Source of the DNA: Leidyana gryllorum EB-2025a
Lineage: Eukaryota; Protista; Apicomplexa
Reading direction: 5' to 3'
Assembly: GCA_048772705.1 (NCBI GenBank)
Contig: JBLWGC010000043.1
Coordinates: forward strand, 248,001-312,000
Length of the DNA: 64,000 nt
Shown here: in pieces, positions 1 through 64,000 of the stretch
How positions within the stretch are numbered: the first letter of the stretch is position 1
Layout: each line of letters starts with the position of its first letter
Made by a program: the position numbers and the translations under genes
Notes under the pieces: model-generated
What the model saw: the letters and a program-made list of their open reading frames with translations, nothing else
Databases searched by the model: none
What the model was told of the DNA's origin: nothing

Positions 1-3000
1 TACCCGATAATGATTGTAATCCTTCTGATTGGGAGAATGAACAGCAGACAAACTTTGCTGCTTCTAATTCGGGAGGTGACTCCGACTCGCTGTTGAGCGA
101 TTTCGGAGTAAGCGAGTCGCATCAGCACGTCCGCCACGCCCGATGGTTGATGTGGCTGATCTGCGTACTCCTGATATGCGATTTTGTTATTGCTCTCACT
201 GACTTGAGCGTTTCTACTCGTCTGGTTGACGGAAATGCGCATTATCATTTCGGGGTAGGTGACAAAGAGCCGCATTGCCCTCAGTGCACCCCATGTCTCC
301 CCTGCGTGAGAGCCCACTGCGCCGTTTTAACCGCCAAACCTTCGACTTTATGACTCATCGACTTTTCACAATTGCTGCAGCACGTACTTTTGACACACGT
401 TCACGATCACCGCTTGTTATCGAGAGCTTGTAGCCTAACCTACCAAGCAGCAGAGCTGGACGGCGCTTGCCCTGTGGAAAGATCCCTAGCACAGGCTGTA
501 AGTCCGAAGTGGTCGATTGGTTATAACGTAGATTTCAGCTTCGCAGTCGATTGGGCACGCTGCTCAGGCGGTCGTTGGAGCTGGGATCTTATACCGAAAA
601 GATTTCGGAGAAGCGGTGGGGTGTCTCGGGGTTGTGGCTGTCGCAAGTCACCCACTTGTGCTCGTTCCTGTTCCTGGATGACACTATGACTCGATGCAAG
701 CGCATGGTACGAGCTCCACAGCAGATCAGTATTCCTCAAGCTCAAACCATCACAATGGACTGGCGACAGTCGTGTCGAGTGTGGTTGGAATTGGTACGAT
801 GTCCACTGTGGTTGGGTGCAGAGCTGGAGGGACGGTTTCCGGCTTTTCGGCGTTTGGCCGACGCGCTGAGCTCTGCAACAACGCAACTTACATTGTTGAG
901 ATTAATTCGATTGTCTTTCTCTACCATCTCTGCCGCGTTTGGGCTTCCCGGATTGCCCAGCAAGGGAGCTCAACTTCTCCTCAAGTTCCGCCGGTCGATG
1001 CAGAGTGTTGGTGAGATATCGGCCCGCGACTTACTGACCGGGGATGTACTCGGATTGCAGTGCTGTTATGCACTGGCGCGCGCAGGCGTTCATTTGGCAT
1101 TGCGTGAGAAGAGTTTTAAGCTTAACACGTTGTTCGCGGAAGAGTCAGATGACTCTCTTCGTTTCCGATCACTGAGATGTGTACAGCGTTTAGCTCGCAT
1201 GGGAAAGCGGATTGCAGAGAGCGGTTTGGGATTCCAAACCTGTGATGTGGAAGCGCTGAGGAGCAGGCGAGGGAAGATTCCAAGAATGACACTGTACTTG
1301 TCCGACACTATTGATGAGTGGTTATTATACGACACCATCACGCGAGGAGCCGCTTTACCCACTTTGATGGACGCTACCAGCGCCAAGAAGACGGTGATGG
1401 CTCGGTCGCGACCTCGGTCCCGGGGGCTTCAATTGGACGACGAAGTGCTCGTGGCGGTGGCTCGGCAAGCTGATCGCCAAGCCTCGGAAATACCATTGAG
1501 TCAAGCGCTGCAGCATTGTCTGCAGCTGGAGTTGGAGTCTCTCATAGCCTCCATCCAAGAAGGTGCTTCGTATTATTCAGCCGTGTGGCGAGCACCGCGT
1601 GCCAATTGCACATATGTGAAACGTGATCGATATGTGATCAACACCGTTGGCTATTATCTCCTACCCTTGTGTGTAGTCCCTCACCAACACGGGTTTCCGC
1701 CCCGCAGCTGTTGGGCGAGTCACTTGTATGACCAAATAGGTCCAGCAGCGAATGAAATCGCTATGTCAAGCGGCGGCTTTTATCGTGGGCTTTCCACACT
1801 TTCAGTAAAATTAGATCCATCTGCGAATGATGAGACAGACCAAGATCGCCGGACCCTTAGCCGGAGTTCTGCTGACATGGATGCTGCCTCTCTCGACTCT
1901 CTTTCCTCGCTGGGCAACTCGCGAAGTGTGGCATCGCGAGCTTTCACTGAACTACTGCAACGATCCAAACGCCCCTCGACCTTGAGCGATGTGCGGGGAC
2001 CGCCACCAACCGAATCCTCAGACTCTGATGGGTCTCTCTCATCAGCGTCTGCCGACACTGCTGCTGCACCTCCCTGTCCCCACTTCAAGCGTCCGTTGCG
2101 GGGGGAGCGACCGTGGGATGCCCCGCGAGCTTGGACGTTCCGAAGAGCTTTCTTCTTCTGGAGCGCATTGGGCGCTAAGATGTCTCGTTTTGCGATTACT
2201 AATTTGTTTAGACAAGAGGGCGCAACATGCCATGGAGCCTGTCATCCAATGACCTCTTCAATCACCCCAACCCTCGGTCGTCTGTACGTTGAGAACAAGG
2301 TGACAACTCCGGCTGCCAGGTCGGTGATCGTATCCCACCTGTATGCCATGGTAGATGACCTGATCAAGACATCTGGAGTGGCCCGAGAAGTACCATCTCA
2401 GGTTGGAGATGCTCAATGGGAGCCCGTCTTGGACAAAAGAGGCTGGTAATCATCAATCGTATTGAGATATGGAATACTTGTATCGCGACTCCTGATGTCC
2501 TTCTTCTGCATATGCTGCCGCAATCTGCTTTGCGCTTCATTTTTCCGGTGTGTCGCAGGGATTGGGATGCTATCCTCAAACTGGCGAGTTGCGTTTTGGT
2601 AGTTGGGTTTGAAGACTTGCGTGATCGGCCATCCGTGTTTGCGATGGCAACTGCGCTCTTGGAGTGAGTCTCAGACGAAGATTGTTCCTTCTCCATTTCA
2701 AACTTTGTGTAGCTACTATTCAGTGAGTGGCAATCGATCTGCCACACTCGAAAGGAAGCCCTCTCGTTGTGACACTTGTGTGGCAGTAACAGAGGGCAAC
2801 TTTTTGTATCCCTCGCTTGTGTCGGTGTTCCTTATCCGTTTGGCGCTGGAGTCAGTTTCCAATCGTACCCATGCTGCCAAATCAGACAGCCCACTGGACC
2901 AGTTGTTGGAGGGCTTGTTGCGTCGATCTCGTAATGGAATGATGAAGTCCTTGACACTTCTCGGAGAAGTAGAGCCGTTTGACCATCGGCGTTTTGCTGG

Positions 3001-6000
3001 ATCACTGTGTATGATGGTGCACATGTTATCGATCCCTGATTCTCTATTCTCTCCCACAGTCCAGCATCTCCTGCTTCGGCTGGCGTCTCGCGTGGAAATG
3101 ATGAGAATCCCCGAGTTGCGACAGTTTGTAACCATCCTCTCCCCTGGAGCAGTGCCTGGCCATTTCGAGACCCTGCTTTCTTTACTGCAGACGGAGGACC
3201 CTTTGAAAGCTTATGCTATTCTCTCCACAGTGGGTACGTCCTTCACGTATCCCAGCAACCACGGAGGCTGGTGCTGTGAGAAAGCACTGAATACCTTCTT
3301 GATTGTGTTACTTGACCTCCGACATCGGTTCCTGTCGCAAAAGTATGAGAATCCGGGGGAGAAGGCCGTCATAAAAGCCGAATGGACCTCTCGGTTGTCA
3401 GAACGACCTGATTTGAACTTTTCTTTGGAGCTATTATTTGATACCGTAGATCGTGCACTATTCGTCCTTGGTTCAACGTTGAAAGTACTTCCCTGGGACA
3501 CCCTACTGGAGCATAGACGCACATCTGATGGAGCTGCTTCTTACAAGTCCAACTTCACTACTGAACGAGTCCCTTTCGCCGATCTGTGGGCCGGGAAAGG
3601 GAACTCGTTGTGTCCCCCGAGTCTGCGCTGGCTCGTTATGGCAAGAGCCATGGATGTCTACAGCCTGGATGAAGTCCGACACACCCTGTCGGAGTGGTTG
3701 ATGCAGCTGCCAGGTGACAAGTTACCAGCAGGATGCCCGGTTTCCCTGCGAGCCGAGACGTTCTCGTTATTGGTTCCGATGGCTTTGAATCACTCCGATC
3801 TATACGAAACGACAGGAATACAGTTTCAAAGCGGATTGGGCTTCGGCAACGCTTCGGTATTGAGCAAAGACAGGGCAATGGCCCGGGCAGTGGTGGTGGC
3901 GCCTCCCACTGCCGCACGATTGGGCTCACAGTCCCGATCTCGACCGGCTCGAGTGAATCTGAAGATCAAGGTACGCCATAAGGCGCTGGCGGGATTGCCG
4001 TCTCAATTGTGGAACATCAACGATATTAGTGACGTTCCAACTCACTCTCTTCCGTTCTATCTTCATGTCAAGATTGGCGCAGGATCGACTCATTTTGTTC
4101 CCCTGTTTCTCCGGCCTTTGGAAATTGGGCCGGATCTCCTCAATGATATGGCTGTCGCTCCCTGCCCCGTGGATCTGACAGCCTCCATTTTCCCATCTTC
4201 ACAACCGCCCGACATCACCCTCGTGCCAGACTGCTCCCCCGCGGCGCGGGCTAAGCTTTTTGCGGTCTCTACATCCTTATCACATTGGCTCGCATCGGAT
4301 TTTCGAAATGGCATTGCGATGACAAGCCCGATAGGCAATTGGGCCAGAGACCAATTAGTCCATCATATTGATAGTACCAGTGAATGGTGCGTAACGCTTA
4401 TCCTCCCCTATCGCTCCACTGGTCTAACCCAATCCTTAGGTACACTGCAGTCGGAGTCCTCCCCGAACCTCTGCGAGACGTTCGGTCATTTACTCCGACA
4501 ACGAAGATCAGATGTTGTTTGGCTATCCACACGCACAGTCAGTACACAATGAACGGTCACGACCCCATGGCCCCTTCCACTGTGCTCTATCTGAATAACT
4601 ATGGTGAACTGAGCAACTCTCCTTCTTGGCAAATAGACACCTCTGGGGTGAGGAGACGGCGCTTGGAAGTCCCCATTTTGTTGTGTGAATTCTCAGGAGC
4701 TCTGCAAGAAATGGAACGAAACGGGCCATCGATATGAGTCACGTTGCGAGATTCAGTTTCCAGACTGCCGTGAGTTTGACTTACCGACAATGTCTCCCCA
4801 CTTAACACCCAACAACAACAGAGTACTCTTATATATGTGTGGCTTCTACTGCGAACCCCGGGTCATTCGATCTCATTGCTATATCCTTCTTATATCGAGC
4901 TGTTTGGCTGGCAAATGAGGGCGAAGAGCAATGGTTGGCTCCTCGGATATTGAAGCTCAAGATGAAAAGGGCTCGTCTTCGAAGGAAATTCAGGTGAGTT
5001 TGAAAGTGGTGGTTTCCACCTGGTCTCACCTCACCTCACTAACTGCTCCCTCCCCTTGGACAGGCGGAGCACTGGCGATTTACAGGGTTGTGGGACTGCT
5101 GCCAGCCCTGACATGTATGTGCAGGTTTTGGATAGACTCAGCAAATATGGAGTGTCTTGTGACCGCCCTCAGCCTTGGTTGCCACCAACTCGCCGATTCT
5201 CTCCCAATTCTAACGGGAGCATTCTCGCGCATCTAACGAAATCTGCAGTTGGACGGGAATTCGTTATCAAAGATCTCCGATGCCTTGTGCGCGAAAAGAC
5301 CCACCTGCTGCAACATCCCGCAATTCTGCGGCGCCTATTCGGCGCGGCTGTTGAATTAGGCGGTGGCTGGGATCCCAAGTGTAAGCCCATACCAACTGCT
5401 TTCATACCATTGCACCTTCGCAGCTCAATGCCTGTCAATGCTGGGTCTGACAGTTGGGCCCTTGGAACGGGGTGCAGATCCAACTACCGAAGTAGCCCTC
5501 TCCTTTCTGCGGGACCCTCGAGACCATTTGGAGAATCACAACAATAGAGCGCCTTCTCCGTCCAAGACACTGTATAAGGCGTCTCCAGAGTTGTCAAACC
5601 CATTTGCCCATATCTCCGTGCCATCGAAATCTTCGCCAGAAGATCTGTTGACAAACTGGAGCGCAGACTCTGTCTGGCGCAAGTTCAAGATCCTGACCGA
5701 ATATCCGCGTACCGCTCTGGAACTCTTCCGTAAATGTATGGATCGAGGGCCGAGTCGACGAGAAGGAAATGACGTTCCCTCCCCCGACAAAGATTCAACG
5801 ACGACGGCGACAATGGAATGTGTTGATGAGATGGCTGTATTTAATCAGTGGGAAGGAAACATTGGACCGTGGCTTTCGCATGTCGCAAGTCAACAAATGG
5901 AGTTTTTGTGCAGCAAGCCGATTGTTCGGGAACTCCGTGTGGAGCTGACTGACTGCTGGGTTCAGAAGCTTGAGTGCGATGCATTCTCCTTCACCGAGGA

Positions 6001-6432
6001 GCATCTGGAGATCGTACGGCTGGTAAGCAGATCGATATGGCGGTAAAAAACACTAGTTGGCTTTAGGTGAGTGAACTGCGTAACAATGTTCTCAAGGGAA
6101 CACGTGGTTTGACTGAGAAACTGAAAGCCGCCACGTAAGTATGTTCTTATTTGGAATGTAGTGTGCAGTCAGAAGCGGAAAGGATCGACTATTTAGCTCC
6201 GTTGAGCTGGCGTGGCGTTGTGTGAAGCTCATTGAGCTCTACCACTACGACCAACAGACAACGTAAGGCTGCGGGTGACATCAGACCACAAGTTTGGCGG
6301 TGCAGGCGGACGATAGTGCAGCTATTAAAAGGCCATAAGTTTGCTCCGGGGACTGTCCGCTCTTCTTTCCATGACCGATGCGCACTTTGGGATACGTTGG
6401 AGCTAGGATGGACAGTTTACAACTCGACCTAG
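1..6432 (+). CDS. Giant uncharacterised multi-exon protein, family paralogue 1 (5'-partial; start lies before the window)
   Basis: ORF pieces at 93-353, 551-2449, 2603-4387, 4440-4700, 5056-6022 and 6067-6432 are joined by GT-AG introns (e.g. 4388-4439, 6023-6066). They carry, in order, the family motifs RHARWLMW, DWRQS..VWLELVRCP, GDVLGLQCCYALARAG, YVINTVGYY, LSPG..GHFE, LRAETFSL, HP.ILRRLFGAAVELGGGWD, FTEEHLEIVRL, SVELAWR and LWDTLELGW. TAG at 6430-6432. Confidence 0.85.
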
Positions 6433-6440
6433 AAAATTAT

Positions 6441-9400
6441 ATGTCAGGCAGAGGGTGGCGGATAGAAAGCCTTGTACTGGGATGTCTGGCACGAGTGGAT
6501 CAAGTTGCCCAAACACCGCAGGACTCAAAAAGCCGAGCTTCCATACAGTCCCTCTGGCGGGCTCTCAGAGCACTGCTCCATGCGTGTGACGCTCCCGGGC
6601 TGGTGCTCTTCCATCTAACATATCGGAGTCAGATCGTGATTCCCGAGCATGTTCTTTTTAGAACCTCCCCATTGGCCCTCGTCTCCTGGCTCTACTTCAC
6701 CTTGCGAGTCAGCGCCGTCCCACTTATGGACGCTGAGCGACAAGTCATCTTACAGTGCCTAGCTAGAGTGTGGTCGCGCTCCTTTATGGGGGCTCTACGC
6801 AACGAGTTGCATACCTTAACACTGTCGTACAGCATGAACACTAGCTTGCAATGCCATTTTGACCAGATCACGAGACCGCTCTGGAGGGAGATTGAAGACG
6901 ATGCGGGCTCCCAAGCCCTTCCGAACCTGAAATGGGGAGATTCCTTAGCAACTGAGTCCCGATTGGAATGCTTGGGTAACACCTCCAGTATCTATTCTTT
7001 TTTGGCTGCGGTGCGAGGAATACTGGCGCTGTATCTAGCTCAGTTGAGCACCCTCATTGGGATCGCTCAAGGTGCTGCTGAGGCTCCAATCAGATCCTCA
7101 CATACCTCCTCCATTTTGGCCCGTGAAGCAAACCTGGTCGCCGCGACGTCCCTGAAAAGCGTCTTGAGACTCGCTCGACTGGTAGCATATCCTTTCATGG
7201 AGCTGACGATCATGGCCAATGGCACGGCAGTACGAATGGCAGATATTGATCATTCAGCGGACGAATTATCCTATGACGAGCTTGACTCCTATCACTCGTG
7301 TGCGCGAGAACCCTTATATCGATCCCAATTCATGCATAGCCGTAGAGCCTCCAACAATCTGCTCAGCTCCACTGAACATCTCGACATGTCGGAGGAAAGT
7401 ACCTCTTGTTCATTTGAGACTCAGTCGACAGACTCTGCGTCAATCCCAGATGAGCGACTTGAGCTCCTCAAGTTCTATCGCCACTATCGCCACGCTCATG
7501 TAACAATATGGGTACTTACCGCCATTTACACCGTAGATTTCGTTAGTATGCTTTCCTCCAACTGCGTGAGGAGAGGAGTCGGCTCGTTGGAACCCGTCGC
7601 TGAGATCGACTCTCCTCGTCACAATGGTGCTCACTCGGCAGGCAAACAGCTGGTGGTGAGTTCCGCCTCTGCCGGCATCAATACACAACAACCCCATAGG
7701 CTTACTGCAAGGACCTGATCTATGATGTTGGGCTCCTGCGACATTGTGTGGCACTACATCACCACACCGACTGTCTCACTTGGTCTTGTGCGACCGAACG
7801 GAATCTTTGTATGCGGGTAAGAACCGTGTCTCAGTGTTTGCGTGATCCGACCAAATATCATATGTGCTCCATTGTACTGCTTACCGCTTTTGTAGATTCG
7901 TCCTCGCTTGGGCGGCCTCATCAGGAACTGTCTTGAGCTTGGTTTCTGCCTAGACGCGCAAATTAGCCCAACTGTCACAGGCTTGTGGCGAAGTCAAATA
8001 CACGCACTCAGCGCTTTTCTATTTCTTGACGACTCTTTAACAACCCTACGACGCGTTCCGTTCAGGTCGATGGACGATGAACTCCGGAAGACTACTGACT
8101 GGCGGCAGTCTGCTGCTGTCTGGTTCGAATTGATCCGGACGCCTGTGTGGTTATCTCACGAACTGCGTGACCAAGTTCCAGGTGAGCTAGAGTGACATAG
8201 ATGGTTGGATTACAAAAGTGGGGCCCAGGACGAGTATCGATCTTGTCCTGATTCATTCCACTACACGTGACATGTCCCATTGATGCCGCAGGATTTCGAG
8301 AATTCGGCGAAGCTATCATGTGCAGTCGATCGGTGCTGACTTTACTGCGACTAGTACGGCTTCTCTTAAGCACCATAAGCGTTTCCTTCGGTTTGCTGGA
8401 GATGCCTTCGAATGTGACGAGTGCTTTTGATTTGCTACGCCGCCGCCTTTGCGGCATCGACAATCCTTTGCCGACTTATCTGACTCTAGGAGATGTCTTT
8501 GGTCTCCAATGTTGCTACGCTATGGCTCGAGCCAAAATACATATAGCCCTCAGAGGTACAGCACTTTTGATCTCGAACTTCGTTTCACTTACTCTGCGGA
8601 CATTTAGACAAGTCGCTGAACCTGGACCTGGCAGACGATGTCGTTTCCTGCCATAAGGGTTTGCGCGCGGTCCAACAGATCACGTGTCGCGTTCAGCGCG
8701 CCTTGCGTTTGAAGGTTGGTGGCAGAGCTTGGCGCTCACGTATCACGAATTTGCCCGAGAAATCCATAACAGGGCACGGAAGAAATGACTACTCTGTACC
8801 GCGTCTGTCGATATTTGTGGTTAACACGAAGGACGAATGGTTGTTGGCCAATCCGCGCAGTCAGTTGACAGCGGCAGTCGAGCCAAGTCTTTATCAGGTG
8901 GCCAGATACTGTCTTCGGCTTGAATTAGAGAGTGCGATCAGTTACATTCAAGAAGGGGCTACATATTATTCGAAGATATGGAAGGTGAGACACAAAATTC
9001 TACAGATGCTCCTCTATTGATGCCTGTCATCCCTCATAGGTACCGAGGCCTGGCTTCACATGTGTCAATGCTTCGATCGCTCAGCGATATCCAGTCAACA
9101 CTATTGGATACTATATGCTTCCGCTGTGCGACTCGAAGTGGGCCCCGGCGGGATTTGTCGCGGGTACGAACTCTCCAGTTTCAGGGGACTCGTCTCAGGT
9201 CTCAAGGACGTACTCGGTGGGAGCGTCCAGTGTGAGTTCGGCGCAGAAACCACACGGCTCCTGGTCGAACGACACTCGGGGAATGGATGTGTTGTCGAAC
9301 GATGTCGTGCTCTGCTCGAACTACTATCTTTATTGGAGCTCTCAGACTTACCACAATTATTCTCATCTTGCCTTCAACATTGGAGCGACACAAATCACGC

Positions 9401-12400
9401 CTTTGTTCGGACTCACCGATGACCCGCCTACTAAGAATCATTCTAATGAGACTGGGCGTAACCCGTCGAACGACTCCGAACCAGGGATTACGAAGAAACT
9501 TGAAGGTGATCGGAGTGCGTCTTATACCAGGTTGGATGGGAGCGGGAGCAGTTCTACAACCCGCGTGACTTTGACCACCAATATCTACAAGACTTTGTCT
9601 GCATCTCTGAATCGTAGCGACTCTTACCGAAACGATCTATCAAAGATTGTCGAAAGCATGTTTAACAGATCGGCTCCGGAGTGGTGGACCTCCGATCACG
9701 AGCCGTGGACCTCTGGGGGAAAGGTTTGGTCCATGAGGCGTACCTTCCAGTTTTGGAGCGCTCTGGTGGCTCGACTGAGTCGAGCAGCCATTCACTCGTT
9801 TGTGCAACGCGATGCAGTCCTGTGGAAAGGACGCTGTCATCCAATGCTCGCTGCGCTCCACCCTGAATTGGGTCGAGTGTACGTGGAAAGTCGTCTCTTG
9901 CCTGGTCGGGAGACACGAAGGGCACACGAACTGGCAATACAGGACGTTGTAGAGCAAATCTTGCTGCGCAGTGGGACCGTCAGGAAGGATCAAACGACCG
10001 GAAAGTGGTTTCCAGTAACGAAGGGTAAAAGTATGTGGGACTGGGAGAGTATTCTGAGTATCAGCACGATAGTGCTGTCATGTGGGTTGGATACGCTGCG
10101 AGACGCACAATGTCTTGATGCTTTTGCTGAGTCCATGTCTCACTATTACGGTGTTGACAGTGAGCACATAGACCGGTATCAGGCACGACGGCAATCTCGA
10201 GTGGTGCTAAGCTCATCATTGATCACAGAGATGAATTTCTGCTATCCAGCATTCGTCGCGGTCTTTCTGCTCCAAGTTGCTCTGGTCAACGAAGAAATGA
10301 GACAGCCTGGAGTTGAGGAGAGCAAATTTGAGCAGATAATGCATCGAACTTTGACTTTGCTGAAGGAATACGTGATAAAGTATCTGACAGAGATCTCGGA
10401 GGACGCTAGCATCACTTCTGAGATTATGTGTGCTAAGTTCCGAAGTTTGAGTTGCCTCCTCGGCCATTTGAATTCATCCGCTGCTGGCGAAGTACAGTGA
10501 GTGACGCAATGTGATTCCCTCTGCAAAGTGACACAGAGTCATAGGAATGCGAAAACGCAATCCATCTTGCTCAAGATTGCCAAATGCTCTGATAAGCTGG
10601 ACATGCTCACTCTTAAAACACTGCTTGATGCAATTAATCCTGGAGCAGATGCGAGTCACTATGATGTGCTTGAACAGGTGCGTCGATGAGCAGCAGCACT
10701 GATGGTCTCACTTCCTTCCGCCTCCTCAGTTACTCAGCACTCGCGACCCGCTACGTGCCTTTGTTGTACTGGTCAGTATAGCTAACGCATGTCGGGATCG
10801 GCATATAGAATGCGGTGGATGGGGAAATAATGTCACACTTCTGCATCCTCGATATCTGATGACTCTTATCCGGTTACAGGAGCGATTTGGCCATACACCA
10901 ACCGACGCTGCATCCCCTTCCTACAGGCTCGGCCGCGCTCTCCTGGCAGACATCTTGGACGCCCAGCTACACACACTTTCTTCGCGGACGAGTGCGAGTC
11001 GTTCTCACACAGTTTTTGAGTCTCACGGCTCCTGGACCAAATCGTTCCGCAAGAGTTGGAATGGGTGTCCCGGTCGAGGGAATTGGGCCTACCGCCTCCG
11101 ACTGCTTCGTGAGGCGGATTCCTTCGATCCTGAGGAGGTGATTGAAGTGCTGGAGGAGTGGATGGGGGGCTTCCCGGAGGGCGACCTTCCGTCCAATGCA
11201 CCAGTGGCTTTGCGGGGAGAGACCTTTACTCTTTTCGCTCCCCTCGCATGGCACTGGGCTGCCAGACGGACGAACCACAACGTTGAGTATCAGGTGAGCG
11301 CCGTGAAATGGGTCTCTCATCATTGTTCTCGCCGCGACATCCTCAGGTGGGATTCCTTCTTCCTGATGTGGAGTTGCTGAGGAGTGAGGCAAGATCAGTC
11401 AGAGCGTCCATCACATGCCGGTCTCGAGCGCTTCTGACGCGGAACAGTCGGTGTGCCCGCAAAGCGGAGCGGATCTCTCGTACACCTGTGACCATTCGCG
11501 TCCGCAGAAGCCGACTGCGGGGCATTGCTCAGCGGATGTGGAAAATCACCGACTTTGTGGACGTGCATCCCTACAACATCCCCCTGTGTCTCCATCTGCG
11601 CGTGGGGAAGGAGCCGGAACAAGTCATTCCTTTGACAGTGCGACCATTCGCGGTCCCGCCTGATTCGCTTGTAGATCTGTATTGGGACATTCCGCAGCAT
11701 CAGTAAGTTGTTGGGCGTTTGGCTTCCAATCTCGAAGTAGTCTGACTGCGGAGCACTTATTCTGGCCGTCAGTGTTCGACTGTGCTATTGACGTGACCGG
11801 AAATGACGTGAAGCAACCTCAAAGATTCATCACACTTAGTTATATCAGTCAGTGGTTGGACCGACGAGTTTTGCCAGTTATCAACCCTGACGAAGCCGCA
11901 TTAGATTGGCACGATGAGTATCACAATCGGCAGAGTTCATCATTGTGGTAAGTCCGTCCGACTTTACCAAGATGCACTCACTCTTCAGGCTCTCTTGTGT
12001 GGGTGTGCCTTCCAAGCCACTCAAGAAGTTGCAGGATTACCCGGACGAGACTATCGTCCGCTGCTGTTTGTCCATTCACACATTGCAGCAGTACTCCCAC
12101 GAGGGGTACTCTTCCGGCGCTGCTTCCGCATACTTATACATTAATGAGTATGGACAAATGACTGAGCGCGCTGCTTGGCAACGGACTTCCATTGCGGTGA
12201 GCACGGCCAGGGATGATGGCTGCTGAAAACGTTGAGACAGACACTGAAGAATCTGTACAGAGAGACGCCAAAGTCTGGGAACGGCTACAAGCTTTTGCGC
12301 CACCCACAATCTCGTAAGCTGGCCTGGGCGTCTTATTCGTTGAAATCCTTCAGAATATACTTACATCCTGGGGGAGGCGAGCTCGGCGAATGAGAGTTCC

Positions 12401-13844
12401 ATTATTGGTATCTCTTTCATCTTCCGGGCCTACGCATTCCAGAGCGATGCGGAAATTCGATGTGTAGCTAGCGAGATATCTCATCTGAAGATGGCGCGAC
12501 GGCGGGCGAGACGAGCTCGCCGATCTCGACCGCAAGTCAGAGATGCTGTCAGCGTGCCCACAAACTTGGCAGCCTTACTGGATCACATACATTGTGAGGG
12601 ACTCTGGATGAGACAATCAGCGGAGGTGTGGACTCCACTGACGCGAACTTACAGTCCTCGGGCCCCCGGCAGCCTTCTACTTCCGATAGCCGAGTCCATC
12701 GTGGGACGTCGTTGGCTGACCTCGGAGCTCGACAAGTTGACTACTCCGCAAAATCACATTCTCCTCAAGCACCCCGGGGTGTCCAGCCGCTTACTGGGAA
12801 TGGCATTAGAGCTCAAAGGCTATTGGAATCCCTCAGGTGAGTCTCGGTGACTATTGGGACGTTGTGACACTTGGAACCCTCAGAACGCCGAGTTACCATC
12901 TTCGGAAGACATTTCGGCCCTCTGGCTCCCACAGTGGACCCCGGAGGTCAAATTGCGTTGCAATTCTTCGGAGACGTGAGTGTTCGAAGGGAGTGTGTGG
13001 TCAGGTGTGCATCGTTTTGCTTTTATAGGCCTCCTCGGTGGTGCCGGATTACACTGACTTTATAACCATCGGCGCGTTCGATCCACCTACTCTTGAAAAT
13101 CGATATACCAACGAGCTGAGCGAACGGTGAGATCTATTGCTTCTGAGAGGGCGCCTTGAGATCAATGTTTGCAGGCGGAGGTTGTTGGTGGAGCACCCGT
13201 CGTCTTTTCTGGACCTGTGTATGTTCACCGAAAAAGCCGACAGCTCGTCGGAGTCTAATGGCGAGCATCGCGAGGATCGAGGGTCACGGGGTATCAAGGG
13301 GGGCGGTGCAGGCCAGATAGGAGGGTCATTCCAGTTGGGAAGCAAACGGCGGCGTCCGCCTCGGATTATGTGTCATAACAGGCGGGGGCTGGCGAGGAAG
13401 ATGAGTTGTCCGTCGCTTTCGTTCACTGAGGACCACTTGCGGGTGGTGAAACTGGTAGGTGGTAGTCGAGATCTGTGTGATCTTTACGGTGGAGGCAGAT
13501 CGCCACAATGCGTAACGCGGTTCTCTCCAAACTGCGGAAACTCTCAGAGCTGCTGCATAGCTGGGTGGAGCGGTGGCCCGCCCTGTTCATGTCTGTTGAG
13601 TTGGGATGGCGAGTAACGAAATTGTTAGAACTGCGGGAGCATGATCATGAGGTTGGGTGAGTATTTGTTGGTGTTGTTGTTGTTGTCAATCAGCTTCTGA
13701 AGCCGTCTGTGGCATGCCATCACTCTGGACATTGACTGGGCGTGTGCGAGCCTTTGCACTTCCTACCAGGAGCGCTGTACATTATATGACACTCTGGAGT
13801 GGGGTTGGACACTCCTAGAGGAGAGCAACGATCATAAAAGATAA
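6441..13844 (+). CDS. Giant uncharacterised multi-exon protein, family paralogue 2
   Basis: ATG at 6441 (MSGRGWRIESLVLGCL; upstream in-frame ATGs at 6378 and 6408 overlap paralogue 1). Same motif order: LARVWS, DWRQSAAVWFELIRTP, GLQCCYAMARA, YPVNTIGYYMLPLCD, LRGETFTL, HPGVSSRLLGMALEL, SVELGWR, LYDTLEWGW. TAA at 13842-13844. Many short introns (e.g. 8985-9039). Confidence 0.85.
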
Positions 13845-13860
13845 GACGGATTTTTTTGTC

Positions 13861-16800
13861 ATGGAATGGGGGCACGGAGAGAGTGTGGTGGCCTTGATAG
13901 TCTCCTGCTTGACGGAAATTGACAGCTCACGGCGAAACGCGAATCGCAGATCTGATTCTATTGTGTGGTTATTGAGAACACTGCGCGCTTTGGTTCAAGC
14001 AGTGAGTGTATGTGATCTCTCCAACTTTAAGATATGATCGTAGTCAACGGCGTCTGACATCGTTCTCTTCACCGCTAATTATGGGTCCAAACTGAAAGTC
14101 CCTGAACATGTCTACAGAGCCGACGGGGAGTCAGCGCTGCTATCCTGGCTATTCTACTCCGTACGAGCCCCATTCGTTTTCCGGCCTCCATCCGCCTCGA
14201 AATGGACTGTGGATGTGGAACGACACCTGGCTCTCCAAATACTGGGACGGCTCTGGAGTGCATCGTTCGTGGGCCCATTGACCGCAGTCGTTGACCACAT
14301 AAGCAATGCCTACGACGCCAAGAGCCTCTTATTCTTCGAATTTCAACATCTTATCTCTCCACTAAATGAGCTCCAGTTGGACGCAGAAAGTGCCCTCCGT
14401 TTGTACACTTACATAGCCGCCACTCGAAATTTGGTGGCATTGTACCTGCGACGGCTGAGTCAAAGCGCTCAAGAAGAACAGCGATCGTATGCTCTCTTCG
14501 TCAACCAGTTGCGGAACGATGTCGGTTATGGTTGCACTTTACCTCTGAGGAGCACACCGCAGTCGAGGTCTCAATCGGTGAAACGTGAAGACCCCTCAAA
14601 ATCTTCCTCTCCAAATCTGAGTGCTTTCATGATATACTATGTGCTCAAGTCACTCCACGAGATAGCTCGCATTTCCTCTCTCCCTGCTGCGATGACCGAC
14701 TCGGGGGAGGATATCTCTTCGTCGCCGTCAATGAGTTCCGGTGTCAGTGTGAAGAGGCTGGGAAACTTCCACGCTCACAAACGACATGGACAATTGGCTA
14801 TTTGGACCACATGTGTTCTACTGCTATCCAACTGTTCTGATACACTGCTCGACTCGTGCATCTTCCATGGTCTCGATTCGGGTGTTGCTCTCTCAGAGCA
14901 AGCCAAGTCGCTGAGGGTAAGTAGGAAAGAAGCTGGCTCAAGATCGCACGCACACACTTCAGATGCTGCTGGAGGAGTATGTTTATTCTTTCAACTTGAT
15001 CTCTCAAATTGCCCGATTGCACTATCAAACGAGCGCGTTGAAGTTCTGCTGCAGGATGGGGAATTCGTTGTACTGCTGGGTATGGCCATCGGTCTTATCA
15101 TCAAATGAGACGTTCAGTAGGTCAAACCAAAACTAGGGAATTCCCTCCGGCGGACGGTCGAGCTTGCCATCTTCCTGGATAACGGTGTGATGCACTCCAA
15201 GTTCCCTGGAGTCATCCGGTCACAGATCAACTCTCTGTGTGCCTTCATGTTCATGGACGAAGGCTACAGCCTGTGCAAACGAGTCAAAAGTCGCCCAACT
15301 TGGGACCCCGACGGCTCGATCTCGGATTGGCGACAGTCCACTGCTGTCTGGTTGGAGTTAGTCCGTTCACCGGTGTGGATCGGAAACGAGTTGGACGGAT
15401 TAGTCCCGGGCTTCCGCCGATTGACGCAAGCCATTCTCAGTTGCACCACCTATCTCAGCTTCCTGCGATTGACTCGTTTGACAATGACTACAATGAGCAC
15501 TTCTCTCGGGATGGGCGGGCTGCCTTCATCCACCACCCAAGCGTTCGAGACGCTTCGGCGTCGTCTTCAAAGTGTGAATGAAGTGGAACCTCGACACCTC
15601 GCGCTCGGGGACGCCTTGGGTTTGCAGTGCTGTTATGCTCTTGCGAAGGCCGGCGTGCCAGGCGCTCTGCGTGGTGAGCTTCGCGTCATTAACATCTCGT
15701 CATACCGTCCCCTACATAGAGGTTTCGTACCGGTCCCAACTGACTGCGACTCGTCAGAGTATTGCCTATGTAGCTCTGCGAGCCGTCCAACGGACAGCAC
15801 GATACGGCCTGCGCATAATTAGGGATGGACTCGGAAGTAGGGTTTGGGAAGCCAAGAGGAATGTGGAACCTGACATTAGCATCATTCGGGAACTCGACAC
15901 CAGATTCCCACAATTGCAGCACTTCATCACTCGGGATGCCGAGGAATGGCTGCTGGTCAATCCGCCCGATGCCAACTTGCCCGAAGATATAAGGCCACCA
16001 AGTTTGACCGACGTCGTTGAGTATTGTGCCCGGTTAGAGCTAGAGACAGCCATTGCCATGATAGAAGAAGGTGCTGGGTACTTTGCCAGCGTTTGGAAGG
16101 TAAGCACTCGGATTGATTGAACCCTTTGATCTCAACGCTGTCGGTTGCCCTCTCAGGTACCTCGTCCAAAGTCTGTTGGTGTCAAGTCCACGCGCCATCA
16201 ATTCTATCCAGTCAATACTGCAGGTTATTATTTCTTCCCTCTATGTGATTCTCAATGGGCACCGACCAGCTGTCAAAAACGAATGGTGAAGGAGAGAGAT
16301 GCGATTCAGAGAAGCACTGGCCGTATTTCAGAGTTGGGAGGATCGGAAAGCACACTGGTAAGCCGAGTTAATGAGTTGGAGTTGATCTCATCTTCATTAT
16401 ATTTTCTCAACCAGTCTCCGATACCCCCTCGCGAGATTGCATCTCCCCGGTTATTTGAATTAACCAACTCCGTCAAGTCAGCTGCCAACCATTACGTGTT
16501 ATGGAATGCAGTGACATGGCCGGGCTTGTCCAACATGTCTCACACGTTCGAGAAACTTCGAGTCTCGGACACGATCACGAATTCGGATGCGACCTACTTT
16601 GGCGTAGGACGAGATCCCAGCAAAGAGAGTTGCGAGATGGGAGATTGGTTAGACGGCCAGATGGACTCTTTAAGTATGAGAAGCACCACGACTGCCGAAA
16701 GTCGAGGAGAATCGCGGGACTTCTCACCGTCAGCCCCCAAAGATGAGGGATCAGCATCGGACATTGACAGCAGCTCGTCGGGCTCTTTAGGCCCCTGCGA

Positions 16801-19800
16801 CGAACCTTCCGCCGATTTGATGATGGAAAAGGGACGCCGCGAGGCTTGGGCACCGAGTGAATTGGAGTGCCTTGTCTCTGGCTGGAGTCTGAAGAAAAAG
16901 TTCATGTTCTGGAGCGCTTGGTGCTTCCGACAGAGTCGGCAGGCGCTGGCCTTGTGTCTCCGACGCGAGGAGCTGATGTGGGTGGGACGGTTCCACCCGA
17001 CGCTGAGTCTGTGCACGCCTGAAACTGGTCGCCTGTATCTCGAAGCTCGCTTGCAAACTACAGAGTCCCGTGCGACCTACGGGCCGCAGCTCAACGAGGC
17101 TATAGAGGAGCTGGTCCTCACCTCTGGTACAGTTGTCCGAAAGATAGACAGCGAAACAGGGGAGTCGAAATTCGAGCCGGTTCAACCGGCGACTGGGAAA
17201 TGGAATTGGCTGGAGATTCTGAAAATTGCAACAACAGTATGTGTCACGAGTCTTCCTGACGTGAGAGAGAATGCGGCGATTTATGCGTTCACTCTCGCAA
17301 TGCAGAGGTGAGACATACTTTGTGGGAGCATAGATCTTCAAATCCTCACTCAGGTATTATGGCGTTGATGGCGAGCGGATAGTTAGGAATGTTGCACGCC
17401 AGCGGAATGTCAACACCATTGATTTGGTGGGGAACGAGTATAATTATTGCTTGCCTGGCATAGCCGGAGTGGCCTTATTACACTCGTGCGTCGCCTATTC
17501 CGAAACTGTACGCCACCGGAGAGTGCCGTTCGACGATCTCATAGACGACATGATCCGTCGAATGCGGAATGGGTTGATAAAGGTCCTCAACGCCGTCAAA
17601 GAATCGCATCCTCTCGACTTGGCTCGTTTGCAGGGAGTCATATGCCTCCTGCATCACTGTATGGGGAAGGTGGAAGGAGACGCGTGAGCGACACACACTC
17701 TTTGCAAACACGATCTTATGCGACATATTCTCTTAGATCACAAGCTGTTGCTTCTCTGATGCTCCTAATTGCCGAAAGAGTTGAAGAGTTCGACCTCAAC
17801 ACCGTTACACGATTCACTTCCTGCTTGAGTCCCGGAGTGGCAAAAGGTCACTTTGAGGTTCTATGCAAGGTGAGTCTAGCTAAGCCGCATCCACTTGTAA
17901 CTCTTGGCCCCAGTTGCTCGAAACCAACCAACCTCTCCAAGCCTATGCCATCCTTACTGTTGTTGGCCAGCAGTACTTGTACCCGTCTCTCGAGATGGGA
18001 GGGTGGGGAGACGGCCGCCAAGTTTTGATCGATCGGTTATTCGAGGTGCTACTGCAACTGCGGAAGCGAATGTTGAACATGAGGTTGTCTTCTCAGTGGG
18101 ATCAGCGAAGCAAAGCGAATCCCAGTTTGGACTATCAGTTCGTATTGTTGTCTTCGATGTTGGACGCTCAGCTGCACACAGTTGCTTTGATGTCACACTC
18201 CCAGACGTTCGCAAAGGCCGTCATTGAGGGAGAGAACGGAACGGCGCGCTCGTTCCGTCAATTGTGGTCGAGCAGCGCTCTTATCCCATGGAGTTTGCGG
18301 CAGGCCTTACTGCTGAAGGTCGATATCTTCCCTGCTCATGAGGTCCAAGAAGTGCTCTCAGAGTGGCTGCTGAGCTTCCCCTGCCATGATTTACCCTATG
18401 ACGCTCCGCTATCCCTCCGTCTGGAGAACTTCACCTACTCCGTTCCTTTCTGCACAGACGGGATGGTTGTGGGCGCTCGCGACCGAGTCAAATATCAGAC
18501 TTCCATGGGAGCTCCCAGCTCCCGCATTCTCATGTTCAACCGACCCGCAGTAGTTGCCACACTCACCACCCGGCCAAAAGTATCGAGCAGCGCCAACAAG
18601 AGCGGCAGCACCTGGAGACGGGGTCACTGGCGGCCACGAGGGATGTCGATGAAGATCTCAGTGTCGCTCAGAATCCGTCGACGACGGCTCAACGGCGTGG
18701 CGCACCAGCTTTGGTCCATCAACGATATGCTCGATACCACACCAATGCACGCTTCATGGCATTGCTACATAGAGTGCGGCGACTACAGCGCCTGTGTTCC
18801 CATTATAATGCGTCCCCTCCCCGTATCACCTGATACCCTAACAGAGCTGTTCGAGGACACCGCTCCAAAGCTGTGAGTCGCTTTTCTCTGGTCGTACGTT
18901 GAAACATCGAGTCTTCGAAGCAGATACACTGCAGACCATTGGTTCTGGCCGTTTGTCGCACACCCGGAAGTGGACGTGACGGCGCCACACTCGTGTCCGA
19001 GACGGCGAATGATCACATTAAGTTATCTGTTGCCGTGGCTCTCCACTCGTAAGAACGTAGATCCCGCGCCCGAGAGAGGCTTGGACACCTGGGCGAGAGA
19101 TTTGCTTCCCACATACGGCGATGGGAACTCGATGTGGTTTAGTGCCACAGGAGTTTTTGTTGACCCATTGACACATCTGGGGACTTACCCACCTGACACT
19201 CCGATTCGATGTGCGCTGTCGCTACATTTGCACACGCAGTATCTTGCCTCGGGGTTTAATCCTTGCGCGAGCTCGCCCATAGTGTTTCTCAATCAGTTTG
19301 GGCAAATTTGCAGTCGCCCTGTGTGGCAAGTGGACACTTTGGGGGCCATCCGCCGACGTTGCCGAGAATCCCCCCACTTGGGTGCCAATTTTCGGATCTG
19401 CCACAACCCACGGTCGCGTAAGTGTCTCACTTAATGCATGGTTTGCTGAAGTAAACGACTTGACAGAGTATCAATGGGTTTGTGCCGAAGCTCGAGGCGC
19501 AGATTTTGCGAGATGCCAGTCGAAGCGCGCCTCCATGGAGTGGGACGCGGACTCGATAGATTATCACTTGATCGGTCTATCCTTTGTGTTTCGGATGTAC
19601 ATTCTGGCAGACGAGGACCAGACGCAATGGTTATCAGCGCATTTGAGCAAAATGGCACGCCGACTACAGAAACAGAATCGTGAATCCCCCGAGTCGCGGA
19701 GAATGGGAACGCAGGGACTCAAAGCACCGGTGCGTATGAAGTCGGCGGCTCGGGCCAAGTCGATGGCGGACTTATCTGTGCTGGAGACAATAGCAGAGGA

Positions 19801-21182
19801 GAGTGAACACAACGTTACCACCAACCCCCATTATATTAAATGCTTAGAAACACTCCATCGAGTCGGATTGAGAGGAAAGAGGCCAGTGAATGCGTGGGTG
19901 CCGCCAACTCGGTGCTTCAATCCTCGAGCGCAAGCTAGTGTGCTGGGTATCCTGAGTGCCACCGGCACAGGAAGAGACTTTTTGACCCGTGACTTGGCCT
20001 GTCTGAATACTTGTAAGGCTTCATTGCTGGCCCACCCAGGCGTCCGAAAACGTCTGTTGGGGCTAACCGTTGAGCTTGGGGGTCGATATGATCGACATGA
20101 GAACAAGCTTATGATTATGGGTCAGGTCTTTGGCCCTCTGCGCCACCCAGGCGGGGCTGGGGCAGAGATGGCCTTGGCTTATTTGGGAAATGTGCGATCC
20201 AGCGACTCATCGTCGACTAAAAGTACTTCCCGAGCTTCCATTGAGCTGAGGACGCCCATTTCGCCAGGAAGTTTGCCAGACTTACAGAATCCTCTTGTCG
20301 ACTTTCACAACAAACCACTTCTTACTCGAGAGTCTGCACACACCTGGGACAAATACAGGTGGGCTGGAGATGTTTTGCTGTGTCACAGAGATCTCTCCTT
20401 CCCGCGATAGAATCCTGCAGGATTATGCTGGGACATTGATAGATGTGTTTCGCGAGGCGTATATAAGGAGCGCATTGGCAATACGGAATCGGAGTATGTG
20501 GTTGAGACGTGTGAGAGACCGAAGGATGAAGTCAGCGGTTCGACAGTTCATGAGCGCTCTGGACCCAACCCAGCCACTGCCTCTGCGAGTACGGCGTGCA
20601 TTGGAAGAGGATCACCTGACGGATCTGTACGGTCGTCCTTCACTGATCAAAGCCCAAGAGGTTCAGAGACTCGAGTGTCCGGCAATGTCGTTCAGTGCTG
20701 AGCACCTTCAGATTGTCAAACTGGTAGCCGTCTCGTAGTGACGACTGGTGATGAACACTTTGTTTCACAGGTGTGCGAGGTCAGAAACGTGATATTGCGG
20801 AATCCGAAACGTCTGCTGGAGACCATCATGATGATCGCGTGAGTTTGACGGTAGACTAAGTATTATTATTGGACTGTCGTTTGTAGGTCACATCACCCAA
20901 ATCTATTCCTGTCAATTGAACTCTCATGGCGGTTGTGGAAAGTAATGGAAATATATGATTTCGATGGCGAGACTGCGTAAGCTGGCTGCTCTGTGTTGGG
21001 TGGAGACTGCAATCTGTTGTGTTTGATGCAGACGACATTTGATAAGATTGATGGATCCCGTTGACCGTGAAGAAGCGGTACGAAGCTCAGAGTTTGAGCA
21101 CAAAATCTTGTGGGATGCATTAGAGTGGGGGTGGCTGCTGTATACCAAACCATTGAGACATCAAGAAGGGGTCGCCTACTAG
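13861..21182 (+). CDS. Giant uncharacterised multi-exon protein, family paralogue 3
   Basis: ATG at 13861 (MEWGHGESVVALIVSCL...LRALVQA). Motifs DWRQSTAVWLELVRSP, GLQCCYALAKAG, YPVNTAGYYFFPLCD, LSPGVAKGHFE, LRLENFTY, HPGVRKRLLGLTVELGG, FSAEHLQIVKL, SIELSWRLWK, LWDALEWGW. TAG at 21180-21182 after three short terminal exons that the ORF track does not show. Confidence 0.85.
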
Positions 21183-21199
21183 AACTAGTTGCCCAGAAA

Positions 21200-21295
21200 G
21201 GAGAGAGAGGGAGATACGCACAGACAGACAGACAGACAGTTCATTGACTAGACGCCCATATTGATCGATATACAAGGTGGAGAGAGAGAGAGATC
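21200..21295. repeat. (GA)n and (GACA)n microsatellites between convergent 3' ends
   Basis: gagagagagggaga, cagacagacagacagacag and gagagagagaga runs are visible. Confidence 0.8.
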
Positions 21296-21396
21296 GAGAT
21301 TGTCGTAGCCCCCTCCCTGATCTCTCAAATCATTCACTCATGCCTGTTTTCTCTCTGCGCTCTTTGCTCAATGGTCGATCACTCTCATCAATCAGT

Positions 21397-21749
21397 TCAC
21401 CATGCTCTCATTCCGTTAGATTCAGTTGCTGAGTCACAGCGAAATATAGTGTGTGAGTCGAGATGAGGCGATTTGTTGGGGTCTGAGCCCCACAACACCC
21501 CAGACTCGGTTGACCATGAGCCGCTTCGCGTTAGAAGACCAGAGCAGGTACTTAGACTTTGCCATTTTTTCATGGCACCCGTCTCGGCCGACATTTGCGC
21601 GTCCGTAGGGGGCGAGTGCTGACATGGTGGATTGCATTGTATACTTAATTGGTCAGCATTACCTCCAACATTGTAGTTGCTCCACTGGATACACTCGCGA
21701 CATCCTCATAATACCACAACTTTCCCTCTTCGGGTTTGGTTGAAAGCAT
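21397..21749 (-). CDS. Small two-exon orphan protein (about 102 aa)
   Basis: ATG at 21749 follows a T5 run. Exon 1 is MLSTKPEEGKLWYYEDVASVSSGATTMLE. A 44-nt GT-AG intron (21662-21619) joins it in frame to ORF 21397-21594. No recognised domain. Confidence 0.5.
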
Positions 21750-21779
21750 CCCAAAAACTAGGTGACAGGCGCACTTGTT

Positions 21780-24700
21780 TCACTGGTCAGACAAAAATGG
21801 AGGAAAATATGCTTTAGGTTTATTGCTGGACCAACTCCAATACATACCCGCCTTGCTCACATCCGCCTTCTTCACTAGACTTGGATCCATCTGACCCAAA
21901 CCAATATAGCGCCTAACCAGACTACAGCATCCAAATTCGGCTTCAATCAGCACATCATGTCTTAGAATACTACCGTCTTGACCGTCCACGAAATCCTCGC
22001 CGCCAGGATGAACTCTGTGCAGCACTTGGGTCAGATCCAAAAGACTGCGACCCATTGAAGATCGAACTCGGCCAGATCTCCCGCCGATTACGAAAAGTCG
22101 ACACAACTGTCCCGGGTATTGGTTCCGGAGCCCCTGGAGGCTCTGCGAAATGTTCGCCGGCACAGCGGAGCACGTGGAATCCTTCATGTCCACTATCACA
22201 TTAAACTTGTCGTAACGCCCTTCAACAGTCAGATACCGCATACCCCAATAAAGTAAAGCTTCCAATCCGCCACAAAGCAGTCTGATGTCAAACTGAGTCA
22301 GACACTTCGCCCTCACGACCAGATTCGGGTTCGCTTGCCGATCGCGACCGTACCAATACATCACATTTGCCTGCCAAAGGGCCGTCGGGACTCTCTCCAC
22401 TGGTATGGGTTCCCATGTCAACGCATTCTGGGCCAAACATTCAGCCGCCTCTATGGCTCCGGCACTACTGCCGCCACCCGGAGGCAGACCCCACACGAGA
22501 CGTCTGAGCAACTTGATGTTGGATGGCGATCTCGTGTATAACATCATTGTAGAGGACTTGAGAGACTTGTCCATTGTTCTCGATCGCTCAAAGGTCATAC
22601 ATAACCGGGTAGCGACCTCGTCGACTTGGGCCTTCAGCGACGGGTTCAGGAGTGGGCCGGATCTCTTCTTTTTACTGCCGTACCCATATCCACCCTCTGA
22701 AATGTACGTGGAAGCGCTGAGGGGATCCAAAGGATTCACAGCCATCGGCATACTTCGTAGATAGGAAGCTGTGAGGATTGCACGCCCGTGCACCAGCACA
22801 CCGCCAATGTCGAGGAACGAAGAGGGAGTATCCTCCCAACCCCCCACAGGACGGAACTGAGTTCGTGGTGGGTAATAGTCTTCAGGTCGCGGCATCGTGC
22901 CTCCAAACTTGATCGGAATGCACTCCTTGTGCAACCATTGCTCAAAGAAGGCAGCGCATCCGTAAGTGGCCGCCTCCTCAGCTACCACCAAGACTTTTAC
23001 CGGTGTGGTGGAAGTCAATGCAGGTTCACTCGGCTCAGAACATGAGTGACCAGTGGTGTTCAAACGAGCCCAAGGACTACTTTCAGTCGCCCAGTTACGG
23101 CTGTGTTGGATGACTCGCATGCTGCCGATATATCCAGGGAGATGTCTGAAAGCGGACTTCTCCAGGGTGTCACACAACACTTTGACAGCCTCTTGGTAGC
23201 CTTCAGGGTATTCCCAGGTGTCGTCAATGAGCAACGCTAATTGCTCGACTTTGCCGTGAACCATGAGATGCTGAACGAAGAAGCACAGCCAAAAGCCGAC
23301 GACTAGACTGGTCAGTTTGGGCAAATCTTCAACTCCCCATTTCTGCCATTCGAATATCGCCTTGACATCCAGATGGAGCAGTGGTCTCCACTGCAAATCA
23401 TTTCCATCGAGAAAGATTGCACCGGATGCCAGAAATGGACGCAGAAGATCACCGTCAAATACAAATGGGCCTTCCTGGGCGAGCCACAGAGTGGCGTCCA
23501 GACATCTCATCACAGAGTTTTCAGGATCAAAGCGCTCCAATTGCATATATCGCAAGACTGGTCGTGGCGTAAAGAGATTAGTTGAATCACCAACATCCTG
23601 GAGGTTGAATAGAAAGTGGACCAGATATTCCTCCAAACTGCGTATCCATTCCTCTGAATTGTTCTCCGACCAAAAGGTCAGCAACGATTCAACGGATTCC
23701 GCATCTCGGGCTTGCTTAGACAAGCCTTTCAGCAAGCTGCCGTGCATTTGCACCAAGGACAGAACGTACGTCCGCAACTTTCTGAACTCTGCGAGCTCCA
23801 CATCACTCAGTGACGTGCGTTCTCCATAGAATATCGCTCTCTTGGGAGATCCAGAATAAAACATTTGATCGATCGGTAGCCAAGGGAACTTGGCGTACTC
23901 GGCGAACGGATAGTAAGGGTATCGGGGTGGTCCAGCTCTCTCGGGTGGGACCATTGACCTCCGTACCAGATGTGGCCATCCAAACGCATATCCATTGCTA
24001 AAACGTGGTTCATTGAATACTTCATCAAGGGATCGGGCTTTGGGTGCTGAGTAGAATTTCATAGGACAGCAAACCCTAATCTCATCTCGATGCGGCTGCT
24101 GCTTCGGTATGCCCGTCTCGGATCGGCCAGCTCCGTCCTGCGTACTAACGGGCCGATCCTCGAAAATGTAATCGAGCGCTGTATTGACTTTCTTCAGCCA
24201 TTTCGCTACGACACCGAACTTCTCCTGGCTCTCAGTGATTATTTGGCTCTTAAGATTCTCGACGGGACTCTCGAAAACCGAGTCTGAATCACCTTCTGAA
24301 GCCGGAGGAGCCTCAGTCGCCGGTGTTATTAGAGACTTATTCATAGGATTGGCTCTCTCATCTTCACATGCTTCTATCTCACTTGGTTGGCCAGGGGGGG
24401 ATGACCAGATATTCTGGCTCTGCTCAGCCGGCAGCGTCGGCTTGAGCAGCGTCCGTCCGTCTCCGACCGTGAACGCTCCTTCCGGGGCCGAGCGGTGTAA
24501 AGCCAAGTTTCCGCTGGAATGAGTGAGCAACGGAGCACTCTGGTGGAGGTCGGCCGACTCGGTTAGGGAGCTTTTAATGCCCGCTGAACCTGTGTTGTCG
24601 AGAGGCATATTTGTCTCGAGTACACTATCAGTCAGCAGCTCGACATTGACACTTGGGGGCCGGCTGGGTTGGTTCACCGGAGCAATCTGCTCAGTGTCCA

Positions 24701-25040
24701 CCCTGCGGTTCTCAGCCTTGTCGTTTTCGGTACCCCCATTCGGGGACGAATCGTCCTGTGTGGCTGTCCACTTCTTCTTCTTGTTGACCCGTTGGGTTTT
24801 GCGAGTGGGGTCGATGAGGACTTCAACGCCCCCACTGTTTCTTGTGATGAGGCCACCCTGTGTGGAGGTCTCTCTTTTGAGAGTTTGACGAGACGCAGAG
24901 ACTCACCGGGACAGCGTTTAAGAGGTCATCGCGGAAGACTAAATCAGAGTCGGCAGACTGTGCGAAAAGTTGTGTGGGGGATCGATTGTGCCGAAGGAAC
25001 CTACCGGATCTTGCCAGCCAAAAGTGGGAGTATCTGGCAT
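21780..25040 (-). CDS. Sec14/CRAL-TRIO lipid-binding protein with two CRAL-TRIO-like modules
   Basis: 973-aa ORF extended 5' by two short exons (ATG 25040; an intron at 24906-24858). Two Sec14-like segments: GAIFLDGNDLQWRPLL...GKVEQLALLID and VMYWYGRDRQANPNLVV...GRYDKFNVIVDMKD...NQYPGQLCRLFVI. Confidence 0.75.
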
Positions 25041-25062
25041 TTTTTAGTGTCTTATCTATGTG

Positions 25063-27946
25063 TTAGGATTGACTACCTCCTGTAACCTGCAAAATGAGTC
25101 CTACGCCTACGGGACTGTGGTCGGACCCCAATATTGGGTCTGCGTCGAGCTGGTGTCAGGTCCAAACCCATCAAGTACTCACTGCCTGGCATGAGAATGT
25201 CTGCTGCCTTGTAGGTGCCCTTAATGAAGTACAACCTGCTATTTCCTTTGTTATTCGAGCACATCAGAACTCGATCCGTCCACTATAGATAGAAGCCGTC
25301 GCGTCAATATGAGGTATCCAATCCCGGGCTTACTGCTGGCGTCCTGTCTTTCACTCGCCCGCCCTTGTACCACTGTTGCTTGTGACGCACGCTGTACTCC
25401 GAGACGACCCAGTCCTTTGCCACTCGGCAAATGGTTCCTCGATCTGCGCACACCGCATCTCTCAACCGCCAGTCGACTTACTCTTGACCTTCTTGTAGGT
25501 TGGGTAGAATGTGATGGGCAGCTCGCAAAAGCCGTCCACCGCCAGGTCCTCGGACCAAATTGAGTCTGTTATCTCATCAAATCGCAGTAACGCGCCGAGT
25601 TGATGCTTAAGCAATAGGTGGGCTGCGAAGAGGAGATGTGTGTGTCTTTGTGTCTCTCTGCCAAATTGGGAGCCAACGAACCCGCGATAGAAGGTTTGAT
25701 CTCTCGTAGGCGGAAGTTGAAATCTCCGCACCAGATGATATGGCTCGCAGCTTCACGTAGTTCCTTTACATTCAACCAGTCATTGCAAATTCGTCGTCGA
25801 ATTAACTGTCGTGAAACTTCGCGGGCTTCCGGGTTAGCTGGGGTCAGGTGACATCCGATCACCAATAGGGGCACCGAATTGTATTCAGCCAACACCGCCA
25901 CCGCTCCTTTGGAACCGTTGAGCCGGTCTATTGGGAAAGGGAAAATTGAAGCGAAGCAAAGGTAGGAAAGGAAGGGAAGGGAAGGAAGGGAAGGAAGGAA
26001 GGAAGGGAGGAAGAAAGGATGGGAAAGGATAGGATAGGATAGGATAAGGAAAGCAAAGGAAATGCCCTCAGCCACTCACTGAACGAATAAGTATAGGAAT
26101 CACGAATTTGGAATTTGGTGAGATCAGACCGTACAATACAAATCATCATGGTCGATTTCGATGCCATGTGAGCTCCGTCACCTGCAGATAGTGTGTCAGT
26201 TTCTCTTCGATTTTCACCGACCTCGTCCGGATATTCGCCAATTTGGTATGTTGTGCAGAGTGTATGCACGGGGATTAATACGTGTGCAGAAGGCGCACAA
26301 AACTTCGCCCACTCGGAGCGCCACACATTCTTGTAGACAAATGAAATAGACGTCGTAATTGGGTTCTGAAAGGGGGCGGGCAGCGATCGATGGAGACTGT
26401 CTATGTGAGTCTCTCACGGATCCAAGAGGACAGATGTCCCAAGATATCGATCTCATCAGGGTACACATCTTCTTCTGGGGCATTCCTCAGACGGTTAGTG
26501 ACTCTTCGAGCAAAGTTGACAGGCGGTGCCAATTTCTCGGGAGATGAAAATTGTTGACGGGGCGGCGTGACCATTGGGCTGCTGGAAGTTCCGACGACTG
26601 CGCCCAGAGACTCCGTCATTCAACTGTCATCAAAGATATTATTACCGGAATGTCGACGCCTGCCGAGGTGGAGAATACGTCGAGCACGCGTCGGCTGGGC
26701 GAGATCACCCCGATCCAATTCTCGACTAAATCTGTGCGAATCCCTTTGAGTCTCGGCGGAAACTGCTGTGTGTGAACTCACGTTTCCGGTTGAGGGCAGT
26801 CGGTTTCCTCTTCTCCGTCTGAGGAAGAAGCACTGGAGTCGCCATAGTGGGTACTCAAATTATCGAATATGGATAATCCATCATCGGAGCTGAGAGGAGT
26901 GTCACCGGGACACGTGTCCAAGAGGGTGGAGCGGCGTTGTACGGGACTGCAAGTGGGTTGCTTGTGTGAGTCCACGAATCGCGATCGTAATGTTGATGCT
27001 ATAGGAGTCCCAACGTTGGCAGCAGCGATCGCTAGTCGATGGGTTGGGTCCGATTCAATCTTTGGCCGAGGCGTGGATGGGCCGACGGCAGGTATATCGT
27101 GGGGATCGTTTGGCATTGAAGGCGTAGACAGCAGGAAGGATCGTTGGCTAATATGTATACACTCTGTGTTCCAGGTGCCCATGAAGATTTTCAGTGACTC
27201 AGTGTCAGCGGGTTTGGAATCTTGAGAAATCGACAAGGCCGCGCTCTCCGCAACCATCAAGCTGTGACGGCTTCCGCGACTGGATCTCCGCAGAGATGCC
27301 CCATTGAGGATACTCCCACCATTGGGGACAGCTGAACTAGGGGCCAGGCGCGGAGTGGCAGGAGCTGGGTATACCGCCCCATTGGGAGGCAGGTTCAATT
27401 TTGGAACGTACGGATAGGGCGCCTTGGTTGGATACACGCTCAGCAACGGAACACTCTCGACGAGCTGCAAGGTGTCGTTTTAACGCGGGGTGGGTGTACA
27501 AAATGTCCGATCTCACTCTGATGTTTCTGGGACTATTCATCCTCGTCGTCCACCTGGATCTTTCTGACGTTCAATTTCTGTCTTCGTCGGTGAATTTCCG
27601 AGTGTACCATATTCTGTCACAACAATATCTTTACAGTCTGCGCGTTTGCCTTTTAGAAGTACCTTGAAACTAGACTCATCTAAATCATAGTTGAACCACT
27701 GGCTGACGTCGTACTGCTGTTGTTGAGTACCCTGTTTATCCTGCTTCGCCAGCCGCCGTCTGGCCTGGTCCTGCTCTGGGTAGTTCATGACCAGCTCCAG
27801 GCTCGCCTCATCCTCCACTTGTTGCCTCGCGACGATGGTCTGCCAATAGTTGTTGACAAGACAAACCAAACCAAACCCTCTGCTGTTACCTCGTCGAATG
27901 ACGCCACAGGGCTGTCAGATAGCTGAGATAGATGGTCGTCAGCCAT
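25063..27946 (-). CDS. Inositol polyphosphate 5-phosphatase (EEP fold), multi-exon
   Basis: Motifs in order: KIFMGTWN, YDVYFICLQE, GSKGAVAV, IGCHL, IIWCGDFNFRL, ITFYPTYK, WTDRVL, GSDHSPV. Probable ATG 27946 (MADDHLSQ) and TAA at 25063-25065. Confidence 0.88.
25960..26062. repeat. Polypurine/polypyrimidine (GGAA)n/(GATAG)n microsatellite inside an intron of about 150 nt in the 5-phosphatase gene
   Basis: gaagggaagggaaggaagggaaggaaggaaggaaggg...ggataggataggatagg. On the - strand it lies between donor gtgagtgg (about 26078) and acceptor ...ccaatag (about 25928). Confidence 0.85.
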
Positions 27947-27973
27947 ACTTCGTCTCTAAAAATTCGTGTTGCA

Positions 27974-28965
27974 ATGGAGGCTGCTGGAGAAGTGCCTGCT
28001 ACGACGGACGTCCTCCGCCAAGAGTGAGCAGTCCATTACTCTTCATCATTTGCTCCCCAGTCCAACCCCACAGGCAATTGAGGCGTACGATGAGCAAATG
28101 CTCTCAGTAGCTGACGCCCAAGACCCAGCATATAATGCCACCAGCACCAATGAGGCTGGTTATCATACAGGAGAGGCGGCGGGCGAACAGTTAGTGGCGG
28201 ACCACATGCTCGACGCGGAGGTAGCACGGCTTCATGAGATGACGGCAGACGCCAAAACGCATGAAGATGAACCGACGGATAACCCAATGGGACAAGAGGG
28301 TGAAGAACCTCAAGAGGATGACGGAGATGATGAAGTCAACAAACGAAGCGTCTATGTTGGCAATGTAAGTTCCTATCTACGTACGTGATGATGAGACAGC
28401 GAGTTGGCACCTGTGAATGATGAAGACCATCAAATCAGAATGATTGTTGGACTTGGCATTTTTTAGGTGGACTACGGGTCGACTCCCCAAGAACTCCAAG
28501 AGCATTTCAGTAATTGCGGGAAGATCTTCCGCGTCACGATCATGGTGGATAAGTACACAGGACACCCTAAAGGATTCGCATACATTGAATTCGCGGATGT
28601 AGCCGCTGCAAACAACGCTCTAATGCTTTCTAATACAACTTTGCGCGGGCGGCAAATCAAGGTAAGACCACACAGAGATCCTACATACACATACACAACT
28701 AAATTCAAGGTCTGCCTGAAGCGAAAGAATATTGCTGGCATGACTCGGGGGCGGGGCTTCCCAGGGAGAGCGCGAGGACGAGGAGCAATGTATTATGGAG
28801 CAGCTCCTTTCGCTGTGGCTCCGCCGTTTATGCCCGGCAGAGGGTAAGATCCAACCTTCCCCTCCTTACATACGACTTGCACGCAGGTTTGCTGCAGGAA
28901 GAGCGGGCTATGGTCCCCGTTTCCGCGGCCGGGTAGCACGGCGACCACGGGGAGCGCCGTACTGA
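27974..28965 (+). CDS. PABPN1: Nuclear poly(A)-binding protein 2 (PABPN1-like): acidic N-terminus, one RRM, RG-rich tail
   Basis: RSVYVGNV|DYGSTPQELQEHFSNCG, RVTIMVDKYTGHPKGFAYIEF, LRGRQIKV..KRKNIAG, RG-rich end ...RRPRGAPY. TGA at 28963-28965. Four short introns. Confidence 0.85.
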
Positions 28966-29050
28966 CCGACTACTAGCGAGCGTTCTCACATTAGTCACTA
29001 CCGTCAAACCTATGCCGAAATGTTAGTATGCAATGAAGGTACATAGACAT

Positions 29051-29245
29051 TTAGTTAGCAAGGATCAGGCGGACGCGCAGCGAGCAACTGGGGCACTCGA
29101 ATATACGCTGACCCTCTTTCATCTCCTGGTCTGTAAATGAAAAGATGTCACCACATGGACACTCGTATAAGTATCTGCCTGACTCCTCGTCATACGTCCA
29201 TTCTTCCAACGGCACCTCCTTGTAAACGCGGTCCTCGCCACTCAT
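29051..29245 (-). CDS. DPH3: Diphthamide biosynthesis protein 3 (CSL zinc finger)
   Basis: YKEVPLEEW...YLYECPCGDIF...FECPSCSLRVRL matches the DPH3/KTI11 CSL finger. ATG at 29245. Confidence 0.9.
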   Translation of the reverse strand: MSGEDRVYKEVPLEEWTYDEESGRYLYECPCGDIFSFTDQEMKEGQRIFECPSCSLRVRLILAN

Positions 29246-29269
29246 CTTCACCTCCACTTTTTTTTGGCC

Positions 29270-29983
29270 ATGTCAGTCGTCAATTTGCTCATATCCACTC
29301 AAACAGGCACGCGATGTCTTAAATACCCTCTCAAGACGAGATATATACAGTATAATGACATATACGACTATCTACAAACCAAACTCGAGCCCGATGCCAT
29401 CCCCCCTTCCCCTCGACTCATCCTGAATGGTCGAGAGTTGCGGAATGAAGATCCGCCCTTGGAACCCGAAACCCACTCTGACTTTCTATCAGTGCAGATC
29501 GTCTCACGCCTCCTCGGAGGTAAAGGTGGTTTTGGCACTCTGCTCCGTGGGAAAGGAGCTCGAGGACCCAAGACCAGCAACTTCGAGAGTTCACGTGATC
29601 TGCAGGGAAGACGTCTGAGAGTCGCAAGGGCTCCTGACCGTATGCGCCAGTGGGTTGAGAAGAAAGTCAGAGAACACGAAGTCATCAAAGCTGTCGGTGG
29701 GGAAGACCCCTTCATTGGAAAATCCCTATCTGCCGAAGAAGTGGTGCGACTGTACAAGTTAGTCATCACTGAAGAAAGCCATAACCCTTTCGAACAATTT
29801 GATGAGATAGCGGGCTATCAAGCCGCGGTGCGCTCCGACGCCATGCAGGCAGCCAAGGAATCTTTGAAGGAAATAAAAAGAGGGAACAACTCGCCTGTCG
29901 CTGAACAGAGCGAAGCCAAATTACTCAATGCTCATGAGCAACATCTTGACTCCTATCTAGAGGATATGAGTGAGCTACTCTAG
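29270..29983 (+). CDS. SDE2: SDE2-like ubiquitin-fold splicing/replication-stress regulator
   Basis: N-terminal ubiquitin-like part ends RLLGG|KGGFGTLLR, followed by TSNFESSRDLQGRRLR, the Sde2 signature. ATG at 29270. Confidence 0.88.
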   Translation: MSVVNLLISTQTGTRCLKYPLKTRYIQYNDIYDYLQTKLEPDAIPPSPRLILNGRELRNEDPPLEPETHSDFLSVQIVSRLLGGKGGFGTLLRGKGARGPKTSNFESSRDLQGRRLRVARAPDRMRQWVEKKVREHEVIKAVGGEDPFIGKSLSAEEVVRLYKLVITEESHNPFEQFDEIAGYQAAVRSDAMQAAKESLKEIKRGNNSPVAEQSEAKLLNAHEQHLDSYLEDMSELL

Positions 29984-30130
29984 TTATGAAATTCGTGGTA
30001 AACCACATTGTAGTGACTGCGAATAGCGATAAAACACATAGATAATACAAACGATATGGCGATCAACTGACAATGCAGATACGATGAGGGACGATCCGGT
30101 CCAATGTGAATTGTCCTCAAATAATCGCTT

Positions 30131-30895
30131 TCACTGAATCTGAACATGCGCTCTGAAGTTGATAGGATCTGATCCCGATAAGCTCCCGCTCGTAATGGTG
30201 ATGCCTGGAGGAGAAGTGGCAGCTGGGCGAGTGAGTCCAACAATTTCCGCACTATTTATCCCAGATCCGGCCAGAAGTTGTCCAAGGCTAGATGGTGGGG
30301 GAACTGATGTGCCCGCTGCTGGCGCCAGCAGAGAATTGAATCTGCCTGCTCTGCGAGTCACGGGGGGGAAATATAGTTCGGTAGCAGGAGTTGGCTCAAC
30401 ATCAACCTGCCAAGAGTTGCCAAGAATTTCTTGAACAAAGCTTTCAGTGGGCTGTAGATTCAGGTAACTTGACGGGAGAGGACGGGGAGGGAAACGTGGA
30501 TTAATCATCGAGGACTGACTCAAATATGTGTTCAATTGGGCTCCTGACGCGGGTGGGATGAGCGGAATGGCGTTTGGGGGAGGTCCAATCCTTGGATCGA
30601 ACCACGCCAGATTGGGGATTCCCGGGTTCGGGCCACGAGGGAAAGGGAGAGGCAAGGTGCGGCGAGCCAGAACCGGATTCACCACAGGCATCACAGACGG
30701 AATGCGTAAAAAGCCAAAATCAGGCTGTTGCGCTCCCCACGCACCCCATGCCGCTTGCACAGGATCTGCATTGAATGGCAAATATGGTCTGACAACGGCC
30801 GCCGCCCCAATTGGCCCAGCTATATTCGCAGTTGGGCTGACCGTCTTCTTCGCTGAGGCCGTCCATACGTAGAAGCCCAATATGAGAGCCAACAT
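30131..30895 (-). CDS. Predicted secreted Pro/Ala/Gly-rich orphan protein (about 254 aa)
   Basis: Single ORF. The ATG at 30895 gives a signal-peptide-like MLALILGFYVWTASA followed by low-complexity Pro-rich sequence. Confidence 0.6.
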   Translation of the reverse strand: MLALILGFYVWTASAKKTVSPTANIAGPIGAAAVVRPYLPFNADPVQAAWGAWGAQQPDFGFLRIPSVMPVVNPVLARRTLPLPFPRGPNPGIPNLAWFDPRIGPPPNAIPLIPPASGAQLNTYLSQSSMINPRFPPRPLPSSYLNLQPTESFVQEILGNSWQVDVEPTPATELYFPPVTRRAGRFNSLLAPAAGTSVPPPSSLGQLLAGSGINSAEIVGLTRPAATSPPGITITSGSLSGSDPINFRAHVQIQ

Positions 30896-31041
30896 GAACG
30901 TGTGGTGTTGTGTCTCGTTGTGCTCGTTGTGCTCGATCTTTTTTTTTGTACGCTTTTTGGGCTCACAACGGCGGGGTAGGACCCATATCGAGTAAGTGGA
31001 GTACGCTTTCCGGCGCATAGCCATTGCAGGGCACCAACAAA

Positions 31042-31657
31042 ATGGGGAAGAACTACAGAAACAAATCCAAGACTGCCCGTAAGCCCAAGAGGCCCTTCGA
31101 GAAGGAGCGTCTCGAGGCTGAGATGAAACTGGTTGGCGAGTACGGCCTTAAGAACAAGAGAGAAGTATGGAGGGTTCAACTTGTGTTGGCCAAAATCCGT
31201 GCTGCTGCACGTCATCTGCTCACTCTTGAGCCCACCGACCCCAAAAGAATCTTCCAAGGTAGGGAATGTAAATTAAGCTCCATGGAATCGTCCAACAGGA
31301 ACTGCTCTCTTGCGACGTATGGTTAGACTCGGCCTCCTTGCCGAATCCGAGCAGAAGCTCGATTACGTCTTGGGTCTCACTATCTCCAAGTTGATGGAGC
31401 GTCGTCTGCAGACTCGCGTATTCAAGCTTGGTGTGGCGAAGTCCATCCACCATGCCCGTGTGTTGATCCGTCAACGTCACATCCGCATCGGCAAGCAGGT
31501 CGTCAACGTGCCTTCCTTCATGGTCCGTGTGGATTCTGACAAGCACATCGATTTCGCTCTGACTTCGCCCTTCGGTGGTGGCAGACCCGGTCGTGTGCGC
31601 AGACGTGTCCTCCGTAACCGCGCCGGTGGTGACGATGATGCCGCTGACGAAGAGTAG
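31042..31657 (+). CDS. RPS9: 40S ribosomal protein S9 (uS4)
   Basis: [24 protein letters not shown]...[11 protein letters not shown]...[16 protein letters not shown]...[13 protein letters not shown]. One 40-nt intron at 31259-31298. Confidence 0.97.
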
Positions 31658-31704
31658 ACGTTTATGGACCTCGTTAACTTGTGCTCTCCGCCTCGAACAG
31701 CTCG

Positions 31705-33648
31705 TTAGAAAAGTTCACCTGAACGCTTGTATTGACCTCCGGCAGATGCAGCTGTACCAGCGGCAACATGCATTGCCGCCCATCTCCTCCCACTCGGAGG
31801 CATCATGACACCTAACTCGTTGGGATGCAGGGCAGGGTTTGTTGAAGGGGTAAAGACAGAGCTGTCGTGGTACATTTCCTGGCTGGGGCCTAGTTCCGCA
31901 CGAGCGCTGGACAGTGTCTGGATCCACTGGTCTACGACGGATGGGTCGTCGGAAGAGAACACCCAGTACGTCAGCGGAATATTGTCATGGTACCTAACTA
32001 CCTCAAAGCCGAAAGAGCCTTTGTTTTGCTTGAGGAGTCGACCGACAGGGGAAATGGGGTTGGTCAAGGGGGTGATGACACATTCTGCTAACGGGATGAT
32101 GCACTCCGGAGGCTGAAGATACGTTTCGTTTTCCATCTTTGGAGGCTGTAGTAGTGTTGCGTGTGTGAAGGAGGTGCCCTTGTGATTGACGTAGAATGGA
32201 TTCTGTTCGGCCTGTATGGTATTCGTCGTCGGAGGATCAAGCTTGTACACCGCAAGTAAGCCCTGGTGGTACAAAGCCAAACGAACCAAATCCCATTGTG
32301 GATGGAAAGTATCGATACGTTGAAGCAGTCCACTGACAACTGGAGCACACGTGAAAGGAACAAATTTTCTATGAACTTACTGGGATTCTCTGTAAGACTC
32401 CAATAGGGGAGTGTTGCCTGCAGACTGCGCACGCTCTGGGAGCACTAATAGGTGACACCAGGAATCGAGACGTACCGGATTCAACGGCAGACCAGTGAGA
32501 TCGGCCAGGCGTTGACTGGAGCGTAAATCCAAAATGCCTTCCCCCTTGGCTGCCATTGTAGCTTCGTCCATGTTGATCCGACCGAACGCTGTTTCCCGTA
32601 AATAATCTTTAACTAGTCTTTCCGCGTCTGCCACCAACTCCCGCATACGACCAAAGGTCTTCTGACATCGCTGCGGCCGATCTCACGAGGACACTGCGGT
32701 GGTAACTCACCGCTTCCAAGGCTTCGGTGGCGCCCTTGCTCGCATCTAAGGCATGGAGGTCGTCAGAGGCTGCGTTTTCAAGTGCCTTCTTGGCCGCTAC
32801 ATATGCGTTCACCCCCGCCATATGATGTCGGTGGCCCAACCCGATCACCCGTTCGAGCATTGCAATCCGATCATTCAAGGGCCTTTCATGCACTGACAAG
32901 GCTTCCTTGGCATCACTGCAAGACGTATGTTGCGCTCACTGCGAACTCACCCCAGAATTTGCTGTTCATTTGAGCTAAGAGCAGCGAGGGACGCGACGAA
33001 TCGATTGCGAATGTCCCCCAACCATGACTTCAGTATCTGAGACGGGATGTACACAGAGACGAGGGTCGGTCGTACCTCTTGGGCGGTTAGCAGTCGAGCA
33101 ATATAGACTTTCTTCTCTTCACTCAGCACTAAGTTCGCTTCATGTGCTTCAAAGTATCCTTCATTGATTGTTTGGCCTGTTTTCGATAGGGAATCTGTCT
33201 TTGCCTTTGTCTCTGTCCTGATCTGATGGGCAGCTTCGGAAACTGCGAGCACGGTGCCATGGGATGCATGTTCCTGCTTGCCAGGCATAAGTGGAGCATA
33301 CCGACATTTCGGGCAGGCATGAGTTGCTTCATATACTGCAGCTGGTACCGGATCCAGAGTGTATTCGGCGGTCGAGAACTGCCTATTCGTCGCTGTTTGA
33401 GATGGCCGCTTCTGCTCGGCGTCTGCAGAGGCTGGGACGTCCAACGGATTTATTTTGTGCGTGATCGGGTGCGCTTCGCGGATAAAGCAATTCTGACACA
33501 ATATAGCTGAGCAATCATCACACGTAATGATGGCAGGCAAAATTAGACAACGCTGACATTTCCTCGCTTCAGGACGCACAACGAGACGGGGTTGTTTGCC
33601 AGGATCACGCCCTAAAGGATCTTCGGACAGCTCCCACTGGGATGGCAT
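31705..33648 (-). CDS. B-box zinc finger / coiled-coil / C-terminal PH-like domain protein, multi-exon
   Basis: CQRC...CDDCSAILCQNCFIREAHPITH (B-box-like), a helical middle, and a C-terminal ECIIPLAECVI...FGFEV...WVFSSDDPSVVDQWIQTL (PH-like terminal Trp helix). The start at 33648 is inferred. Confidence 0.6.
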
Positions 33649-33668
33649 CGACTGCACACACGTGCGAA

Positions 33669-34397
33669 TCACGCAAAAATGGCTGCCACCTGAGCAAACA
33701 CCTCCTCCCGTGAACGATCGGCACACACTCGGCGAACCTTGCCCTGCTTCTCAAAGTGCTGACGGACCGACATGTGAACGATTTGGATGGAAACTCACCT
33801 CTACTATTGGGAGTGTCTCCTGCAGGAATGTGCGGAATCGTTTCCTGATGGATTCCGCGTTGTCATCTGCAAGGAAGTATAAACAGTGAACCGACTTGTC
33901 GTCTCACCAGAACGGCCGGATGATTGCCCTCGCAAAAGAAGGCGCTTCTCCATAACATCTTCCGGACAGTCAAATACCAGGCACATAGAAACATTGACAT
34001 CCGCCTGTTCTACGAGCTGACCCGTTATTCGAACATTACTCACCCCACAAGCCTTATTCCACCCATCCAGGTTGTTTTCATTCCGGGGGAAGCCGTCAAT
34101 CAGGAATTTACCACCGTCCCAGCCCAACGACTCCATCTTCTGACGGAGGAGGGCACATGTGACTTCTACAGGGACGATTGTCCCTTCGCGAATGTGTGTC
34201 TCGATCATCTCGCCATATGTAGAATCAGGCCGTCCTCGTTCCTCCCTCAAGCAATCACCGGCACTGATATGATGGTATAGGAATTTCTGGGCGATCAGCT
34301 GGCATTGTGTTCCTTTCCCGGCACCTGGACCACCGAGTACAAAAATGACCTCGGGCTTGGCAGGGGATGTGGCTGGTGTATCACTCCGGACGGTCAT
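33669..34397 (-). CDS. CMPK: UMP-CMP kinase (adenylate kinase family)
   Basis: VIFVLGGPGAGKGTQC, HISAGDCLREE, GTIVPVEVT, FLIDGFPRN, GRS|DDNAESIRKRF. ATG at 34397, TGA at 33669-33671, short introns. Confidence 0.93.
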
Positions 34398-34440
34398 ATT
34401 CCTGGCTGAAATCTTTTTACACTCGTGCAGGGAGACGTAG

Positions 34441-37400
34441 TCAACTAGCAGAATTAATTGCCATGAACAAATTCCAACCCAACTCCAAAGTGTCCCACAA
34501 AAGGGATTGTTCTCGATTCCTGAAGAAGTTGATTTCCAGCCGTGATGCAATGTGTGCACCGAGTTGTGCCATTTGCCGAGCGGTGTATTGACAGTCGTGG
34601 AAGTACATTTCTGTGAGCTTGGAAGCTCTCCACCACAACTCCACACTCGTAAAGAGCTCAGGGCATTCTTGACTGAAAAAGAAATGGGGACAGTGTTGTA
34701 GGGTCCTTCTAACCTGGTGACACTGAGACTTTCCGTCGGGAAGCGACTGCGGGCGACCACGACATTACCGATTGCAGAATACTGATATCATTGATGCTTT
34801 CTCAACATGGGTCTTTTACCTCGCGCAGCAATTTCAGATGCTGATTATCAAATCTCATTGGGGGATGCGACAAGATGTGACCTATGCGGGCCATTGACAC
34901 CCTTTCATATCGAATGAAGCGACCCCCCGATAGACAGAAAGCTGGCAGCGGCGTTCGAATACTGACTGTGCGCTTCGACCAGGTTGAACAAGGGCGGCGA
35001 TAGATTTGAGCCAGAATGTCCTCTTGTAGAACGGCAGCTCGCGTGGAGACTGACCGCGAGATGTTAATCTTATCAAAGTTGTTGCTGCATCCGTGGTCGG
35101 GTTCGGTGAAGCAATCAGTCCCATGAGCCCGAGTACAGGTGCTCACAAAAACTCCCAGGAGTGAACGAGGGTGGTCGATGATGATTTTCGCTCTGTAGAA
35201 CAATTGGATGTCGAGACCTCCGTAGATGGCCTACCCATATTCCGGTCTATCGAATTGCTGTACAGCTAGCGTTGAAGCTTGCACTTCGGAGTGTCGAGCA
35301 GGAGAAACAGAGGATCCCCGTCGTCTCATCTGGTAAGGATTGGGTCGCTGGGTAAGGACCATACTGCTTGGACTGGTACCCAAAAACAGAAAGCATAGGA
35401 ATGCTGACGATGAGTCGGACATAGTCAGCGGCCCCAAAGTCTGGCCCAACACAGTCACCATCCGACCTAAGGGGCGACGTATGTACGTACACAATGGGGC
35501 TGACTCACGAGTGGGATCGAATCCCCCGCGTAATTCCACAGCCAAACCCAGCAGTCGATTGACAACGCCGCTGTGGAGAAGCAGGCCTTGATTCTGGCGC
35601 AACTCCGTCAAGCTGTCGAAGATGAGTTGCCGTCCTGTGGGATGACATTACTCGCGAGTGTTAGCTTTCAATTGTGTTTACCAGTGTCTGTGGAACGGAG
35701 AACCCTCAGCAACGTGTGAGCTCCACCTGGTGATATGCAGCGTGCTGGTGGTAACCATGTGTCCAGCCGATGAGACGCAGCAAGTCCTCGTCTTTCGAGA
35801 AGCTCGACTGCATTATGTAGTATGCGGGGGACCGATATTAGCGAGGATCCCGGTCTGATTGCGGGTTCTTCCAATACACGTGGAGAAGGAGAAGCTCACT
35901 CTTTTCGCGCTCTCCTCAGCCTTCTGAGAAACCATCGGTTTTCGTAGGGCGATCGAGCGGCCAGAATGCGGATTGCAACACTCACACCGACAAGGATGAT
36001 ATCTCCCTCTCGCTCGGTACATATATAGACATATTCTACAGGTGGGGAATTTGGGAGGGACAGTCTGATCACAGGATACTTACGAGAACCTCGGCGGTGG
36101 AGGAGTTTAAAATTCCATTGGGTCGGCTCAGCCTCGTGGTAGAGTGACAGCAACTCGGCGACAGTAATTTTCTGCCATGTGGGGGCATCGGCAATGAGGC
36201 CGAATCGATTGAGAAAGGCCACCGCCGGAGCCACCCGCGTGTCATAACCATTGATGCCAAATCTTCCTCTTAAATCCAAACATAGGGCAACGGACAGTGT
36301 GGTAGTTAAGTTGAGCTCATGCAGGTTTGTGGTGGGTAGAAGACCCAAGGCTGACCACCAGCTTGCCTCTCCAGCAACATGCAAAAGAGCTTTGTCTTTC
36401 GTCCACCCTCTCAGGCCGAGATGATGCATTGAGTCCCCAAAGTGAGTAGTGCACACGTACTGACGTATCATCGCCATTGTGTTCAGATGCTCAACAGACC
36501 TGGGCGTCCCAGCGGGACCGTATTCGGGGTTGCACACTGACGGCCAGAAAGAATGAGTGCTGGTGTATCTGCAACGACAGGGTGTCTCTTTGATGCCGAA
36601 TGTCAAACGAGGACGCGTACCCAAATGCGGGCGTCGAGTGGTACCAGTCAACCACTGTATCGGGTGGAAAAGGGCATTGGCGAACTAGAAGCGGTATACT
36701 TTGGTATGGTGCGTTCTCATTGGGTGTGAAGTGCAGAACATAAGGAATGGGAGAAGGGGAGACGTCGAATGTATCCTCCAGGGCCCAGATGGTCCTGGGT
36801 AATCCAGCACAGCGTCCCCGACGGGTTTTTATTGTTATAGTTGCCGAGACGTGAGTAGCTCGCTTGTACACGGGTCGCCGACTGGTGCTAACGGTTTCGT
36901 TCCCAAAGTTGGTATGCCACTCGACCTGGCTCTTGGTGACGACCTTGTGAGACTCGATGTATCGAGGATCACATGGAACCATCACCAGCTGATAGTCGAT
37001 AGGCTGAGTAGGGCCATTTGAGTCCAACGAAGTAACAATAAAGTTGGTCAATGAGAAACACTCAGCTTGTAGTATGGCTGGGGCCTCGGATGGTAAAGTG
37101 CTCGCGGGCATACTTTGAAACCATTTCTCCAATGTCGGCCGGACCTCTTCCACAGACCATCGATCCAGATTCTTTAACAATCCGTAGCTGCGAGAGAGAG
37201 ATAAGGTTCAGTCCCTCAGTCGCTCGTTTGTTCATCACCAGGCTTACCGTAGGGACCATGGACATTTGTCTGTATCATTCCAAAGCTCGTCGAAAGTAAG
37301 CGTCTCTTTCGCTCCGGGCTTACTCTCCCGTTGTATAGCCTGTAAAGCCATAGTCGGATCACAGATCGATCCGAGTCTGAAGAGATGGGTATCCAGTTCC

Positions 37401-40400
37401 GAGAAGAGTACTGCGTGCTCGAAATCCGCGCCCGGTCTCGAGTGACTCTGCTCGGCCCATCCTGACCTCCTCAGGCGGCGATTCATGAATTTCAGACGGA
37501 GGCGGATCAACACAGCAAGAAACCGATTAACTGGGGCTGCTTCCGAGTTGCCCCAACCCCCCTTCTCGGCTGGCACGTACATATAGTCGGTGCCCAGTAT
37601 ACTCAGGATGATACACAAACGGAACGGGTCATTGGATTCGAGCAGCTGTAGCAAGATTTCGAAATGCCCACAGGCCTGACCGGGACTCAATACAACCACC
37701 ATCTGTTTCAAGGTACGAATTGGGAGCAAATCAACATCCCGAGCCATGCGTAAGAGCAACTCGGCCATTTCCTCATTTCTGTTTTGGTGGGTGTGCGGTT
37801 TACGCCTGTTACAAAGCATACCTGGCAGTGAGGGGCGACTGGTTGCTGGCTGCATTACACATATGGAGGATCACCGGTGCATAACGATCCAGCGCGTCCG
37901 CATCATACGTCTGCAAGTCGACCATTCTCTTGATAGAATCCAGCATCCGGTGGAAGACTGTTCGTCCACCTTGAACTATCAGATTCTGTAAGTCGAGTCC
38001 CTCATCAGTGGGCCCAGGATCCGCCGAGATTCCCAAACAGAGCAATATTGACGCCACCAAAGTTGGGTATGAAAAGTTGGCGCCTCCAATAGGAGTATAG
38101 CCCAATCTCGGACAAGTCGGCAGCAGAGGTTGAGGCTGCTCCTCAGGCGAAGCCGAATATCCAAAGTAACTACAGGCATAATGTGTGTGGCCATCCCGTG
38201 GGGACACACCTCAACAAGCTTTTGATGAAGGTCAAAAGGCCTTCGGAACCATATATGTATCCGGGCGCGAGGGCCAGGAAGGTGGCCAGCACCTTCAGGA
38301 TTACTGCCCAGTCCCTAGTGGCACGAATGAGTAGACAAGCCACTCAAATCGATTACAATTACCAATCAGCTTTATCATTATTGAGTGGTTCCCAAATCCA
38401 AAGAGAGGGCGAGCAAGACTGTAGAGCCGGGGCAGCGACTCCAGACGCGGTGATCATCCTTTCCAACGCAGTCGTCAAAACCTCTTTGTAGTCATCTTCC
38501 AAGCCGCTGCTGTGTAGTCGACTCTCCACATAGTGGCGAGTCAGCCCGGTCGACAGGGTGGCCAGCACTGGATGGGGGGCGTGTGACCATGCGCACCGCT
38601 CCCGAACCATCGCGCCACACATCTGAGGCGCACGATGAGCGAGATGTCATCATGCTTACCGAGCGTCGAGACAACTTGGAGCAGACAGCTTGCCAGAAGA
38701 CCCAGAGTTCCCACGGGGAGAGGAATTTGCCATCATCCAAGCTGCGTACGACACGCACAGCCTGCATCCCAGCGTTCGCACCAACGTGCTCTGCGTCGTT
38801 GAGGTCTTCACTTGCTGAGGAACTTTCATCATCTGTCTCGCATGTAGATTCGGAGGCCGGATACTCGCCAGACATGACTGCCAGCGTACTGTTTTGTGAA
38901 GACGGGAACCCCATCACCCAAGATTGGGGGCCTCCGAAAGAGGAGGTGGTCGCAGTGCCCGTCTCCATCAAGATACGCTCTCGTGCGGTTCCTATAGAGG
39001 TGGATTCGTCTTCGGAGAAGCCATCAGTGGTAGGGGCATCGAGTGAATGTCTTCGCGATGTAAGGTCGTCTCCACAGACACTCTGCCTACTGTGTTCCAC
39101 TGCTGTTTGGGTTGTGGGATCCAAGGTCACTTTGCAGACCGCCAGATCGCACCACGTAACATAATGCCATAACAAGTAATATATGAGAGCTTGTTGAACG
39201 GCACTGGATTCCTGCCGGTTCAGTAAGTGGCCAACGTGCGCGTCCCCACCAATCGACGGTCGCATCTTCCCCAGCGTTGCTTGGATGATGTCGAGCCGCG
39301 ATCGATGGAGCCTTCGATTGAATGAAACGGGATTCCACTTTGTATCACACAGCGGGGTAAAGTAGAATCCAATCGTATTGACTGGATATTGAAATTTGCG
39401 CTGAGGCTGCAGTTCACCCGGCGCTGATGAAGTACCGGTTTCCGTCTGAAGATATAAGAATGAGTAAAGTGATGTACTGTGGGATTGATAATCCGGAAGT
39501 AATGGCTGAAAGGGGAAACGGTGCTGATAGGGAGGGGAAGAGGAGAGGAACGTGGAGCATTGAGTCAAATCACAGATGGTCGCTCATCACGAGACGCTCA
39601 TTGAGGAGTTGATGGAACGACTGGTATTGGGGCGAAGCTGCTTTCGCGAGAGTTGTCGCGGGAGTTCTCGCGAGAGTTTTGGCGGGAGTTGTCGCGGGAG
39701 TTCTCGCGAGAGTTTTGGCGGGAGTTGTGGCGAGAGTTTTGGCGGAACTTGTTCCAGACTCTCTTTGGCCACCAGCCCTTCTTTCTCCGGCGCATTTCGG
39801 ACTCGCTCGTCTTCTGTGGCGTCAGAGTCTGCTCCATCGTTCCGGGCAGACTTTCTTGGGCAGACGCATACCGTGAGACCATTTGGGAAGCAGCCGCGCT
39901 GGGGAAGCCACTGTGCTCGACGGATTCAGCGCTGTGAAACACCTCCGACTGGGCTGACGGACCCGAGGATATCGAAACGTTTGGGCGTAAGTGAGCCAAT
40001 GGCGCTCCCATATCGATCCGGCCCCCGCATTCAGGATCGTATCTGTGGTCATAATTGCTGTGGAGCTGAACGTGAGTTTCCACGTTCCCCTCTTCGAACT
40101 CCTCCTGTGCGGGACTCCAACCAGCGCGCGAAACCAAACTTGATGGATCAGACTCCCAATAACAAGGGACACCGACGATCGGTATCATCTCCTCCTCCGT
40201 ATCGTGAGGGGAGTATCTGTAGAAATTGTCGACCGCATAATGACGTTTGGGCTGTTGTTGCTCCAATTGGTATTTCCGCCACACTTCTCTTCGAACTCTT
40301 CCCAGCGCTGTGTCGTCCTCAAATTGCTCGACAGCGAGGAGAGGTGGCGTAGAGCAGCGGGCATGATAGCCGTAATCGGGCACGGCCGCCGCATACACTT

Positions 40401-43400
40401 CCAACTGGCGATGGACTTGCGGGGACCCATAAGCTGCAATGTTGCTCTCGTCCCGCTGCAGCTCTGCGGATGGATACACATCAGATGACGAGCACAATAG
40501 GGGATCATTGCTGCTGGGCAGTTGCGTTGCGGAAGCTTCAAGCTCGCGGTAACTCGGCTGCCGAGGGGTATATTGGCTGGATCTGCTCTCATCGAAAGGC
40601 TCAATATAGTCACTGACCCTCGAAGAAACGTAATCTCTTTGTGACACAGACTTATCCAAGACTGGGTCATCCTGTATTGTCTCTACGGCTGCTTCTGGCA
40701 CTGGAGGCATTGGTACAAACGGCTGGTATATGTCTTTTGCGTGTGCGAGACATCCTTCAAACAGTATGGCCGGCACACTCATGTGTGCCTGTGAGCTCTG
40801 TTGCATAACCGCTTCCTGAATCCGCTTGGCTTTGTCGAGCTGTAGCGGGGGGATCGGAACCTTCGGTTTAGACTGACGATGCAGCTGGTTGCATCTAATG
40901 TTCGCCACGCCCTCGCTGGAAGCGCACGAAGAAGAACTGACACACGTTGGTGTAGGAAGCACGGCATTCTGGGCTGACGGCATCTCGATGGAGGCAACAC
41001 ACTCGCGGGTGTGATGAACTGTAGCTTTAGTGAATCGCCGCTCTGCAGGCTTCTGTGAGATCAACGGGATATTGGAGGGTTGATTTTGGACCGGACGGGT
41101 ATTTTCGTCCGGCGGAGTTTCGCGTATTGGACTGCCCAACTGGTCAGGTTCCTCTGTTGGCCGTTGGAAATCCCTGACCCTGTGCGGGCCGGTGTAGCCG
41201 GTTGGCGCGCCTTGGCCCTGCTGGACGGCCAGTTTGGGCCGAACAAAGAGAGCGTCAACTCCGCCGGTTGACTGATCGCGATTTGGATCATTCGCCCGTG
41301 TTGAGCTCTGGTTCCCCCGAGGGGTACTGATTGGATGGCACAGAGTTGGATAGCAGGAGGCATAGAATAGATTTTCGACCTTGCGGACCAGCGGCGGTGT
41401 CTCGGTCGCACGGAGACAAGCGAGGGTGTCTCTCGGACCTGCGGATTTGGACACAGGGGAGGGTTGGGGACGAGGAGGACTGGCAGATGAGGCTGCGAGC
41501 TCATTCGGGGTTTCACCGCCCTGGGAGCTTAGCCAGTTGAAGCATGAGCCGAGGAAAGAGGTTGGGAATGCATCGTCAGGGGGTGCAAACAGGAAACTAA
41601 GCATCTCTCTGTTCTCACCTTCCAGATCAGATTGTACAAATTCGCACCTTCTTGTATGCGTTGAAGTGTGTATTCACATTCCAAACGGCATACATACATG
41701 ATCAACTCAAACTTGTTCATCCGGCTTTGCCAACGATCCTGACCCTCCGGAGGAGCGGATCTTAACAGCCAATCGTCAGCATCATAGACCAAATAGGTTC
41801 TGAGGTTGGGCACAGCGCTCTGCATTTTACGGGCGAGGGCCAAACTCGACAATTCCGGGAGACTTCCATTCATTCGCAAGCGCCAATTCCGCAATCCCAT
41901 CGTCATATTCTGTATTCTGTAACCGATGGAAGTAATCTTGTGAATCGCTCGCAACCCTGGGCCGATAAAAGGATCGTCCTGACGATGCTCCGCTGGGAGT
42001 TTGGACGAGCGATCTGGGTGGGGCGGGAAGAAAGAGGTCAGTGGAGTGGTTTTGAACGGTGTTTTGTACCTCGTAAAGCCGTCGCGACACCAGCCATGGC
42101 CAGAGTGTGACAGCACTGCAGTCCCAGCACATCGCCTATCATCAAACCGTCAGGGCGGCAGCCGTGCTGGCCTTGCAGACGGCGTCGAGTTCGCTCGAAT
42201 GCATCCCCCATGCCGTGATGGGGCACCACTGGCATTCCGAAAGCTCGATTCACTGTACTGAGAGTGAGACGAATTAGGCGGAGGAACGTTAGAGGGGAAT
42301 TGCATTTGGCGAAGGCTTGTGCGAGTTGTCGTGAAGTCACGAGACTATTTTCGAGTTCAAATGCCAGCCAGGAAGGCGAACCAACCAACTGGAGCCAAAC
42401 CTCCGACGAGTACCGCCAGTCCATTAGCGCCTCCCCGCTTTCCGTGCCTCGAGCTGGCAGGCGTCGAGCTCGAGTCAATGTATCTTCTGCAAAAAGGAAC
42501 GCGCACAATGATCGGATTTGCCCCTTCCACGCTCCCGTTAGGCTTCGAGACACTTGTCTATCAGCGTGAAGTCCTAATTCCATACATCGTCTAATCATTA
42601 TACCCAATCTGGGCCTGATCTTCGCAACAAGAAGGTGTAGCGCGACCGGGCGATCGACGGTAAAGAGCACTCACTATGTCTGCCAGGGCACTCTCAGCGG
42701 CACATAAGGGCGAGAGGCAGCCCATGTGAGCAAATAGGTTTGCGCATCGCGACAGCAAGCGACTGTCGAAGACTTGTGTTCTAATGAGACGCTTTAAGAG
42801 ACTTGGTGTCATACTATTTGAGGCGTCTCACCTTGAATTCTCCCAGCAAGAATGGATGTTTCAATCTCGTGGGTCGAATACTGCTTCCTTGCACGATGGC
42901 AAGATCGCCTACTATTTCAACGAAATCGATAACAGAGAGCACACAAATGGCCCACAGGACAAGCAACCCATGTCTCTGGCAATAGGCAGTACAATGCGCG
43001 GCTTGGAGGACCTGTGATCGCGGTTGATAGCCCCCTTGCAATGTTGGTGGTGCTGAACGTGTTATGCACTTGTAGAAGTGGCCAGCGTGACGGTGGAGAT
43101 TTTGTACAGCCACAGAGATAGATATGGAGTCAGGCTGTCCTGACTCCAGTGTAAAGGATAAATTCGCAGCCGAACCCCTTCTAGACGCGCGTGCGCTGTG
43201 GGCCACAGGAGGGGCAACGGCACTCACTGGATTCTCCCCCTCATCTGGCCGTCGTAGGCCCATATTGGCGTGACGGTAGAATCGAGTCATGGAGAATTTC
43301 AAGATGTGACGAGTGCAACAGAGATATGCGTAGAGCCCGGACAGAACCGCAGGGGGCAGTGATCCCTTGTGACTCAGGAGGGCACTCAACGCCCGCTCAC

Positions 43401-43847
43401 TTTCGTAAAACAAGAGAAATCGGTAATTATAGGACATAGTGAGGGTGTGGATGGCGGCGCACACCCCTCCACCGAAGCCTGTCGACCATACGCGAGCCAG
43501 ACAATGAAGTGCTATCGCTCGGTTGAGGTCGTCGGCGCGGAACATGGCCGCGCGGATCACGCATGTCACCCAGCTCAGGATGCCGAGGTGTGTGGTTCTG
43601 TAGGAGACATTGAATGGGATGACCTTCTGAATGCAGTGTCCATAACGGGCAGTGAAGACGAGCAGACGGTCAGCCGTTGTCTGCCAGAAACTGTGAGATT
43701 CCTTCGGATGCAGCAGCGACAACTCACCGCCTGCAAAAGCAACCGCAATTGCACCAAACAGGGTCGAAGTTCCGTCTCAGTGGCAGCGGAGTACAATAAT
43801 CGGTCCAATTTGATCAGGCAGTTGCATAGTATGGCCTCTGCTACCAT
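34441..43847 (-). CDS. Giant uncharacterised multi-exon protein, family paralogue 4 (contains the 2.17-kb intron)
   Basis: ATG at 43847 (MVAEAILCNCLIKLD). Motifs LARVWS, QRHGLLVLW, DWRYSSEVWLQLVGSP, GDVLGLQCCHTLAMAG, YPVNTIGFYFTPLCD, LSPGQACGHFE, LQAECFSL, HSGVVNRLLGLAVELRGGFD, ELWWRA, LLWDTLELGW. Stop at 34441. Confidence 0.83.
39598..41604 (-). CDS. Nested intron-less 668-aa low-complexity (S/P/Q/E-rich) ORF inside the paralogue-4 intron
   Basis: Uninterrupted ATG (41604) to TGA (39598). No family motifs. Ends with a basic patch RRRKKGWWPKRVWNKFR and NSR[QHED] repeats. Confidence 0.7.
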   Translation of the reverse strand: MLSFLFAPPDDAFPTSFLGSCFNWLSSQGGETPNELAASSASPPRPQPSPVSKSAGPRDTLACLRATETPPLVRKVENLFYASCYPTLCHPISTPRGNQSSTRANDPNRDQSTGGVDALFVRPKLAVQQGQGAPTGYTGPHRVRDFQRPTEEPDQLGSPIRETPPDENTRPVQNQPSNIPLISQKPAERRFTKATVHHTRECVASIEMPSAQNAVLPTPTCVSSSSCASSEGVANIRCNQLHRQSKPKVPIPPLQLDKAKRIQEAVMQQSSQAHMSVPAILFEGCLAHAKDIYQPFVPMPPVPEAAVETIQDDPVLDKSVSQRDYVSSRVSDYIEPFDESRSSQYTPRQPSYRELEASATQLPSSNDPLLCSSSDVYPSAELQRDESNIAAYGSPQVHRQLEVYAAAVPDYGYHARCSTPPLLAVEQFEDDTALGRVRREVWRKYQLEQQQPKRHYAVDNFYRYSPHDTEEEMIPIVGVPCYWESDPSSLVSRAGWSPAQEEFEEGNVETHVQLHSNYDHRYDPECGGRIDMGAPLAHLRPNVSISSGPSAQSEVFHSAESVEHSGFPSAAASQMVSRYASAQESLPGTMEQTLTPQKTSESEMRRRKKGWWPKRVWNKFRQNSRHNSRQNSRENSRDNSRQNSRENSRDNSRESSFAPIPVVPSTPQ
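39648..39743. repeat. Eight 12-bp tandem units with a 36-bp higher-order period, encoding (NSR[Q/H/E/D])x8 on -
   Basis: Units gagagttgtcgc, gggagttctcgc, gagagttttggc, gggagttgtcgc, gggagttctcgc, gagagttttggc, gggagttgtggc, gagagttttggc. Confidence 0.92.
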
Positions 43848-43854
43848 CAAAAAA

Positions 43855-46800
43855 CTAAGGGCACAAACCCAGCCAGAGGTGCCACCCCAACTCCAGAGTG
43901 TCGTACAGCAAAGAGGAGGCCGCTGTTTCAAACAGCTGTGGGCGCCCACAGACTGCACCAATTTGCGTGAGTTTCATGCAGAAGTTATCAGACGAGCTAT
44001 GGTACATCTCCCAGATCTTCCATGCCCTCCACCACAGCTCTACCGATCTATACAACGCAGGCTTTTCTTCCTTCAAGCTCAGCAGAGTGGAGAAGACAGC
44101 ATTTTGTTGGGAAGGCACTGCCGACTTGAGAATCTATCACACCCAAATGACAGACATTGGACAACAACACGGCTTGCCTACCAAAGCTAGGAGCTTATGA
44201 TGCTGGGGCCCGTACGCCAGCTCCGGGCAGGCGAGAGCTTGCGGTTTCAACGCCTCAACTTGCTCGTGGTACGCTACCACGGGGTCCCTCGTCCAGTCAC
44301 TGTACGTAGCCCACACATGGCCTGGCCTTCGTTGAACCTGCTCGAATCCACCTTCTCTCAGAGACACAGCGTGCCAATACCGGGACCCCTGGTAGGAGGC
44401 AAATCGATACCTCGCCCCCGCCGCCTTCTCGCCGTGGTGCTCTCCTGAGCTCTCCCGACACGAGTGGTATCCCGCCTCTAAGGGGATCTCGGCAACCTGA
44501 ACAAAGCTATTTCGAAACAGTTCTAAAGCGGTGTTGGGCCACTCAGATAATGTTCTGCAACATGACATATTACCAGGATGGCAGACACCCTTCGCCTCTG
44601 TACCTCATTTTATATAGGATACTGACGATCCGAAAAGAACAAGCAGTCGGAACTCTCCCCATCCGCGCTTGACAATCTCGGTACAGATCACCTTGTTGCC
44701 GCCGATTCAACCGGTTGATACGACTCTGTGTGTGCAATCAATGTGTCTCGTCCACACGACTCAAACGTCACCTTACATCTCCCAAGTATAAAAGCGCCAG
44801 ATGAGATGCGTCATCAGCGCACTCCCCAACAAAGGAGAAGACGCGTCCCAGCAGAGACAAACTCCGGGCTGTTCGACCACCAACAGATGAACCACAAATC
44901 AGATGCTCACTTCTCCACTCCCAAAAGCCTTTGAGTTCCACCGCGGCCCCGAGCAACCGCGACAACACACCCGGGTGACTCAGTAAATGCTGTTGGGTGG
45001 TAGCCAGTATGTCCAGATCTTCCATCAAGATTGTCCGACCTATGGAGAAGATTGATTGTTTGTTTCAACAAAATCAATCCGATCAACAGATCGTTCTCAC
45101 CTATGGAGGTACCGGACAGCAGACTCAGGATGGAATTGTGTTCGTGAGGCCGAAATCGATTGGCGGGTGGATCCCAAGCATTAACCGGACGGAAGCATCC
45201 CATGCCTTTCTTGTAGGAAGTCTCGATTCCTTGGTGAAGCCACGAGGGCACCGTCACAGGGAGTTCTCTACCTCTGCAAAACAGGACGGTGAACTGACAG
45301 CCACCACCGCGTATCGGACTCACAAGGTTCTCATATGGAGGGCCTTCTTGATCCGTTTGGAAAGCCACTGCCATTCGTCCATACTCTCAACAAAGTATTG
45401 GCGGATCATCAGGGAGACGCCCAACAAGTTGCAGTCAGCGTAGTCTGGAGGCAGTGACGAACATATCCAGTTGTATTCTGCCTCAGAACAAATCAATTGG
45501 ACATTACTCTCAATCCAAGGAGACACATTGGCTTACGAGCTTTCTTCTCAGGTACCACTCGGTACCCCGAAGTGTACTGCCGCTGATTCACGTAGTTCTT
45601 CCTGATGGACTGCTTGTCAATGCGATACACTCAATTCCTCGCATAAAGGAAGATGTACTTACTCCAACCGTAGTGGTGTGCCATGTGGGTTGTGGACATG
45701 GCAACCCGAGGGGACACACATAGGTAACGCCGAAAGGGAGCTGGGGGTCGTAACCGTGAGCAGTATATCGACTATACAATTGTATAGCCAGACAAACTTG
45801 GACTGGAGTTGCTGGGTCCATCGACTCCATGTTTCGGAGCGCCTGGGGCAGAATAGCCACTGCAGTGTACCTGAGAAGAGCCAGCGGATGGTGCCAGGCT
45901 CCCACTCCCTACCAGCTCGTACGAGTATCTCCAAATCGGTGGCTCAGATCATAAGTCCAGTGGCCAGCTCCGTCATCTGGGCTCCCCACCACCTGTTGTT
46001 GGCTCTGTAAAAATGCAGCCATATAGGAGATATTGATATATCGTGGAGGGGGATCGTGGTGGAAGTGCAGCAACTCAATCTCGGGATTAGAGACGAACGG
46101 CCAGAACCACTGCTCGCAACTGAACCTGCGGCGGAGAGAAAAGCGGCATATATCTCGGCGAACAATTCAAAGCGTGCGTTCCCCACCCGTGTAACTGCAG
46201 ACGCATTGCGTAATCTATGACGACTTCCGGGGCTAGCGGAGCCTGACGGATCAGTAAAGGGATCTGCATCAATTTGCCGGTCCCTATGCGAAGGTGTAAA
46301 AAGTATGGACAGCTATTGGGGCCGACATCAATGCAGTCCTCAGCGGTCCACAACTTGGGCGGTAAACCTTTGAAACGGCCCTTTCTGATTCTCAATCTGC
46401 AAAAGCAAACAAAGCGACTGATGTCAAAAGGAATACAATCATTGCTCACCGAATCTGGGCTCCGGGGGTCCTTCTCCGGCCCAGTCCTCTCTTCGTCAGA
46501 GCCGTTGCCCCAGACAGGATTGAACGAGTACTCGCAACAGACTCTCTGGTTCCCGGCCTGATTACAGCCTCCACAACTGCACGATTCCCATCAAAGACGT
46601 TGATGTCAGGAGGGAGCAGTAACAGTTGGTAAGGGACTTTGTAGCGGCCGTCCCGATTATAAGAATCGATGCTCACACGCGAGAAGAGCGAAAAGGTCTC
46701 GGCTCTGAGTGTGATGGGCGCCTCAGACGGGAGGCAATAGTGCGGGAACCCCTCAAGCCATCTACGAATGGTCTGGATGACGACTTTGGCCGGAAAGGCC

Positions 46801-49800
46801 TCCACTTTGCTGAGAAGAGCGCGGCGGAGAGACCAGGGCATAATGGTATTGTCGTTCCACAACTGGTCAAATGTGTAAACCACATCAGGATTGGCGTCGT
46901 CCGTCAATATGGAGGCAAACGGAATGGTTTTACACCAGGTGGACAACTTGTGGATATGGTTGTCAAGAGCGCTGTTCAGCAAGGCAAAGCACACAGCGAG
47001 ACGTGGATCTTCTCTGATCTCATCCTTCCATGAGGGGGCAAGTCGCCGTCTCAGCATCCGGCGACGCAGCTTCAGCATCATATCGAGATATCGTTCCCGG
47101 CTCGAGTTCGATTCTGTCCAGCCTCCTCGATCGGTTCGTGTCTCTAAATACGCTGTCCCTATGGAACACAGGACAGCATACGCCCGTAAAGGGTCGGAGG
47201 TCCGCATTAATTCACATAGAATCTCAGTATGCTGCGGGTCCACTCCCGGTGAGAGTGATCCCGCAATCCGCATGACTACCTGGACTGGTAACCTGTCCAC
47301 CAGTTTGGCCACCTCGGTGAGTGAGTCGAGCACAGCGCTGACACTGAAGCACAATCAGAGACGTATAGTGTGGACGTTGACCGTCGACTTACTGTATGAG
47401 ACGTTCGGGACACGGGTGCTCTGTATTGATGAAGTGGATCAACAAACACTGGACGCCTTCGAATTTATTGAGAGGGAATTCTGGTGAAGCAGCGCACAGC
47501 CGGAGGGTCTTCTCAAGTCCCTTGGCGGTCCTATCGACGATGCTCCTCACCAAGACGTCCAAAGGTGGGGGATCCTTATCCCGTGGAATCGTGTCGTGCA
47601 CTACAGCCAGTCTCATCAGGAAGCAGGAAGTTAGTCCAACGTAAGGATACAGATGTCCATCCACAGAATGCGGCTCCTCCGACTGCGAGTTGCCTCGGAT
47701 TTTCTCGAAATTGCCGAGTTCTTGTAGTCCAAACCCATAGAAACTGGGATCATTGGTAGGGTTGCAGAGTCACTTCAACTTACTGTTTGAGCCCCACCAA
47801 GAATGCGTACAGAGACTCGGAATCGCGCAACTGTTCACTCGCTATGCTCACAATTGATGTCATCAGCTGAAGGATCGAAGGCCATTTCCTGTCAGAAACA
47901 TTTCGAGAAGGCTCAGCAATTAGCATCTTTCCCACCATTTCGTACAGTTATCAATGCAGGGTGTCCATCCCGTTCCGTCGGGTTTCCGGCGAGCGACGCC
48001 GGACGCTTCCACAGCGTCGTCAACAACTCGTTGCAGAGTGTAGATCAAGTCGTTGTTGGACGCGTCGCCAGCCCAGTTGACCTGCGCCTCGAGGTAAGAT
48101 CTGCCAGCTCGAGTGTCCAGACGCGCTATCAGCGCCATATATGCCGGGCAACACTTTGCTCGTTCGCGAATGAACATATGCTGGAAGGCTTTTCTCGAGA
48201 CGCGCGCACCGACTGCAGAGTACAATAAGTGTGACTTCTTGAGGGAAAAGGGCCTCCAGATTGGCACCGACTCCAGCAGCCGACGTAACGAAGCTTTTCG
48301 GCAGCTCCGAGAGCTTCTTCTGCGCATATTCAGAAGTATTGAGCATCCCGAACGACAGCTCGAAGCGGTACTGGCCGAAGCTGCCAGATCGGAATTGAGG
48401 AGCGATTCGAGCTCATCGGGAGCTTCTGAGTGATGGTCCGTTCCTTTCGCGGAACTTTCAATACTTTCTCGTGACGTGATGTGTACACTGACTCGACGCA
48501 CTGGGAGCTTTTTGTCTGAGAGGCCTCCATCTTGGCCGCCTGCAGTGTGCATCGTCGATGGTGGTACTAATGACACTTTCTCGCTTTGTTGCTCTCTCTC
48601 ACCAGTTTCGCTCATCCACGTCGTCAGTTCGACAGAGGAGTGACACTTTAGGATGGAGGAGGTGGTGGCCGCGGAAGTCTCTAGTGAATTGGGCTGAAAG
48701 GGGGTGGCCAGCACTTTTATGGCCATCGGCGACCAGTCGCCCCATGTGAGGGCATTCCACAATGTGTAGTGCTCCTTGGCGCTTTCCAGATCAGTGGACA
48801 TTCCATTGGCGAGGGGGTAGAGAGCCGTTTGGGCTTTGGACATATTACTCGAAGGGGCGCTCGAGCTCACCACCCCAACGTGTCCCAGAAACCTAAAGAG
48901 GCTCTGATCCGGCGTTACACTCGACTTGCAGCCGGCAGTTTGATTCTCTCCGATCTTCAGAGCGTGGATTCGACTACTACGTTGAATGATTGGACCGAAT
49001 TGCGAGGGCAGCCATCGGGCATCGCAGATGGGGATGAGATAGAAGCCAATCGTGTTGGGGGGATACTGAGGCATTCGTTTCGTCTGGATGGTCCGGGTGC
49101 GCGGCACCTGAAAGAATGATATTCTGTCTGTCTCCCAGACGACGCGCACGTCGCACACTCACCTTCCATACTGAGGAGTAGAAACTTGAACCTTCTTGAA
49201 TTTGAGAGATGGCATACTCGGCCTCTAATGCTGTGCAGTAGTATGCTACATCCTCTAAACTGAGCTGATAACCGGACAAGTCCAGTAAGGATGTATCTGC
49301 TGGTGGTACGGCCAGCAGCCATTCCTCCAGATCTCTGACCACAAAGCGGGTGAAAGCTGGTAGTCTTCCTTCGTCCATATTGCCGAACAATGAGCTGTTC
49401 AATGCCGCGAGCTCGGGAGGCTCTTCAGCCTGGCGTGCCGCCCAAATCTTGTCACCCACACTGCTCTGATACAGTTTGAGGCCTCGATGACAGAGCTTCT
49501 GGATTGATCGAAGCATCGAGTATCCGTGATTTTCACCCGCGAAGGGGAGCCTCAAAGTCTGTGACTTGTCTATAGATTGGGAGAAGAGGTGAGAATGGTA
49601 TCTGAAACTCGAAGCCACTCACCTCGCAAAGCCTGATGTACGCCGGCAGAGGCGAGGGCGAAGCAACTCTGCAAGCCCAAGATGTCCCCCATGATAAGCT
49701 GTCGCGGTTCGACAGGTCTGACACCTTGCATCAGTCTTCTCAATCGAGAGAACACTCGATGACCGCTCCCAGGGAACCCCAGTGTTCCAAAGCAGGTGCT

Positions 49801-51578
49801 TATGATGCTCAAAACCAATCGAATGAGTCGCAATAAAGTGAGCGGATGCTGCGCACCCGTTATGGCGTCTGCTAACCGGCGGAATCCTGCGTCGTTACAG
49901 TGTTGTAGGGAGAGCAGTTCCTCATGAAAGCTTCACACTACTCACCCACAATTCGGTCATGTAGTTCGGCCGACAGCCACACAGGGGAGCGGGAAAGTTC
50001 TAGCCATACCATACTGTGCATTCGCCAATCTCGGACGGCCGAGCGGAGGTTTGTGCTGGTATCCTGACGATTGCCATCAGCGACACGGCTGCTCCGCGTC
50101 AAAGTAACATCGGCGAACATAAAGGCGCTCAGAGCTTGAACTTGTGATCGCCACGCCTCAGAAATAGCAGAGCGATTCGTCAACTCATTCTCTACCGAGA
50201 ACGCCATTTCAAGAGCCCGACGTAATGCACAGCCCAATCGGGGTCTGATCTGGCAGTGATCGTTCCGTGTCCTTTGTACAGTTACCAGCTCACCTCGTCC
50301 TCGAGCGCTTTTTCGCAAATGCAAGATAGATTGAGGTTTGATATGTGCCCATACTGTCGAGCCGTGGTGGAGATTAAGCGCAGTTCGCATACGAGAGCTT
50401 TCGTGAATGCCTGCAGACTGAGTGATTCAATACAGGAATGACACAAACAGCGTTTCGGCGAAGAACGGGGCGCGCGCCGATTGTGGCGAGCGACTTCAGA
50501 TACTTAGCGTCAGCACTTACCCGCAGCTCATTTCCCACCTGGGCTGTGTTAACGTTTTCGGAACCAATTTCTTGTCCCCACAGCAAATGCATCAAACCAA
50601 TTTGCTCCACAAAGCCGGCAAAGGTTGTTTGAGTGCAGGTCCAAAGTACAAGCGGTGCGTGACGTTGATGGGCAAAGCCACATGAGGATCTCCTCTTGGG
50701 GGTAACATAGTCACAGTGCTTTACGAGGAATTGATTGGTGACTCGGGCCAAGATGTCCAGCGGTTGGAACATTGCCCCAACGAAATGGTTGTCAGGCTGC
50801 CCACCTCGCTCAACTCCCTCCAACGAACTCCTTTGAGCCTGGAGGATAGCGGGTTCCACTTGTTTCTCCAGCGCTGCTCGCTTTCTTGATATGGCAAGGC
50901 CATATCCCGCATCAATGACGGAAGGAGTGATTATCGCGTCACAAGGCGACAGATCGTGCAGTCGGCGCAAGTAGAATGCGAGGACTCCACGCAGACACGC
51001 CAAGTGTGCGTAACAAATATTCGCAGTGGTCGAATCCAGTATCTCATTCGAATGCTGTAGTCGCAGGATAATTTGTGCGAAATCTTGTGCTATGAACAGT
51101 CGGATATTGTATAAGACGGATAAGGTGAAGATCGTCGAGCCCAGCCGGCCGATAAATGGACCCGACCAGACTCGAGCCAAACATTGCATTCCCAGCTGCC
51201 GCACACGCACATGGCCGCTTACAAGGGGTGCGCGGAGAAGGTACAGCAGCCATGATATGGTCTCATACGAGGTCCCGTGATAGGCCACTTGCGGCGGGAC
51301 AGCGATCAGGGAGCGGAAACGATTCCCCAGCAACAACAAATCCTCAGCCGTGGTCTGTCCAACTTGACAGGCTCGCTATGCATGACGACACCTACCGCTT
51401 GTAGACTGGTGCGCAAAGCTCCCATGTACCGTTCATAAGAATGAAATTCATCTGCAACGGTCAGAAAATCTTCAGCAGCAGCTCCCTCCTGAGGTATTCC
51501 CTCCGTGTCAATGAGCTCCTGCAGCCTCGACAAACTTGAAAGGACCAGATGCGCCCCTGTGAGGCTGCTGCACCTCAT
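43855..51578 (-). CDS. Giant uncharacterised multi-exon protein, family paralogue 5
   Basis: ATG at 51578 (MRCSSLTGAHLVLSSL). Motifs QCLARVWSG, HQRHAPLVLW, DWRMHSMVWLELSRSP, GDILGLQSCFALASAG, YPPNTIGFYLIPICD, LSPGVD, LRAETFSL, HPGVLSRLLGAAVELKGFW, SVELWWRAWK, LLYDTLELGW. TAG at 43855-43857. Confidence 0.85.
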
Positions 51579-51642
51579 TCACGACGAAAAATTAGGCCTG
51601 GATATCGATCTACATGCTAGAGAGCCCAATTTTACCTAATCC

Positions 51643-54600
51643 ATGAGTAGTGTGCTGCGGGGTAATCCCGAGAGTGCTACCTCCACGAGTGCTGGACGTG
51701 CGCGCACTCACTCCGACGCTTGGATCAAAAAGGACCGTGAGCTTCGGGTCTCTTATCAATGGCCGCTGCGGGGCGTTCGGAAATTCACCATAAACCCACA
51801 ATTGTCCGAAGACTTGTATCGTTTCCCATCCAATGAAACCCGGGCCCATCAATTTCGAGTGAGCAGCTCCATAGCTTGTCTTCGGTCCCCTGCTGCCTGC
51901 CCGCTGATGACACAATGAGTTCCGCAATTGCAGTGGTACAACGGGTTAGTCAAGGCGTTTTGGTACCAACTGTTCCGTATGCCAAATCCCATCCTGCTCT
52001 TTGTCGTCATTCTCGAATGCATTGGTCCCAGTAAGTTGCTTGAAGTGATAATAATTGGGATGACCCGCTCTGCTCAGACAGCGAGGTCGCCGAGCGAGCT
52101 TTGGTTTACGACACCCGAGTGCTTTGTTTTTTGGTACCCGTTCTAGCTTCTGGATTGATAGCGTTATACGAAGATTGGAAGTGTCAGAGATTATCTCGAG
52201 CCGTCAACGAAAGACGATGTGTGGTACTGGACGGACGGAATCCACATTTCTTGAATGTATGTCGATCAGAACTGCGGGTAAGAAGATTACTGTAAATCTT
52301 GATCCTCCGTTGGTGTAGGTGGGGCAAATCGTGCGCGTGCATAATAACGAGGAAATACCAGCCGACTGTTTGCTATTGTGTTCAAGTGGTTCCGATGCCA
52401 AAGCTTACGTAAGTCAAGGTGAGCACACGTGTGCGCGGATGCTACACTTTGATGTCGCAATCAGAATTGATCACGGGGAGCAGATCTTTGGTGAAGAAGT
52501 CGGCTGTCAAAGAAACTCGCTTCGAGATTTCCGCGTCTGCTGTTGCGAGCATCAGCGGACAAGTGCTATGTAACGAAGCATCAGCCGACCTGGATCACTT
52601 CTTCGGAGCTCTGAGGCTGCAGGCACACCCGCGCAGTACCAACCTAGACAGCAGAAGCTTCATGTGTCAGGGATCTATACTGCGCAATACCGATTGGATC
52701 TATTGTTTGATTCTGTTCACGGGGCCCGACACCAAGCTGGCTAGATCTCACAGTGCTATACGACCACTCAGTCAACAACGGAAGATTGTCATCGAAGGGA
52801 GCATCAATCGAGTGTACCTGGCCATCTTAGCCATGGTTCTGATAGCAGCTCTGGTGAGACATCTAGGTGATGCCTGGCACGTACCGTTGTACCTTCACAG
52901 CTTTCGGCCGTGGGAGGCTGGCGCACACGGAACAGCGCTGCCTCCTTGAATTATGCCGGGCACGAGCCGTTGGAAACTCTGTTCAATTACTCTGCAGAAT
53001 ACCACTCGTTCTTCCTTCTTACGGAATACGTGGTACTTTATGCCTCAACCATCAGTCCAGTGCTGCTCCTAGTGATGGATATCATTGCTCTACTCTCTGG
53101 ACGAGTAACTGAGAAGGCGATGAGCCATGGACCTGCCGCGGCTTTCGTTGACCCGATAGGGTGGCAAGACTACCACAAAGGAAGCCAAAGAGATCTGGCT
53201 CGGCGTCGTCGAATGCAGTCCCAAGTTTCGCGATCTGCAGCACTCAAGAATCTGGGGTGCGTGGATTTCCTGTTAACAGACAAGACGGGGACGTTGACAA
53301 CTAATCAGCCCCTCAAGTTTGTGCTTTGTTCCGTTGGGAAGCGTATCTATGGGAAATGTTTTCGCCATAAGCCTTCTGGAACGCGAGGTGGCGCCCGTCC
53401 CTTCAACGCCCGATTGTCTCCGGCTCCGAAGGTCAAAGTCAAAAAGCGGGATGATCTGAAGCCTTCGCTGAAAAGACGAACGCCGTCCTCGATGGAAAGG
53501 ACTCCGACGTCACACGGCACCCCCGAAACTCCCCCTGTTGGGGCCAATGCGGGTGCAGTTAAAGTTTTCAGATTTGATGACATTGTCCAGGCAAGTCCTG
53601 GGCCTTCAATCGCTCACCTGCTGACACTATCTGATCGTGAATCCATTGCCGGTTCCGAGAGCATCGGATCTGAGCCGGGGCAAAGTCAATCCTTTTTTCA
53701 GCGGCTGAACGCTCATAACATCCACTCCTCCCTGTCAAGCACCCGTCCAATTCCATCATTGCGCTCAACAGCCTCTGAGGCGCGAACGGAATCAGTTCGG
53801 CATCAGAAGTTATTCCGAAATGAGAGCTGTCATCGAGCTCCTCTTGTGTCGAGTGAGTCGGACTCGAATAACAGAAGACGACCCACGAATGAGAGTCATC
53901 AAGGCTCGAAGCGTCAGAGGCGAGAAGACAGTGATAGTGTGGGAGACACTTCGGACTGCTCACACCGTCAACGTCGTTGGACTCAGAGTGTAGATCCCGA
54001 GTCGAGCCCGAGCCAAGCGCCGAGCTCTTCACGTCCTCGTAGGCAGCACTCGTTGGCTATGCAATCGCACAGTGGGAAAAGCATCCCCACCGTACGCCAC
54101 TCCACATCTTTGTCACGCAACGATGCTATGTCTCGTCGGGCGCACTTTCGAGGTGAGCAGACGCAGACAGGTGTATGGACGATACAATTTCATTGTTGAT
54201 TTTCGGCAGAAGGAGGCCCCGATGCCGCCTCCATGATTGATTTTGAAGACTCTCAAATTCTGAAAGACCTGCGTCGTGGAGGCATGCGGTCGGGTCTGAT
54301 CGACGAGTTCATTAAGGGTCTGCTGTTATGTAATATGGTCTCTACGGATCTGCCAGTACAGCCATACTCCACCCTCGCGTCTCCCACAGCTTCCTTCGAC
54401 GACCTAAATGGAGCGTCTCAGATATATGGAAGCGGATTTGTAAGGCACGGGTTATCTGTGTGTGTGGCATATGGAGAGCTTTGTAGAGTCTACCCGACGC
54501 AGACTTGGATTTACATCTAAGGGAAGCCGAAGAGACTCCTTCGACTCCTTCTAGCTCTTCACTGGGAGCTCCAACCGAATCCTTCAGTCACTTAGCTGCA

Positions 54601-57600
54601 CAAGCGCTTCTTGCCAGTATCACGTAGGTCTCTGGCGGCAGTGTTTGAGTCCACTGCTCCCTTTCTGCAGCTATTCGTCCATACTGCCTGAGGAGATCTC
54701 ATTGGTGCAGGCAGCATACAAGTTGGGATATGGCCTCCTGACCAAAACGAAGAAAGGCATAATCATGGAAGTAAGCATCGATTTGGTGTCACGCGTCTGC
54801 CCTACATCCAGGCGATTGTCTGCTCCACAGATCAACGGTCAGTTCCACCGATACGAGAAGTTATTCTCACTGAACTTTGGCCCGAATCGAAAGCGAGTTT
54901 TGACTGTCCTGCGTAGAGAGGATGAAGCCGAAGCCACTGTATATGTGCGAGGTGGTGCTTCCGTCATCTTCGATCTCTTGGGGGGTAAATGTGATGACTC
55001 GGGAGCGGAGAGCGTTCCCCTTACCCCACGCACGCGACGGTTCCCGCGGGTAGCTCAAGATGAGCTCAAAAATGTATCTGCAAAGCACGCCCAACGCTTC
55101 GTGCTGCGAGGATATCGCACACTGGCGTTGGCCAAAAGGCGTCTCACGGCTCTGGACGTTGAAATCTTGTCACGTCGTGTTGAGGGATTGGGCAGCTGTC
55201 CACCTCATCAGCGCGACCTCTTGTGTTACACTCTAGCAGACGAGTTAGAGACCGGCTTACAGGTACACACCAATGACCAATGGTCTCTCGAAGATTGCGC
55301 TAAACTGATCCTTTGCAGATGTTGGGAATCGTTGGATTGCAGGAGACGCTGCAACCAGACGTTCCACGTACCATGAGTGCTCTCATCCAATCCGGTGTGC
55401 GTGTTTGGATGGTGACGGGCGACGATCACGAGAACGCCATCAGCACGGCGTGCCAAGCCCAGTTGATACGTCCCTCGATGAAGTTGATTAGAATCGAGTT
55501 GTCGCGAACTGACGCTGATTCGTTTGTGAGTTTGCTGTCGTGTGTGTGTCTCCTCTCATATGTGAGACCAGAGCGAGGTGGCCGGAATGTACGATACTTT
55601 CAAGGAAGAGGTGGAAGGGCGAAGTCCAGATCAGGAGTTGGCGTGTTTCATCACAGGAGACGACTTTGCCAATTTCTGTGGTGGAAGCGATCTCCAGACA
55701 CTTCTGCTCAGTATGGTGGGTTCCTTCCTCACTTTGCGCTTGCTCAACACCTTTGGGCCGCAGCTATGTCAATGTGAGACAGTGCTGATATGCGAAGTCA
55801 GCGCGGCTCAGAAAGGAATGATCGCGAGAATGTTGCGAACCCGAATCACTCCGACTCCAACAGTCCTATCTGTTGGCGATGGGTTGAATGATATAGCAAT
55901 GTTCAAAGAGTCTCACGTCTCTGTCGCTGTGGGAGAGAGGGATAAATTTGACCTCTTGGCGTCTCCCTCCATTCACGGGCAGGAGGAGTTTACAACTTTC
56001 ATAAACTCGGACGAAGACGTTCCACTGGATGCTCGACTGCACGCCGACATCAACTTGCCCAGCTTTGGGTACTTGCGACCCCTTTTGATGGAACACGGGC
56101 GTAATGCGCTCGGGGCGGGCAGTCTGTGGCTGCGTAGTTCCACCGTTCTCGGATGTATGCAGTTCATCCCAATGGTACTGCAAGCGTCGCAATCGAGGTG
56201 GACTGCAGTACCAATGTGGACGCGCATGGGGATCGGCATGTTGGAGTTCCTCACAATGGGAATAGTGTGTTGTGTCACCGCAGTTCAAGGCACAGACTTT
56301 GGTTCAATTATGGTGTGGCATCTACCGGCATTGTATTGCGTGGTGAGTTGATGCAAAGAAGGAGGCATCCGTTCACTTTGCGTTGCTCTAACAGGCTCGG
56401 CGGCGAGGCTTGCTCAACACTCGAGTTCTTCTCTACGACTTCTGCTATGGAGCCCTTGCGTCCTTCTGCTTCACGTTGATCGCACGACAAGTAGCGGGGC
56501 CCCAATGGTCTATCCTTCCCGCTGGATACACTTTGGACACGATAGGTTCTATGGCCTTCTGCATCACCCTTGGGCTCTACGTGGGTGGAGTCATCTTCAT
56601 CATTCATCATGCATTTACTCGACGGAGCATCTACTTTTGGTTCACTGTGCTGATGTGTTTCGCCGGCCCTTTCGAGTTGCTCATGCTGCCCGCCACTGCA
56701 CAGTGGTTCTACAGCACATACATCAGTGATGTCATCAATGCGTTCGAGACGGGCAGGTCAATGATGCGGTGGGGTATGATAGGTTTGGCTCTGGTGGGCC
56801 TCTGCTATACTCTGGCGGCCGCTGCTCGGCGGATACAGATCGCGTAAGTACAATGGAGACAACAAACGGAGCCCTACGGTCCCTCAGAATGGCCCCTGAT
56901 GCTGTTGAGATAATCCGCCATTTCATCGCTTGCCACAAAGCAAACTTCATGAAAGAACGACTCGCACAACGGGCCGAGCTGGGACCCATAGGCGGCTTAA
57001 GAACTGAAATACCCTTCGTCGGTGGCAGCAAAGCCAACCTCGAAATGACCACAATGATTTCCAATACCTCAGACGGCCCAGATCGAGCAGACGAAATAGC
57101 TTTCGCCTGCTTCGTCCGTAGCGTGCTGAACCCCCTGCGGGTGCGTCGGATGGCCGCCTTACTGCCGTACCCTCGTCAATTCTACCTGAAACAACCGGGA
57201 CGAGCTCACCACCTGGCTGCACAATTGCCACTCGTCGCCCTGATTGACAAGTGAGATACGGCAGAGTAAGAGGGAGCTCGATTCATTCTCGTTGCAGAGT
57301 CACTGAGCTCTCCCTCAAAAGGGGGAACCCGGAGCAAAGTATACTCGGCGTCAAAGGGGCAGGGGGAAGAGAAGTGAGTCGTGTGCCTATGAAGATGAAC
57401 GATGAGGGAGATCTCGACTTACATAGAGCTCGCAGTGAGCAATTACATCTCATAACTTTCCTGTCTTATCTTTGATAGGTGGCAACGGCAGCGTCGGGTT
57501 CCGAAGCAAAGGGTTTGATCACGGCCATCCACGAATGGGAGATGCCGCATACTTTTATTCAGAGATCCGCACAAACAATGATACTGACAGTTTCAGTTCG

Positions 57601-60600
57601 GGGGAGAGTTTGATGACGAGTGATGAGGGGGTCGACTCAGCCATCGGAGGAGCACCCGTGCGAGAGAAAGGCGATGTTGTGGGAGCATTCCAAGAGACAA
57701 ACGTCCATGTGTCCGAGCTGATCAACATGTTGGAGCTCACCTTCAAAGATCAACAGCTGGAAGCCGACTATCAGGTCCACCGCCGGCAACACATCACGTG
57801 AGTTGGGAAAGAATGTTGGGAGAAATTCAATTGACAGACAATACCGCTTATCCTATCGTCTAAGCTTCCTCTTCCTGTGTGTTGTTACCATCATGATGGT
57901 CATCCAAGAAATGTCGAGCTCTGCAGGCGCTTCAATTTCGGTCAACAAGGCCATTATTGGCTTCATACCATATTTGATCTCTCTGACGCTGTATGTTTCG
58001 AGCCATTACGACTTTCTCTTCATCAACTACTTTGATGTACTCTTGGGAAGCCTCGTTCTGGCAATTGCCTTTTTTCAACTCCTCTCCGATACTCTCCTCT
58101 TCAAAGACGGGGTCTCCAGCACCGCCATCTACAGTGTACTGATCTTCATTTTCTTCCGCATCCCCTTCCTCCACGCCGTCTGCTATAATACCATACACTT
58201 CATTGCCTTTACATTGCGCTACGCCTTCACTGTCACCATCTCAGAAAGCATGAAAGAGACAGACAGTAGCTCCTTGCCGCCCACTGGCGCTTCTTTGACC
58301 TCGGCTGTGTCGCGCTATTTCCCCGATATGTTGGAGGCTGTGTCACTGAGCAAGTTGACCACCTATCTGCCCGTGCTCCTTGGCATTGAAGCTTTCACTG
58401 GATTTGCCGCCTATCGCTTGGAATACAATCGCAGAAAAGCTTTCTTGCTCGACTATCAAGTCGAGAAAACACGCAAGCGTCAAACGGAAATACTCCACAC
58501 TATGCTCCCCGCATTTGTGGTCGAACATATGCTCAATGGACCCTTCAACAAGAACGGAGTCCCCGTCGGTCTCAAAGCGGAAGATCGTGGTACTGTCTCT
58601 GTGGTGTTCTGTGATGTCTACGACTTCCAAAATATTGTCGCCTCCGTTGCTCCAACCCATCTTGTCAAAGTATTGGACAGCCTCTTCCTATGTTTCGACA
58701 AATGCGCTGAAAGGTTCGGATGCACCAAGATTGAAACTGTCTTCGAGACTTATCTGGCTGCCGCGGGGATCAAGTTGGAAGGCAGTGGTACGGGTGGGGG
58801 CACCAGCGAACGTTCATGTGACGTAGCCACGCCCAGCGAGAATGCATTTGACGCATTGTGTATGGCTTTGATTATGCTGCGCTTCTCTCGTCATGTCACC
58901 TACGTTGTTACTGAACAAACTGTGGGACCTTCGGAGGTGCGCAGCGTTGGGGGCTTCTCCTCAGACGATGGCAGCAGTGATACCGTTACTGCAGCAGCAG
59001 CAGCTGCGGCCACGGCCATGGGCGAGGGCAATCCGCGGACATCCCGAAGCAGCGAAGCCAAGCATCGTAAAGTGAAGCGTATCCGGGTAAAGATTGGTAT
59101 ACACAGTGGCCGCGTTATCAGTGGCGTCGTTGGGGCTAAGAAGCCGCAATACGCATTGTTCGGTGACACAGTCAATACTGCTAGTCGTATGAAAACAACC
59201 GGCAAACCCGATCACATTCATGTCTCCTCGGCCACACACGATTTAGTGAAATCGGATTCTTGCTTGATATGGGAGGAGCGGCTGATCGAAGTCAAGGGCA
59301 AAGGTCTCATGACTACGTTTCTGCTCATCCGAGTGGAGCTCCCGCAAGATCATCCGGGCGTCCCTCGCCATCAACCGAATCCCCAACCAGGTCCCTTCAT
59401 GCCCCCTCGATACTCCAAGTCCAATCTTCTGCCAGTCAGAGACAACACAGATGTGATCTCGAATAATCGATCTGTCGAAAAGGCTCCCTCGGGCTCTCGA
59501 GTGGTCGGAACAAATATAACCAGTTTCGAAACTCGTCGAAGTGGAGCTGTAACACCTTCCACTTTGTTCGGCGGCACTGTTCCGAACACGCCGACTCACA
59601 TTGGGGCGGCGCTGGCCAACAACAGCATGGCTCAAGCTGATCCATTTGGAGATGTGGAAGTTGCTGACGAAGGAGACCGAACGAGTCCCCACCAGTTTCG
59701 GCTTGGTCTGGAAGGCCCAATTGCTACGGGTCCCACCCGTGTTGAGGCTCTATGGTCGAGGTTTCAGCGTCAATATAGTCGAGATCTGCGTGCCGGGAGC
59801 TCGGCCGGACCACACCCGGCTATGGAGCGATCATTCGTGCATGACCCTGAGAAACCAGGCGAACGAATGCAGCATAAGGGTAGTCAGGCTGACTCCGTAG
59901 TTGAGGAAACAGTGTTTGTCGCCTGTATGCGTCATATAAAGCGCCAGAGGAACGCTCGGCGGCAGCATCACCAAGCACATCCCCCAGCGAATGTAGCGTC
60001 GCACACTGATTCCATTCGGAATCATCAGATCAACGCTGACGTGCACTGGACTAGTCTGACTTTCAAAGACAAGTACTTAGAAGATCGCTACAAATCCCAT
60101 TATTATTCTAATCCAAGCAACATCAACAATATCGAACAAGCGATTATTATCTTCTTAGCTACCTATGTGATCCAGACACTTGTATTTGTGGCCATACCTC
60201 GATATGAATCTATGTGGATCTTCCAGGCCGAAGCCGCTGTGACTTGGACAGTTCGATCTATATTCACAATCACCAGCTTCATCCTATGGTTAATGCTGCA
60301 CTTCCGGGACCGGACGCCTCTATCGGTATGTTTACACACACAATCGTGAAGTGATAATTGTTAGCAGGCAGGACGTTTTGGAACGAAATGGGTTGTGTTC
60401 TTTGCGAATTTCACCTTCATGACCTCTGCGTGTGCCGTTATGCTGGAGAGCAGCTGGAGCTTGGACTTTCCGGAGGACATTAAGCCCTTTTGGTTGCATG
60501 TCGACACCTTGCAGCTCTTCTTCTTCATAACCATCCTGCATCATAACAGCGGTCTGTTGGTGCAACACGTGGTTTTGGTCAATATGGTGGTACTAGCTGT

Positions 60601-61720
60601 GGTTATTCCGTTCATCACGACGGTCACACAGATGACTGAGATCACAAAGGAAGCGCTGTTTCTCATACCTTTGTTTATTGTCGCGAATGTCTTCTCCGTG
60701 TTCTTCAAGGAGTATGTGGATCGTCAATCTTTTATTGTCAATGAGGACATGCAAGAAATGGAAGATCGGGGGAAGGAGCTCTTGAGGGATATGCTTCCGA
60801 AGGAGGTTCTCGAAGAGTTACAACAAGAGAATCTAAAGCTCGCTTACAAGCACGACAAGATGACTTTCATATTCGCTGACATTTGCGGGTTCACTACGTG
60901 GGCTGATACAGTCGACGCCAGCGAGGTCGTGACTGTCCTTCAGTCTCTGTTTGCCAAATTCGACCGTGACAGCACTCGGTTTGGGGTTTTCAAAGTTTGT
61001 ACTATTGGAGATGCCTATGTCGCTGTCAGCGAGCCCGTCACGGACCAATCAATGCATCAAGGATTCTACGATCCCGCAGTGGGAGCCGAACGAGTCCTGG
61101 CCATGGCCCAATGTATGATTCGTGATATCAAGACAGTGCGAGAAAAGCTTAATGTGAGTTTGCGAAAAATCGATACTCCCTTCTCTGTCTACATCCCGGC
61201 GACCATGTCTTTGTGCAATCATATCTAATCTGCAGATCCCATCTCTAAATATGCGTATCGGGTTGCACTTTGGATCTTGTGTCGGCGGTGTCATCGGCAG
61301 CGGCCGCTTGCGGTATGATTTGTGGGGCCTCGACGTTTTGACAGGAAATCTGATGGAGAGCAACGGCGTTCCTGGACGGATTTGTATGTCACAACAGCTC
61401 GTCGACTTTCTGGATGAGAAGTTTCCAGGGTGAGTCTGACTGCAAGTCACACAACATTCAGCCACTGCAGACGATTCCACTTCGTCTTCCACCGAACAGT
61501 CGAAGTCACCAACCGCGTGGTTAATGCGTACCTCTTGGTGACCGAGAGGTATAGTTTCGAGACAGGGAGTGGTGTACTGGGCCAAATGATGCCGACCAAA
61601 GCCTCAATGCACAAAATCCCCACAACACTGGATGCTCAAATGCAAAGAGGACTATTGACGACAGCAAGCAGTGAGGAAGATGCTAGCAGTTCCGGCATGC
61701 AACAGCGAGAGGACACATAG
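51643..61720 (+). CDS. GC: Alveolate-type bifunctional P4-ATPase-like / guanylyl cyclase, multi-exon
   Basis: N-terminal P4-ATPase: VGQIVRVHNNEEIPADCLLL, QGSILRNTDWI, LTDKTGTLT (about 53279), GYRTLALAKR, VWMVTGD, VGDGLND. Then TM blocks and two cyclase domains: VVFCDVYDF..KIETVFETY..GIHSGRVISGVVGAKKPQYALFGDTVNTASRM, and IFADICGFT..KVCTIGDAY..MRIGLHFGSCVGGVIGSGRLRYDLWGLDV. TAG at 61720. Confidence 0.93.
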
Positions 61721-61765
61721 CACTTCGTCGTTCCGAAAAAAGTTGTCCTCATGTTAGATAGGTGA

Positions 61766-64000
61766 TCAATTACTGGGGGGGATGAAGGGGGGAATATCGG
61801 CAGCGGGTCTCCTCTTGGCAATGTCACGCAAATCTGCAAACATCTCCACCAGTTGGGACAATGCCATCTTCTCCTGGTTTTTGGGATCCTCACGTTTCCG
61901 GACCATCACACAGCGTTCCTCTGCGACGAGAAGATTTAAATATGAATTAGTCAGTGTGCTTACCTTCTTCTTGGGCGCCCACAACGAGAATGTAATTCCA
62001 TTGGTGGACCTGAGCTTCTCTGATCTTCTTGTTGATGGTGTTGTTACTGGCGTCCACCTCAGCGTCGAATCCGCGGTCCCGCAACACTCGGGTGACATAC
62101 TGAGCGTATGGGAGATTCTTCTCGGAGATGGGACACACGATCGCTTGACGCGGACTCAGCCAGAAGGGCAGTCGACCACCAGTGTGTTCCAGAATGACAG
62201 CCGACATTCTCTCAATGGAGCCCAGGATGGCTCTGTGGACCATAACGGGACGTCCAAAGCCCGGCTTGAGCTCAGTCTCAAGAGAGCCGTCAACGTTGCG
62301 CAATTGCTGTTGCTGTTGCTGCTGCTCGGAGCCTTGTGGGTGATCGGCCCGCTTGCACTCCTCGTTGGCCTGGACAGCGGTGGATGTACCGTCCTCGTTC
62401 GACTTGTATTGCAGGTCGAAACGCAAGGGTAGCTGGAAGTCGAGTTGAATGGTACCGCATTGATGCTGGCGTTCCAAGGCATCCATCAATTTGATATCAA
62501 TCTTGGGTCCGTAGAAAGCACCGTCGCCCTTGTTGAGCTTCCAAGGCATTCCACACTCATTCAGAGAGTTCTTCAGCTGGGTCTCCGCTTTCTCCCACAA
62601 CTCAACTGTTCCGAGAGCCTTTTTGGGGCGGGTGCTGAGATGGAGTTCGAAGGTGAAGCCGAACAATTTGTAGATGAAGAAGAGGAAATCCAAAGCAGCC
62701 GATACCTCGGCTTCGACTTGGTCCATACGGCAGAAGATGTGAGCGTCATCCTGTTGGAATCGGCGGACTCGAGTCAGTCCGCTCAGACTTCCGCTGAACT
62801 CATTGCGATGCAATACTCCGAAATCGGCCATGCGGATTGGGAGTTGTCGGTATGAGGGAGCCATATGTTTGAACATAACACAGTGGCCGGGGCAGTTCAT
62901 TGGTTTGAGACCCCAATCTTTTCCTTCGACGTCCAGAAGGAACATACAGTCTTTGTAGTTCTGTAAGTGTCCGGAGACGCGGAAGATGTCGCAGGAGAAC
63001 AGATTGGGCGAGTGCACTTCGGAGAATCCACGAGCAGCGTATTCAGCCTAAGATGGGAGGAGGAGATGAGGGGCAAATTGGAGACTACGATCGAAATCTT
63101 TGATTGCGATGATCAATCGCCTCAATTGATCGCATTAAATGTTCACTCACCCGCATCAGTTCGACCAATTTGTTATAAACTTTCGCCCCCTTCGGCAGCC
63201 AGAATGCCGAGCCTGCGGCGAAGGCTGGCTCGAAGAAGAACAGGTCGAGTTGTTGACCTAAGAGGCGATGGTCACGTTTCTTGGCTTCTTCTACTAAACG
63301 GATGTGTTCTTTCATCAACTTGGCGTCGGGGAAGGTGATGCCGTAGACTCGCTGGAGACTGTCGCCTTCACAATTGCCCAACCAGTAGGCTGAAGAGTGT
63401 TTCTCCACTTGGAAGGCTTTGATGTAATTGAGGTTGGGGATATGGGGTCCCATACAAAGATCAACGAAGGGTCCACAGCGATATACCGAAGTTTTGCCAC
63501 CTTCGGGTACTTTAGCGCTGATCAGTGCCACTTTGAAGGGGTTGTCTTGAAACATTATGAGTGCCTCTTCCTTGGTGACTTCCAATCTACAAAACGGAAG
63601 ATCTTGACCGTGGAACTCGGCAGCCTTCTTTTTCATGTCCTCGTAATTATCTTGGGTGATGGAGGGGCGGTCACCCAAGTAGAAGTCGTAGTAGAAACCT
63701 TTTTGTAGGGCGGGGCCGATTGTGACCTGAGCACCGAATAACTGCTCAGCCACGAGACCCAACAAGTGGCCACTAGAGTGCCAGAAGACGCCTTTGGCCT
63801 CCTTGTCGTCAAACTTGAGGAACGCCAATTTGCAACTGCTGGGAAGGGGACGAGTCATATCCCATAATTGGTATTCTTTGTCCTCGTCCTCATCGTCCGC
63901 ACCGTCATCCGAGTAACCTTCGACATCCTCGGTATTGGCACACTGGGTAGCGCTCTGCACCACACTCTTGTCGGCCCACACAACTCGCGCAACTATTGAG
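61766..64000 (-). CDS. TARS: Threonyl-tRNA synthetase (5'-partial)
   Basis: [108 protein letters not shown]. Short introns. Confidence 0.96.

Follow-up and report, generated by a model that had tools for sequence, protein, structure and literature searches.

Introduction

Among the described proteins that come closest to the family presented here are the inner-ring scaffold nucleoporins Nup205, Nup192 and Nup188 (PF11894, PF18378), soluble ARM/HEAT-like solenoids of about 1900-2200 aa. The family shares their general format of a 190-230 kDa alpha-solenoid devoid of transmembrane segments, with predicted lengths of 1929-2252 aa (single outgroup copy L014 included; about 245 kDa at ~2200 aa) and helical models, yet it differs in having six tandem paralogues and, towards the end of the chain, some 250 aa that contain strands. 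Plasmodium nucleoporins are known to evade sequence recognition (PMC9601220). The generic giant ARM/HEAT scaffolds show no whole-protein correspondence with the family, and CRM1/karyopherins, MMS19, CAND1, RICTOR and MEI1 share with it 5-14% identity at an rmsd of 4-6 Å. IP3/ryanodine receptor-like channels carry a C-terminal multi-pass transmembrane domain, whereas the family is devoid of hydrophobic segments near the C-terminus, and its RIH-type structural matches are generic.

True homologues of the family are found in EukProt, i.e., EP01054 Gregarina sp. Poly1 P005017 (termed P0002) and EP01053 Blabericola migrator P006829 (P0003), with E 1e-37 and 23-28% identity over 600-1040 columns. 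Unlike the six copies, these are partial transcriptome proteins lacking a name or described function, and they branch outside the expansion. Gregarina sp. Poly1 and Blabericola migrator were sequenced as trophozoite transcriptomes (PMC8051059), and the two entries presumably derive from that study.

The molecular parts list of gregarine cell biology is nearly empty, and epicytic-fold filaments and related cortical structures have been called enigmatic (PMC3849649). An old and conserved family of putative ~245-kDa scaffolds, which has homologues in trophozoite transcriptomes but no described member, is a candidate for such missing pieces, be it as inner-ring scaffolds that have escaped recognition in the apicomplexan nuclear pore, or as components of the gregarine-specific cortex. 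As a counterweight, orphan families are to be expected in so thinly sampled a group. The evidence outlined below indicates that the family is real and new, is so far restricted to gregarine-type apicomplexans, belongs to a known structural class and probably serves as a scaffold.

Six giant genes in two opposed arrays

The window, i.e., the whole stretch of 64,000 nucleotides under analysis, comprises C43:248001-312000 of the 15.5-Mb, 237-contig genome of Leidyana gryllorum EB-2025a. Gene models (G0-G5) were predicted by a splice-aware parse, which was run locally and refined by hand. Database searches and folds were carried out with single exons or natural ORFs, and the joined spliced models were used for alignment and counting only.

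A previous sequence-only reading proposed five paralogous genes of 7-9 kb, which share collinear motif blocks. A motif scan of the window bears out the five genes, and all-against-all BLASTP of stop-to-stop segments reveals collinear matches along the full length (E down to 1e-47). While the collinearity of the blocks holds, their literal patterns do not, since each is present in some copies only; LARVWS, e.g., is exact in three copies and occurs as variants in the remaining ones. The number of copies has to be raised to six, as G0 adjoins G1 upstream, outside the window, and the gene size is narrowed to 7.3-7.7 kb, with G4 alone reaching 9.4 kb. Searches of the entire 15.5-Mb genome with three different protein parts yielded no copies beyond these six.

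G0 (C43:239426-246929, corresponding to window positions -8574 to -1071; 2197 aa) lies head-to-head with an alpha/beta-hydrolase (abhydrolase) gene. The first 1033 bases of G1 (window 1-6432; 14 exons, 2252 aa) lie upstream of the window; the gene terminates with a stop codon at 6430-6432 and is followed after 8 bp by G2 (6441-13844; 19 exons, 2146 aa) and, 16 bp past G2, by G3 (13861-21182; 16 exons, 2202 aa). These four genes are arranged head-to-tail on the plus strand and are separated by 37, 8 and 16 bp. On the minus strand, G5 (43855-51578; 20 exons, 2226 aa) and G4 (34441-43847; 18 exons, and 2154 aa if a 2173-nt intron is spliced) are likewise arranged head-to-tail, G5 ending 7 bp before G4. 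Genes unrelated to the family, coding for CRAL-TRIO, SDE2, S4-domain ribosomal, B-box and adenylate kinase proteins, occupy positions 21183-34440 between G3 and G4, and the end of G4 is 43 bp away from the adenylate-kinase-family gene.

Same-strand gaps as small as 8, 16, 7 and 43 bp (at 6432-6441, 13844-13861, 43847-43855 and 34397-34441, respectively) imply that UTRs or promoters overlap the coding ends of neighbouring genes, or that the genes are co-transcribed. The maintenance of six 7-kb copies with gaps of 7-43 bp in a 15.5-Mb genome implies strong selection for each of them. The neighbours of the locus include a threonyl-tRNA synthetase gene and, at window 52400-61500 on the plus strand, a sequence of the alveolate flippase-GC type, in which a HAD-type ATPase module precedes two guanylyl cyclase domains; another ATPase region, related to the first, is located on the minus strand ~22 kb upstream of the window. 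These neighbours, the CRAL-TRIO and B-box genes and the homologues of the family are indicative of a gregarine-type apicomplexan, in line with the alveolate host assumed in the sequence-only reading.

Intact reading frames and shared introns

In agreement with the sequence-only reading, none of the copies shows an obvious disabling lesion, and the predicted spliced models form six open frames of 2146-2252 aa. Since the parser is able to force open frames, intron position was used as an independent control. The predicted models contain 14-20 exons per copy, separated by GT-AG introns of 36-113 nt and, in G4, one of 2173 nt. The vast majority of these introns (82 of 98) coincide exactly in aligned codon and phase with an intron of another copy, and 85 do so to within one column; random placement (2000 trials) yields 3.2 shared positions on average and 14 at most. 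A 117-nt exon occurs in each of the six copies, and the introns on either side of it are found in the outgroup gene, too.

The pairwise protein identity among the copies amounts to 26-32%. Four-fold degenerate sites are 24-31% identical, which equals random expectation, and second codon positions are 48-54% identical. Accordingly, the dN/dS comparison, which had been suggested as a check, returned a saturated dS at a dN of about 0.9-1.0, and the saturation of synonymous sites agrees with the proposed old age of the duplications. The low identity, the saturated synonymous sites and the shared introns together indicate that the predicted copies arose by old duplications at the DNA level and have been under purifying selection. 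The array displays the features of a functional one, namely open frames, conserved splice positions and a dN well below dS. The codon pattern rejects the notion that the copies are pseudogenes, and the retained introns reject retroposition as the route of duplication.

Relatives and history of the locus

A query profile of the best-conserved 190-aa block, which is located in G3 (window 15121-15672, plus strand) and predicted to form an ARM/HEAT-like helical stack, was scored against 1.84 billion representative proteins. This exhaustive search identified four relatives and no match outside gregarines: P0002, P0003 and two sequences on the Logan contigs L014 and L015, both of which are gregarine-type DNA. 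L014 (SRR31860986, 45% GC) carries one copy of about 1930 aa, which is 24-26% identical to G0-G5 and is flanked by an abhydrolase gene on one side and by adenylate-kinase, B-box and S4-family genes on the other. The gene order on L014 is the same as at the present locus over 11 kb, despite ~25% identity in the giant protein. L015 (ERR10900107) contains, in tandem, the final part of a G2 orthologue (52% identity) and, after it, a G3 orthologue (56% identity), which includes P0001. A phylogenetic tree places the six copies in a star-like arrangement apart from L014, P0002 and P0003 (support 97/99, with a long-branch warning), and a mixture-model tree yields the same separation (support 82/94). 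Scans of JGI metagenomes revealed no relatives. Word-index homologue searches returned the query alone or nothing, but also missed the known homologue P0002, and therefore, these blanks mean little.

The adenylate-kinase-family gene is the ancestral downstream neighbour of the giant gene. At the present locus, the abhydrolase gene adjoins G0, the adenylate-kinase gene is found past G4, and the downstream block is reversed compared to L014. In the simplest history that explains these gene orders, one ancestral copy resided between the alpha/beta-hydrolase gene and the adenylate-kinase/B-box/S4 block. Duplication at the DNA level, introns included, generated a head-to-tail array G0-G1-G2-G3-G5-G4, and purifying selection preserved all members while their synonymous sites became saturated. 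A later inversion of ~30 kb, one end of which fell between G3 and G5, divided the array into halves of opposite orientation, flipped G4 and G5, and placed the unrelated genes at 21183-34440 between G3 and G4. Tandem expansion followed by inversion is shown by the single L014 copy between the same neighbours, and the expansion predates the split from the L015 species, since L015 carries G2 and G3 orthologues in tandem. The earlier notion of an old, lineage-specific expansion thus gains support from the saturated synonymous sites and the single copy at the L014 locus. GA and ACAG microsatellites are present at window 21200-21300, just past the G3 stop codon, in the region of the putative breakpoint. 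Compared to the single-copy outgroup, the locus thus bears traces of duplication, of inversion and of introns lost and gained, as well as a putative nested gene.

Predicted fold and possible functions

The proteins had been proposed to be mostly helical and to lack an assignable domain, and both views stand. Scans of exons, outgroup ORFs and the alignment profile against Pfam, NCBIfam and PDB sequences gave nothing above the cut-off. The AlphaFold models (pLDDT ~60), which cover about half of the chain, are helical and adopt an ARM/HEAT-like alpha-solenoid with the stacked antiparallel helical hairpins characteristic of this class. Two models have well-predicted helical cores, and no internal repeat was detected between the two modelled halves. 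A mixed alpha/beta region in the third quarter and the C-terminal 300 residues were not confidently folded, or not folded. No signal peptide was apparent by eye, and no transmembrane segment is conserved across the copies, which led to the rejection of a membrane channel.

Based on these models, we consider the family to consist of soluble, non-catalytic alpha-solenoid scaffolds of ~2200 aa that act in a large assembly and whose paralogues have divided roles (probability about 0.7). The conserved Trp/Leu core would build a stack of ARM/HEAT-like helical hairpins that provides an extended binding surface, with Ser-rich disordered loops inserted at fixed places as variable inserts and a mixed alpha/beta domain in the third quarter of the chain. 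Most likely, the protein would serve a large intracellular assembly as a structural or adaptor element, and the six copies are probably non-redundant, differing in partners, positions or life stages. The copies had also been envisaged as subunits of one hetero-oligomeric complex; as L014 has a single copy at this locus, such a hetero-oligomer would not be the ancestral state, if the outgroup is indeed single-copy. The cytoplasmic location envisaged in the same reading would compete with a role as a scaffold at the nuclear pore.

A possible, albeit doubtful, alternative is that the family represents another widespread giant ARM/HEAT orthologue (RICTOR-, MEI1/PRD1-, karyopherin- or URB1-like) that diverged past recognition. 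The structural match lists comprise mostly ARM/HEAT proteins, but no single family stands above the others. The structure searches that had been recommended (Foldseek against the PDB, and Atlas) gave no significant match, none of the Foldseek matches reaching E<0.001, and the profile matches were confined to gregarines.

It is rather unlikely that the copies are highly diverged Nup205/Nup192 or Nup188 inner-ring scaffold nucleoporins that expanded six-fold. Size and fold class fit this reading, as does the elusiveness of Plasmodium nucleoporins (PMC9601220), and in the ESM Atlas a Nup192/205 cluster ranks top for P0004 (0.90) and for residues 860-1260 of this protein (0.91); Nup188_C is among the entries as well. 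Yet, neither Pfam, PDB nor fold position supports this lead. Pfam Nup192/Nup188 models and solved Nup192/188/205 sequences gave no match, at a sensitivity that is limited for such divergent parasites, and searches of the genome with PF11894 and PF18378, uninformative for want of a positive control, gave none either. Sequence matches are thus lacking, and the weak, out-of-position structural matches do not decide on a collinear whole-chain fold with N-terminal, middle/tower and tail domains, so that the family is not assigned to these nucleoporins; the nuclear-pore inner ring (Nup205/Nup188-like) is nevertheless the best named, if weak, candidate for the assembly. Recognisable gp210 (NUP210 Ig domains) is encoded near a large gene with a 1252-codon open frame (C194:123115-128800; L020:785-7611, minus strand). 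The large gene beside gp210 on C194 is unrelated to G0-G5, and neither Pfam nor PDB confirmed it as Nup205/188.

In its boldest and rather speculative form, the scaffold reading would posit a gregarine-invented solenoid, the six copies of which are non-interchangeable subunits of one large assembly, which would be the epicytic-fold cortex or else an inner ring of the nuclear pore in remodelled form; one copy would, in addition, host an independent gene in its conserved intron. A cortical component proper, whose paralogues form a hetero-oligomeric lattice in the 12-nm filaments of epicytic folds, the rippled dense structures or the internal lamina, appears quite unlikely. The known range limited to gregarines and the relatives from trophozoite transcriptomes argue for such a role; the 12-nm filaments, however, are described as intermediate-filament-like, suggesting coiled coils rather than solenoids, and the outgroup has but one copy at the locus.

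An enzyme, as also entertained in the sequence-only reading, or a nucleotide/lipid-binding machine is improbable. The invariant residues do include a few D, H, C, E and R, and an active domain could reside in the mixed alpha/beta region or in the last 300 residues of the chain, as neither is confidently modelled. However, L, W, R, G and P prevail among the 108 invariant positions, which include no catalytic-type motif, no P-loop, kinase, protease or ligase motif was found, and no exon scanned matched Pfam.

The large intron of G4

The 2173-nt GT-AG intron of G4 (window 39446-41618, minus strand) runs from a strong donor at 41618 to an in-frame acceptor at 39446, and its position and phase are common to G2, G3, G5 and the L015 orthologue. 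It encloses a 668-codon orphan ORF (39598-41604, minus strand). That some copies are pseudogenes, notably a G4 broken or shortened by this insert, is highly improbable: the insert can be joined in frame to the upstream exon via a 98-nt intron (acceptor 41521), whereby G4 would stop at 39598, but splicing of the 2173-nt intron restores the family length and the shared intron position, and the half of G4 located 3' of the insert has an open frame and equals the other copies in its degree of conservation.

The ORF is a single-copy sequence with neither a Pfam match nor a paralogue, and could represent either a nested gene in its own right or an alternative terminal exon of G4 that is reached via the in-frame acceptor at 41521. 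It is S/P-rich, lies on the same strand as G4, starts with an ATG 14 nt past the donor, is open in one frame only and ends with a basic, Trp-containing stretch and short repeats.

Follow-up and report, generated by a model that had tools for sequence, protein, structure and literature searches.

A 668-codon orphan reading frame fills an enlarged family intron and may be a gene nested on the same strand as its host

The window (the whole stretch of 64,000 nucleotides analysed here) belongs to a compact, apicomplexan-like genome of 15.5 Mb and holds members of a six-copy orphan gene family, one of which, the minus-strand paralogue 4, has most of one intron taken up by a second reading frame, ORF668. 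Our preferred reading of the sequence, to which we assign a probability of about 0.4, is that ORF668 is a same-strand gene nested in the intron of paralogue 4. A single-copy, intronless orphan coding sequence would then lie inside an intron characteristic of the family and would account for its growth from about 55 nt to 2,173 nt. To make the host, 41618 would be spliced to 39446 across the insert, and ORF668 would be a separate unit with its own ATG at 41604 and a transcript whose start lies in the final tens of bases of the host exon, yielding a serine/proline-rich, disordered protein of 668 residues with a strongly basic, RS-like C-terminal helix of NSR repeats.

The introns that follow the 'WK' motif in this family are GT..AG introns in phase 0, and the positions initially annotated for them in paralogues 2, 3 and 5 were reproduced in all three cases (Table 1). 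Paralogue 1, in the window, and paralogue 0, upstream of it, have no intron at this site and read straight through, so that the intron is kept in four of the six copies. In paralogue 4, the alignment to the family picks up again immediately past 39446, the acceptor, so that the gap is 2,173 nt. The donor of this intron (AAG/GTGAGA at 41618) scores 11.5 bits, within a training range of 6.3-13.1, and the acceptor (...ATATCTTCAG at 39446), which is in frame with the host, reaches 9.6 bits. The initial annotation had called it the longest intron in the window, and rightly so: the 33 ORF-bridging introns harvested there measure only 35-103 nt with a median of 49 nt, making the paralogue 4 intron about 44 times as long as the median. 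ORF668 lies wholly between this donor and this acceptor and occupies 92% of the intron, and the flanking exons are colinear with the five paralogues.

Table 1. Features discussed in the text. Positions refer to the window unless a contig is given.
Feature	Position	Strand	Length	Remarks
Probable first exon, paralogue 4	43728..43847	(-)		Read from sequence and frames; donor 43727 and acceptor 43681 harvested
Host exon ending ...NLIWK	41619..42013	(-)		Aligned with the 'WK' exons in paralogues 0, 1, 2, 3 and 5
Giant phase-0 intron, paralogue 4	39446..41618	(-)	2,173 nt	Position shared with the intron in paralogues 2, 3 and 5 (55-57 nt there)
Candidate proximal intron, acceptor CTCCCAG/GGC	41521..41618	(-)	98 nt	Would join host in frame to ORF668 residue 29 onward
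ORF668, intronless, ATG to TGA	39598..41604	(-)	668 codons	Predicted disordered orphan
Tandem repeat encoding NSRxNSR array	39642..39744	(-)		Basic C-terminus of ORF668; TRF; repeat family D1
Pyrimidine-rich tail, ORF668 stop to host acceptor	39446..39597	(-)	152 nt	Py 0.68
Host downstream exon, starts TETGTSS...	38660..39445	(-)	262 codons	Alignment with five paralogues
Last host exon, conserved C-terminal block and stop codon	38359..38622	(-)		After 37-nt intron 38659-38623
'WK' intron, paralogue 2	8985-9039		55 nt	
'WK' intron, paralogue 3	16100-16156		57 nt	
'WK' intron, paralogue 5	49162-49108		55 nt	
SERCA giant intron	G000:C159, L021 3258-5208		1,951 nt	Conserved sequence on both sides

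ORF668 itself is present as first described, a complete frame whose ATG lies 14 nt past the donor G at 41618, and the 73 nt upstream of this ATG contain no other. Given the base composition, open frames of at least 691 codons are expected by chance about 1e-6 times in the whole 15.5-Mb genome. The codon score of ORF668 (+0.09 bits per codon) is the best of the six frames, is on a par with the SERCA and bestrophin exons (0.10-0.12) and exceeds zero in every block of 60 codons. By its length and codon usage, ORF668 is a genuine coding sequence. Note that conservation cannot vouch for it, because relatives are absent from all searches: it has no Pfam family, a word search returned no match, none was found among 1.84 billion protein representatives, the Atlas gave a best score of 0.79 and no lead, and a look-up of the exact product found nothing. 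Searches were run exon by exon, no spliced or joined protein being used, and frames were checked on short translated junction windows. At both the DNA and the protein level ORF668 is single-copy in the genome. Its product is predicted to be disordered; the predicted fold has a mean pLDDT of 39, too poor for a fold search, and the language-model recognition value is low.

Might the frame nonetheless be non-functional, either an assembly artefact or a silent remnant of coding DNA that was inserted into the intron and is tolerated there? The missing relatives, the lack of any domain, the poor pLDDT and the low recognition value would all fit, and an analogous ORF in a SERCA intron of the same genome, described below, has a codon score near zero. 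However, a stop-free frame of 668 codons does not last without selection unless it is very young, codon usage is native over the full length, and the contig is continuous, with the insert placed exactly within the intron and no repeats at its borders. We therefore consider a non-functional ORF668 very improbable.

Other features of the locus suit a nested gene. No donor-like site of at least 6 bits occurs in ORF668, compared with 0.94 per kb in reference coding sequence. Gene spacers on the minus strand can be as short as 7 nt, so that a start 14 nt past a host exon fits this genome; the probable ATG of paralogue 4, at 43847, itself comes 7 nt after the stop codon that ends the gene before it on this strand. 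A nested gene on the host's strand must, on the other hand, end inside the host intron, which would compete with host read-through, and three acceptor-like sites of at least 8 bits within ORF668 (41053, 40217 and 40058) could act as decoys and hinder the long splice.

Judged from its sequence, the host looks intact: both splice sites of the giant intron are strong and stand at homologous positions, and the acceptor is in frame. The 5' boundary of the exon ending in ...NLIWK is fixed by a homology-supported 56-nt intron (42069-42014). Beyond the giant intron, the C-terminal half has 262 + 87 open codons (349 in total), can be aligned to the paralogues from its first residues, contains a 37-nt intron with good splice sites and has diverged no further than the N-terminal half has (22-29% versus 23-29%). 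The first exon of this C-terminal half bears the conserved YPVNTIGFYFTPLCDTKW motif and has no in-frame ATG until 39262; there is no ATG in the C-terminal half upstream of the conserved YPVNTIGFYFTPLC motif. Since a conserved motif stands upstream of the first ATG, the C-terminal half can be translated only if it is spliced to an upstream exon.

Evidence that this genome splices introns of such a size comes from a SERCA gene, where a giant intron interrupts homology that extends up to residue 497 of SERCA1 and resumes at residue 591. Homology on both sides of 1,951 nt implies that introns of about 2 kb can be filled by a gene and still be spliced in this genome, and this independent control thus supports long splicing. 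The SERCA intron is nearly filled by a single-copy orphan ORF of 673 codons, which runs antisense, overlaps the host donor and has no Pfam family; its P/R/G-rich product has a pI of 11.9 and a biased composition of low hydrophobicity, suggesting disorder. The two cases are alike in that one orphan ORF of about 670 codons almost fills an intron of about 2 kb whose neighbours measure about 50 nt. They differ in that the SERCA ORF is antisense and overlaps its host donor, is P/R/G-rich, scores near zero for codon usage and is unrelated in sequence to ORF668. A P-type ATPase gene beside an Asp/Lys/Asn-tRNA synthetase gene on contig C104 proved not to be a nested arrangement, the ATPase ending before the synthetase gene.

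These results bear on a further reading, in which the host is broken: all it would still make is an N-terminal fragment that continues past WK for 29 read-through codons (stop at 41531-41529), ORF668 would be an independent gene, and the C-terminal half would be an undecayed relic. This reading is invited by the length of the intron, 44 times the local median, and by the decoy acceptors it contains, as well as by five other paralogues that could cover the function and by tight same-strand gene chains, in which consecutive separate genes are natural. We nevertheless think it unlikely. The C-terminal half retains 349 open codons, a well-formed intron, conserved motifs and ordinary divergence, the donor and acceptor of the giant intron are still strong, and the SERCA control shows introns of about 2 kb to be spliced in the same organism. 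Moreover, nothing marks the insertion of ORF668 as recent, because it has no source copy in the genome and uses native codons. Among the options offered by the initial annotation, a nested gene and an alternative splice into the ORF thus stay alive, whereas a host split into two genes is weakened by the lack of an ATG before YPVNTIGFYFTPLC, by the unremarkable divergence and by strong splice sites at homologous positions.

The alternative splice is the chief rival of the nested gene, and somewhat less likely. Here the donor at 41618 would alternate between the distal acceptor at 39446, giving the family protein, and a proximal acceptor at 41521, giving a fusion of host and ORF668, with the ATG at 41604 being incidental. 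The fusion isoform would consist of a host N-terminal part of about 700 residues followed by ORF668 residues 29-668, ending at the ORF stop, and would need no separate promoter. The in-frame acceptor proposed for this splice was located where annotated; it enters the ORF668 frame, and the resulting 98-nt intron is within the observed range of 35-103 nt. The 84 nt from the ATG to this acceptor have a pyrimidine fraction of 0.667, which is the second highest in ORF668 and in the top 1.2% of coding windows, contain CTGAC and TTCAAC as branch-like motifs, and include 69 nt free of AG before the first AGs, a stretch seen in 2% of coding windows. Such a pyrimidine-rich, largely AG-free segment is what the interior of a 98-nt intron would look like, which favours the fusion. 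Against this, the acceptor scores 2.5 bits by PWM, in the lower quartile of real acceptors, for which leave-one-out scoring gives a median of 5.7 and a minimum of 0.3. The ORF frame also remains open for 51 codons upstream of 41521 and includes an in-frame ATG, for which we estimate a chance of about 0.1-0.3, and the first 28 codons of ORF668 score +0.13 bits per codon in frame. Finally, an AG at 41528 lies 7 nt upstream, and the frame that results from using it stops after four codons. A second acceptor that enters the ORF668 frame, at 41053, would give an intron of 566 nt and scores 10.0 bits.

Going one step further, the proximal acceptor might open an ordinary internal exon (41520-39622, 633 codons, phase 0-0), in which case a 98-nt intron would be followed by another from 39621 to 39524, 39506 or 39446 and the host would carry a disordered insert of 633 residues in its linker between WK and YPVNT. 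The 152-nt tail downstream of ORF668 does contain these three acceptors, all of them in frame with a donor at 39621, and is strongly pyrimidine-rich; non-consensus donors, moreover, exist in the genome (GTACAA in paralogue 4 and GTAATG in SERCA). Yet the internal donor near the ORF end that the initial annotation had allowed for found no support: the sole in-frame GTs there are CCA/GTCGTT (-8.2 bits) and GTTCCA (-10.3 bits). Note that the donor PWM was trained on GTRAG donors only, and scores were therefore also compared with the proven GTACAA and GTAATG donors, which at -2.1 and +0.3 bits lie far above both candidates. The candidates have C or T at +3, where every supported donor here has a purine. 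Nor can a single indel merge ORF668 with the downstream frame, because that frame has its last stop (39584) only downstream of the ORF stop (39600), and the linker measures about 16 residues in every other paralogue. An internal exon is hence a most improbable reading, and we judge it, like the split host, less likely than either a nested gene or a fusion isoform.

Where might ORF668 have come from? Marks of a transposon or retrogene were sought and not found: there are no border repeats, no further copies elsewhere and no parent gene, and no A-run follows the stop codon. The C-terminal extension of paralogue 1 was rejected as a source, as was the SERCA-intron ORF. Identity as a mobile-intron ORF was likewise rejected, with no endonuclease, reverse transcriptase or maturase domain in ORF668 and no match to an Rfam intron model.

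ORF668 is best compared with the same-strand nested genes of Drosophila, 72.5% of which are single-exon, with an intronless, donor-free profile (Lee and Chang 2013, PMC3814207). Host genes in Drosophila have long introns, with a median total of 12,183 nt, and most nested genes there (71%) are antisense (PMC3814207). ORF668 resembles the same-strand cases in being a complete, single-exon unit within one host intron and in lacking donor-like sites. It differs in that its target was a short intron (about 55 nt, with a genome median of 49 nt), in that it fills 92% of the enlarged intron from a start 14 nt past the donor, and in being an orphan. For the fusion, the closer parallels are alternative last exons with intronic polyadenylation, as in the immunoglobulin mu secreted/membrane switch and calcitonin/CGRP, both metazoan and experimentally shown. 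In paralogue 4, too, one donor could choose between a proximal in-frame terminal block with a stop and the distal canonical C-terminus; the candidate proximal acceptor here is weak by PWM. Mobile introns also carry ORFs, namely the homing endonucleases of group I and the reverse transcriptase/maturases of group II. ORF668 similarly occupies most of an intron, but the intron is spliceosomal (GT..AG), and the ORF is single-copy and without the corresponding domains.

Nested genes are thought to build up where long introns provide large, nearly neutral targets. The SERCA and paralogue 4 cases raise the idea, which we put forward as doubtful, of a small class of 'shell introns' in this genome: ordinary introns of 50 nt, each of which would have captured a single orphan gene of about 670 codons, or been the place where it arose, with little else of the intron left. 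SERCA would be the antisense case and paralogue 4 the sense case, the latter perhaps dual-use, since its own ATG 14 nt past the donor and the in-frame proximal acceptor might supply both a free disordered protein and a fusion to the host N-terminus, while the canonical host would still need the 2.2-kb splice. Should the nested ORFs prove to be expressed, genes can be gained in tiny introns, whether inserted there or born there, and such gain is tolerated even under strong compaction. The same-strand case offers a natural setting in which to test how the 3'-end machinery and a short-intron spliceosome face a gene inside a gene. As for annotation, automated gene prediction would probably yield either a fusion of the host N-terminus with ORF668 or a split host, and each of these models may be wrong.

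The host family is lineage-specific and all-helical. Relatives were found neither by word search with the uninterrupted paralogue 1 ORF as query, nor among the named clusters of the Atlas, nor in a metagenome contig scan with the conserved middle domain; the predicted fold of the host core (mean pLDDT 46.7) is too poor for a fold search. An Rfam scan of the stretch gave a single match, a miRNA at the chance level of 25 bits against a gathering score of 110, a tRNA scan gave nothing credible, and the CACGTG palindrome is absent from 38-44 kb of the window. Within ORF668, TRF resolves the NSRxNSR array into repeats of period 12 (8.6 copies) and period 36 (2.7 copies), and residues 601-650 have a net charge of +10, with a helix predicted at residues 614-652.

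Among the members of an orphan six-copy gene family, paralogues 2, 3 and 5 carry, directly after the 'WK' that ends the preceding exon, a phase-0 GT..AG intron of 55, 57 and 55 nt, respectively, as the initial annotation had described; in paralogues 0 and 1 the same site is read through without an intron. Paralogue 4 retains the family donor (AAG/GTGAGA, G at 41618), and its next homologous exon lies 2,173 nt further on, paralogue homology restarting immediately past the acceptor at 39446 with an exon that begins TETGTSS... and leads into the conserved YPVNTIGFYFTPLCDTKW motif. For comparison, the 33 introns that bridge open reading frames in the window range from 35 to 103 nt, with a median of 49. 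The proposed 668-codon frame (ORF668) also stood up: its ATG lies 14 nt past the donor on the same strand, its TGA is at 39598, and it fills 92% of the gap. Searches were run exon by exon, and translation across junctions was confined to short windows, to check frames.

Coordinates of the genes and regions considered (unprefixed positions refer to the window; L019, L020 and L021 are local stretches of other contigs with their own numbering)
Feature	Position	Strand	Remarks
Paralogue 4	38359-43847	minus	
Guanylate cyclase catalytic domain	57803-60349	+	PF00211, E 4e-41; inside long gene
Threonyl-tRNA synthetase	61947-63017	-	Best solved relative PDB 7l3o
SERCA intron region	L021 3127-5208 = G000:C159:203627-205708		Intron homology-proven
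Class II Asp/Lys/Asn-tRNA synthetase gene	L019 4432-6072 (G000:C104)	+	
P-type Ca-ATPase-like gene	L019 7136-9885 (G000:C104)	-	Tail-to-tail with tRNA synthetase gene
440-aa open frame	L020 2873-4192 (G000:C213)	-	No Pfam family; strongly coding, codon score 0.15
Bestrophin open frame	L020 4197-5855 (G000:C213)	+	

Given its base composition, the whole genome would be expected to contain by chance about 1e-6 open frames as long as this one. The codon score of ORF668, +0.09 bits/codon, is the best among the six frames, is positive in all 11 of its 60-codon blocks and equals that of conserved SERCA and bestrophin exons from the same genome (0.10-0.12). We consider it improbable that the frame is a silent relic or an artefact. 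Protein and DNA searches find it in single copy in its own genome; it belongs to no Pfam family, and neither the word search, nor a scan of 1.84 billion representatives of some 15 billion proteins, nor the Atlas yielded a relative. The product would be serine/proline-rich and hydrophilic (GRAVY -0.79) and is predicted to be disordered (mean pLDDT 39) except for a short helix at residues 433-449 and a long one at 614-652. The latter falls within a block of charge +10 (residues 601-650) containing a W/K/R patch together with an NSRxNSR array, the array being encoded by a 12/36-nt tandem repeat.

Is the host still a functional gene? Beyond the giant intron it continues for 262 plus 87 open codons, separated by a 37-nt intron with good sites, and identity to the paralogues is 22-29% in this part compared to 23-29% in the N-terminal region. 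At 11.5 bits, donor 41618 is in the upper part of the range spanned by the training donors; acceptor 39446 scores 9.6 bits. Moreover, the first in-frame ATG of the downstream part (39262) lies 3' of the conserved motif, so that the motif can be translated only if its exon is spliced to upstream sequence, and 41618 is the sole strong donor within reach. As far as sequence can tell, the intact downstream part argues either that the 2,173-nt intron is still spliced productively or that the insertion is very recent. The insert bears no marks of recency: its codon usage is native, no source copy exists and its internal repeats have partly diverged. A search of the insert for border repeats, a target-site duplication or a poly(A) remnant found none, nor did scans reveal a tRNA or a credible Rfam hit in it. 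That paralogue 4 has been broken by an insertion is a scenario we regard as unlikely, since the downstream part is open and has diverged as paralogues do, and the donor and acceptor of the giant intron are strong.

Might ORF668 simply be a large internal exon of the host? This would require a donor at its 3' end, where the only in-frame GTs are GTCGTT at 39621 (-8.2 bits) and GTTCCA at 39618 (-10.3 bits). Note that the donor matrix was trained on GTRAG donors only; however, two homology-proven non-consensus donors scored for comparison, both with A at +3, fare better (GTACAA of the 42069-42014 intron of paralogue 4, -2.1 bits; GTAATG of the SERCA gene, +0.3 bits). Nor can the frames be merged by a single indel, and we judge this explanation very improbable indeed.

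A precedent for splicing at this scale comes from contig C159, where SERCA1 residues 201-497 are matched by one exon and residues 591-836 by another further on. The exon ending ...HENFVR stops at L021 3257, donor GTAATG follows at 3258, and the exon FEQQMTFLGVTGLMDPPRPEV begins past ...TCGCAG at 5208. Sequence is colinear with SERCA over this junction; the intron it spans is 1,951 nt long, whereas neighbouring introns have about 50 nt. An antisense ATG frame of 673 codons nearly fills the intron, its end overlapping the host exon and donor. It is P/R/G-rich (pI 11.9), single copy and has a codon score near 0; it belongs to no Pfam family, a word search found nothing related outside this genome, and it does not resemble ORF668. 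SERCA is taken to be essential. Together with paralogue 4, this case suggests that introns of about 2 kb filled by a gene occur more than once in the genome and should need to be spliced out.

The same architecture elsewhere in the genome is one reason to read ORF668 as a putative gene nested in the paralogue 4 intron on the same strand, to which we assign a probability of roughly 0.40. A second is that it is devoid of donor-like sites, as are same-strand nested genes in Drosophila, whose profile is a lack of such sites (PMC3814207). Furthermore, same-strand genes here are packed down to 7 nt apart, so that a start 14 nt past a host exon is not odd. A less likely but still conceivable alternative is a fusion isoform, in which 41618 is spliced to the acceptor at 41521 and the host N-terminus is thereby joined to ORF668. 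That acceptor is indeed in frame, as initially noted, and its candidate 98-nt intron falls inside the observed length range; a 69-nt AG-free stretch precedes the first AGs (2% of coding windows), and the 84 nt between the ATG and this acceptor rank among the top 1.2% of coding windows for pyrimidine content. However, the acceptor reaches only 2.5 bits, the reading frame of ORF668 is open over 51 codons, ATG included, on its 5' side, and the first 28 codons of ORF668 score as coding. The nested gene and the fusion isoform could both be true at once. An acceptor-like site of 10.0 bits is also present within ORF668 at 41053 on the minus strand (GATCTCACAG/AAG), in the ORF frame; a splice from 41618 to this site would join the host N-terminus to residues 185-668.

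As a putative nested gene, the paralogue 4/ORF668 locus adds a new case to the known class of intron-nested genes, and the feature itself is real. What is unusual is the setting: a tightly packed genome of tiny introns, and a nested gene that is same-strand, orphan and intron-filling.

Five copies of the host family lie within the window and the sixth about 7 kb upstream; all six share a single contig, in a genome of 15.5 Mb. They extend over window 527-51375 and positions 5597-8991 of a local stretch (L011), in two arrays of opposite orientation. The paralogues are roughly 1,000-1,300 aa in size and differ in intron presence. No Pfam domain was found in them, and word search, Atlas and metagenome scan returned no relatives outside their own genome; the predicted fold is all-helical at low confidence (mean pLDDT 46.7, shallow-alignment model). 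Paralogue 4 has a 56-nt intron at 42014-42069 (minus strand) with the non-consensus donor GTACAA. Alignment with paralogues 1, 3 and 5 confirms the junction (...AGVATALR/DRSSKL...); the counterpart donor in paralogue 3 is GTGAGC, and paralogue 1 is intronless there. Upstream, just 7 nt separate the TAG of the preceding same-strand gene (43857-43855) from the probable paralogue 4 ATG (43847). Promoters must therefore be located within the genes upstream, unless transcripts are multigenic.

Elsewhere, a tRNA synthetase gene on contig C104 was considered as a gene nested in an ATPase and rejected, the C-terminus of the ATPase ending near L019 7136. On contig C213, a 440-aa frame adjoins the start of the bestrophin frame on the opposite strand, only 4 nt away. 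Further genes in the window encode a guanylate cyclase, an adenylate kinase and a threonyl-tRNA synthetase; as a set they hint at a compact alveolate, probably related to apicomplexans. The long gene with the cyclase domain was initially read, from its sequence alone, as a fusion to a flippase-like module. The threonyl-tRNA synthetase matches PDB 7l3o, which we take to be a Cryptosporidium enzyme, with 500 bits, compared to 401 for the next match.
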